Part shown: piece after piece, positions 1-38,057 of the stretch
Position numbering within the stretch: the stretch's first letter is position 1
Layout: each line of letters opens with the position of its first letter
Virus record (IMG/VR): IMGVR_UViG_3300040985_001906
Location: 1-38,057 of that record
Origin: a virus
Taxonomy: Duplodnaviria; Caudoviricetes
DNA: 38,057 nucleotides
Strand: one strand, 5' to 3'
Translations under genes and position numbers: made by a program
The notes under the pieces: model-generated
Database searches by the model: none
What the model was told of the DNA's origin: nothing
What the model saw: the letters and a program-made list of their open reading frames with translations, nothing else

Positions 1-309
1 GGGTTTAGAGATAAAGTAAAATGGGCTGCCGAAAGAGAGGAGAAAGGAGATATTACACAAACTCAAGCATTACAAGTAGATGAGGAATGGTGGGAAAGAA
101 CCTGTCAAGTTGGATTAGGTAAGTCAATGGATGATATATTAGAAACAGGTTTATCTGAACCTGACTTTAGAGAGTTAATGGCAGAGGTATACAATTTTTT
201 AGCAACACTTGGAACGATAGAAAAAGCCAAGCTGTTCGCTTTATACGATCCAGAGATCCAAAAGAAAGGCAACAAGCCTATAGAGACTATCCAGAACTCA
301 GAGAGTTAG
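1..309 (+). CDS. Tail assembly chaperone (gpG-like), 3' part; gene starts at 37875 across the junction (132 aa)
   Basis: Frame 1 is open from nt 1 and continues the ORF starting at 37875. Lies between tail tube and tape measure and contains slippery TTTTTTA. Confidence 0.75.
   Translation, partial: GFRDKVKWAAEREEKGDITQTQALQVDEEWWERTCQVGLGKSMDDILETGLSEPDFRELMAEVYNFLATLGTIEKAKLFALYDPEIQKKGNKPIETIQNSES
2..93. repeat. Terminal direct repeat (circular assembly overlap), copy 1
   Basis: 92 nt identical to 37966-38057; nt 1 is G versus T at 37965. Confidence 0.97.
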
Positions 310-461
310 TACCATTAATAACTCTAGTCCGTAACGGATTTGGAACTTGGAAAGAAGTCTTTGAACTTAAAGAACAGTTAGGAATGGACAAACTGATGGA
401 GATTCAAAATATACTTTCTATTATTCAACAAGAAGAAGAATTAGATAATGGCAAGCGTTGA
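195..461 (+). CDS. -1 frameshift extension of tail chaperone (gpGT-like)
   Basis: T-TTT-TTA at 195-201 is correctly phased; the -1 frame is stop-free from 171 to TGA 459-461. Confidence 0.7.
   Translation, partial: FFSNTWNDRKSQAVRFIRSRDPKERQQAYRDYPELRELVPLITLVRNGFGTWKEVFELKEQLGMDKLMEIQNILSIIQQEEELDNGKR
328..338. promoter_or_regulatory. TCCGTAACGGA palindrome, putative protein-binding site
   Basis: One of five exact TCCGTWACGGA copies found by eye. Confidence 0.55.
412..423 (+). promoter_or_regulatory. Putative late promoter element TACTTTCTATTA
   Basis: 36 nt before ATG 448; same 12-mer as at 30360. Confidence 0.6.
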
Positions 462-1002
462 GGGATTAAATAGATTATTAAAAAATTTTAATCAAGTTAA
501 TTTTCGTATTCCCAATATAGAATCAAGATTTTTAGATGTTATAGGAGAAGAATCACTTGAGATGTTAAGGGCAAATACTCCTGTAGATACAGGTAATCTT
601 AGAGATTCTTGGCAACTACAAAAATCAGCACATGAGATAGTAGTAGCAAATGACCAACAGGATTTACTGTCATTACATTTGTTTGGTTCTATACATCATC
701 CAATGCCAAGAAATTTTGTTCAGCAGGTTAATGATGTTGTAGAGAGAGAAGTTCTAAATACGTTAGAAAAAGCATTAGCAGAAAATCATAGATGGTTTTC
801 CAAACTTCCTGGAGGAAAAGGTAGAAAGTTCCAACAGGTAGGAAGAACCTCAGCAGGATTCAAAGGAGGTGTAACATTTGCAGGTAGAGCAACTCTAATC
901 AGAGCAGGCACAGGTAGGAGACAGTTAAAGCGTAGATTATCACTTAGGCGTAGAAGAGGTGGTTCTATTAATCCTGCAAGAAAAGATGTAAAGTTGGGTT
1001 AA
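448..1002 (+). CDS. HK97 gp10-like neck/tail-completion protein with Arg-rich C-terminus
   Basis: N-terminal VEGLNRLLK and TPVDTGNLRDSW motif typical of the gp10 family. Confidence 0.75.
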   Translation: MASVEGLNRLLKNFNQVNFRIPNIESRFLDVIGEESLEMLRANTPVDTGNLRDSWQLQKSAHEIVVANDQQDLLSLHLFGSIHHPMPRNFVQQVNDVVEREVLNTLEKALAENHRWFSKLPGGKGRKFQQVGRTSAGFKGGVTFAGRATLIRAGTGRRQLKRRLSLRRRRGGSINPARKDVKLG

Positions 1003-1016
1003 TACTTCTCTATATC
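1003..1016 (+). promoter_or_regulatory. Putative late promoter element TACTTCTCTATATC
   Basis: 35 nt before ATG 1038; identical to the 32982 copy. Confidence 0.7.
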
Positions 1017-1037
1017 ATTTTTTAAGGAAGTATAAAC

Positions 1038-3587
1038 ATGGTAGTTGGTAAAGATACTGTTACATTCAGATTCCGTCTTGATGCCAAAGAAATGCAACGT
1101 TTGATCAAGGCATTAGAAGCAGATGCAAGACGATTTGGTGCATCTATGGAGAGAGTCAAAGGACAAACTGATAGATTAGGTCCAAGTATCGGAAAATTAG
1201 GAAATAACGCAGCAGCATCAGCAGTTAATTTTCAGACAGCAACTCAAGGTATGCTCAACTTGTCAACAGCAGCAGTTCAAACTTATACATCAATTTCCAA
1301 TTTAGATAGGGCAAACAACAGGGCAAAGATGTCCATCATAGCAGTAGCAAGAGCAGAGGACTTACTCAATAATAAACGACAGAGATTACAAGATATGACA
1401 GATGCAGGAATTACATCAGGTGGAAAGTATGCCAATATGCAAAGAGAAATTGCAACTGCCACAGCAGACCTTACAGTAAAACAAGAGAAACAAAAAATTG
1501 AACAGGCAGCAGTAAACGATATTTATATGCTTTTTGCAACAAACATAGCAAACGTTACAATATCATCATTACAAACAATGGGTGTATTATTAGGACAAGA
1601 AAAAATGGCAAGATTGGCATCTATAGCAACAACAAAATTACACACATTTGCCACATGGGATAATGTAAGAGCTCATAGTATGAATCAAAAAATAATGGCT
1701 ATGAACTCTCCTGTTTTACAATTAACAAAAGCAGGTCATTTGGGAGCAACAATGGCAACAAGATTACATACAGCAGCACTTACTGGATTAAAAATTGCAT
1801 TAGGACCAATAGGACTTATCTTCATTGGTATATCTGCTGCTATGTTAGCATACGAATCAAACTTGGGTGGAGTTAAAGATACAATAAATAATTTACTAGG
1901 AGTTAAAGATCCATTTGAAGAATCTTTGAAAAGAGAAAGAGAATTAACACAAGGATTGACAGAAGATAATAACGCATTGGCAGGATCATTTAAAAAATTA
2001 ATGCCAGTACATGAACAATATATAAAAATGATGAGAGATGCAGCAGTAAACAGAGGAGACTCAAGACTTGCAGCATCATACCAAGCACAGTTACAACAAC
2101 CTGCTCGGCAGGGAAATTTTAGTTCGGGCGTTGGAAGCCCATCCTTCGGTGGAACTGGAGGAGTTTCATCTGGAGTTTCATCTGGAGTTTCATCTGGAGT
2201 TTCAGCAAGTGGTTTAGTTCCATCTGCATATGGATCAACTACTAACACAAATTCACAATTAAATCAAAATATACCAACTAGCCCAACTACAGTAATATCA
2301 AATGATCCTCCAGATCCATTTGGAAGTATCATGCAACAGGAAATGTTCAAACTATTAACACCTCCTGAACAAATGGAAACATTAATGCAGTTGTCAATAT
2401 CTGAGGGATTGAAAGGCAGAAAAGGTTCATCAGAAAAATATATGAATAAAGCAGAGTCTATGAGATATGAAGCAGAATCATGGAGGCCAAGAGGAATTGA
2501 GACTGATCCTGTAAAGGCTTTCAAGGCAGTAGAAAACAGGAACACTTCAATGGAAGCAACTGATTGGAATAAAAGATATTTCCCTACTGGAATGTCAGAG
2601 TCAATATCATTTGGAGGAGATGTAGGAGATGGATCAGGTCTAGCATGGTATCTACAAGGAAGAGATAAATCATTTGATAGAAACTCAGGTAGAGAGATAT
2701 TCTTTGCAGGAACAGGAGGATCAGATATTGCAAATTGGCAGAGACAAGGTGGAGAGTTTAATAGAGATAGTCCAATTATGGACTTGCTTGGATTAAGACA
2801 AGCTGAGGGATTAAGTTTTGAAAAGAGAAATACCAATCTATCAAGACAAAATATGGCACAATTTAATGCTATGAATCAAGGAAATAATGTATCAGATATG
2901 TCAAGATTTCGTGGTCAAGTAACAACACCATTATGGAAGTTACAAAGAAACACAAAAACATTATCAAATTTCCGTAATAGAGTATCAAGAAGAAATGGAT
3001 TTGTAAATGGAATAGGAGGATTAATGCTTAATGCTATAAATAAATTAAAAGGTGGTTCTATGATTTACAGTAGTTCTCATAGAAATATGTCAAAAAAACA
3101 TAGAAATTGGAATGGAATACCTGGATCATCAACTATTGATGAAGCAATAAGAATGGGAATAAAAAGTTTGCCTGAATGGATGGCTATGATTAAAGAAATT
3201 CCAGATGTTGATCAATTTGCAGAAGATAATATGCAACAAGCACATGAAATATTAGGTGCAGTAGCAGGTATAGCAGGTCAATATGTATCAATGGTAAATA
3301 CAGCTAAAAGTGCAGTAGGATTCTCATCAACTACTTTAGGAAAAGCACACGCAGCAGGATTTTCAGGAGCAGGATTATATCAAAATATTTCTTTACTAGC
3401 AGCAACTAAACGTACCAACTTTAACAATACAGAAATCATTGAAGAATCTAAATCTAAACTAAACCTTACAAACTCTCAGACATTTGCTATCAGATTTAAT
3501 GCAACTAGAGGAGATACTGAACTTCAGGACAGATTCCGTTATGTAGATCAGTTAGAGGCCATGTCATCAGGAACATCTCCATTATGA
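1038..3587 (+). CDS. Tape measure protein
   Basis: 849 aa, Ala-rich helical/coiled-coil N-half, hydrophobic LGPIGLIFIGISAA segment, downstream of tube and chaperone. Confidence 0.8.
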   Translation: MVVGKDTVTFRFRLDAKEMQRLIKALEADARRFGASMERVKGQTDRLGPSIGKLGNNAAASAVNFQTATQGMLNLSTAAVQTYTSISNLDRANNRAKMSIIAVARAEDLLNNKRQRLQDMTDAGITSGGKYANMQREIATATADLTVKQEKQKIEQAAVNDIYMLFATNIANVTISSLQTMGVLLGQEKMARLASIATTKLHTFATWDNVRAHSMNQKIMAMNSPVLQLTKAGHLGATMATRLHTAALTGLKIALGPIGLIFIGISAAMLAYESNLGGVKDTINNLLGVKDPFEESLKRERELTQGLTEDNNALAGSFKKLMPVHEQYIKMMRDAAVNRGDSRLAASYQAQLQQPARQGNFSSGVGSPSFGGTGGVSSGVSSGVSSGVSASGLVPSAYGSTTNTNSQLNQNIPTSPTTVISNDPPDPFGSIMQQEMFKLLTPPEQMETLMQLSISEGLKGRKGSSEKYMNKAESMRYEAESWRPRGIETDPVKAFKAVENRNTSMEATDWNKRYFPTGMSESISFGGDVGDGSGLAWYLQGRDKSFDRNSGREIFFAGTGGSDIANWQRQGGEFNRDSPIMDLLGLRQAEGLSFEKRNTNLSRQNMAQFNAMNQGNNVSDMSRFRGQVTTPLWKLQRNTKTLSNFRNRVSRRNGFVNGIGGLMLNAINKLKGGSMIYSSSHRNMSKKHRNWNGIPGSSTIDEAIRMGIKSLPEWMAMIKEIPDVDQFAEDNMQQAHEILGAVAGIAGQYVSMVNTAKSAVGFSSTTLGKAHAAGFSGAGLYQNISLLAATKRTNFNNTEIIEESKSKLNLTNSQTFAIRFNATRGDTELQDRFRYVDQLEAMSSGTSPL
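2160..2204 (+). repeat. 12-bp tandem repeat GGAGTTTCATCT x3.75 (GVSS)
   Basis: Directly visible, in frame within the tape measure gene. Confidence 0.9.
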
Positions 3588-5287
3588 GTATAACAACAGG
3601 ATATGATCCTAGAGAACTTTCTCCTAAGGTAATCATTACAGACTATGCAGGTTCTACACAATATACATACGAGTCAGCAACAATAGCATCAAGTCCAACT
3701 CAGAATTTCAAACTAACTGATCTTAGAATAGAGATGAATGGTAATGGAAATTATGGTTCAGCAACTCTAGTAATAGCAGATAACGGTTCAGCACTTGTAG
3801 ATGCAACTCTAAGAAGAGGATCTTTGATCAAGAGACAATGGGATATTCAGATATATCTTGGTAAGACATCAGGAACTTTACAAAGGTGGTTCTATGGAAA
3901 AATTGTATCAGCAAATATAATTAGACCTGGAACTGGACAACAAGGAATAGCATTAGATTGTGTTGGATGGGGAGTAATACTAAAGGAGAGGATTACAAGG
4001 ATAGTAAGAAATCAAGATAAGGATTCAGATGGATTGACATTAGATGATACAGATACAAAGACTAGATTAGATAATCTCATATTGGATATGTTCACAAAGG
4101 TGGACCATCAGGTAGATGAGAATATTCAACAGATTAACTCAATCACAGCAGCAGTAGCCAATCCTGGATTAGACTCATCAACTTTAGATATTAAAGTGGC
4201 AAACGTAAACGAGTTAGGAAATACATATGCAGGATTTATATCAAGAATGGCAGGGGTAGCAAATGCAGATTGGTATATAGATGCAGATAAGAAACTTATT
4301 GTAAGAGATGCCTTTACCCATGATTCAGGATTTCTTTTCACTAATAATTTGTCAGGATTAGATGCACAAGGTTGGAGTTCAACAAAGATAGGATATTTGA
4401 AGAATCAAGTATTTGGTTGGACAGATTCCACATTTGATTCACTATACTCTTGGATTCATGGATTTGGACACTTTGCTCCATCACTTGATGTATCATATTC
4501 AACTGCTCCAGATGCAGCAGATAACTTAGATACTAGATGGGTAGCAATACCAATAACACCAACAAGAGATAATATATTTAAGATTTCGTTACGGATGACA
4601 AAGACAGGAACCCCAGCTTCTGCACATGAGATTAGAATAGTAGGAGATGATTCAGGAAGTCCAGATGCTACAGATATACGAAGGGTAATTAGAATACCAA
4701 AACAAACTCTCCAGGCATTAGGAACTAGCACACCTGCTGATTGGGCAGAATATCCTGTAACTCCTAAACTGGAAATTACACCAAACGAACAGTTATACAT
4801 TGTATTCCCTAAGTATGGTACTGTAAGTCATACAGTTAATATCAATTACAAAGCTGGAACTGGAACTTATAAGGATAGTTCAGATGGAATAACATGGTCC
4901 TCAGCAACAGGAGCTCCAGCACATAGAGTATATTCTGCAAAGAGATTAATGACATCATTAGAGAATACTGTAGTATCACAAAAACTAGCAGAACCTAGAG
5001 AGAAACTATTACCGATCAGAGGAGACTTGGAAGAACAGACAGTTAGACAGGCCATGATACAAGCAGGACTTATCTTAGGAAAACAGAGAAGAGTATATCA
5101 AGATGTAACAATTACACCAACTACAGACAGAATACCATTAGCATCATATTGCAGACTTCAAGACTCTAAATCAGGGTTGGATATTAAGGCTATCATTGAT
5201 TCATATGAAATAGAAATGCACAGTAATAACAACAGGTTAGGTGCAGACTCTATAAAACTTTCCTTAGACGAGCTATACAGTATTTAG
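3584..5287 (+). CDS. Tail tip / baseplate hub-like protein
   Basis: Follows TMP with ATGA overlap; beta-rich, WFYGKI and WYIDADKKL segments resemble hub proteins. Confidence 0.6.
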   Translation: MSITTGYDPRELSPKVIITDYAGSTQYTYESATIASSPTQNFKLTDLRIEMNGNGNYGSATLVIADNGSALVDATLRRGSLIKRQWDIQIYLGKTSGTLQRWFYGKIVSANIIRPGTGQQGIALDCVGWGVILKERITRIVRNQDKDSDGLTLDDTDTKTRLDNLILDMFTKVDHQVDENIQQINSITAAVANPGLDSSTLDIKVANVNELGNTYAGFISRMAGVANADWYIDADKKLIVRDAFTHDSGFLFTNNLSGLDAQGWSSTKIGYLKNQVFGWTDSTFDSLYSWIHGFGHFAPSLDVSYSTAPDAADNLDTRWVAIPITPTRDNIFKISLRMTKTGTPASAHEIRIVGDDSGSPDATDIRRVIRIPKQTLQALGTSTPADWAEYPVTPKLEITPNEQLYIVFPKYGTVSHTVNINYKAGTGTYKDSSDGITWSSATGAPAHRVYSAKRLMTSLENTVVSQKLAEPREKLLPIRGDLEEQTVRQAMIQAGLILGKQRRVYQDVTITPTTDRIPLASYCRLQDSKSGLDIKAIIDSYEIEMHSNNNRLGADSIKLSLDELYSI

Positions 5288-5289
5288 GT

Positions 5290-6072
5290 ATGTCAAGCAA
5301 TATCAATGATTATGTCAGGCCAACTGATAAATCCTCACGTAGAGACATCAATAAAATACTTTCCTTAATACATGATTTAGTAGCCCAAGAACCTGAATCA
5401 GAGGGATTACAACAAAGGATATGCTTTACACCTCACGTTAAACGTATGACCAATACGGTTACTTTCGGAACTACAACAGTATCAAATACTGATGATAGGG
5501 ATATTCAAAACTTTGTATTCAGAAAGAAGATACCCTCAGAAGTTACTGTATATGATTTAATCCATACAACTACAGGAAGTCTATCATTCTCAACAAGTGG
5601 TACAAAATTGGGTGGAGGAGCAACATTTGATGGATCATCATATGTAACAATTACAGATCATGCAGAGTTGTCTCCAACATCTTTCTCATTTGGTGGTTGG
5701 TTTTATCTACCAGCAACTGCCTCATCTGATACAGCATCTCAGAGCCTTATATCAAAAGGGGTATATGAATTGACTATAGATCCTCATTCTACAACAGCAA
5801 ATCAATTAAGGGCAACTATCAACTTATTTGGAGATTCAGATTTATTAACTGAAACAGGAGCAACATTACAAACAGAGGATTCTCAGACTATAGTAGGAGA
5901 TGCAACCAGGGATGAAGAGGTTACATATGCCTTTAATCCTAATGCTTGGAATCATATATGGACAACATTTGGATCTAATGGTCTTAAACTTTATCTAAAT
6001 AATTCACTTGTAGCCACTAATTCTTCAATAGGTACTATACAGACAAATTCAGATAATCTAGTTATAGGATAA
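5290..6072 (+). CDS. Tail protein with LamG/ConA-like domain that stops early
   Basis: [30 protein letters not shown] motifs; ends at NLVIG. Confidence 0.7.
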
Positions 6073-6073
6073 A

Positions 6074-6087
6074 TACTTCTCTTTGTT
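6074..6087 (+). promoter_or_regulatory. Putative late promoter element TACTTCTCTTTGTT
   Basis: 34 nt before ATG 6108; identical to the 12010 copy. Confidence 0.7.
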
Positions 6088-6107
6088 ATAATATTTTATT
6101 AAAAATC

Positions 6108-7115
6108 ATGGTAAAGATTACTGCCTTAACTAATGAAGCTACTCCAGTAGAAGCAGATTTAGTTGCTATTGTGGATAATGTATCTGGAACTGCTGTTACA
6201 AAAAAGGCAACTTTAGGAGCAGTATTATCAGCTTATGATGCCAAGACGGCAACTATGACAAATAAGACTTTAACTTCTCCAACATTAACAACTCCAGCAT
6301 TGGGAACTCCTGCAAGTGGAGTATTAACAAACTGTACTGGATTACCAATGGGAGGATTATCAACATCAGGATCAGCAAGTTCATCTACTTATCTTAGAGG
6401 AGACGGAGCATGGTCCACAGTAGATTCAAGTCCACTTACTACAAAAGGAGATTTATATGTTCATACAGGTTCAGCTAATGCAAGACTCGCTGCTGGTACA
6501 AACGGATATTTTCTTAAAGCAGATTCAAGTGCATCATCAGGATTGACCTGGGGAACAGTATCTTCATATTCAGCACCAACAATCGGTAGCACATCAATAG
6601 CATCAGGATCAACAAATGCAACTATAGCAGGATTAACATTAACAACACCTAACATTGGAACTCCATCAGCAGGAACTTTAACATCATGTACTGGATTACC
6701 ATTAACATCAGGAGTTACAGGAACTCTTCCAGTAGCAAATGGTGGTACAAATATCACATCATACACAGCAGGAGATATTGTATATGCAACAGGTACAACA
6801 GCTTTATCAAAATTAGCAAAAGGAACAGCAGCACAGGTCCTTACAATGAACTCAGGAGCTACTGCACCTGAATGGGCTACAGCTTCTAGTGGAGGTGGAG
6901 CAACAGCAACACACGCATATACTAATCAAAGTAGCACATCATATAGAGGAACTGCATCAGCAGGAACAGGTATAGATGTAGGAGTAGCAATAGCAACAGA
7001 AGCTAGTGGAGCAGGAGAAAGAGAAATTTATATTAGAAAAATTGATACTAATAATGAGGGAGTATTTACGGTCATTCACAAAAATGGAACAACAGTAGAG
7101 GTTCAAATTGCATAG
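6108..7115 (+). CDS. Virion fibre protein
   Basis: KITAL N-terminus; Thr/Gly-rich fibre motifs [32 protein letters not shown]. Confidence 0.75.
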
Positions 7116-7131
7116 GTGGAATGATTGACTA

Positions 7132-8556
7132 ATGGCAATTACATATCACGCAGGTAGAAGAATACAAGGATTATCTGATACAACACTTGGTGATTCAGGT
7201 TGGGTTACAAGTGATTCAACTTACATAAATGTTAATACAACAACTGAAAAAATAGATTGGGATTTGAAAAATGATAATACAGACGATCATATTACCTACA
7301 ATTTGGGAACAGCACTTAGCGATACGTTATGGGTGTTTCGTTGCACATTTAGATTTTCTACTGCAAGTGGTATAGCACAGTTTTTTGCAGGAATGAGTTC
7401 AACAGGAGGAGGTCAAAATACAACACAAGACTTTATTGGTGCTTGTATATTAACAGGAGACAATCAATTTAGGTCAGTAGATTCTGATGGTGCTACTATA
7501 CCAGTAACTGGAGATAACCTAGCCAGTTATAGTTGGGCAAGTAATACAGATTACTTTTTAGAAATAAAAAGAACTTCTGCAACTGCATACTCTTGCACAG
7601 TTAGAACAGTAAGTCATGCAGGATCAACTGTAGCTACTGCATCAGGAACTTGCACTAATACAACTGTTGGATTACAGTACATACTCTTTGCAAATAGGGT
7701 TGATAGTAATGGTGGTTCTCCTGATTTAACCATTGATGATATTTTAATAGATGATGGTACTAGCACATATTCTAGTGCTGATTATGAATTTGACTTTGGA
7801 GTGCAAGCTAATAAACCAACTAATGTCCAAGTAGGAAGTAGATTTGAAGAAACAGATACTAGAAAGATGTATCATTATGAAAGTCCATCAGTAACATTTG
7901 AAGATGTATTTGATGGTACACATACTTGGACACATTCACACGCAAACACATCTATTAGTGGTGGTGTATTAAATTGGAACTCGAAGTTAAATGGAAATGT
8001 AAATGAAGAAGCATATATATCTCTTGGAACTACATTAAGTGATACTGCATTTGTTTGTGATTTTGATGTAACTATTGATAATTGGACACAAGGATCATTT
8101 CCAAATAATATTGCATTTGGTGTATGTCTATCAAATAATACAGCCGATTATGGTACATCTCAAGATTCAATAGAAATTAGATGGAGAGGTACTGCCTCTA
8201 TTAGAAAAATTGAGGTTTACGACCATATAGGTTCAGCACCTGAGCCAGCATCAGCAGATCAATTATTTACAGAGACTATTAGTGAGAAAACATTTTATGT
8301 TAGATTTACTAGACTTTCTGATTCATCTTACACAATAGCATTATTTCCAAATTCAGCAGATAGAGATGCTGGAACTAATGCAGATGAAACAAAAACAGGT
8401 ACAACAACTTCATCATTAAATGCTTTACAATATGCTAAAGTGTTCATTACAGAAGATGCAAATACAAACCATGTTCTAAATGGTACATTAGATAATTTGA
8501 AAATTTACAATGGAATAACATCTCCTGACAACGCATGGGAGGAGCTTGGAACATGA
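7132..8556 (+). CDS. Modular adhesin 1 (split scaffold plus two beta-sandwich modules)
   Basis: Paralogous blocks shared with the 8553 and 10756 ORFs. Confidence 0.65.
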   Translation: MAITYHAGRRIQGLSDTTLGDSGWVTSDSTYINVNTTTEKIDWDLKNDNTDDHITYNLGTALSDTLWVFRCTFRFSTASGIAQFFAGMSSTGGGQNTTQDFIGACILTGDNQFRSVDSDGATIPVTGDNLASYSWASNTDYFLEIKRTSATAYSCTVRTVSHAGSTVATASGTCTNTTVGLQYILFANRVDSNGGSPDLTIDDILIDDGTSTYSSADYEFDFGVQANKPTNVQVGSRFEETDTRKMYHYESPSVTFEDVFDGTHTWTHSHANTSISGGVLNWNSKLNGNVNEEAYISLGTTLSDTAFVCDFDVTIDNWTQGSFPNNIAFGVCLSNNTADYGTSQDSIEIRWRGTASIRKIEVYDHIGSAPEPASADQLFTETISEKTFYVRFTRLSDSSYTIALFPNSADRDAGTNADETKTGTTTSSLNALQYAKVFITEDANTNHVLNGTLDNLKIYNGITSPDNAWEELGT

Positions 8557-10505
8557 CCATAGAATACAAAGATAGTAAACGAATTATAACATCTCCTAGT
8601 TCAGCTACAAGTGTTCAAGGTTATAGTCAATTAAACGCTGGAACAAATGGGTGGAATATAGCTAGTGGTGCACTTGATGGAGAAAGATTATCATTACAAA
8701 TTGTTTCTGGATCTTCAATAATTGCTGATCCAATTAAAGAAATTAAAATGAAATTATCTAAAAATAGTTCCCCTACTGATACATTTTATGTCAGAGTTAG
8801 AAACAGTTCAGATACTATTCTTGCAGAAGCAAGTATGGATTCATCAACAATATCAGCAAGTTTAACAGAATATACTTTCACACTTAATACAGGTGTAATA
8901 TTGGCACAAGGGGATAGAATAAATGCTGAATATACAGGCTCATCTGGATCTGGAAATGTAAGTTGTGGAGTAAATAATGCAACAGAACCCTCTACTGTAA
9001 ATTGTCAAAAATATGACGGTAGTAGTTATTCAGATATAGATAGAACTCCAGATTGGCAATTTGATTCTAGTCCATCAACTACAATATCAATACTTCAAGA
9101 TAAACCAACTGACGTACAAGACAATTCCATTCTAGTAGAGAAAGATACTGCTAAGAGATATTGGTCTACATCAGCACCAACATTTGAAGATGATTTTACA
9201 AGTGATAAAGGTTGGGCAGAATCAGGAACTGAATTTACTATAGATACATCAACAAATCATAGAATAGACTTTGCTTTAAAAAGAGATGGTGCTGATCATG
9301 AAGTCTATAAGGATTTAACATCTGTAAGTGATACTGCTTGGGTATTGCGTATGCACTTAAATTTTACAGGTAATACTAATGCTGATTCTTACGATTCTCA
9401 AACATTCTTTGGATTATCTTCTACAAATGGAGCTTACTCAGGAACACAAGACGCCATAGGTTTAGAGATAAGATGGGGAATTGATGATGATTATAAAACT
9501 GGAAGTGCAAATGGATCATTATTACCTTTTGATAACACAAGCACTTTTAGTACAGCATTTACTTCAACTGATGAATATTGGGTAGAAATTATTAGAGAAT
9601 CAGAAACATCATTTACTATTGAATTATTTAGTGATTCTACATATACAACAAGTGTTGAAAAAGTAACAGAAACAACATCATCAGGAGTTTCAGGACTTCA
9701 ATATATTGTAGGTAAAATGAGAAGTAGTTCAAGTAGAGCAGAAATACAAAATGGTTATTTAGATGATATTGAATTTTACAATGGTGTAACAACAGCAACA
9801 CCTATTACTACTTGGACTCCTAGTTATCCTGATGATATATCAAATTTATACGCTTGGTATGATGCTAATGATTCAACAACAATTACAAAATCATCCGATA
9901 GGGTATCTGCATGGACAAATAAAGAGGGAACATCTGTCAGAGATTTAAATCAAGGCACATCAGGATCACAACCATTATGGGTATCAGCAGATAAAAATGG
10001 TAAAGATGTCATTGATTTTGCTTCAAGTCGTTATATACTTACTGATGCAAATTTAACCTCTGTATCTTCTGCAACAACTACATTTATTGTAACTCAAATA
10101 CCAGCTAGTAGTGTTAATATTAATCATAGTATGTCAAATAGAAATAACACTACATGGCATCCACTTTACAAAGAAGATAATAATAGTATAAGGGTTTCAA
10201 ATACTTCGGGTGGAGCTTATGTCATAGATAACCCACCAAGTTTGGAATCTTGGACTTATGCAACCATTATAGCAAATGGAACATCAGGATTTGTTAGAAC
10301 CAATGGAGTATTAGAGACAACCGTTCCTACTTCTCCTACTGGATCAGCTAATGCTTTTGTAGGTCTATCAGTAGGAAGATATGAATCTATAGCAGGAAGT
10401 TATTGGAATGAAAAAATTGCAGAAATAATTATTTATGATAGATTACTAACCACATCTGAAATAGAAGGTGTAGAAGCATATCTAAAGGTTAAATGGGGAT
10501 TATAA
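8553..10505 (+). CDS. Modular adhesin 2 (split scaffold, modules, C-terminal LamG-like domain)
   Basis: ATG 8553 overlaps the previous TGA; LYAWYDA...IAEIIIYDRLL...YLKVKWGL C-terminal domain. Confidence 0.65.
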   Translation: MTIEYKDSKRIITSPSSATSVQGYSQLNAGTNGWNIASGALDGERLSLQIVSGSSIIADPIKEIKMKLSKNSSPTDTFYVRVRNSSDTILAEASMDSSTISASLTEYTFTLNTGVILAQGDRINAEYTGSSGSGNVSCGVNNATEPSTVNCQKYDGSSYSDIDRTPDWQFDSSPSTTISILQDKPTDVQDNSILVEKDTAKRYWSTSAPTFEDDFTSDKGWAESGTEFTIDTSTNHRIDFALKRDGADHEVYKDLTSVSDTAWVLRMHLNFTGNTNADSYDSQTFFGLSSTNGAYSGTQDAIGLEIRWGIDDDYKTGSANGSLLPFDNTSTFSTAFTSTDEYWVEIIRESETSFTIELFSDSTYTTSVEKVTETTSSGVSGLQYIVGKMRSSSSRAEIQNGYLDDIEFYNGVTTATPITTWTPSYPDDISNLYAWYDANDSTTITKSSDRVSAWTNKEGTSVRDLNQGTSGSQPLWVSADKNGKDVIDFASSRYILTDANLTSVSSATTTFIVTQIPASSVNINHSMSNRNNTTWHPLYKEDNNSIRVSNTSGGAYVIDNPPSLESWTYATIIANGTSGFVRTNGVLETTVPTSPTGSANAFVGLSVGRYESIAGSYWNEKIAEIIIYDRLLTTSEIEGVEAYLKVKWGL

Positions 10506-10762
10506 TGAGCCAAGAATACTATGACCACTTAAACGAGGGGGAAAAATATTTCTGTGATAAATGTCAAGTGGCAACACTAGGAGCTCACGAATATGAACAA
10601 TATATCGTAATGCAATATCATTACTGTGAGCCATGTTGGAACTATGTCCATCTAAAGAAAGGCACTTGTGATAAATGTGGTAGTAAAATGACCAATAGAA
10701 GTGAACAGGGAAAAACTTCTGTTGTATGCAGTTGTGGAAATGAGGTAGAGTTAAAATGGTAG
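10505..10762 (+). CDS. Small multi-CxxC zinc-binding protein
   Basis: CDKC, CEPC, CDKC, CSC; TAATG overlap with the upstream gene. Confidence 0.6.
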   Translation: MSQEYYDHLNEGEKYFCDKCQVATLGAHEYEQYIVMQYHYCEPCWNYVHLKKGTCDKCGSKMTNRSEQGKTSVVCSCGNEVELKW

Positions 10763-11547
10763 AATACCTCGCAGGAAATAGGATAAGAGGAACTAATTCT
10801 GAAAGAGAATCTAATGCTACTTTAACATTTAGTGATGATTTCTCATCTGATAATGCAACTGACCAACATGCAAATATAGGAGTTGCAAATAATAGATGGG
10901 AATTTGATTTTCAACGTAGTGGTAGTAATGAATCAAGTGCATTAACTTTAAGTTCTGCATTAAGTAATACATGGTGTATGGACTTTGATTTTTATTTAAA
11001 TGCTGTAACTTTGGGTAATACAGCAGGTTGGTTTGCAGTAAGTAACGAAGATGAAACAAGCAGTAGAAGTGGAACTTCAAAACACTCTGTATATGTTTGT
11101 TTTGGAGGTGGTTCTGGAACTGATGATAATATATTTTTACGTTCTACATATAATAGTAGTATGTCAAATGGAGATAATGGTACAGCAGCTTTTTCATTAA
11201 CTACAGATAATGCAGATTTAACTACTCATTTTTGTAGAATGATAAGAGATGGAACAGTTATTAAATTAATATTTTACACAACAATAGATAGAACAACAGT
11301 ATCAGAAACCTTAGAAACCACCATTAACTCTAGTGCAACAGGATTACAATATATTGTACTTCATAATTTTGATAATTTTAGTGGACATTCTGGAACATTA
11401 ACAGGATATATTGATAATATTAAAATATATGATACAGTAACATCTCCTATAATATATCCTCTAAATGTAGTAGATGGCTCAATTTTCTATGAAACTGACA
11501 ATAACAAAGAATACATTCTATACGATAGTACTTGGACTGAATTATAG
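10756..11547 (+). CDS. Modular adhesin 3 (split scaffold plus one module)
   Basis: YLAGNRIRG ... GSIFYETDNNKEY..WTEL; SD-like GAGGT upstream. Confidence 0.65.
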   Translation: MVEYLAGNRIRGTNSERESNATLTFSDDFSSDNATDQHANIGVANNRWEFDFQRSGSNESSALTLSSALSNTWCMDFDFYLNAVTLGNTAGWFAVSNEDETSSRSGTSKHSVYVCFGGGSGTDDNIFLRSTYNSSMSNGDNGTAAFSLTTDNADLTTHFCRMIRDGTVIKLIFYTTIDRTTVSETLETTINSSATGLQYIVLHNFDNFSGHSGTLTGYIDNIKIYDTVTSPIIYPLNVVDGSIFYETDNNKEYILYDSTWTEL

Positions 11548-11825
11548 TGGCAAGAGCAAAGAGTGGCACAAGGATGGCTTATGTCTCCATGATGTCAGAG
11601 GAGAAAGAACTAGCCTGGATAACAAATCATTATAATGGATTACTAGATTCCGTAACGGAAATAGAATCTATCACATCAGAGGCAGGAACAGTATTACAAA
11701 CTGAAGATTCTTTATCATTGGAAATGAATGTTGCTCCTGCTGATACAGAGGTATTTAGTATATCATTTGTAGCAGATGATAATCCCACACCTATCCAAAC
11801 AGTAGGCGAATTTAAGGCTAGTTAA
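11547..11825 (+). CDS. Small tail protein, possible C-terminal half of the 5290 LamG protein
   Basis: GTG start; AWITNHYN resembles a LamG C-terminal helix; SEAGTVLQTEDS is similar to [12 protein letters not shown] in the 5290 ORF. Confidence 0.5.
   Translation: MARAKSGTRMAYVSMMSEEKELAWITNHYNGLLDSVTEIESITSEAGTVLQTEDSLSLEMNVAPADTEVFSISFVADDNPTPIQTVGEFKAS
11648..11660. promoter_or_regulatory. TTCCGTAACGGAA palindrome
   Basis: Exact motif copy, extended by 1 bp on each side. Confidence 0.55.
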
Positions 11826-12003
11826 TACCTAACTCGAATTTAACTTGATCTTGTAGAACAGGATCGTCAGTAAGTTCATCTAATTTTAATTGGATATTTT
11901 GATTGTATAATAAGGTTAATTCGTGCATAGATACCATACCCTCCATATCTCTTTCTAATTTAGTCATATCTCTTAACTTCTCTGACCTTGATATTTTATT
12001 CAT
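11818..12003 (-). CDS. Small antisense hypothetical protein
   Basis: Fills the gap between plus-strand genes; TATA-like TATTTAAAA upstream on the minus strand. Confidence 0.6.
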   Translation of the reverse strand: MNKISRSEKLRDMTKLERDMEGMVSMHELTLLYNQNIQLKLDELTDDPVLQDQVKFELGIN

Positions 12004-12009
12004 GATTAA

Positions 12010-12023
12010 TACTTCTCTTTGTT
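12010..12023 (+). promoter_or_regulatory. Putative late promoter element TACTTCTCTTTGTT
   Basis: 34 nt before ATG 12044. Confidence 0.7.
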
Positions 12024-12043
12024 TTAAATAAGGGAAGTTAAAT

Positions 12044-12688
12044 ATGCTAGATCAGATTGATAGTTACTTTAACAAGCCTAAATTACTGCACGAAACTGCA
12101 CAAGGTTTATCACATCATCTTAAAATAAACTCAGATTCATGGGGATTTACTCTATGGGATGGCAAAGATGTATCATTTAACCCTACCAATATAGTTGAGG
12201 ATAATGAAAGATTACTTTTAGAGGTCCAGAATGATTTAATTAACAACCGTATTACAACAGCAAGGCCAAAGAAATTTGAGTCTATGGACAATGTAATATT
12301 ATTACAAGGTATCAAGGAATCAATAGACAGGGATATTGGAGCAGTATCAACTCAATTAGACTATTGTTCAATAGGATCTAATTCAACTTCTGAAGCAGAA
12401 TCTCAAACAGATTTACAAACAGAATTTACAGATTCAGCATATGCAAGAAAAAGATTTTCAACTCAAGGAAGTAGATCAAGGGTTAATCAAACTATGAAGT
12501 TAGGTATGTTATGGGATGATTCTAGTTTTGATGCTACACCAAGAACTATCAAAGAAGCTGGAGTTAATTGGGCATTAACAGGAACTACAAAATGTCATGC
12601 AAGAGTTGTATCAACTGACTTTGTATTAGATGCTGGAGATTTATTTGTGGTTCAGATTAATGAACTGCAAGAAAATGGAACTCTATAG
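12044..12688 (+). CDS. Tail/baseplate structural protein
   Basis: NVILLQG, IGSNSTSEAESQTDL and TIKEAGV motifs resemble fibre-attachment proteins. Confidence 0.6.
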   Translation: MLDQIDSYFNKPKLLHETAQGLSHHLKINSDSWGFTLWDGKDVSFNPTNIVEDNERLLLEVQNDLINNRITTARPKKFESMDNVILLQGIKESIDRDIGAVSTQLDYCSIGSNSTSEAESQTDLQTEFTDSAYARKRFSTQGSRSRVNQTMKLGMLWDDSSFDATPRTIKEAGVNWALTGTTKCHARVVSTDFVLDAGDLFVVQINELQENGTL

Positions 12689-12690
12689 AT

Positions 12691-13386
12691 ATGGTTGATC
12701 CTAAAATTCAATCATGGACAGGAGGAATAGTATCTGGATCAAACTTAGATCCTACAACATATGGTCAGGGAACTTCATTTCCTAGCTCATGGGATGTAAC
12801 AAGATTATTTTGGCGTTCTGATTTAAAGAGATTATATTACAATAAAGGTACAGAAGGTTCTCCATTATGGGAGGGAGCAGATGTTCCTGTTGGAACAATC
12901 AATATGTATGCAGGAGCAGTAGCAGATATTCCTACAGGGTGGTTACTTTGTAACGGAGCAGCAGTATCAAGAACTACATATGCTCAACTCTTTGCAGTAT
13001 TAGATACGGAATATGGTGTAGGAGATGGATCTGGAACATTCAATGTACCTAACTTTGTAACAAGCAACAAGTTTCCTAGAGCAGCAACCAATGATGCAGG
13101 TAGAGGAACTACAGGAGGAGAATCAACACATACATTATCAACATCAGAGATGCCATCACACAGTCACACCATTTCTCCAAATCCTCACGGTCACTCAATC
13201 AATCTTGACGGATCAAATGCTTCTCCAGGTGTATCTGGACTTAACACTACAGCATTTAGTAATAAAACATCTCCAAGTTCACATACACCTGCTACTGCTT
13301 CATTATCAAACTCATCAACAGGTTCAGGAAACTCACACGAAAACAAGCCTCCATACTTAGATGTTCACTTTATCATAGCAGTTTAA
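12691..13386 (+). CDS. Tail collar domain fibre protein
   Basis: PVGTINMYAG..PTGWLLCNGAAVSRTTYAQLF..YG.GDGSGTFNVP, GGESTHTL..EMPSHSH, HENKPPY..VHFII. Confidence 0.92.
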   Translation: MVDPKIQSWTGGIVSGSNLDPTTYGQGTSFPSSWDVTRLFWRSDLKRLYYNKGTEGSPLWEGADVPVGTINMYAGAVADIPTGWLLCNGAAVSRTTYAQLFAVLDTEYGVGDGSGTFNVPNFVTSNKFPRAATNDAGRGTTGGESTHTLSTSEMPSHSHTISPNPHGHSINLDGSNASPGVSGLNTTAFSNKTSPSSHTPATASLSNSSTGSGNSHENKPPYLDVHFIIAV

Positions 13387-13395
13387 ATATAAGTT

Positions 13396-13406
13396 TCCGT
13401 AACGGA
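13396..13406. promoter_or_regulatory. TCCGTAACGGA palindrome abutting the TATA box of the HTH gene
   Basis: Intergenic, directly followed by TAAATATA, 28 nt before ATG 13434. Confidence 0.6.
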
Positions 13407-13433
13407 TAAATATATCTAAATTATACTAATTAT

Positions 13434-13622
13434 ATGTTAAAACATAAAATTATATATTTACACAAGCAAGGTTATAAAAAAATAACAATAGTAAAAAAAC
13501 TAAATGCCTCTACATCTCACGTATATGAGACTTTGTCAAAGAAAAAATGTGTTAAGAAACCTCATAGAATCACTTCTAATGAGTATAAACATATATTAAA
13601 AATTAGAAATGGTAAGAGGTAA
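13434..13622 (+). CDS. Small basic HTH DNA-binding protein
   Basis: IIYLHKQGYKKITIVKKLNASTSHVYETL fits an HTH pattern. Confidence 0.65.
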   Translation: MLKHKIIYLHKQGYKKITIVKKLNASTSHVYETLSKKKCVKKPHRITSNEYKHILKIRNGKR

Positions 13623-14067
13623 ACAATCTGGAATAGCATTTGGCCAGAGAACCAAGCAAAAAGGACAATCAGACTTAGAACAGTTAATAAGATTAAAACA
13701 GTTTTTAAAGGATAGGTTTCATATGGATTTCAAGAGGGAATGGTATGTTGGATTTGACAGAGAATATGGAAACTTATACAGAATTAGTGAATCAGTTGGT
13801 AAACAAGAACTCGAAAGATTTAAGTGGAAAAACCCTGACCTCTTATGTATTGATAGACAGCACGGAGTTATTATCATTGAGCTTGACGGTGCAATCCATG
13901 ATAGAAAGGTACAAAAAACTATCGAAAGAAATGAATTGTTTAGAGGAGCAGGAATCAAGCTTATTGTCCTTAATATTGCCGATATTAAAGAAAGCAGAAA
14001 AACAATTATAGAACAATTAGAGATAGAAATGTCTAAGCTATTTAAAGGAAAAGAGAAAACTTTATAA
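13609..14067 (+). CDS. DUF559/Vsr-like PD-(D/E)XK endonuclease
   Basis: PDL...IIIELDGAIH...RNELFRGAGIKLIVL. Confidence 0.75.
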   Translation: MVRGKQSGIAFGQRTKQKGQSDLEQLIRLKQFLKDRFHMDFKREWYVGFDREYGNLYRISESVGKQELERFKWKNPDLLCIDRQHGVIIIELDGAIHDRKVQKTIERNELFRGAGIKLIVLNIADIKESRKTIIEQLEIEMSKLFKGKEKTL

Positions 14068-14089
14068 GTACGGTACGTTACCTTATATT

Positions 14090-14329
14090 GTGGTAAAGAT
14101 CTGTCATGATCGCTGCAATATTTTGAAATGCAAAAAAACTACATCTCCAATATATGACAATCATAGAAGATGCACATTATGTTCTGTGTATTATGAAAAA
14201 GATGTTATGAGATGTGGTTGCTGTGGAAATTTTACAAGGTCCAAACCACAAAATTCTAAAAATCGAGAAAAGTATAATAGTAAGACTGTGATCATAGTTA
14301 ATGATGAAACATCACACTTACATTCCTAA
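14090..14329 (+). CDS. Small zinc-ribbon protein
   Basis: RRCTLC...CGCCGNFTRSKP; paralogue of 27387-27620; TTTATAA 29 nt upstream. Confidence 0.65.
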   Translation: MVKICHDRCNILKCKKTTSPIYDNHRRCTLCSVYYEKDVMRCGCCGNFTRSKPQNSKNREKYNSKTVIIVNDETSHLHS

Positions 14330-14426
14330 ATGTTATGAACTTGACTTTGTAATTTTTAAACAAAAGTATGGGAAAAATACATCAAGACAGTTATGTAATT
14401 TAATCAGGGAATCACTAAAGGAATGA
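14301..14426 (+). CDS. 41-aa possible ribbon-helix-helix regulator (not in ORF track)
   Basis: MMKHHTYIPKCYELDFVIFKQKYGKNTSRQLCNLIRESLKE; stop overlaps the MTase ATG (ATGA). Confidence 0.45.
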   Translation: MMKHHTYIPKCYELDFVIFKQKYGKNTSRQLCNLIRESLKE

Positions 14427-14944
14427 ACTTTCCAGATAAGAAATATAATATCATCTATGCTGATCCTGCATGGAGTTATAATGAGAATTGGGGGAATGGT
14501 TGTGTTAAACATCATTATGAAACAACAGGTATAGAACAAATGAAACAATTACCTATATCAGATTTAGCTGATGATAATTGTTATTTGTATATGTGGTACA
14601 CTAATCCTTTTGTTCAAGAAGCTTTAGAATTAGTAAAGGCATGGGGATTCAAATATAAACAAACAGTTACATGGATTAAAACTTACAAAGACGGAACACC
14701 AATCATGGGGTTAGGTTATGATTTTAGAGTATGTACTGAGCATCTAATATTAGCAAAAAAAGGAACTTTGAAAAGACAAAGAAAAGATTTAAAAAATGTG
14801 TTATTTTCTCCTCAAAGAAAGCACTCACAAAAACCTGATGAAATGAGAGATTTGATTTTAGAACATATTGGAGACTTACCACGTATAGAATTATTTGCAA
14901 GGGAAAGAATAAATGGGTGGGATTCATGGGGTAACGAGTTATGA
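14423..14944 (+). CDS. MT-A70 family N6-adenine methyltransferase
   Basis: IIYADPAW, AWGFKY, TEHL, HSQKP, RIELFAR, GWDSWGNE. Confidence 0.92.
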   Translation: MNFPDKKYNIIYADPAWSYNENWGNGCVKHHYETTGIEQMKQLPISDLADDNCYLYMWYTNPFVQEALELVKAWGFKYKQTVTWIKTYKDGTPIMGLGYDFRVCTEHLILAKKGTLKRQRKDLKNVLFSPQRKHSQKPDEMRDLILEHIGDLPRIELFARERINGWDSWGNEL

Positions 14945-16614
14945 CATCATTTATAGATAAGGATGGAGAGACTTGTAATCTTTTAAAACTTGAGGAACTT
15001 AGGCCAATACATGAGAATGATCCTAACATACTACTACAGACCATAGTAGCAGGACAATCAGAGATAGAGCATTATGCCATCATGACAGTATATCAATGTC
15101 CAAACTGTACGCATGAAAAAATATATGAATATCCACAGGACTTTAAAGATTGGAGAGACATACCACAAAAGCACAGATGTGACAGATGCAACTTGGATTG
15201 TTTTCAGAAACAAGTAACCAAAGGACAACTACGCAAAGTCCTAATGACAGAACAGGGAGAGACTAACCCAATACATTTGACAGGATTCATCTATGGAGAT
15301 AACATTACAAAGATTCAGCCAGGAACTAAATTGAACTTACGTGGATTACTAAGGTCCAGAAAGAAAACAGTAAAGGACTTGACATATCACAGATTCTTTG
15401 ACATTAGCCAGTACAATTTCACAGATGAAAAACCTATCATACCAACTGAGGAAGAGATACAACAGTTTAAAGACTTGGATAAAACTGAGGTCATTAAATC
15501 ATTTGCTCCACATATTAGAAATATGTATCTTATCAAAGAGGGATTACTATTGACTTGTCTAGGTGGAGTACAAACACCAACAGCAAGAGGAGATATTAAC
15601 ACATTATTATTAGGAGATCCTGGATTAGCAAAGACTCAACTACTCAAGTTCGTTACGAACATAGTAAAGAAATCAGATTATGTATCAGGGAAATCAGCAA
15701 GTGGAGCAGGGTTATTCGGTGGAGTTGACAATTTATCAGACGGAACTCGTATAGGAAAGCCTGGATCAGTAACTCTATGTAACGGTGGAGTTGCAGCACT
15801 AGATGAGATTGAGAAGATGAATGAAACAGATAGGACATACTGCCATGAGATAATGGAATCACAACAGTTCAGCTTGAGAAAGATTGGTATTGATATTACA
15901 TGGGAGGTTAAGGTATCTATAATTGCTGCTGGAAATCCAAAGAAGAGTAGATGGAATCCCGAACTATCAATCAATGAGAATATCAACTTACCTGATTCGT
16001 TACTATCAAGATTTGGATTAGTATTTCTTGTAAGAGATATACCAAGTATGGATGATGATTTAGCAATAGCAAAACATATCATGCAGGTAAGAAGAGGAGA
16101 GATTACTACAGCATTGAACATAGAACAAATGACTAAATTCATAAACTATGCAAAGACTTTGAGTCCTGTAATACCTGATGATGTAGATGAAGTCTTGACA
16201 AAATGGTGGTCAGAGTTGAGACAGGTAAAACAAAAGGATGAATCATTGTCAGTTGACATTAGAACATATGAGGATCTATGTAGATTAACACAGGCATATA
16301 CAAGATTGGACTTGGAAGAGTTATCAACAAAGGACCATGCAAGTAGGGCAATCAAGATGTTAAATGATTCACTACAGACATTAGGAATGAGTACACCAGG
16401 AGAAAGAAACACAAGCATGATAGAACATATGGACAAGTCCACTTATATCAGATTTGTATTTACTGATCCTGTAACACATGATCAAGCAGTTGCAAAGCTT
16501 ATGGAAAGAAATATATGGTTTTCTACTGAGGAAAAAGCAGAAGCCGAGATTGACAAACTATTAAATAAAACTAACTCACTTATAGAGTCAGGAGGTAAAT
16601 TGATATGGGTATGA
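14941..16614 (+). CDS. mcm: MCM replicative helicase
   Basis: Zn finger CPNC/CDRC, RGDINTLLLGDPGLAKTQLL, LDEIEKM, AAGNP, LLSRFGL. Confidence 0.96.
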   Translation: MTSFIDKDGETCNLLKLEELRPIHENDPNILLQTIVAGQSEIEHYAIMTVYQCPNCTHEKIYEYPQDFKDWRDIPQKHRCDRCNLDCFQKQVTKGQLRKVLMTEQGETNPIHLTGFIYGDNITKIQPGTKLNLRGLLRSRKKTVKDLTYHRFFDISQYNFTDEKPIIPTEEEIQQFKDLDKTEVIKSFAPHIRNMYLIKEGLLLTCLGGVQTPTARGDINTLLLGDPGLAKTQLLKFVTNIVKKSDYVSGKSASGAGLFGGVDNLSDGTRIGKPGSVTLCNGGVAALDEIEKMNETDRTYCHEIMESQQFSLRKIGIDITWEVKVSIIAAGNPKKSRWNPELSINENINLPDSLLSRFGLVFLVRDIPSMDDDLAIAKHIMQVRRGEITTALNIEQMTKFINYAKTLSPVIPDDVDEVLTKWWSELRQVKQKDESLSVDIRTYEDLCRLTQAYTRLDLEELSTKDHASRAIKMLNDSLQTLGMSTPGERNTSMIEHMDKSTYIRFVFTDPVTHDQAVAKLMERNIWFSTEEKAEAEIDKLLNKTNSLIESGGKLIWV

Positions 16615-17588
16615 TTTATGGAGACGTATTGGATGGATTATCTAAGATTGAATCTAACAGTATAGATACAGTTATCTCTAGTCCTCCTTATTATGGTCTT
16701 AGAGATTATGGTAAAGAGGGCCAATGGGGATTAGAAGAAACACCTGAATTATATCTATTACATATGACAAGATTTATGGAACAAATTAAAAGAGTGTTAA
16801 AAGATAGTGGAACTTGTTGGATTAATCTTGGAGATACTTATGCAGGTAGTGGCAAAGGAGCATGGAAAGAAAAAAACAAATCAAAAGAAACACCTGAAAC
16901 AATACCTGACAAAAGGTATAAACTCAAAGAGGATGTTCCAAAAAAATCTAAATTAATGATACCTGAGAGGTTTGCCCTTAACTGTGTCATGGATGATTGG
17001 ATATTAAGAAATGATATAATATGGTATAAACGAAACAGGATGCCTTTTAGTGGTAAGGATAGATTTACCAATAGTTTTGAGCATATCTATTTCTTTGCTA
17101 AAAACAATAAATATTATTTTGATTTAGATCCAATAAGAGAAGTCTGTGTTACAGAATACAAACCATTTAATGTAAGAGTAAGAGACTCAGATAAAAATAG
17201 ATTTTTACAAGGAGCAACAGATGAAGAAGTTAAAAAATATAGAAAAAATTTAAACATACCTGGACAACAACCACATTCAAAAGATATGCAAAGACATAGT
17301 GGTATTTATGGACCAAATGGTAAATCCATGAATAATCCCAAAGGAAAGAATCCTGGAGATATGTGGGATATAACAGTTAAACCATTCAAAGGTTCACATT
17401 ATGCTACATTCCCTATTGACATACCATTAAGAATAATTAAATGTGCCTGTCCTAAAGACGGTTTAGTATTAGATCCATTCATGGGATCTGGAACAACTGC
17501 ACAAGCAGCACAACAGTTAGGCAGAGATTGGATAGGCATTGATATAGACAAAAGAAATGATGAGTTATTGAGGAAGAGACTTGGGTAA
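16605..17588 (+). CDS. Beta-class N4-cytosine/N6-adenine DNA methyltransferase
   Basis: SPPY near the N-terminus, HYATFP, VLDPFMGSGTT near the C-terminus. Confidence 0.95.
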   Translation: MGMIYGDVLDGLSKIESNSIDTVISSPPYYGLRDYGKEGQWGLEETPELYLLHMTRFMEQIKRVLKDSGTCWINLGDTYAGSGKGAWKEKNKSKETPETIPDKRYKLKEDVPKKSKLMIPERFALNCVMDDWILRNDIIWYKRNRMPFSGKDRFTNSFEHIYFFAKNNKYYFDLDPIREVCVTEYKPFNVRVRDSDKNRFLQGATDEEVKKYRKNLNIPGQQPHSKDMQRHSGIYGPNGKSMNNPKGKNPGDMWDITVKPFKGSHYATFPIDIPLRIIKCACPKDGLVLDPFMGSGTTAQAAQQLGRDWIGIDIDKRNDELLRKRLG

Positions 17589-17895
17589 ACTAGCAGATGC
17601 AATAAAGGAATACAAAATATCTCCTCTTAACTCTCCAGCAGAACGTGCTGCAAAGGAAGTCATTGAACAAATAACAGAATCACAATGGTGGAAAGATCAT
17701 GTTGGTTCAGAGTTTAAGTGGCCTAAGAAATATGACAATAAGAAACGTATGTTTGGATTTACAGAACCACAGTTTGTTACTATTAATAATTTTATATTTG
17801 CTAGGCATGAGTTTTGTCCAAGATGTAGGTTGTATAAGGGTTTATTAACTTTCCCTAATGGACAAATAGTGTATGCGAAACCTTTCATTACCTGA
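17581..17895 (+). CDS. Hypothetical protein
   Basis: TTG start after GAGGA; overlaps both neighbours; CPRC. Confidence 0.6.
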   Translation: MGKLADAIKEYKISPLNSPAERAAKEVIEQITESQWWKDHVGSEFKWPKKYDNKKRMFGFTEPQFVTINNFIFARHEFCPRCRLYKGLLTFPNGQIVYAKPFIT

Positions 17896-18607
17896 AATAC
17901 AATCAAGATTTGACAGACACGCAAAGTTGCACAGGTTTGAAGTTGATGAATTATTTAAAAATATAAAACATAAACCATTTACTGAGATTCAATATAGATA
18001 TTTAGAGATAGGGATTAGACATCAATTCATTTACGACATAGAGACATCAGACTTTGATCCTGAACAGAACTTTATCATTTGCTATGTTGGCATATTAAGA
18101 GATATAGTTACAGAGGAAATAGAACACGTACAGGATTCAATAAGTAAAAAGGATATTAAAAAGGCAGTAGCACAAAGTACGTTTAATTTTGATGAGAGAT
18201 TGCTAGAGACTTTATCACATAATATGCATCAAGCACATCATGTAGTAGGACACTATTCAACTAAATTTGATAATCCATACTTTAGATCCAGATGTCTGCT
18301 AACACACCAGGAGGAACTTATACCTTACTATGGCTATCAATTCTATGGAGATACATGGAGAATGATGAAAACTACCATGAAAGCCAAGAGAAATACACTA
18401 AAGAATTTCATCAGACAAACAACAGGTAATGATGAAAAAACCTTTGTGGACCTAAAATATTGGTATATTACACACTTTAAGGATCACAAGTTATGGCAAA
18501 AGAGTATGGATTATATCATTGATCATTGTGTAAAAGATGTCAAAATGACATATGAAGGCTTGAGAAAAGCAGAATTATTCAATAATATAGGCAGGGCTAA
18601 GGCATGA
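17873..18607 (+). CDS. DEDD/RNase H-like 3'-5' exonuclease (PolB-exonuclease-like)
   Basis: YDIETS, GHYSTKFDNPYF, HCVKDV. Confidence 0.85.
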   Translation: MRNLSLPEIQSRFDRHAKLHRFEVDELFKNIKHKPFTEIQYRYLEIGIRHQFIYDIETSDFDPEQNFIICYVGILRDIVTEEIEHVQDSISKKDIKKAVAQSTFNFDERLLETLSHNMHQAHHVVGHYSTKFDNPYFRSRCLLTHQEELIPYYGYQFYGDTWRMMKTTMKAKRNTLKNFIRQTTGNDEKTFVDLKYWYITHFKDHKLWQKSMDYIIDHCVKDVKMTYEGLRKAELFNNIGRAKA

Positions 18608-18723
18608 TGGGTTTATGTCATTGTTGTTGGAGTAGTAATAAATTAATTACTTTAAACAAGTGTGGGCAAAATAGATGTGAACCATGTCACGACAGGGAAG
18701 TTTGTAAATGCGAATCCACTTAG
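18604..18723 (+). CDS. 39-aa Cys-rich peptide (not in ORF track)
   Basis: MMGLCHCCWSSNKLITLNKCGQNRCEPCHDREVCKCEST; ATGA overlap; fills the gap. Confidence 0.5.
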   Translation: MMGLCHCCWSSNKLITLNKCGQNRCEPCHDREVCKCEST

Positions 18724-18920
18724 AAGAAAATGAGGAAGCTCATGGAGAATATATTAGTCATGACGGAACTATAGAAGTATGGCTAGGTGGTCACTTGACA
18801 ATATGGGGTTTGTTTGATACTTTGATTCATGAATCATTACATCAGGCCATTGAAGAAAATAGTGACAGAGATACTACAGAGAAACAGGACCATTGGGTAA
18901 TACAAAGATTATGCTTTTGA
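18708..18920 (+). CDS. Minimal HEXXH zincin-like protein
   Basis: TLIHESLHQ preceded by GEY...TIEVW. Confidence 0.6.
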   Translation: MRIHLEENEEAHGEYISHDGTIEVWLGGHLTIWGLFDTLIHESLHQAIEENSDRDTTEKQDHWVIQRLCF

Positions 18921-18923
18921 GGA

Positions 18924-19307
18924 ATGAGCAATAAGAATTATGTCGCAGGAAGGAATTTTGAATATCGCATCGTCAGATACCTCGTTGCTAAAGGGTACTA
19001 TGTGGTTCGATCGTATGCGAGCAAAGGAACATTCGATTTGGTTGGCGTGCCTCCTAAGTCATCCAAGCTTTGTTGTGCGTTGCTCATACAAGCAAAATAC
19101 TCAAGGAAGGGTAAAGGCTACATACATCCTGAGGAAAAAGCCCGATTGGCAACAGCTAGTAGAAGATACAAAGCTCACAGTTGCATCGTTTATAACGAGA
19201 AGCGAAAACTTAAATGGAAGTTAGTTAATCCATATTATTATGACAGACGAAAAGAATTTCATAGACAAGACAACTTCTCTCAAGACAGTAGAGAGAATAA
19301 AGTTTAG
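18924..19307 (+). CDS. hjc: Archaeal-type Holliday junction resolvase
   Basis: GRNFE..L..KGYYVVRSYAS...DLV...IQAK. Confidence 0.85.
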   Translation: MSNKNYVAGRNFEYRIVRYLVAKGYYVVRSYASKGTFDLVGVPPKSSKLCCALLIQAKYSRKGKGYIHPEEKARLATASRRYKAHSCIVYNEKRKLKWKLVNPYYYDRRKEFHRQDNFSQDSRENKV

Positions 19308-19494
19308 TCTAAAGAATTTCAGCAAGGGTTCTAAGATAGAAATATCATGGGCTTTTAATCCTGAAGATTCAATGCACGTTGATCAGTTCCTGGAACAAGA
19401 TCCAGACAAGAACAATATATTAATTGCTCTTAAAGGATTTAAATCAATGTGTGAGAATACATTAGGTGTGAAAATCTTAACAGACGATGAGTAA
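19240..19494 (+). CDS. Hypothetical protein
   Basis: 84-aa ORF in the operon. Confidence 0.6.
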   Translation: MTDEKNFIDKTTSLKTVERIKFSLKNFSKGSKIEISWAFNPEDSMHVDQFLEQDPDKNNILIALKGFKSMCENTLGVKILTDDE

Positions 19495-19527
19495 CACTTA
19501 TATCCCTTTTTTATTATACACTATACA

Positions 19528-19944
19528 ATGATTCCGAAATCAAAGGGTGCTGAAGATAGTTGCCCTTCTTGTCACAAAGTTCTCGTATGCCGAGAAAAGG
19601 AGTACAAAGGAGAGACTTCCTTACAATGGCAATACAAGGACAAAGAAGAAGCTCATTTTAGCTTTGACTATAAGACAAAAAAAACATCTTGTAAGGAAAG
19701 TGCAACAGGCTTTGCCGAGACAAGAGTTAGCAATACTTCAGCAGATAAAATCAACCTTGATGGAATATCAACACCAGGAGATCAGATGGACATGATCATC
19801 AAGAGTGCTGCTGAACTGACAGAACGAATGTTGTGTATTTTAAGTGGCGTTCAAAAGGTGTGCAACAATGTAGGTATTACACATCCTGCAACCATTGGCA
19901 TGATATTCAATCAGGTCTGTGAAAACAGAAGAAACACCGAGTAA
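19528..19944 (+). CDS. Hypothetical protein with CxxC
   Basis: CTTATAT about 30 nt upstream; CPSC. Confidence 0.7.
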   Translation: MIPKSKGAEDSCPSCHKVLVCREKEYKGETSLQWQYKDKEEAHFSFDYKTKKTSCKESATGFAETRVSNTSADKINLDGISTPGDQMDMIIKSAAELTERMLCILSGVQKVCNNVGITHPATIGMIFNQVCENRRNTE

Positions 19945-19987
19945 TAGTATATAACGGTTTATATACTAAAACTCTTCCTTTTTTATT

Positions 19988-21097
19988 ATGAATGAGGAAG
20001 CAAACATTCTTATAGACAGGATTTCCAAAATCTCAAATGGTATCAAATCAGATCTTAAACCATTAATCATTAAACTATCCAAAAATATAGCAGATAATAT
20101 CAATCATCCTGAAATAAAAGCTATAGCTAATGCTGCTGGTATTAAAGATCCTAAATTAACTGATGTTGCAAGGATTATGAATAGGATCAGAGAGAAGCAG
20201 AGATGGGCATTTGGACATTCAGCTATGTATGATTATCTCGAACCAAAGTACAAGGATGGAAAGAAAGATGTGGTAGGGAACACCAACCTGGTAAGATTAA
20301 CAGATAATAAGATAGAGGAATTAGTAGAATCCTATATAGCAGATAATGTAGATATTGTAGATGAACAGTTAAAGGCATTAAAGAGATTGACAACACCTGC
20401 CAAAGACATCATAACAAAGGCAAGAAAGGAAGAGATGGAACAGTACACATGGAAGTGCCATCTAGCAAATGAACTGGCCTTACTTGCTATCAAGATGGAG
20501 AATGAACATACAGCAGTATCAAAGAAAGAAGTCAGGGATGGAAAAGTTATACCAGGAGGAAAACCATTACATCATCATGATGATAAGTTATGTAAGGAAT
20601 ATGCCAAGAGGACCAAACTCGTAAGAGACAGTAGATTTGCTACAGATGTCAATTCATATGAGGCAATCATAGTGGCCTGTAACACAACAGACTCACTCAA
20701 ACACGCAATAGCAGGAGAGTGGGAGTTTAAGACAGTATGGGAGGTAAAGAAAGATGAGTCAGAATGTAGGGAATGTATTCAAGAAAGATGTGCTGATGAG
20801 AAATGTAACCATGAATGTCACAGGGTAGTTAGGCCAATGACAACCAAAGGATTAAAGTATGCAATTAAAACCAATGAGGACCTAAAGAGTTTAGACAATA
20901 GGATTAAGATGCTAACAGAGGTACAAAATGACATATGTAGATTGGGTAAGATACTCATAGAGAACCCAAAGACTAAGGCTAAACTAGGTGTAGTAGAGAT
21001 AAAGAAACTCATGTTTAACCACGTAGATAGAGAGGAATGTTTACAATGTGATATGTTCCTTAGTAAAAATCCAGGATTCTTTGACACATTCAAATAA
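19988..21097 (+). CDS. Hypothetical 369-aa protein with Cys clusters
   Basis: TTTATATA about 30 nt upstream; CRECIQERCADEKCNHECH, CLQC. Confidence 0.8.
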   Translation: MNEEANILIDRISKISNGIKSDLKPLIIKLSKNIADNINHPEIKAIANAAGIKDPKLTDVARIMNRIREKQRWAFGHSAMYDYLEPKYKDGKKDVVGNTNLVRLTDNKIEELVESYIADNVDIVDEQLKALKRLTTPAKDIITKARKEEMEQYTWKCHLANELALLAIKMENEHTAVSKKEVRDGKVIPGGKPLHHHDDKLCKEYAKRTKLVRDSRFATDVNSYEAIIVACNTTDSLKHAIAGEWEFKTVWEVKKDESECRECIQERCADEKCNHECHRVVRPMTTKGLKYAIKTNEDLKSLDNRIKMLTEVQNDICRLGKILIENPKTKAKLGVVEIKKLMFNHVDREECLQCDMFLSKNPGFFDTFK

Positions 21098-21342
21098 TGA
21101 TAGAAATGAAAATATTACAAGCATTGGAAGAGATCAACTATAAGATTGACGACATACAATCAATGTTAGAGTTGATAGAACCTACTAACGCATTTGAAGA
21201 GGAAGCAGTAGAGGCATTTACTAACGTGTTAAGCAGATACAGAATCATAAAGACATCACTTGAAAACTCTCTAAAAAAAGCAGGGGGGGGTAGTACGGAT
21301 TCATGTCTAAATGGAAAATGTGCTGCTGATTCTGCATGGTAG
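21097..21342 (+). CDS. Hypothetical coiled-coil protein
   Basis: TAATG overlap with the upstream gene. Confidence 0.6.
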   Translation: MIEMKILQALEEINYKIDDIQSMLELIEPTNAFEEEAVEAFTNVLSRYRIIKTSLENSLKKAGGGSTDSCLNGKCAADSAW

Positions 21343-21350
21343 GAAAGAGG

Positions 21351-21611
21351 AAAAATTTCTACCTACTATATAACGCCTAAAAGGTTGGTCCTGGATTACG
21401 GTAAAATAAAGTACAGTACGGTACTCCCCCTTACTGTCATATACCTAATATAAATGTTTCCACCAGGGAAAGCTTTATAATATAGGACCTGGCGAATATC
21501 CAGGACCTGGCGAATATCCAGGGGGGGTACTATAGAAATATCATTTTATCAAATTTTCCAGTAATCAAACAATAACAAGTAATAATAAAAAAAATTTCTA
21601 CCTACTATATA
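21351..21611. repeat. 22-bp direct repeat AAAAATTTCTACCTACTATATA (21351-21372, 21590-21611)
   Basis: Two exact copies in non-coding DNA. Confidence 0.85.
21484..21530. repeat. 18-bp tandem AGGACCTGGCGAATATCC x2 followed by G7-TAC
   Basis: Directly visible; each unit forms CCTGG-N7-CCAGG. Confidence 0.9.
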
Positions 21612-21925
21612 GAACATAAAATTTTTTTGAAATCTTTTTGATATTTAAAGATTACTTTTATTAAAGTATTTTGTATGGATAATAAGCATAGTATGCAAAC
21701 TAAGCATACAATTAGAAAATTTAGATAAAATATTCTAAAGTCTTTATTTTTTCAAATACTAAACAAATACGCAAGATCGGCATAATGTTTTTTAAATTTC
21801 TTAATTCGTATAGAAACTATGAAAACTATATAGATCAATATAGATATTAAGCTTACTAATTACACATTTTGTCAAATTAATCTACATTAAATCTTTATAT
21901 CAAAACTATACGCATACTTAGAGTA

Positions 21926-22129
21926 ATGAAAGTTCAATCATCAAATAAACAAGAATGGTATAATGTAACTTGCGATCAATGTACGTGCCCAGATTTTACT
22001 TTTAGAGATAAAGCACAAAATCGTTTAAGTTGTAAATGTGGAAAAACCTTTGAGTGCAAACTATGTTCTTGTAAGCATCAAAGAGAAAATATAGATCAGT
22101 TAAAAATTGAGGCTTTAGAAAATGAGTGA
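21926..22129 (+). CDS. SWIM zinc-finger protein
   Basis: YNV..CTCPDF...CKH; CTTTATAT about 30 nt upstream. Confidence 0.8.
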   Translation: MKVQSSNKQEWYNVTCDQCTCPDFTFRDKAQNRLSCKCGKTFECKLCSCKHQRENIDQLKIEALENE

Positions 22130-23531
22130 AATATTAAAAATTAAAGATTCAACTTTAGGAAGTACAAAATATATTTTAACTGGCAAACAGCACATAAAAT
22201 TTTTAGGTTTAGAGCTTGAAGGAAGGTACAAAAATGGTCATTCAGAATTAAAAGGAGATTCAAGCGTTGAAGGTTTTGATACTGATTATAATGAATGTGA
22301 AGGTTATTGTAGAGATAATTGTGAATGTTCATCTTATTGTGAATGTGAATCATGTCAAGTATGTGATCAATGTGAAAAATCTTTAGATGAATGTGTATGT
22401 GAATCATGTTTAAAATGTAATGATTGTAATAATGGCTATTCAGATTGTGAATGTGAAATTGAGAAAATATGCGATAATAAAGAATGTGATCCAATGGATC
22501 GATGTAATGAATGTATTGAATCATTCCAAGAATTACAAGATTTAACACATGACTGTAGATATTTCGGTAATACTTACAATAATTGCTGTTTAGATTGTTC
22601 TTGTATCTGTCAATGTGAATGTAATTGTGAAAATAATAATGAAGTTGGTGAAGTATCTAGTCCAAAATTAAAAGTAAATGAAGCTAAAGATTGGATTTTA
22701 AATAATTATCCCGATGAACATAATTCAACTTGTGGATTACATATACATTTGAGTTTTTTAGATGATAAACAAGCTTATCACATTATATCAACTAAAAGAT
22801 TTTATGATCATTTTATGAAGGAAATAAGACAATGGAGTATAGACAGAAAAATTAATGATTATTCAAGATTCATAAAAAGACTAAATGGCGTAAAGTATTC
22901 TTTAGATGAATACCATGCTGATCAGCAAATAATATCAGAATGTGAAACTCGTTATACGCATCTTAATTATTGTTATAATAAATTTACAGATAATAATCAC
23001 GAATTTGGTACGGTTGAAATTCGTGTAGGTACGGTTTTTGATGATCCAAATTTATCAGTCGAATATGTGCATAAAGTAATTCAGATATTTAATGAATATT
23101 TAGATAAAAATAAACCAAATAAATTCATTTATTCAAAATATGTAAAATTGAATAATGCTTACAATTTCACCCTTCATTTAGACATTGAACATAAAGAAAA
23201 AGGAATTGAAATATATGTTAAATCTGATAGATTCAATCAATTATATGATGTTGATAAACAAGATATTAAAAAAATTGAAGTTAATAATTATAAAATGACT
23301 TTTTTCAATTCAATGATTAATCATATTGATCAATCTGAAAATTTTGAATCTCTTAAAGTCTATAATTCGGAAAAAAATTGTTTTTTACCTAATTTTAATT
23401 TCTTAAAGTTGAAGGGTTTAAAAAATGGACAAAAATTCTTTATCAAGGGATTATACACGGAAAAACACATTGATAATTATTTGAGTTTAATAGATGATAA
23501 TTTAGAGTATTTCTGTAAGGAGTATTGTTAA
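22122..23531 (+). CDS. Putative amidoligase (COOH-NH2 ligase, glutamine synthetase/GCS fold) with Cys-rich insert
   Basis: GLELE, DSSV, GEVSSP, CGLHIHLS, RYTHLN, TVEIR motifs. Confidence 0.8.
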   Translation: MSEILKIKDSTLGSTKYILTGKQHIKFLGLELEGRYKNGHSELKGDSSVEGFDTDYNECEGYCRDNCECSSYCECESCQVCDQCEKSLDECVCESCLKCNDCNNGYSDCECEIEKICDNKECDPMDRCNECIESFQELQDLTHDCRYFGNTYNNCCLDCSCICQCECNCENNNEVGEVSSPKLKVNEAKDWILNNYPDEHNSTCGLHIHLSFLDDKQAYHIISTKRFYDHFMKEIRQWSIDRKINDYSRFIKRLNGVKYSLDEYHADQQIISECETRYTHLNYCYNKFTDNNHEFGTVEIRVGTVFDDPNLSVEYVHKVIQIFNEYLDKNKPNKFIYSKYVKLNNAYNFTLHLDIEHKEKGIEIYVKSDRFNQLYDVDKQDIKKIEVNNYKMTFFNSMINHIDQSENFESLKVYNSEKNCFLPNFNFLKLKGLKNGQKFFIKGLYTEKHIDNYLSLIDDNLEYFCKEYC

Positions 23532-23532
23532 T

Positions 23533-24390
23533 ATGTGCGTTATTTCTGTTATTGAGAATTTGGATCAAATACCATCTAAACAAACTACTGAATTAATGGA
23601 AAAAGCAAATAATGATGGTAATGGCTTTTGTAAATGGGATAAAAAACAAAAATGTATCTATATGAAAAAAGGTATAACATTAGATGAATTAAACGAGCTA
23701 ACAAATAAAGCAAAAAACGAGGGTAATTTATCAATGATTCAACATTATAGAATTGCTTCAAGTGGAAATAGTGAGAGTAAATTAAATACACATGGTTTTT
23801 TAATTGAAAATATGTCCAATAATGATTTAGAATGTCATACAAACAAAGATGTCTTTTTTCATAATGGTACGTTAGATATGGATAAGTTAAACGAAATAGC
23901 CATTAAAATTATGACTTTAAACAAATACGCTGTTTATCCTTCAAACCGTGATCAAACGGAAATTTCTGACAGTCGCTTAATGAGTTGGATATTGAATTAC
24001 GTTGATCATTCAATATTGAATCTATTTACAGATAATAATAAATTCGTAATAATGAATGGTAGATCAGGAAAAATTAAAAAATATGGATCATGGGATTTAG
24101 TAAAAGATGAAAATAACAATAATACATTAGTCACATCTAACAATTACTTTAAACAAACTTATTTTCAATATATTACTGATTTTTCATCTTATGACAATGA
24201 AAATTATATGAAATTTGTATCTAATGAAGAGAAAACAGAGATTAAAAGAGTATTAAAAAAATATAAAAATATTGGTTTAACTAAAGATCAAATATATGAG
24301 GAATATTTAGAGTATGGTATTAGCGTATATGACATTGAAGATCAGATCGAAAGTGAGTTAAAAATGAGTGAGAATAATTATGAGTATTGA
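23533..24390 (+). CDS. Class II (Ntn) glutamine amidotransferase
   Basis: Cys2 (MCVI), NNDGNG, HYRIAS, THGF, FHNG, SDS. Confidence 0.88.
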   Translation: MCVISVIENLDQIPSKQTTELMEKANNDGNGFCKWDKKQKCIYMKKGITLDELNELTNKAKNEGNLSMIQHYRIASSGNSESKLNTHGFLIENMSNNDLECHTNKDVFFHNGTLDMDKLNEIAIKIMTLNKYAVYPSNRDQTEISDSRLMSWILNYVDHSILNLFTDNNKFVIMNGRSGKIKKYGSWDLVKDENNNNTLVTSNNYFKQTYFQYITDFSSYDNENYMKFVSNEEKTEIKRVLKKYKNIGLTKDQIYEEYLEYGISVYDIEDQIESELKMSENNYEY

Positions 24391-24763
24391 AGAGGTAAAG
24401 ACATGGCAAATTGATCTTGAAATATCATTATTAACAACTATTACTATGCTTAACCAGCATGGAGTACCTTATGAAAATATTATAGATATGATTGAAATAT
24501 CAGTTAAAAATTGTTTAAGTAAATATGATAAGAATAGAGATTTATTGACTACGGTTTTTAAGAAATTAGAAAAAGAAAATAAAGAAATTACAGAAATAAG
24601 CATTAATGAATCAAATATTAATAATAATGAAATTATCACAAAAATAAATGAATGTGAGTATGATAAATTTCCTTTAAACTGTATATCTAGGGATTATTTA
24701 GAAAAAGATGATATTATGGAATGTTTTATCTTACACAAAGAAACAAGGAAGAGTAGGTTATAA
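24368..24763 (+). CDS. Hypothetical protein
   Basis: ORF coupled to both neighbours; true start possibly 24380. Confidence 0.6.
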   Translation: MRIIMSIEEVKTWQIDLEISLLTTITMLNQHGVPYENIIDMIEISVKNCLSKYDKNRDLLTTVFKKLEKENKEITEISINESNINNNEIITKINECEYDKFPLNCISRDYLEKDDIMECFILHKETRKSRL

Positions 24764-24915
24764 TGGATCTAATGGAGTATGTATTGAACTTACAAGGGGA
24801 ATTTACTAAGGGTATTGAATTACAAACTAAGAGATTAAACGAATTGGAGATTAAGTTAGATAAGGTAATTGAATATCAGTTAAATCATATCAATAAGGAA
24901 TTAGATAAGGTATGA
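24763..24915 (+). CDS. 50-aa coiled-coil protein (not in ORF track)
   Basis: MDLMEYVLNLQGEFTKGIELQTKRLNELEIKLDKV...; TAATG and ATGA overlaps. Confidence 0.55.
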   Translation: MDLMEYVLNLQGEFTKGIELQTKRLNELEIKLDKVIEYQLNHINKELDKV

Positions 24916-25046
24916 ATAAGACTAGGAAATTATATCATTATTGCTGTAAGGAATGTAGCAATTCATCTAATCGTTATAGTCACGAATACTTATACTGTGA
25001 TCTATGTGGTAGTAATGACATCTTTAAGGATATTACTTTTGATTGA
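24912..25046 (+). CDS. 44-aa zinc-ribbon protein (not in ORF track)
   Basis: YCCKEC...YCDLCGS; ATGA overlap. Confidence 0.6.
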   Translation: MNKTRKLYHYCCKECSNSSNRYSHEYLYCDLCGSNDIFKDITFD

Positions 25047-25182
25047 TAGCATATATGGTATAATGTCATTAATATCATTCATGTGTATTATTGGTATATG
25101 TGGATATATTGCAATACCTAAAGACATTAGAGACATTAAGCACATCATTAAAGAGATAAGAGATAAGGATCTCAATCAATAA
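25039..25182 (+). CDS. Small single-pass membrane protein
   Basis: IYGIMSLISFMCIIGICGYIAI then a charged tail; TTG start is uncertain. Confidence 0.45.
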   Translation: MIDSIYGIMSLISFMCIIGICGYIAIPKDIRDIKHIIKEIRDKDLNQ

Positions 25183-25471
25183 CATAGTAAGCATTAATCA
25201 ATCATAGTATAATCATTCATAATATCATTAAGTATTATCATTAAGTATCTAGTCATAAATTATAATATTACTTCCATTACTTTATTAAAAATCAGGGCGA
25301 CCTTTTTCCCTTTATTTATAGTTTTTGGTCCAGCGATATCCTTATATAGCCCAGGAATTGGTCCAAAAAGGCCTATATATACATTACTCTGCTTTATATA
25401 CTAAATGCGATCTCACAAACACTTATTAATAGCTAAAACTATTGTATAATGACGTTTTATTATTTTTTCGC

Positions 25472-25542
25472 GTACCGTACATTACTTTAAAGTACCTGGG
25501 GGTACGGTACGGCCTTATATACTGTACCGTACAGTACAGTAC
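25472..25542. repeat. Cluster of (GTACN)n palindromic repeats
   Basis: GTACCGTAC 25472, GTACGGTAC 25502, GTACCGTACAGTACAGTAC 25524. Confidence 0.85.
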
Positions 25543-25657
25543 TATAAAAACCTACCTCGCCGTAGCAACACTTATATAGGGGGAAAAGTCGTTTTTTAAA
25601 GCCGAAATAAAATTCCGAAAATCAGTCCGACCTAATTATAAAAAAGGATGATTGAAT

Positions 25658-25846
25658 TTAATCAATCTGTCCGAATATTCGTGCTATGTTTTCATCTGCA
25701 TCATCACGCATAACGTATTTTTTTTTAACTACTACTGCACCTGATACACATTGATTAAATAAGGTGTCTGATTTGTGTATGTCTAAATGATGCATACTAG
25801 TAACATTGACTATACGTTGTATTGAATACTTTACTTTGGTCATCAT
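25658..25846 (-). CDS. Hypothetical protein
   Basis: Last gene of the leftward cluster. Confidence 0.5.
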   Translation of the reverse strand: MMTKVKYSIQRIVNVTSMHHLDIHKSDTLFNQCVSGAVVVKKKYVMRDDADENIARIFGQID

Positions 25847-25882
25847 GCTTATTACTGTCTATAGTGTTATTTATCCTTTTGC

Positions 25883-26047
25883 TTACTCTCTTTGTATCTC
25901 ACTTGCTCTCTGAAATACTACCTTATGCTCAGAATTTGCGTTCATATACAGAGTATAATGTTTTAGGCATAGCCACCTACTATCATTACTCTCTCCTAAC
26001 TTTATCCTAGATACTGCTTTCTTGTCACATTGGCCACAATAATTCAT
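25883..26047 (-). CDS. 54-aa Zn-finger protein (not in ORF track)
   Basis: MNYCGQCDKKA...WLCLKH; starts 1 nt after the upstream stop. Confidence 0.6.
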   Translation of the reverse strand: MNYCGQCDKKAVSRIKLGESNDSRWLCLKHYTLYMNANSEHKVVFQRASEIQRE

Positions 26048-26048
26048 A

Positions 26049-26276
26049 TTAAAACCCAAAATTTAAAATATGTTTGATATCTCGTCTTTTACGACTTAAT
26101 AATTCAGGTCCTATTCTTCTGTCAGTAGAAAGCCATTCAGAATCATCATCAACATATATTTCTATACGATCTAGTTGTTTTTGTGCTAATGCTAATGCAT
26201 ATAATAATTGGTCTTTAGTCAAAGGGATTGCTGATGATTCTATCAATTCATCTTCCGTTTGTCTATCAAGAGGCAT
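26049..26276 (-). CDS. Hypothetical protein
   Basis: CTTAAATA TATA-like box upstream. Confidence 0.65.
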   Translation of the reverse strand: MPLDRQTEDELIESSAIPLTKDQLLYALALAQKQLDRIEIYVDDDSEWLSTDRRIGPELLSRKRRDIKHILNFGF

Positions 26277-26345
26277 AATTATATTATAGTTATCTAGTAT
26301 TTAAGGAACACGAAAATGAGCTATTTACTATAGTAGTATATTATC

Positions 26346-26588
26346 CTATCTATTACCTTCTTTACAGAGATATAGAGTAATCTGTTCCATCTCATTCCAG
26401 AAAGCCTTCAACTCTGTAGTATCTGGGTATTCTAGGCCTAACTCTTCCAGGACTTTACTAGCAGATTCTATTGCTGCTTTATCTAATAGACTAAACATCT
26501 CCTGCCTAGCAGAGACTTTGGCATTATCACAACTACCCTGATAATATGCTAGAGTAACTAATTGTTTCTCCCTATTGGTTAGGTTCAC
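26346..26588 (-). CDS. Hypothetical protein
   Basis: Overlaps the upstream ORF in the leftward operon. Confidence 0.6.
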   Translation of the reverse strand: MNLTNREKQLVTLAYYQGSCDNAKVSARQEMFSLLDKAAIESASKVLEELGLEYPDTTELKAFWNEMEQITLYLCKEGNR

Positions 26589-26865
26589 TATTACCCTTAT
26601 CCTTATCCTTATTTATCTCTTCCCTATACTTATTAATCATCCTACCTATTGCCTCCTCTACTAGGTCCATAAAGTCCTGTTCATCCTCTACTGAACCATC
26701 AAATTCCATATATTTTAGTGTAATTCTCATAGCCTGGGCTATATTATGATACACATCCCCCTCAGTTTCTAGACATTTATCCTGCATGGACTTTGTGAGA
26801 TCTCCATTTTCATCTAAGATACCCCAATCTACCATTAATTTACGCTTGTAACGGATGTTTCTCAT
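26572..26865 (-). CDS. Hypothetical acidic protein
   Basis: TTTATATT about 30 nt upstream on the minus strand. Confidence 0.65.
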   Translation of the reverse strand: MRNIRYKRKLMVDWGILDENGDLTKSMQDKCLETEGDVYHNIAQAMRITLKYMEFDGSVEDEQDFMDLVEEAIGRMINKYREEINKDKDKGNSEPNQ

Positions 26866-26945
26866 GATAATTTGATATTAGTATAGAATATAAACTATAA
26901 TATATAATACTATGATCATAGTTTTTTTTCTCAGTGCTTTTAAAA

Positions 26946-26962
26946 GATGGGCTTCGCCCATC
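26946..26962. other. Perfect hairpin GATGGGC-TTC-GCCCATC (GCGAAGC on the minus strand)
   Basis: 7-bp stem, 3-nt loop, GC-rich in an AT-rich intergenic region. Confidence 0.7.
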
Positions 26963-26995
26963 ACTTCCTGTATAGTATAGGTATTGTAAGTAGGT

Positions 26996-27085
26996 ATGAC
27001 TAAAATAGGCCACGTATGCGAACAATGCAAGGACCACTTTGACCATGAGAAAGACTGTGTTGATTGTGAGTGCTGTAAAGTTTAA
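26996..27085 (+). CDS. 29-aa Cys/His-rich micro-protein (not in ORF track)
   Basis: MTKIGHVCEQCKDHFDHEKDCVDCECCKV; CACTTC 34 nt upstream. Confidence 0.55.
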   Translation: MTKIGHVCEQCKDHFDHEKDCVDCECCKV

Positions 27086-27145
27086 ATAGTAGTGTATTAA
27101 ATAGCTATTACGGTTGTCAGGGATTACCCTTATACGGTAGCCCTC

Positions 27146-27394
27146 TTAAACCGTAAAGCCAAAGAATGTAGATACATCATGGCTTTGTATTAACAAAACA
27201 ATTACTACTGCCATTATTGCTCCCAGGAGAGTTGCTATTATATCATTGATCTCTACTACTCCTGTCTTTGTATATCCATCATACCATTCCTTACCAAATG
27301 CAAAGATAAATCCTAATATTATCAATGGAGTGTATATTACACCTGAAATACTTAATATGAAACCCACTATGAAATGTAATACTTTATCATTCAT
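27146..27394 (-). CDS. Small membrane protein (VanZ-like phage family)
   Basis: DKVLHF, GKEWYD, DIIATLLG; several hydrophobic helices. Confidence 0.7.
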   Translation of the reverse strand: MNDKVLHFIVGFILSISGVIYTPLIILGFIFAFGKEWYDGYTKTGVVEINDIIATLLGAIMAVVIVLLIQSHDVSTFFGFTV

Positions 27395-27620
27395 TTTGTT
27401 TCTCAAGAATTATATCTCTATTCTTTTGTCTTGATTTATTATTTCTAAATGATACTTTCATTCTGCAAGAACAACAAGGACAAAATATACCATCATATTT
27501 TAAAAATAACTCACATTTACTACATCTTCTATACCCATCTCTATCTGCTCCTCTGACTATCTTTTTGGCTTCATACTTTTTTAACTTACATTCAACACCT
27601 CCACATATCATCCAAGTCAT
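27387..27620 (-). CDS. Zinc-ribbon protein resembling small Nitrososphaerota proteins
   Basis: RRCSKCELFLKYDGIFCPCCSCRMK; family resemblance recalled from memory, not searched. Confidence 0.65.
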   Translation of the reverse strand: MTWMICGGVECKLKKYEAKKIVRGADRDGYRRCSKCELFLKYDGIFCPCCSCRMKVSFRNNKSRQKNRDIILEKQNE

Positions 27621-27790
27621 CTTACCCACTCCATTTTATTAGTATATTCTTTCAAGTAATTTCCATTCCAGGCAAATATTTCCATCATATATTTACAAGC
27701 CCTACAATATGAGCTATACTCCCAAGCCATTTTATGTATCTTAGATGTTAAACTAACTTTCTTATTACATATATTGCAATATCTCTTCAT
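27617..27790 (-). CDS. 57-aa CxxC protein (not in ORF track)
   Basis: MKRYCNIC...YCRAC; ATGA overlaps at both ends. Confidence 0.6.
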   Translation of the reverse strand: MKRYCNICNKKVSLTSKIHKMAWEYSSYCRACKYMMEIFAWNGNYLKEYTNKMEWVR

Positions 27791-27951
27791 AATCTATTTC
27801 TCCTAAACCTTGCCTTTGTTCGTAATTGACGACCACAATCAGGACAATATAATCCTGGATTTTCTTTTTTCTCAAACCATTTATTCTCTTGTGAACAAAA
27901 GTTATGAGTCTTATACGAAACATATAATCCTCCTTTTAATCTGTATGGCAT
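27787..27951 (-). CDS. 54-aa zinc-ribbon protein (not in ORF track)
   Basis: MPYRLKGG...FCSQE...YCPDCGRQLRTKAR; stop overlaps the next ATG. Confidence 0.6.
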   Translation of the reverse strand: MPYRLKGGLYVSYKTHNFCSQENKWFEKKENPGLYCPDCGRQLRTKARFRRNRL

Positions 27952-28133
27952 TAGGTATAATAAGTAAGAACAGGGATAAAAAGGTTGTGTTAAAAGAGTT
28001 TATAAACGGATTACGTAAATCCTTTTCAGGTAAGGATTACTTGAGAGAGATTAACCAATGCGATAAGTGTGGCAAACCTAGTTTTAGTAAATGGTGTATG
28101 GTATGTGAAGTGGAACAGAGGTATAATGACTAG
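27945..28133 (+). CDS. Small Zn-finger protein upstream of terminase
   Basis: CDKCGK...CMVC; ATG 27945 preferred over TTG 27810. Confidence 0.6.
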   Translation: MALGIISKNRDKKVVLKEFINGLRKSFSGKDYLREINQCDKCGKPSFSKWCMVCEVEQRYND

Positions 28134-28632
28134 ATCTAGAGGACCTGAACTATCAAAGGATTTTCACGATTATATATTTAATCAATGGATGTTCTTTAGT
28201 GAGAACGCATATGGGATTGCAGAAAAGATAAACAAGTCCACAGAGTTAATGTCCAAGTTTGGTAAGACTACTCCAGCAGGAGTACACTATCATATCAAAC
28301 AGATTGAAAAGGAGATGGAGAGTACCATATCAGAAGATGCTATGGACACTTATATCGGAGAGTTTATGAGAGCCAGGACAGGATTTGAACATGATGTTGC
28401 AGATATACAGACTTTGATGTCTCATGAAAAAGAGAAAGGATTAGAGGATATGGATAAGGATCTATATCTAAAGTTGGCAAGATTCAGACATGAGATTAAA
28501 CTGGATTCATTTAAGATGCTACAAGACTCTGCATTACCATTACAAGTTAAGAAACTTAAATTGGAAAGAGAGAAACTTAGGCCACCTAAACCAATTCCAG
28601 AGGTAATTAAAACTGAAAGGACTAGCGAGTAA
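28126..28632 (+). CDS. terS: Terminase small subunit (putative)
   Basis: Helical, HTH-like N-terminus, immediately upstream of TerL. Confidence 0.6.
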   Translation: MTRSRGPELSKDFHDYIFNQWMFFSENAYGIAEKINKSTELMSKFGKTTPAGVHYHIKQIEKEMESTISEDAMDTYIGEFMRARTGFEHDVADIQTLMSHEKEKGLEDMDKDLYLKLARFRHEIKLDSFKMLQDSALPLQVKKLKLEREKLRPPKPIPEVIKTERTSE

Positions 28633-30064
28633 AGAGACTCATGCCATACTTGCACAGGCAGCAAGTCGTGACATACCTCTAGTACCTGAAACGTTTTGGT
28701 GTAATGATTCATTGTCAGAAAGTAGTGAGTGTTGTTTTTGGCATTACATATTCTATCCTAATGGTGGTCCAGAAAGAGATGGGATTTATCATCCGTTATA
28801 TGCTTATGAAATAGAAATACTTGAGAAGATGCAAATGGATAGATTGGATTCAATTCGAGATAAAGATGTTGGTAAATGTTTTTGTGTTTACAAGGCAACA
28901 GGATTAGGACTTACAGAATTTATACTGTTATGGATATTATGGAAGTGTCTTACTGATGTTTGGTTTGCAGGTAAGGAAGCTATGATTATTACTGGACCTA
29001 ATGTTGATTTGGCACAGGATCTTATACTCAGGGCAAAGGGTTTTTTAGTTAAAAGAGGATTAGGATATGTTGATCATGGTGCGTACGAACTTGACGTCAA
29101 TGGAGGAAGAATCAAATGTTATCCGTCAAATAACATCCATTCAGCTAGAGGTAAACCAAAAGTTAGTCTCTTTTTTGGAGATGAAGCCGCTTTCTTTAAA
29201 CTTAGAGATGATAGCATTGTTAGAACCGTTGGAGAGAGATATATTGGAAAGTCAGATTCTTGGGTTATTTGGGTATCTACAGCAGGAGAGCAACCGAGTG
29301 GTTTTTTTTACGATATTATGCAAGAGCCAAAAGAAGGAGCAGAGGCGACAATATATGAAAGATTCCATTTCTATGTTGAAGCAGGTCTTAAAAAAGATAA
29401 GAAAACAAAGAGCTCAATCTTCTCGCCCAGATTCTTAGAAGAGGCAGGAAAGGCTAGATCATATGAAAGAGAGTATCTCGGAGTCTGGGGAAAGAACGTT
29501 GGAGATATATTCTCTCCAGAGGGTATTGAACTATGTTGTGCAGAACAGTATTCCTGGACAGATAATGATGATACGAATGACAGAGTTATTGGTATAGATC
29601 CTGGATTTGGTTCTTCAGAATTTGGAATATGTATTATGCAAAAGCGAAAAGGAAAGAAATCAGTTATCTATGCAGAGGCTTTTGAAAGAGCTAGCTACAT
29701 TGACATCATCAACAAAGTAAAGAACCTATCTTTAAAATTTAAAACCAAACGTTGTTTTGTAGATGGATCTTGGCCTGAGGGAATAAGAGACTTGAGGGAT
29801 AAAGAGCATATGAACGTACAATCAATTAACTTCAATCAGTATGGAGAGAAGATGTTAAACTATGCAGCAAACAGTATTGACTTTCAACAGGTAGAAATAC
29901 ACCCATTATTCAAGAAACTCAAGATGCAATTAATGACAATTAAATTTAACAGTAAGGGTGGTACTAACAAGACAACACAAAATCCGTTTGACTTGGGAGA
30001 TGCATTTTTGCTTGCATTATACTATTACAAGATGGGATCTGGAACTCTAGCAGGAGTAGGTTAG
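28613..30064 (+). CDS. terL: Terminase large subunit (start probably CTG 28613; track start TTG 28712)
   Basis: KATGLGLTE, FFGDEAAF, VST, IGIDPG, DLGDA; frame open from 28607. Confidence 0.9.
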   Translation: MKGLASKETHAILAQAASRDIPLVPETFWCNDSLSESSECCFWHYIFYPNGGPERDGIYHPLYAYEIEILEKMQMDRLDSIRDKDVGKCFCVYKATGLGLTEFILLWILWKCLTDVWFAGKEAMIITGPNVDLAQDLILRAKGFLVKRGLGYVDHGAYELDVNGGRIKCYPSNNIHSARGKPKVSLFFGDEAAFFKLRDDSIVRTVGERYIGKSDSWVIWVSTAGEQPSGFFYDIMQEPKEGAEATIYERFHFYVEAGLKKDKKTKSSIFSPRFLEEAGKARSYEREYLGVWGKNVGDIFSPEGIELCCAEQYSWTDNDDTNDRVIGIDPGFGSSEFGICIMQKRKGKKSVIYAEAFERASYIDIINKVKNLSLKFKTKRCFVDGSWPEGIRDLRDKEHMNVQSINFNQYGEKMLNYAANSIDFQQVEIHPLFKKLKMQLMTIKFNSKGGTNKTTQNPFDLGDAFLLALYYYKMGSGTLAGVG

Positions 30065-30360
30065 ACCTTATAACTTGGGATTTTTCTCTTTTGTTTCTTA
30101 TCTTTAATTTCATCAAATGAGACTATAAATGACTTGAACTGACCTATGGTCATGATTGGTGTAATCCCTCTCATCAAAGCAATATATAAAATAACATTAG
30201 GATCTGTATTTTGACGTAACTGTTCTAAACATATTCTATCTGTCAAATATGCTCCCCATCTAACTACCTCATAACAATGATTCTTAGCAAGATCCTCAAC
30301 GTCTCCGTTACGGATTGGTTTATTAGGTTCAAAAGGAGAAGGTGTATGTGCTGCTAACAT
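30061..30360 (-). CDS. Antisense hypothetical protein
   Basis: 99 aa, fills the gap; TTTATATA on the minus strand at 30383-30390. Confidence 0.65.
   Translation of the reverse strand: MLAAHTPSPFEPNKPIRNGDVEDLAKNHCYEVVRWGAYLTDRICLEQLRQNTDPNVILYIALMRGITPIMTIGQFKSFIVSFDEIKDKKQKRKIPSYKV
30304..30314. promoter_or_regulatory. TCCGTTACGGA palindrome
   Basis: Exact motif copy. Confidence 0.55.
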
Positions 30361-30371
30361 ACTTTCTATTA
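30360..30371 (+). promoter_or_regulatory. Putative late promoter element TACTTTCTATTA
   Basis: 36 nt before ATG 30396. Confidence 0.6.
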
Positions 30372-30395
30372 ATACCGATAAGTATATAAATTAAT

Positions 30396-30752
30396 ATGGT
30401 ATTGTTTCTAAAAATGGATCAAAACAACTGGGCAAAGGGAGATTTTACTAACTCTGCAACTTTTGACCTATCAGGTACAGTATATGATGATAGTTCATTC
30501 ACTACTGTCCGAGACATCTCAGGATTTACAGGAACTTTTAGAATAATAGACCAAGAAGGAGGAACTATCTTTTCCTCTGATGATATTGTTACATTAAATT
30601 CAGATGGAACGTTCTTTGTAAAGTTTTTGGAATCACAAACACCAACAATTTCTGGAATATTTAAAATTAGACTAAGATTAGAGGTATCAGGTAGTAGATT
30701 GACAGCAGTAGGGGTAAATGGCTCTGATGATATATACCTAGATTTTGATTAA
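30396..30752 (+). CDS. Beta-sandwich virion protein (BppU N-terminal-like)
   Basis: KGDF..., DISGFTGTF, GIFKIRLRL pattern. Confidence 0.5.
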   Translation: MVLFLKMDQNNWAKGDFTNSATFDLSGTVYDDSSFTTVRDISGFTGTFRIIDQEGGTIFSSDDIVTLNSDGTFFVKFLESQTPTISGIFKIRLRLEVSGSRLTAVGVNGSDDIYLDFD

Positions 30753-30761
30753 TTCGTTTTT

Positions 30762-30768
30762 TACTTCC
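30762..30768 (+). promoter_or_regulatory. Putative late promoter element TACTTCC
   Basis: 36 nt before the portal ATG 30798. Confidence 0.55.
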
Positions 30769-30797
30769 ATTTAACAAAACTATACTAAAAATGCCAT

Positions 30798-32273
30798 ATG
30801 AAGCCAACTATTAGAGGAAATGGTCACGTTATCTACCCAAAAGAGGCAGTTTTGCCTAAAAAACGAGCAAAAAAAGAGACTTATTCGGGTACTATCAAAG
30901 TTTTAGAGACATTTAGTAATAAAAGTGAGGTAAATCAAAGCGATTGGCAAGATGAATTAGCTCCAGATAGACCATTTATAGAGACTTTGGATGCAATTAA
31001 CAAAGACGGTAGATTGAACCTAGCAATCGAAACATACAACCAAATGATCATAGGAAAAGGGCTAAAAGTTACTGCAAAGAACAATAAGGTACAGGAAATG
31101 GTCAATGAGTGGCTTGAAGAGTCAGGATTTGATGAATTTTTAGAAGATGGAATACATTCTTATCTTGGAACAGGAAATTGGATAATTGAAAAGTCTCCAA
31201 CCAATGATGAGTTTGTTGAAGTACCAATAACTACAATATCATCCATTACAAGAAACGCAAAAGGACATATTAAACGATATGTTCAACACGTTAATGATAA
31301 AGACATATTTTTTAAACCAAGTGAGGTAATACATTTCAAATTAACTAATGTTGCAAGAGAACCATTTGCTAGAGGACTATTCCATTCAATACTTTCAGAT
31401 TATGAAGATCCAAGAACAGGAGATGTCTATGATTCTCCATTGATTCAGATGAAACAGATAGAGGATGCTATGCCAAAGATATTTCAAGGCCATGCTGATC
31501 CAACAGTTATGTTCCATTTTGAAGATGCAGGAGAACAATTTATCAAGAGTCAGGCAGATGCCTTAAAGAAGATGAAAAAGGGATCAAAGATAGTTACAGA
31601 TAAAGCATTTGATGTCAAAGTTATAGAGACAGCAGGTAACTCTAAATTCGAGGGTTATATCGAGCATATGCAAAGAGACTTGTTAGAGCCTGGATCTAAA
31701 TTCCCATTACAATTCTTCAACGCAGGATTTACTGCTAGAGCAGCCTCAGAAAGTACAGATTCTGTTTTGATTAGAAAGGTCAAAAGAATACAAGTCAGAT
31801 TAGCCAACCAAATCAAACGAAACTGTATCTTACCATACTTGAGAACAAGAGGCAAAAGAATAAAATCAGCAGATATTCAAGTATTCTTTGAAAGTCCTCA
31901 AAAACAAGAAGCAGCAATCTCAGACGTTATCACATCATTTAGGGATAATATCTTGAGAAGAAGTGAAGCAAGACAATGGCTAGTTGCCAATACAAATGTC
32001 AAGATTGATCAAACTGATATGGAAGATGAAGCACCTATTACAAGTGTTACTCCAACTAATCAATTAAATGATAATAGAGAAGAACCTAAAGAGGAAGAAC
32101 CTGAAGAAGATAAAAACACTTCTGTTAAAAAGAAAGAGGAAATGGTGTATGAGAGAACAATGTCAGATCTTAAAAATATGGTTAATATGAGAGCAGAATT
32201 AGATGCAGCAGATAAGAGAAAGAATACTAATGAAATATTAAAATTCATAAAGGGGTTAAAATCAGATGATTAG
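30798..32273 (+). CDS. Portal protein
   Basis: Position between TerL and capsid; IIGKGL, YLGTGNWIIE, FKPSEVIHFK, EARQWL. Confidence 0.88.
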   Translation: MKPTIRGNGHVIYPKEAVLPKKRAKKETYSGTIKVLETFSNKSEVNQSDWQDELAPDRPFIETLDAINKDGRLNLAIETYNQMIIGKGLKVTAKNNKVQEMVNEWLEESGFDEFLEDGIHSYLGTGNWIIEKSPTNDEFVEVPITTISSITRNAKGHIKRYVQHVNDKDIFFKPSEVIHFKLTNVAREPFARGLFHSILSDYEDPRTGDVYDSPLIQMKQIEDAMPKIFQGHADPTVMFHFEDAGEQFIKSQADALKKMKKGSKIVTDKAFDVKVIETAGNSKFEGYIEHMQRDLLEPGSKFPLQFFNAGFTARAASESTDSVLIRKVKRIQVRLANQIKRNCILPYLRTRGKRIKSADIQVFFESPQKQEAAISDVITSFRDNILRRSEARQWLVANTNVKIDQTDMEDEAPITSVTPTNQLNDNREEPKEEEPEEDKNTSVKKKEEMVYERTMSDLKNMVNMRAELDAADKRKNTNEILKFIKGLKSDD

Positions 32274-32562
32274 AATATATACAGATTCCGAAACGACAAA
32301 GACCATAGAGGCACTTGACTTAGGAAGAGTGTTACTAGGAGAGACTAAGAAATATACAGTATTCATAAAGAATACAGATTCTGAATGGCCTGTTCATAAT
32401 ATCAAAATTGAAAACACTAATCCAGAACTTAGATTTGAAGCTCCTCAGACATTAGAGGCCAATGAGGTTAAAGAGGTTGCTGTTTATTGGACACCAAAAT
32501 TAGATAGTAGAAAACCTCTAAGAACTGAATTTAAATTCTCAGGCGATATATTCATAGGATAA
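32266..32562 (+). CDS. Ig-like virion protein
   Basis: LDLGRV..GETK..VFIKN...V.WTP pattern. Confidence 0.6.
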   Translation: MIRIYTDSETTKTIEALDLGRVLLGETKKYTVFIKNTDSEWPVHNIKIENTNPELRFEAPQTLEANEVKEVAVYWTPKLDSRKPLRTEFKFSGDIFIG

Positions 32563-32981
32563 TGGCATTACTAACCGAAAGTGGGTTAGCTTTAGAAACA
32601 GAAAGTGGAATAGAATTAAACAGGGAATCATATGTTCCTCCTCCAAAGAGATATGGTAGAAAGAAGATATTATTCTTCCCAGAAATAAAACACTTTGAAA
32701 AGATAGTAAAGATGAGAGGTAATACAAGATTACCAACAAGAGATGAGGTCATAACTATTACATCAAAGATTGCACAACAAACAGTAGGTTCATTACAATA
32801 CAAAGGTACTGTTAAGTTAATCAAAGAGAGTGTAGTAATTGGAAAAGGTAGAGCAAGGACCAATAACCTTAGTGCTAGAGTAAAAGGAAATAAGGTAAGG
32901 CCAATCAAGGAGTCATTAGTTATAGAGGGTAAGAAGAATTATGATGAACTTATCAAAGCTATTGAAATGCTAGAGATATAA
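32562..32981 (+). CDS. Basic virion protein with N-terminal LLTESG motif
   Basis: MALLTESGLALETESGIEL; Lys/Arg-rich. Confidence 0.65.
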   Translation: MALLTESGLALETESGIELNRESYVPPPKRYGRKKILFFPEIKHFEKIVKMRGNTRLPTRDEVITITSKIAQQTVGSLQYKGTVKLIKESVVIGKGRARTNNLSARVKGNKVRPIKESLVIEGKKNYDELIKAIEMLEI

Positions 32982-32995
32982 TACTTCTCTATATC
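32982..32995 (+). promoter_or_regulatory. Putative late promoter element TACTTCTCTATATC
   Basis: 34 nt before ATG 33016. Confidence 0.7.
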
Positions 32996-33015
32996 GGTTT
33001 AAACTGAAATTACTC

Positions 33016-34830
33016 ATGGCAGAACGTATTGCTGGGATTGCTCTCATGCCTAGAGAGTCACGTAATGGTGTATATTATGATACTGAGGAATTAAAGAAAT
33101 TTGACGGTGTTTCTGTACCACTAAGAGTTGAACATGATAAGAATACTCATATTGGAGAAGTCACATTTACATTTGATGAAATTAAGAGTCAGGTAAAATA
33201 TGAGGCTAGTATATTTGATTCTGAATGGCAAGACATACTAAGTAATGAACAATATCAGGTATCAATAGGAGCATCAGTATTAGAACAAAGAGAGTTATGT
33301 GATGAGATGAGAGCAAAATGTCTTAATGCTCCTGTATTAAATGAAATATTAGAATTATCCGTAGTCAGAGTTCCAGGTATTCCTGAGTCCACACTACACG
33401 TTATTGAATCATCCAATGTGCAATATATCAAAATACTTGATGAGGCACAAACAATTACTTCCGATAAACAAACTACAATCAAAGAAAAAGATATGACAAA
33501 CGAAACTTTAGACAATAAAGTAGAGGAAAAAGTCAAAGTCACTATCGAAACAGATGGCGAGATAGAAGTAGGTAAAGCAGAAGCAAAATCTGAAGTTGCT
33601 CCAGCAGTTGAAGCACCAGCTCCAGCAGCAGAAGCAAAAGAAGAAGTAGCTACTGAAAAAATCGCAGAACGTATTGAGAAATCAAACGAAAACACTCTTA
33701 AAACAGTTATTGAAACTGTCAAAGATGCATGGCAACCAAAATCAGAAGTAGCCGAATCAACTAACCAAGGTTATGTTGAAGAGTTATTTGATGATGAGTC
33801 AGCTAAAAAGTTCTTAGACAAAGTCTTTGAAAATGGCTATGGTCGCTTAGTTATCGACAAAGAGGGTTGGATTGAGAATCACACCCAAGAAGGCAGAATT
33901 ACTGCTAACGGAAGTGTTGAAGAAGCAGTTGGTGTATCTGGAACTATTCCAGGTGTAAAACAACGTGCTAACATCTCAGTACAAATCGGCAATAAAACTG
34001 CAACCAGCATTAGACAGTATGGTCAATTTGAGGCCTTACCAACTGGACAAACTACAGCAAGATTCTACAGAATCACAGTTCCAGATGCAGGTGCAATTAC
34101 CGAAAGTGTCTCATCAGACATTTCAGCAAGTACACACACTCTAACATCTATTGATGTTACGTGTGCCATCAGAGGTTGGAGACAAACCATACTCAAAGCA
34201 CAACTTGAGGACTATCCTGCAAGTTTCCTTAACGCAATTAGAGAAACAGCAAGATTAGAAGCAATCAGAGATGAACACAAACTCATCTTAGAGGACCTAG
34301 CCTCAACTGCAAGAGATTATGGTGGTGTTACCACAGCTCCATATCACATTGGTGGATCAGACGGAGTAGCAACAACTTCAACAGTTGAAGAGGATGCAGA
34401 CGGAGAATTTGATGAAGATGGTCTTACATTCGCTAAGAGATACCTTCAAGAACTCGGTCAAGACGTAGGTCCTGGAAAGTTAGTAGCTTTCATTACCCCA
34501 CGAGCTTTTGAATCCCTTGCAACATCATCTGCAATTTCTGAATATGCCCAGATTGGAAACCCTAGTGTTACCAAACTCGGACAATTAGAAAGATTGTACG
34601 GTATTGACATAGTTGTAACCAACGAAGTGAAAGGAGACGTAAGTAATGCAGATCGTAACATTGTTGCTGTCAAAGGTGCAGCATGGGGATTAGCCTCACA
34701 AAGAACAATGGAACTGGAATTACAAAAACAAGTCGCAGGACAATACTGGGATTTGGTCTGGACTCACAGAATAGGTGTCAACGTGATTGATCCTAACACA
34801 TACATCATTGTATCTAGTGTAAACTCCTAG
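33016..34830 (+). CDS. Prohead protease-scaffold-major capsid protein fusion (HK97 fold)
   Basis: RNGVYY, PLRVEH, VSIG, ELSVV..PG; Glu/Ala-rich linker; GAITE, LGQLERLYGIDIVVTN. Confidence 0.88.
   Translation: MAERIAGIALMPRESRNGVYYDTEELKKFDGVSVPLRVEHDKNTHIGEVTFTFDEIKSQVKYEASIFDSEWQDILSNEQYQVSIGASVLEQRELCDEMRAKCLNAPVLNEILELSVVRVPGIPESTLHVIESSNVQYIKILDEAQTITSDKQTTIKEKDMTNETLDNKVEEKVKVTIETDGEIEVGKAEAKSEVAPAVEAPAPAAEAKEEVATEKIAERIEKSNENTLKTVIETVKDAWQPKSEVAESTNQGYVEELFDDESAKKFLDKVFENGYGRLVIDKEGWIENHTQEGRITANGSVEEAVGVSGTIPGVKQRANISVQIGNKTATSIRQYGQFEALPTGQTTARFYRITVPDAGAITESVSSDISASTHTLTSIDVTCAIRGWRQTILKAQLEDYPASFLNAIRETARLEAIRDEHKLILEDLASTARDYGGVTTAPYHIGGSDGVATTSTVEEDADGEFDEDGLTFAKRYLQELGQDVGPGKLVAFITPRAFESLATSSAISEYAQIGNPSVTKLGQLERLYGIDIVVTNEVKGDVSNADRNIVAVKGAAWGLASQRTMELELQKQVAGQYWDLVWTHRIGVNVIDPNTYIIVSSVNS
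33456..33462 (+). promoter_or_regulatory. Putative internal late promoter TACTTCC
   Basis: 37 nt before the in-frame ATG 33493 at the protease/scaffold boundary. Confidence 0.5.
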
Positions 34831-34837
34831 ACAACAA

Positions 34838-34852
34838 TTTTTTTATTTTTTT
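34838..34852 (+). terminator. Archaeal oligo-T terminator after the capsid gene
   Basis: T7-A-T7 immediately after the stop codon. Confidence 0.55.
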
Positions 34853-34858
34853 ACTTCT
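34852..34858 (+). promoter_or_regulatory. Putative late promoter element TACTTCT
   Basis: 34 nt before ATG 34886. Confidence 0.6.
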
Positions 34859-34885
34859 TAACATTCTAATTTCATACATTTTTGT

Positions 34886-35107
34886 ATGGATATAGAGGCA
34901 CGTATATTCGAGAAGTTAGACAAAATTGAGGACAGAATTAATGATTTATGTATAAGACTATCTGCTATGGAAGCAGAATACAACTCTCATATTGGAGATA
35001 TGCAAAGACGACAGGATAGAAAATTAAAAAGGAGAGATTACACTTTAGTAGTTATGGCATTAGGATTAACAACAGTAGAGGTCTTACGAACCTTAGGCGT
35101 GATATAG
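34886..35107 (+). CDS. Coiled-coil plus C-terminal TM protein (holin/XhlA-like architecture)
   Basis: Heptad N-terminus, basic patch, hydrophobic C-terminus. Confidence 0.6.
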   Translation: MDIEARIFEKLDKIEDRINDLCIRLSAMEAEYNSHIGDMQRRQDRKLKRRDYTLVVMALGLTTVEVLRTLGVI

Positions 35108-35146
35108 ACAATAATAGTTATATAGAGTAAGATAAAGCAGTTGGTT

Positions 35147-35317
35147 ATGGCAGGAAATCTAAGATACTATGCTCTTGGTGCTTATGCAGGCTTAATTGCA
35201 TTGTGGACAGCAACAGATCAACTAGCATTGAATGAAACAACGTCAATCGCTTTGTTAGCTCCTATTGCTATATTAATAGGTGCAGACTATATCAAACACA
35301 AACAAGATGTAGAATAG
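35147..35317 (+). CDS. 56-aa two-TM membrane protein (not in ORF track)
   Basis: MAGNLRYYALGAYAGLIALW...IALLAPIAILIGADYIKHKQDVE; TTATATA about 29 nt upstream. Confidence 0.65.
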   Translation: MAGNLRYYALGAYAGLIALWTATDQLALNETTSIALLAPIAILIGADYIKHKQDVE

Positions 35318-35349
35318 AGGTTTTATACTTCTTACTCATTCTTTTTTTT

Positions 35350-35802
35350 ATGATTACTTATCATACTGAGCATATCAATAAACAATTTGTAAAACAAACT
35401 GTATTACATACATTAGCAAATTTATCAATTAGAGATTTATCAGGTTGGTTAAAGAAATGGGATATTCATGTATGGGATCTAAAAGATACTAATCCTCTAT
35501 ATTTTGGTCATATTAAAACAACATCAGGCCAGAAGATAAACACAAATATGCCAAGTGGAGTAACAGGAAAATATAGAATGGATTTATATCTACATGACTC
35601 TACTAATACCTTCAAAGCAAGAGAGAATAGTGATAGGATTATGCACGAAACCTGTCATGCTATCCTAATAGGAACTCCTCATTTCGTATCAGGAGTACAT
35701 GATAATATCAGTAATAGATTCCAGGCAAACTTTTGGTATTGGAATAGGTTCAGATGGAGTAAATTCACTCTATCTATCATAGATATTAGACAATTTTTAT
35801 AA
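35350..35802 (+). CDS. HEXXH metallopeptidase-like protein
   Basis: IMHETCHA with a downstream H (GVHD). Confidence 0.6.
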   Translation: MITYHTEHINKQFVKQTVLHTLANLSIRDLSGWLKKWDIHVWDLKDTNPLYFGHIKTTSGQKINTNMPSGVTGKYRMDLYLHDSTNTFKARENSDRIMHETCHAILIGTPHFVSGVHDNISNRFQANFWYWNRFRWSKFTLSIIDIRQFL

Positions 35803-35816
35803 AAATAAAAAAGGGG

Positions 35817-35996
35817 TTAAAGCCCTAAGCTTTGTATTATATAATCGAACTCTTTCTCAAAGGATTTATCTTCTTCTTCCTTTTGTACGGTAATAGTACC
35901 GTAATTTGAGGTACTAATTTGTATCAAATTCTCTAAATATTTGTTAGATTGTCTAAACCACTCCAAACCTGAGTCAATGAAAAAAATTTGTGACAT
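35817..35996 (-). CDS. Small antisense hypothetical protein
   Basis: MSQIFFIDSG...; TTATATAG on the minus strand at 36019-36026; T-tract downstream. Confidence 0.5.
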   Translation of the reverse strand: MSQIFFIDSGLEWFRQSNKYLENLIQISTSNYGTITVQKEEEDKSFEKEFDYIIQSLGL

Positions 35997-35999
35997 AAA

Positions 36000-36006
36000 T
36001 ACTTCT
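36000..36006 (+). promoter_or_regulatory. Putative late promoter element TACTTCT
   Basis: 35 nt before ATG 36035. Confidence 0.6.
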
Positions 36007-36034
36007 AATGATTGAAGTCTATATAACAATTATT

Positions 36035-36364
36035 ATGACAAAGTACGGTTCTACTGATGAAATGGAAAAATTGGCATGGGGAGGAACTAAATCAGGATCA
36101 ACTCCTGCTACAGTAACAGCTATACAAAATTCCGTAACGGATATGATTAACCTTATACTAAACAGAAACTCTGATTTCACTACTGTACCTACTGCTATTA
36201 ACAGCGTGGCCAATCTTACAGGTTCAGAGATGTTAAGAAACTTGGGAAAGAGGACAGAACTAACCACAGTACAGATATATGATCAGTTAGTAGTGTTATT
36301 GAAGAATTATATGGACCAAGCACCTGATGAACATTCTCGTTGGGGTAATGTGTGGTACACTTGA
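36035..36364 (+). CDS. Head-tail adaptor (gp15/gp6-like)
   Basis: MTKYGSTDEM N-terminus, helical, VPTAI; start reassigned from 36008 by promoter spacing. Confidence 0.6.
   Translation: MTKYGSTDEMEKLAWGGTKSGSTPATVTAIQNSVTDMINLILNRNSDFTTVPTAINSVANLTGSEMLRNLGKRTELTTVQIYDQLVVLLKNYMDQAPDEHSRWGNVWYT
36131..36141. promoter_or_regulatory. TCCGTAACGGA palindrome
   Basis: Exact motif copy. Confidence 0.55.
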
Positions 36365-36879
36365 CCGTTACATTTACTAATCTTTCAGGAGCAAGAGAAA
36401 ACCTTGACAAAACTATTGCAGATTTATTATCTGATAATTGGACAGCAAGTAATATAGACGGTAGTGTAACTCCATATTTCTCATCTGATACTGATGAACC
36501 TGATCAACTTGCAAGAGCTGACGGATCTTGGGTTGCAGAAGTCAGGGTAAACTATTCAAACAGATTGAAATATGAGGGAGATGAATTTGAATTAAACGGA
36601 GATGATAAACACGCTTGGGTATGTACTCTATTCATTGAGATTCAAGGAGAATCATTACAGGGATTACTAGATATGGAAGATGAGGTACATAGAATCCTAT
36701 GGGAGAATAGACCTAACGGAGCAACCAGGTTAAACAAGAGTGACGGAGCAGCATCAGAGGTTGCTTTCTTTGAGGAGTCAGAACCTGAATTTGAACGATT
36801 AGAACCTGAGGGAGATGATGATCAGACACCAACATCTCAAGCAGAACTCAAATGTGTTTACTTTAAGATTAAGAGTTAA
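36352..36879 (+). CDS. Tail terminator/completion protein
   Basis: Acidic alpha/beta protein directly before the tail tube; start may be TTG 36361. Confidence 0.6.
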   Translation: MVHLTVTFTNLSGARENLDKTIADLLSDNWTASNIDGSVTPYFSSDTDEPDQLARADGSWVAEVRVNYSNRLKYEGDEFELNGDDKHAWVCTLFIEIQGESLQGLLDMEDEVHRILWENRPNGATRLNKSDGAASEVAFFEESEPEFERLEPEGDDDQTPTSQAELKCVYFKIKS

Positions 36880-36893
36880 TACTTCTTTATATC
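36880..36893 (+). promoter_or_regulatory. Putative late promoter element TACTTCTTTATATC
   Basis: 35 nt before ATG 36915. Confidence 0.7.
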
Positions 36894-36914
36894 AAATTTT
36901 ATGGTAATGATATT

Positions 36915-37844
36915 ATGGTTTCAGCACACAACGTTACAACTCAAAGAGATATAGTTAAAGAATTACAATTTGTCACAGAAGGCAACTCAGTTAGTAGTCC
37001 TGCATTATACGGTGTAACACCAAATTCATCAACATTTGCCCTAGTAGGTAATAACACCGAGATTAACATTCAACCTGATGTTCAGCATATGGATGTCGCA
37101 GTATTGGGATCTGAAGATGTTATTGATGCAGTAAAGACACAATCATTATATGCATTTACAATTAAAAATAATCCGATTAATTTGGACCTATGGAAATATC
37201 TATGGAACTCTTCTGGAACAGGAGCAAGTAGTCCAGACAGTTCACTATCATTCACATACTCTTACAACTTGGGTGGAACTGAATATTTCCAACATATGAG
37301 AGGATGTAGAGCAACATCAGGAACTCTATCTGTATCAAGAGGTGTATGGGAACAAAGTATGACATTTATCGCAAAAGACATTACAGTACCAGCAACATCA
37401 ACAGGAGACGGAGGAACACCTGTATATACAACCACAGAAACAACATCATCTCCAATCGTACACTCTGACGGTGGAGGCAATCCATTTACATTCAATAGTG
37501 TAACATATGGAGAACGTTCATTCTCAACTACAGTAACTAGAAACATGGCAGTTATGGCAGTAAACGGAGAAAATGATATTACCTATACCAAAGCAAATGA
37601 TAGAGCAATTACATTCACAGCAGATGTCTTTGCAGGAACAGCAAGTAATATAACATCAATGGTTACAGACTACGAGGGTAAGACAGCAAGAGCAGCAAGT
37701 TATAAATTCACATCTTCTCCAAGCAAAACACTAACATTTGCAAACACAATCATTACAGATTACTCACAAACCCATGCAGCAGGTTCAACTGATGCCTTGA
37801 TAGAATCAATTACTTGTAGAGCAGAGTCCTGTACTAACGTATAG
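36915..37844 (+). CDS. Major tail tube protein
   Basis: 309 aa, Thr/Ser beta-rich, E...YGVTP and SFT...GC motifs; position. Confidence 0.75.
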   Translation: MVSAHNVTTQRDIVKELQFVTEGNSVSSPALYGVTPNSSTFALVGNNTEINIQPDVQHMDVAVLGSEDVIDAVKTQSLYAFTIKNNPINLDLWKYLWNSSGTGASSPDSSLSFTYSYNLGGTEYFQHMRGCRATSGTLSVSRGVWEQSMTFIAKDITVPATSTGDGGTPVYTTTETTSSPIVHSDGGGNPFTFNSVTYGERSFSTTVTRNMAVMAVNGENDITYTKANDRAITFTADVFAGTASNITSMVTDYEGKTARAASYKFTSSPSKTLTFANTIITDYSQTHAAGSTDALIESITCRAESCTNV

Positions 37845-37874
37845 ATTTAAATACTAAAAATTTAAACGAATCAT

Positions 37875-38057
37875 ATGGTATTTTTAAATGTAGATAAAAA
37901 GGTATGGGTTATTAAAGACTTGGAGATTCCTGTCATAGAAGATACACCTATGAAGGAAATGAAATGGTTTAGAGATAAAGTAAAATGGGCTGCCGAAAGA
38001 GAGGAGAAAGGAGATATTACACAAACTCAAGCATTACAAGTAGATGAGGAATGGTGG
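37875..38057 (+). CDS. Tail assembly chaperone, 5' part (continues at window start)
   Basis: MVFLNVDKKVWVIKDLEIPVIEDTPMKEMKWF...; TTTAAATA about 29 nt upstream. Confidence 0.75.
   Translation, partial: MVFLNVDKKVWVIKDLEIPVIEDTPMKEMKWFRDKVKWAAEREEKGDITQTQALQVDEEWW
37966..38057. repeat. Terminal direct repeat, copy 2
   Basis: Identical to nt 2-93. Confidence 0.97.

What the first reader, a model, noticed from the sequence alone, without database searches (positions are those of the whole stretch)
412..36893. Virus-specific non-TATA late promoter (TACTTC) at fixed spacing before virion genes
Seen: TACTTC, or the variants TACTTT and CACTTC, starts 34-37 nt before ATG at 412, 1003, 6074, 12010, 26962, 30360, 30762, 32982, 33456, 34852, 36000 and 36880. 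Three pairs share identical 12-14-mers. Replication and island genes instead have TTTATA-type boxes. Known: the archaeal BRE at this position is purine-rich. Several copies here have no good TATA after them (e.g. TACTTCTCTTTGTT, TACTTCTAATGATT). Inference: leaderless late transcripts are recognised by a virus-encoded factor that replaces or redirects TFB/TBP. No TFB or TBP homologue is recognisable, so the factor may be new; the 19988-21097 and 19528-19944 proteins are candidates.
Basis: partly seen in the sequence, partly recalled or inferred. Interest (0 to 1): 0.85.

Follow-up and report, generated by a model that had tools for sequence, protein, structure and literature searches.

The report
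Late-gene promoter of archaeal tailed viruses
A six-letter DNA word, TACTTC, sits 34-37 bases before the start of most particle-building transcription units in this virus and its relatives, which likely infect ammonia-oxidising archaea; it is likely a late-gene promoter that replaces the host's usual signal and would be read by a virus-made protein not yet proven.

Summary
The motif is real. TACTTC starts 33-37 nt before 9 of 58 gene starts (0.11 expected). It is kept before capsid, portal, tube, tape-measure and adaptor genes in relatives, and is absent from replication and most operon-internal genes. One copy lies inside the protease-capsid gene, before an in-frame ATG (33493); marine RNA contigs begin near that ATG (weak hint). 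Site 412 is a coding artefact; a minus-strand copy (12034-12039) was missed.

'Non-TATA' is overstated: the word fills the BRE slot and a degenerate TATA often follows.

The window is a complete head-tail virus related to Nitrososphaera provirus Nvie-Pro1, which carries a cognate TAGTTC at the same spacing, as does a second virus family. No TBP or TFB homologue was found. ORF 19988-21097 is the only non-structural gene in 10 of 10 near-complete relatives (9 were found through it); 19528 is in 2 of 10. Binding is unproven and a host TFB paralogue is not excluded, since no host genome was available.

This scan reported the same motif before on other DNA (e1-10227738, e1-3309797). Verdict: a likely late promoter, new variant of a known kind; reader unidentified.

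The parts
1003..1008 (+). TACTTC, -35 to ATG 1038 (tape measure protein)
   Evidence: 6 of 6 distinct relatives; 11 of 11 genomes; gene matches Nvie-Pro1 tape measure, E 1.8e-9
6074..6079 (+). TACTTC, -34 to ATG 6108 (likely tail-fibre block)
   Evidence: 1 of 1 relative
12010..12015 (+). TACTTC, -34 to ATG 12044 (gene before the tail-collar gene)
   Evidence: 5 of 11 genomes
12034..12039 (-).
   Evidence: same in G027, TACTTC at -34 in G058
26962..26967 (+). CACTTC, -34 to ATG 26996
   Evidence: motif and ORF conserved in L006, L013, L048, L055
26996..27085 (+). 29-aa Cys-rich micro-ORF behind the 26962 site
   Evidence: 97% identical in 4 close relatives
30360..30365 (+). TACTTT variant, -36 to ATG 30396 (gene between terminase and portal)
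   Evidence: YACTTY in 24 of 25 distinct relatives, YACTTC in 5 of 25; strict motif in 7 of 11 genomes
30762..30767 (+). TACTTC, -36 to ATG 30798 (portal)
   Evidence: 22 of 22 distinct relatives; only 5 of 11 genomes with crude start calls; Pfam Portal_Mu
32982..32987 (+). TACTTC, -34 to ATG 33016 (protease-capsid fusion)
   Evidence: 30 of 30 distinct relatives; 10 of 11 genomes; PHROG protease and major head hits
33456..33461 (+). TACTTC inside the fusion ORF, -37 to in-frame ATG 33493; likely internal promoter for the capsid-only product
   Evidence: 29 of 29 distinct relatives, only at -34 or -37, against 13% of Thr-Ser dicodons written this way; 11 of 11 genomes; RNA contigs begin at 33493-33544
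34852..34857 (+). TACTTC, -34 to ATG 34886 (small gene after the capsid gene)
   Evidence: 22 of 24 distinct relatives; 7 of 9 genomes
36000..36005 (+). TACTTC, -35 to ATG 36035 (likely head-tail adaptor, by gene order only; true start likely 36035, not 36008)
   Evidence: 15 of 15 distinct relatives; 11 of 11 genomes
36880..36885 (+). TACTTC, -35 to ATG 36915 (tail tube), followed by a good TATA (TTTATATC)
   Evidence: 16 of 16 distinct relatives; 9 of 11 genomes; Pfam Phage_tube_2
412..417 (+).
   Evidence: 0 of 8 YACTTC in relatives, sequence follows the amino acids
19988..21097 (+). 369-aa orphan (ORF369): predicted helical N-terminal domain, invariant Cys/His clusters; best candidate reader of the motif
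   Evidence: only non-structural gene in 10 of 10 near-complete relatives; invariant C260, C263, C277, H278, C317, H345, C351, C354; no Pfam, PHROG or fold match
19958..19965 (+). TTTATATA, ordinary TATA box at -30 of ORF369, so the candidate sits under a host-type promoter
   Evidence: late motif before ORF369 in 0 of 10 genomes

Best explanation
TACTTC sits 34-37 bases before the starts of structural transcription units and is likely the recognition element of a late promoter class for leaderless messages, most likely read by a virus-made DNA-binding protein, with ORF 19988-21097 as the predicted candidate. Shown: position, strand, restriction to structural units, family-wide conservation, synonymous-level conservation inside a coding region. 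Inferred: early genes, ORF369 among them, use host TFB and TBP at ordinary BRE-TATA promoters; late promoters carry a pyrimidine word where TFB normally reads purines, plus a weak TATA, so they would be silent until ORF369 accumulates, binds the word and recruits or stands in for TFB. The internal copy would give many more capsid-only messages than protease-fusion messages. I put 'promoter element' at about 0.9 and 'element-encoded reader' at about 0.6 of that.
For: Enrichment 9 of 58 against 0.11. Across 591 called genes in 11 genomes the distance to ATG peaks at 34 (35 cases) and 35 (27), no other distance above 9. Conservation by gene. Early TATA boxes start at -29/-30, so the word fills the six bases before a TATA slot; a strong BRE has A at -3 and A/G at -6 (PMC5817253, passages), here both are T. 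Seven RNA runs from seven studies have no contig across 33456-33493 while run X19 (type not on record) has one; the protease part is about as alike among relatives as the capsid part. Cognate words in Nvie-Pro1 (YAGTTC 12 against 1.2 expected) and in a second virus family (10 against 2.8), with 0 in 13.8 kb of host flank. Those elements each encode an orphan helical plus Cys-rich protein family (hhalign 99.7%; also in G076); in Nvie-Pro1 its gene directly precedes terL. ORF369 is in 10 of 10 relatives while MCM is in 8.
Against: No binding or timing data. ORF369 has no recognised fold (model pTM 0.31). Its link to the Nvie-Pro1-1 family is weak: direct comparisons are not significant, and only the N-terminal part aligns through the bridging family (E 5e-4, probability 32%). 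Nine of the 10 genomes were found through ORF369; only G063 is an independent test, and 0 of 8 MCP-selected fragments (49-72% complete) had it. The same core word in unrelated viruses of one host group is also what a host factor would produce. In the second family the third base varies (TAATTC 6, CACTTC 3, TACTTC 2, TAGTTC 1), which weakens 'variant tracks regulator'. In soil contig L092 the words lie mostly 39-48 nt from starts. RNA contigs cannot map starts, the runs were chosen by this region, and they barely cover the other sites.
Confidence: 0.55

Rival explanations
1. The word is an alternative BRE read by a host TFB paralogue (for example a stress- or cell-cycle-induced one), and the viruses time late genes by hijacking that host regulon.
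For: The word sits in the BRE slot. The same core occurs in two virus families whose capsid proteins do not match each other's profile and in a chromosomal element. No viral TBP or TFB. A TFB paralogue drives a gene wave in Sulfolobus (10.64898/2026.09.06.749720, passages); host TFB copies change during HFTV1 infection (10.64898/2026.09.13.751334, passages). That Nitrosopumilus has many TFBs is recalled, from no call.
Against: 0 sites at the spacing in 13.8 kb of host flank, a very small sample. In Sulfolobus the TFB2 BRE looked similar to the TFB1 BRE (same paper). A pure host factor gives no obvious switch tied to the infection stage. Each element carries its own conserved orphan protein.
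Confidence: 0.3
2. The word is an operator for a viral repressor that covers the BRE-TATA region and keeps structural genes off early.
For: Most characterised archaeal viral regulators are repressors that occlude promoters, for example SvtR on a SIRV1 structural gene (PMC5569661, passages).
Against: The word is non-palindromic, one-directional and fixed within about 3 nt of phase, and it replaces the BRE consensus; many sites lack a good TATA, so they would be weak even unrepressed.
Confidence: 0.08
3. The word is a terminator or RNA-level signal of the upstream gene.
For: 29 of 77 promoter-positioned sites start 0-1 nt after a stop codon, and T-rich tracts follow.
Against: 31 of 77 have no same-strand stop within 60 nt; spacing is fixed to the downstream ATG; one copy is inside an ORF and others sit between divergent genes; RNA cover begins rather than ends downstream of 33456.
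Confidence: 0.05
4. Chance matches in AT-rich intergenic DNA.
For: A hexamer in a 34% GC genome; site 412 does appear to be such a case.
Against: p 6e-15 in the window; 83 against 5.3 expected in ten other genomes.
Confidence: 0.01

Closest known systems
Archaeal BRE-TATA core promoter of leaderless genes (PMC5817253 and PMC5569661, passages)
   Same: Same geometry: a six-base element directly before an AT-rich box about 28-29 nt upstream of the ATG; the virus's own early genes use the ordinary form.
   Different: The BRE slot holds TACTTC (T at -6 and -3) instead of purines, and the TATA is often degenerate or absent.
SIRV1/SIRV2 GTC virus-specific promoter element (PMC5569661, passages)
   Same: A virus-specific cis element inside archaeal viral promoters.
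   Different: GTC lies downstream of an intact TATA in most promoters; this word lies upstream, replaces the BRE and marks structural units only.
Sulfolobus A(N)TTTC UV-response box (PMC5817253, passages; Orc1-2 papers seen only as search listing)
   Same: Non-palindromic pyrimidine-rich hexamer of similar letters, essential at promoters with a weak BRE, thought to help recruit TFB.
   Different: It lies at -44..-39, upstream of the BRE, and belongs to a host regulon; this word lies at about -34..-29.
Virus late promoters with their own specificity factor: T4 gp55, herpesvirus TATT box with viral TBP-like protein (recalled, from no call)
   Same: Short late-only promoter word, host RNA polymerase, presumably a viral reader made early.
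   Different: No sigma, TBP or TFB homologue was detected here; reader and timing are unproven.
Nvie-Pro1 of Nitrososphaera viennensis (FR725450; PMC6563490 section 10)
   Same: Closest annotated relative (capsid 34%, terminase 33%); protease-capsid fusion; cognate TAGTTC/TAATTC at about -34/-35, including before an internal ATG.
   Different: Chromosomal, lacks replication genes, proposed GTA-like; third base G or A; no demonstrable full-length ORF369 homologue. The paper has no occurrence of 'promoter'.
HFTV1 gp17 internal scaffold start (10.64898/2026.09.13.751334, passages)
   Same: An in-frame internal ATG in a prohead protease gene yields a second product.
   Different: There the RNA level is even and the choice is made at translation; here a promoter word precedes the internal ATG and RNA cover steps up there (weak evidence).

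Membership tests
Canonical archaeal BRE-TATA promoter | Purine-rich BRE with A at -3 and A/G at -6 before TATA | tested here: not met
   TACTTC has T at both places if the TATA slot starts at +6; consensus from PMC5817253
Canonical archaeal BRE-TATA promoter | TATA box 26-30 nt before the start site | tested here: inconclusive
   AT-rich bias at +8..+12; TATA-like hexamer in 16 of 71 sites
Canonical archaeal BRE-TATA promoter | Transcription starts at or just before the ATG | tested here: inconclusive
   RNA contigs begin at 33493-33544 in six of seven runs; contigs cannot map starts; few SD-like words
Virus late promoter with viral specificity factor | Word restricted to structural units and conserved in the family | tested here: met
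   exceptions: micro-ORF 26996, MCM 1 of 9
Virus late promoter with viral specificity factor | Late timing of the transcripts | not testable with these tools
   no infection time course exists in the runs found
Virus late promoter with viral specificity factor | A virus-encoded protein binds the word and is needed for initiation | not testable with these tools
   only gene-content support for ORF369
Virus late promoter with viral specificity factor | Virus encodes a sequence-recognisable TBP or TFB | tested here: not met
   0 of 13 records for PF00352 and for PF00382, controls ring
Virus late promoter with viral specificity factor | ORF369 has a TBP, cyclin or sigma fold | tested here: inconclusive
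   low-confidence model; searches tested mainly residues 1-95
Host TFB-paralogue regulon | Same word at host promoters | tested here: inconclusive
   0 sites in only 13.8 kb of Nitrososphaera-type flank; no host genome obtained
Sulfolobus A(N)TTTC box | Located at -44..-39, upstream of the BRE | tested here: not met
   start at -34/-35 from the ATG
SIRV GTC element | GTC downstream of TATA | tested here: not met
   no such conserved bases up to +13 of the word

The most novel reading that the evidence does not exclude
Tailed viruses and GTA-like elements of ammonia-oxidising archaea share a late promoter class, YANTTC in the BRE slot, read by a new family of element-encoded helix-turn-helix plus zinc proteins (ORF369 here, Nvie-Pro1-1 in N. 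viennensis) that take over TFB's promoter recognition: an archaeal counterpart of a phage late sigma factor, and the master switch of the Nvie-Pro1 particle cluster.
Probability: 0.3. Interest if true: 0.85.

Novelty: new variant of a known kind. Interest (0 to 1): 0.6.

Why it matters
How archaeal viruses, which lack their own RNA polymerase, switch to late genes is open (PMC5569661). This gives a defined word, a fixed position, a candidate protein and a cultured test system: Nvie-Pro1 in Nitrososphaera viennensis carries the cognate word before its particle genes. The word also marks true starts and structural genes in orphan-rich thaumarchaeal virus genomes, and suggests that capsid-to-protease ratio is set by an internal promoter. 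No description was found in nine library searches, but the original Marthavirus and Nvie-Pro1 papers were not read, so prior mention is not excluded.

Tried and rejected
19528-19944 as reader: 2 of 10 relatives. Site 412: coding. Full-length homology of ORF369 and Nvie-Pro1-1: suggested by eye, not supported by hmmsearch or hhalign. Fold searches of ORF369 and of an Nvie-Pro1-1 homologue (pTM 0.30, best Z 7.5) gave nothing clear; Atlas searches gave no usable hit; PDB sequence and Pfam scans of the alignments gave nothing. Complex prediction of ORF369 with Cenarchaeum TBP: no answer, score 0.00, not used either way. Host genome test: the one genome scan returned only a viral contig in a bacterial MAG; the metagenome scan gave 3 loci; a spindle-virus control record was not held. 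Nvie-Pro1 capsid and Nvie-Pro1-1 searches of viral contigs found no relative. RNA cover was zero or near zero at most other late genes, which says nothing. 'Variant tracks regulator family' looked clean but weakened. The GAAGT words near some ATGs were considered as hairpin arms (not folded); at 12034 they are the opposite-strand copy of the motif.

Full report
What the window is. A complete 38,057-base virus record with about 92 bases repeated at its ends. It encodes terminase, portal, a protease-capsid fusion, tail tube, neck, tail collar, MCM helicase, Hjc resolvase, an exonuclease and two methyltransferases. Among 50,697 annotated phage records its capsid and terminase match only the Nitrososphaera provirus Nvie-Pro1 (34% and 33%). 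The host is therefore inferred to be an ammonia-oxidising archaeon, probably marine; this is not shown.

The observation. TACTTC lies at -33..-37 of 9 of 58 curated starts against 0.11 expected; 0 of 5000 shuffles reach this; 1 of 200 internal in-frame ATGs has it. In 50 loci found with the capsid protein (65-98% identity), distinct upstream regions carry YACTTC at -32..-40 in 30 of 30 (protease), 29 of 29 (internal ATG), 22 of 22 (portal), 16 of 16 (tube), 15 of 15 (36035), 6 of 6 (tape measure), 22 of 24 (34886), 1 of 1 (6108) and 5 of 25 (30396; 24 of 25 with TACTTT allowed). It is in 0 of 8 for the neck gene and in none of the 102 regions of ten other genes. In 11 genomes or large fragments, with AACTTC and YAGTTC allowed, the counts are tape measure 11/11, 36035 11/11, internal ATG 11/11, protease 10/11, tube 9/11, 34886 7/9, 30396 7/11, portal 5/11, 12044 5/11, against neck 1/11, baseplate 1/11, MCM 1/9, exonuclease 0/6, ORF369 0/10, terS 0/9, terL 0/11, gene 127 0/8 (crude gene calls, misses not inspected). 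Site 412 follows the amino acids of a small upstream ORF and is rejected. Site 26962 heads a conserved 29-aa micro-ORF, and a missed AACTTC on the minus strand at 12034-12039 serves the divergent gene 11818-12003.

Anatomy. Over 591 called genes the TACTTC-to-ATG distance is 34 in 35 cases, 35 in 27, 36 in 9, 37 in 4 and at most 4 at any other distance. TTTATA-type boxes of motif-free genes start mostly at -29/-30. The extended late consensus is A-W-T-A-C-T-T-C-Y-N-T-T-W-A-T, so the word fills the six bases before a weak TATA-like tract, which is the BRE slot; 16 of 71 sites have a TATA-like hexamer. 'Non-TATA' is thus too strong; 'anti-BRE with a degenerate TATA' fits better. A reading in which TTC overlaps the first TATA bases differs by one or two bases and is not excluded. 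SD-like words occur at 5 of 91 motif starts, 13 of 101 TATA starts and 115 of 396 others, as expected for leaderless messages.

The internal site. 33456 lies in the variable linker of the fusion ORF. All 29 distinct relatives write the Thr-Ser there as YACTTC, against 58 of 441 Thr-Ser dicodons overall, and the spacing is only 34 or 37, the values that keep the frame. These relatives are kin, so 29 is not 29 independent events; the 11 of 11 more divergent genomes carry more weight. In seven metatranscriptome runs from seven studies no contig crosses 33456-33493; the leftmost listed capsid-side contigs begin at 33493 (with 5 further letters), 33507, 33522 (four runs) and 33544, while a contig of run X19 runs through. 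One RNA contig of depth 2.7 lies in the protease part. Piece tables were cut (78 and 15 rows not shown), the runs were selected by this region, and contigs cannot map starts, so this is a weak hint.

Breadth. Nvie-Pro1 has TAGTTC, CAGTTC or TAATTC at about -33..-39 before portal, protease-capsid, an internal ATG (residue 171), tube, tape measure and several small genes: YAGTTC 12 against 1.2 expected. A second family, with RadA and MCM and a capsid that does not match the first family's profile (G073, G072), has YAGTTC 10 against 2.8, also before an internal ATG of the likely protease gene. Ten ORF369-family genomes give TACTTC 83 against 5.3. In three further second-family loci the third base varies, so the common core is YANTTC. 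Host flanks gave 0 sites in 13.8 kb.

No TBP or TFIIB family match in 13 records, with controls ringing. Of 37 window ORFs tested, mostly non-structural, only 19988-21097 is in 10 of 10 near-complete relatives; MCM is in 8 and 19528 in 2. Nine of these genomes were found through ORF369; the one found independently (G063) has it, while 8 partial records do not show it. It has 93 homologues, invariant Cys/His clusters, an ordinary TATA promoter, and a helical N-terminal domain whose weak fold hits include winged-helix proteins (best Z 4.3, not significant). Nvie-Pro1 gene 1, directly before terL, defines another orphan family that is homologous to a protein in second-family viruses. Only the N-terminal domain links that family to ORF369, weakly. 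In soil contig L092 this gene and terL are followed by non-structural genes with similar words at looser spacing.

Mechanism. Shown: a directional, phase-fixed word at structural-unit starts, selected at the DNA level. Inferred: early genes use host TBP and TFB; late promoters are poor TFB sites and wait for a factor that reads the word; the best candidate is ORF369. The main rival, a host TFB paralogue, could not be tested because no host genome was obtained. Repressor, terminator and chance readings fit worse.

Literature. Seen as passages: PMC5569661, PMC5817253, 10.64898/2026.09.06.749720, 10.64898/2026.09.13.751334, 10.1101/2020.04.02.019802. Passages plus one section: PMC6563490 (section 10), 10.1101/2025.08.23.671958 (section 6; no occurrence of 'promoter' or 'motif'). 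Orc1-2 papers: search listing only. T4 and herpesvirus late promoters, and the number of thaumarchaeal TFBs: recalled. Supplements were not read; those of the AOA virus surveys could mention such motifs. Nine searches found no description of this word. This scan's earlier notes e1-10227738 (same word, another contig) and e1-3309797 (GAATAGTTC-like box in another such virus) agree but are not independent evidence.

Verdict. A real, family-wide, likely late promoter element: a new variant of virus-specific late promoters. Interest 0.6.

Noticed in passing
L053:1368-2245: Nvie-Pro1 gene 1 is deposited as a 227-aa ORF, but homologues are about 280 aa and match an upstream piece in another frame; the gene looks frameshifted in N. 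viennensis or in its sequence record.
   Followed up: partly
window 35147-35317: This small membrane-protein gene has a TTATATA box here and in G027, G053, G054, but TACTTC at -35 in G055 and G056: an apparent swap of promoter class.
   Followed up: partly
window 1027-1032 (minus strand): A TACTTC on the minus strand faces back into the neck gene with no ORF; weakly kept in relatives (GGAAGT or GGAATA); possible antisense promoter or chance.
   Followed up: no
L092:9923-18300: Soil contig with an Nvie-Pro1-1 homologue and terL but no capsid genes; the genes behind terL (one resembles a glycosyltransferase by eye) carry motif-like words: possibly a remnant or re-used late regulon.
   Followed up: partly
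window 22122-24390: Low-GC island (about 25-29%) with a 469-aa Cys-rich protein and a 285-aa protein starting MCVI, which by recall resemble an amidoligase and a class II glutamine amidotransferase pair; no Pfam hit; present in 3-4 of 10 relatives.
   Followed up: no
window 25200-25600 and 21350-21900: Long non-coding stretches with GTACGGTACG-like words near the GC-skew change at about 25-27 kb; possible replication origin.
   Followed up: no
G061, G062: These two near-complete relatives have no detectable MCM although they keep ORF369 and the motif.
   Followed up: partly
L054: A 9-kb contig of this virus family (73% capsid identity) is binned in a Neomarinimicrobiota MAG, probably a mis-binning.
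   Followed up: partly

What the first reader, a model, noticed from the sequence alone, without database searches (positions are those of the whole stretch)
21926..24390. SWIM + amidoligase + class II glutamine amidotransferase operon in an archaeal virus
Seen: three coupled genes with intact-looking catalytic motifs, in an AT-rich block with its own TATA box. Known: COOH-NH2 ligase plus GATase-II pairs occur in bacterial phages and mobile elements, with proposed roles in peptide or envelope modification. The GATase supplies ammonia to the ATP-dependent ligase. Inference: in a host without peptidoglycan the substrate must be something else, such as S-layer glycan carboxylates (superinfection exclusion), a host protein recruited by the SWIM finger, or a metabolite. 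This is a candidate undescribed modification system.
Basis: partly seen in the sequence, partly recalled or inferred. Interest (0 to 1): 0.8.

Follow-up and report, generated by a model that had tools for sequence, protein, structure and literature searches.

The report
Three-part viral glutamyl ligase module
An uncultured marine virus that most likely infects archaea carries an amide-bond ligase and a glutamine-type hydrolase, a pair already known from phages, plus an unnamed third part that travels with them in many viruses and likely picks the target that the ligase would tag with glutamate.

Summary
The three ORFs are real and tightly packed. The 469-aa protein has the glutamine-synthetase fold with its catalytic motifs, and the 285-aa protein is an N-terminal-Cys class II amidotransferase-type hydrolase. 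The hydrolase follows the ligase in 54 of 57 testable ligase clusters. The SWIM-like gene is not a core part: it lies near the ligase in 7 of 13 testable close lineages and in 0 of 44 other clusters. The conserved third part is an unnamed 135-150-residue domain ('X'). Here it is fused to the ligase's C-terminus; elsewhere it is the gene just upstream (fused or upstream in 50 of 57 clusters). X has 1,237 library clusters and no significant Pfam, PHROG or PDB match. This lineage also has a 120-residue, 29-Cys acidic insert inside the ligase and a helical tail on the hydrolase. Large phages carry up to 8 ligase copies. The ligase-amidotransferase pair is already in print, including for one putative archaeal virus. 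The substrate is unknown. Glutamyl tagging of a cytoplasmic target, with the hydrolase removing the tag, is my best reading (0.4); glutamine-fed amidation is close behind (0.3); S-layer modification is unlikely.

The parts
21343..21925 (+). Non-coding AT-rich leader. Relatives share short motifs whichever gene comes first.
21894..21900 (+). TATA-like TTTATAT about 29 nt before the first ATG; plausible promoter, not clearly above chance
   Evidence: (8.6% of 1000 shuffles)
21926..22129 (+). 67-aa SWIM-like zinc-finger gene (CxC...CxH with four extra Cys); accessory, not core
22122..23531 (+). 469-aa GS/GCS-fold carboxylate-amine ligase (E31, E33, D46, E177, H207, H209, R253, R277, N282, E299, R301) with insert and fused domain X
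22278..22637 (+). Cys-rich acidic insert, residues 53-172 (29 Cys, 30 D/E, 7 K/R), between the DxS and GE motifs; metal binding predicted from composition only
   Evidence: low model confidence
23121..23528 (+). Domain X, residues 334-469: unnamed alpha/beta domain, a separate upstream gene in other viruses
23533..24390 (+). 285-aa Ntn (class II GATase-type) hydrolase: C2, N26, H71, R73, S76, H87, H110-N111-G112, D146
24217..24387 (+). C-terminal three-helix tail of the hydrolase (residues 229-285), found only beside long-insert ligases; weak likeness to UBA-type bundles (Z 4-5.4)
24368..24763 (+). Overlapping downstream ORF whose N-terminal ~70 residues recur in 9 close loci; role unknown, probably accessory

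Best explanation
This is a conserved viral three-part module (domain X, a GS-fold ligase and an Ntn hydrolase) that likely works early in infection as a glutamyl-tagging system: the ligase would use ATP to join a glutamate gamma-carboxyl to an amine on a cytoplasmic target likely chosen by X, and the hydrolase would cut that gamma-glutamyl amide again. Shown: folds on predicted models, conserved catalytic residues, gene order, fusion of X, paralogue arrays. From established chemistry of the families: ATP-dependent acyl-phosphate formation, and Cys1 attack on a gamma-glutamyl amide. Inferred: early expression, glutamate as the acid, a protein as the amine partner, X as selector, the hydrolase as eraser. 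The Cys-rich insert and the hydrolase tail are likely host-specific add-ons of the archaeal-virus versions. SWIM is a passenger of the same variable region.
For: Ligase fold: VIA-align Z 10.8, rmsd 3.2, 173 aligned to glutamine synthetase; the top 19 rows are all GS, GCS, PafA or Dop. The superfamily motifs of PMC2588565 are invariant or nearly so in 30 ligases. The hydrolase keeps the nucleophile and the glutamyl-binding residues but has N-x-[HD]-G (Asn in 28 of 29 and 24 of 24 rows) where GlmS has R26-G27-Y-D and YafJ has H-K-D-G. Precedent: EgtA (gamma-Glu-Cys ligase) with EgtC, a class II GATase homologue that removes the glutamyl group (PMC9103826 passages); PafA is a GS-fold protein tagger. 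X is fused or just upstream in 50 of 57 clusters; all 14 stand-alone X matches in 20 whole records sit directly before a ligase; no X position that could be catalytic is invariant. Paralogue arrays: 5 ligases, 4 X and 3 hydrolases in G005; 8, 2 and 2 in G013, the solo ligases scattered among small variable genes. An array fits many targets better than one product. One phage X carries a weak L7/L12 C-terminal-like extension (E 0.005, below cut-off). No transmembrane segment in 61 ligases or in the window's proteins.
Against: No substrate was identified and nothing was assayed. The glutamyl-binding residues fit free glutamine equally well. Strict ligase-then-hydrolase coupling (54 of 57) is also what a glutamine-fed amidotransferase would show, and GatB/GatE are GS-fold enzymes that amidate a charged tRNA. 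Matching R253 to GlnA R321 is by eye; profile alignment recovered only the GxHxH strand. PMC2588565 favoured small-peptide synthesis over protein conjugation for the related family. X was not detected for 7 of 57 clusters, and one counted hit is weak (E 0.045). Loci were collected by ligase match, so linkage seen from X's side is tested only within those records. The role of Arg26 in coupling is recalled, not from a call.
Confidence: 0.4

Rival explanations
1. Glutamine-dependent amidation: the hydrolase releases ammonia from Gln and the ligase amidates a carboxylate on a cytoplasmic acceptor held by X, in a three-part layout like GatCAB.
For: Hydrolase directly downstream in 54 of 57 clusters, often with touching stop and start. 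Closest folds are the GlmS and PurF glutaminase domains (Z 10.5 and 9.8; EgtC 9.1). GatB/GatE belong to the same ligase superfamily.
Against: No Arg26-Gly27 motif. 6 of 8 ligases in G013 and 2 of 5 in G005 have no adjacent hydrolase. With free glutamate as the acid the cycle would be futile, so another acceptor is required and none is encoded nearby. No GatB row among the 50 fold matches listed, which does not exclude it.
Confidence: 0.3
2. Small-molecule pathway: the ligase gamma-glutamylates a metabolite amine, X acts on or binds the intermediate, and the hydrolase releases the product (EgtA/EgtB/EgtC logic).
For: EgtA/EgtC precedent; the proposal in PMC2588565 for the related family; L061 has the cassette directly after a phiEco32-type COOH-NH2_lig and GATase cluster, and L006 has a gamma-glutamyl cyclotransferase about 6 kb downstream.
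Against: X has no invariant residue and only G19, S26, N81 and G93 reach 90%; its better-conserved polar residues R15 and E30 are changed in the window's copy. No tailoring enzymes are linked. Arrays of up to 8 ligases are hard to explain with one product.
Confidence: 0.18
3. Envelope modification for superinfection exclusion (S-layer glycan in archaea, cell wall in bacteria), the idea in print for phage amidoligases.
For: Proposed in PMC11706807 and PMC10580990, untested there. Four close relatives carry a hexapeptide-repeat transferase gene before the leader.
Against: The same X-ligase-hydrolase module occurs in MCM-bearing and MCM-less viruses, whose hosts would not share an envelope polymer. 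No export or membrane segment. The window lacks that transferase gene. No copy was found in cellular genomes by two pattern scans, though prophages would be the usual carriers of exclusion genes.
Confidence: 0.06
4. Part of a viral DNA base-modification pathway.
For: Earlier scan notes describe GATase and amidoligase genes in thymine hypermodification islands of other phages (unchecked notes).
Against: No base-modification kinase, transferase or oxygenase among the window ORFs scanned or the 148 neighbouring proteins scanned. The genes lie apart from the replication block.
Confidence: 0.03

Closest known systems
Amidoligase_2 (PF12224) plus class II GATase neighbourhoods of phages and mobile elements (PMC2588565 sections read; PMC10580990 passages; Iyer et al. 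2009 not held, known here only through citing papers)
   Same: GS-fold ligase with GhExE, GxHxH, RY..N and ExR motifs next to an Ntn GATase-like protein; function unknown in both
   Different: The window's ligase has no Pfam hit; this clade has the dedicated partner X, a 29-Cys insert and a hydrolase tail; one member searched against 50,697 named phage records found nothing
Vyasavirus brisbanense amidoligase + GATase (PMC11706807, passages)
   Same: The pair reported in a virus assigned to Poseidoniales archaea, with a superinfection or secondary-metabolite proposal
phiEco32/LUZ24-type cluster (COOH-NH2_lig PF14395, GATase, ATP-grasp, cyclotransferase)
   Same: Viral amide-ligase cassette with a class II GATase; L061 carries both side by side
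   Different: The window has a single ligase and no PF14395, ATP-grasp or cyclotransferase gene among the ORFs scanned
EgtA/EgtC of ergothioneine synthesis, and PafA/Pup
   Same: GS/GCS-fold ligase paired with an Ntn de-glutamylase (EgtA/EgtC); GS-fold enzyme tagging proteins (PafA)
   Different: No EgtB/D/E genes, no proteasome operon and no small protein with a conserved G[EQ] end; X's last residue varies
GatCAB / GatDE
   Same: GS-fold enzyme with a glutamine-hydrolysing partner and a small third subunit (the subunit layout is recalled)
   Different: The partner here is an Ntn enzyme; no tRNA-binding domain is evident; fold matches are to GS and GCS

Membership tests
Carboxylate-amine/ammonia ligase superfamily (GS fold) | GS catalytic fold | tested here: met
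   VIA-align Z 10.8, rmsd 3.2, 173 residues, model range 12-332; Foldseek best E 0.011, top rows GS
Carboxylate-amine/ammonia ligase superfamily (GS fold) | GhExE on strand 1, acids on strands 2 and 3, [HD]x[NH] on strand 4, Ex[RK] on strand 6 (PMC2588565) | tested here: met
   G29-L-E31-L-E33, D46, E177, H207-x-H209, E299-x-R301; invariant or over 90% in 30 rows. The Asp two residues after the Arg is absent.
Carboxylate-amine/ammonia ligase superfamily (GS fold) | Arg in strand 5 and Arg in the loop before it | tested here: inconclusive
   R253 and R277 are invariant, but the strand-5 position looks to be N282; equivalence to GlnA R321/R339/R344 by eye only
Carboxylate-amine/ammonia ligase superfamily (GS fold) | ATP-dependent amide formation | not testable with these tools
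   needs an assay
Amidoligase_2 (PF12224) | Score over the Pfam cut-off | tested here: inconclusive
   Window protein: no hit. 6 of 17 close homologues hit at E<=0.1, best 5.5e-6; L067:3667 scores 27.7 against cut-off 22; Atlas row at 0.90 with 39% PF12224; top viral fold rows are named amidoligases. Best called a divergent sister clade.
Class II glutamine amidotransferase (Ntn) fold | Cys after the initiator Met, Ntn fold, HxR, HNG and D motifs | tested here: met
   Foldseek E 1.2e-4 to PurF; Z 10.5 to GlmS 1xff
GlmS/PurF-type amidotransferases | Arg26-Gly27 motif after the first helix | tested here: not met
   N-x-[HD]-G instead. That this Arg couples the two sites is recalled.
SWIM zinc finger (PF04434) | CxC-xn-CxH pattern (recalled) and Pfam score | tested here: inconclusive
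   Pattern present in 8 of 9 aligned copies, CxC...CYH in the ninth; Pfam hit only for L020, E 0.008, below cut-off
phiEco32-type amidoligase cluster | Second ligase PF14395, ATP-grasp and cyclotransferase beside the GATase | tested here: not met
   None among the window ORFs scanned
Pup/PafA protein-tagging system | Adjacent small protein ending in G[EQ] | tested here: not met
   X ends vary (Glu in 16 of the stand-alone proteins counted, 18 different end residues); the SWIM-like genes end in varied residues

The most novel reading that the evidence does not exclude
X-ligase-hydrolase is a virus-specific, reversible protein glutamylation system shared by bacterial and archaeal viruses: X (over 1,200 unnamed sequence clusters) selects a host protein such as a translation or defence factor, the ligase writes a gamma-glutamyl isopeptide and the hydrolase erases it. 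Archaeal viruses retargeted it with a 29-Cys metal-binding insert and a UBA-like tail, and large phages expanded it to many targets.
Probability: 0.25. Interest if true: 0.85.

Novelty: new variant of a known kind. Interest (0 to 1): 0.55.

Why it matters
Phage amidoligase-GATase pairs have been annotated since 2008-2009 without a known substrate. This clade is a minimal version with one ligase, one hydrolase and one dedicated partner. The 205-223-aa phage ligases, their 140-150-aa X and 195-215-aa hydrolases are small, with no predicted membrane segment, so the open question of what these enzymes make becomes directly testable. Presence in both archaeal-type and bacterial-type viruses argues against the cell-wall explanation in print. 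Domain X is a large unnamed family that can now be given a genomic partner.

Tried and rejected
Complex prediction of X + ligase + hydrolase from L008 with the hydrolase as partner: no answer, score 0.00 in two runs, controls not folded; not evidence either way. Direct Pfam/PHROG scans of the window's ligase and hydrolase gave no relevant hit; PDB sequence searches with A2, A3, A7 and A8 gave nothing meaningful. X: no significant match in PHROGs (29 members, best E 0.006), Pfam (137 members, 4 single weak hits) or Atlas features; Atlas structure rows had TM about 0.5 on a poor model; one VIA row over residues 333-458 (2ra8, Z 4.1) is too weak to name. Global profile alignment to GlnA and YbdK failed. 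X as a Pup-like tag was rejected (variable C-termini, fused copy). SWIM as a core subunit was rejected. The 135-aa minus-strand ORF 22141-22548 is taken as a shadow of the Cys-rich insert. Literature: nine searches gave no listing that describes X, the insert or a tested function; I read passages or sections of seven papers only. Iyer et al. 2009 is not held and may mention such neighbours. The two supplements of PMC11706807 held as text had no hit, and its gene table (Table S13) was not seen. Supplements of the bioRxiv survey of Nitrososphaeria viruses were not seen; its main text has no 'amidoligase'.

Full report
Setting. The window is a whole 38,057-base virus record with a 93-nt terminal repeat, one mismatch. 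It encodes terminase, portal, a protease-capsid fusion and tail proteins, plus an MCM helicase (Pfam E 1e-57) and an archaeal Holliday-junction resolvase (E 2e-8). All but one of the 20 MCM matches among named records are archaeal viruses, at 20-31% identity. An archaeal host is therefore likely. The lineage was not determined; many of the close relatives come from contigs labelled marine.

Observation. The three ORFs exist as described, with an 8-nt overlap and a 1-nt gap. They follow a 583-nt non-coding leader and are AT-rich (GC 0.257 against 0.345). The same drop of 8-11 points is seen in L001, L026, L035 and L038, but not in more distant carriers, where the module is as rich or richer in GC. 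The TATA-like TTTATA at 21894 is well placed, but 8.6% of shuffles give one and it is not a conserved column in 12 aligned leaders.

The ligase. Neither enzyme gene hits a relevant Pfam or PHROG family directly. The 469-aa model (mean pLDDT 72) matches glutamine synthetase at Z 10.8, and the first 19 rows are GS, GCS, PafA and Dop. Six of 17 close homologues hit Amidoligase_2 weakly, and the top viral fold rows are named amidoligases. The superfamily motifs listed in PMC2588565 (section read) are present and invariant or nearly so in 30 diverse ligases. Between the DxS and GE motifs lies a 120-residue insert with 29 Cys, 30 acidic and 7 basic residues. Four relatives keep 28-29 of those 29 Cys while about half of the insert's residues change, so the Cys pattern is under selection. 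Of 53 ligases measured, 20 have 18 or more Cys in this span.

The hydrolase. The 285-aa model (pLDDT 83) matches PurF (E 1.2e-4) and the GlmS glutaminase domain (Z 10.5), with EgtC at 9.1. Cys2, HxR, HNG and SD are conserved. After the first helix the family has N-x-[HD]-G, where GlmS has R26-G27-Y-D and YafJ has H-K-D-G. A three-helix tail (229-285) resembles UBA-type bundles only weakly (Z 4-5.4) and was detected only beside long-insert ligases.

The real unit. Pattern scans gave 94 loci, which with the window hold 104 ligase ORFs in 61 clusters at 90% identity; one frameshifted gene, L075, counts twice. A hydrolase follows within 800 nt in 54 of 57 testable clusters. The profile of the window's clade alone matched separate 140-240-aa genes upstream of distant ligases (E down to 1e-8); these match the window's C-terminal residues 334-469, domain X. 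X is fused or upstream in 50 of 57 testable clusters, one of them weak at E 0.045. This count is partly circular, so two further checks matter. Six of 10 ligase clusters fetched after the first X profile was built have X by that profile. In 20 whole records, all 14 stand-alone X matches lie directly before a ligase, including one outside the stretches used. These records were chosen for their ligase, so X-side linkage is not tested without bias. The X profile finds 1,237 clusters at 50% identity (382 at E<=1e-10) and nothing significant in Pfam, PHROGs or the PDB. The fused form is one clade on a 57-row tree (100/100, 16 rows, one of them cut short by its contig end).

SWIM. Eight other loci carry a homologue. 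Among close lineages with enough flank it is present in 7 of 13: directly upstream in 4, one gene away in 2 (L022/L023, L039), downstream in 1 (L041). It is absent from L001, L017/L024, L025, L026, L032 and L035 and was not found beside any of the 44 other clusters, some of which have short flanks. It is conserved as a protein (7 of 8 Cys kept) but is not a fixed part of the module.

Range. MCM is found in 4 of 20 records (G001, G004, G006, G020; E 1e-35 to 1e-76). The same family search also rings in all 14 control genomes, so the call rests on strength and length of match. G001, G004 and G006 have the long insert, G020 a short one. L009 and L006 also carry RadA. Six records at least 90% complete lack MCM and lack the long insert; I take these as bacterial phages, which is inference. 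Module GC runs from 0.26 to 0.69. G005 (121 kb) has 5 ligases, 4 X and 3 hydrolases; G013 (150 kb) has 8, 2 and 2, with solo and partly degenerate ligases among small variable genes. Two scans of species-representative cellular genomes and one of named phages found nothing; these scans need exact short patterns or close similarity and can miss relatives.

Mechanism. The chemistry of the two folds limits the options: the ligase makes an acyl-phosphate and then an amide, and the hydrolase cleaves a gamma-glutamyl amide. Either the hydrolase feeds ammonia to the ligase or it undoes the ligase's product. I favour the second slightly, for three reasons: the YafJ-like loop, the EgtA/EgtC precedent (PMC9103826 passages), and the many ligases without a hydrolase. 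A protein target is suggested by the dedicated, non-catalytic-looking X, by the paralogue arrays, and by a weak L7/L12-like extension on one X. Against this, tight coupling fits ammonia transfer equally well, GatB/GatE are a precedent for it, and PMC2588565 argued for small peptides in the related family. The envelope reading is weakened by the cross-domain range and the absence of membrane segments.

Known and new. The ligase-GATase pair is described in PMC2588565, reported in over 30 marine phage genomes in PMC10580990 (passages), in a deep-sea phage in PMC10945688 (passages), and in the putative Poseidoniales virus Vyasavirus in PMC11706807 (passages). That paper itself notes a peptidoglycan amidase in the genome, so the window may be a firmer archaeal case; that is my inference. 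PMC7824862 (passages) does not discuss this family. I found no description of X, of its fusion, of the insert or of the arrays in nine searches, with Iyer et al. 2009 unread. Verdict: a new variant of a known, still unsolved kind; interest 0.55.

Noticed in passing
G013:C1:93365-126878 (L083, L099, L100): A 150-kb phage with 8 ligase paralogues: two full X-ligase-hydrolase cassettes and six solo copies, some lacking the DxS or RY motif; a second weak X-like gene (E 0.034) precedes one X.
   Followed up: partly
L008:9435-19260 and L101:5335-6814 (G005); L067:2954-8169: Tandem cassettes; G005 also has an L7/L12 C-terminal-domain protein (L008:17986-18321, E 2e-6) and a proteasome-type subunit nearby.
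   Followed up: partly
L061:56-5080; L063:1-3606: The cassette directly follows a phiEco32-type cluster (COOH-NH2_lig and a second GATase in L061, then a gene that looks like an ATP-grasp by eye).
   Followed up: partly
L072:2434-3585; L067:610-2489 and 9628-11184: RtcB RNA ligase just upstream of the cassette in L072; NUDIX, pyrimidine-dimer glycosylase and poly(A)-polymerase-type genes around it in L067.
   Followed up: no
L006:14677-18183; L009:13456-20378: Second archaeal-type virus group with long-insert ligase, AAA_5 plus VWA pair, RadA and MCM; L006 has a gamma-glutamyl cyclotransferase. The gene upstream of their ligases may be a very divergent X (E 0.045 in L006, not significant in L009, L011, L046).
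   Followed up: partly
window 21484-21519; 21351-21382 and 21590-21621: Perfect 18-nt tandem repeat and a 32-nt direct repeat (88%) in the leader; possible origin or packaging signals.
   Followed up: no
window 14423-17588: MCM flanked by an MT-A70 methyltransferase and an N6/N4 DNA methylase.
   Followed up: no
L001:4482-7025 against window 14941-16614: A related virus (terminase 49% identical) uses a primase-polymerase-MCM fusion where the window has a plain MCM, yet keeps the same fused ligase module.
   Followed up: partly
L026:4234-5623; also L019, L025, L035: Hexapeptide-repeat transferase gene (in L026 preceded by a gene that looks like a polysaccharide deacetylase by eye) just before the leader; absent from the window.
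   Followed up: no
L075:976-1532: Ligase split into two overlapping frames (frameshift or assembly error).
   Followed up: no
L063:940-1734: A 264-aa gene that looks like a homing endonuclease by eye is inserted on the opposite strand between X and the ligase.
   Followed up: no
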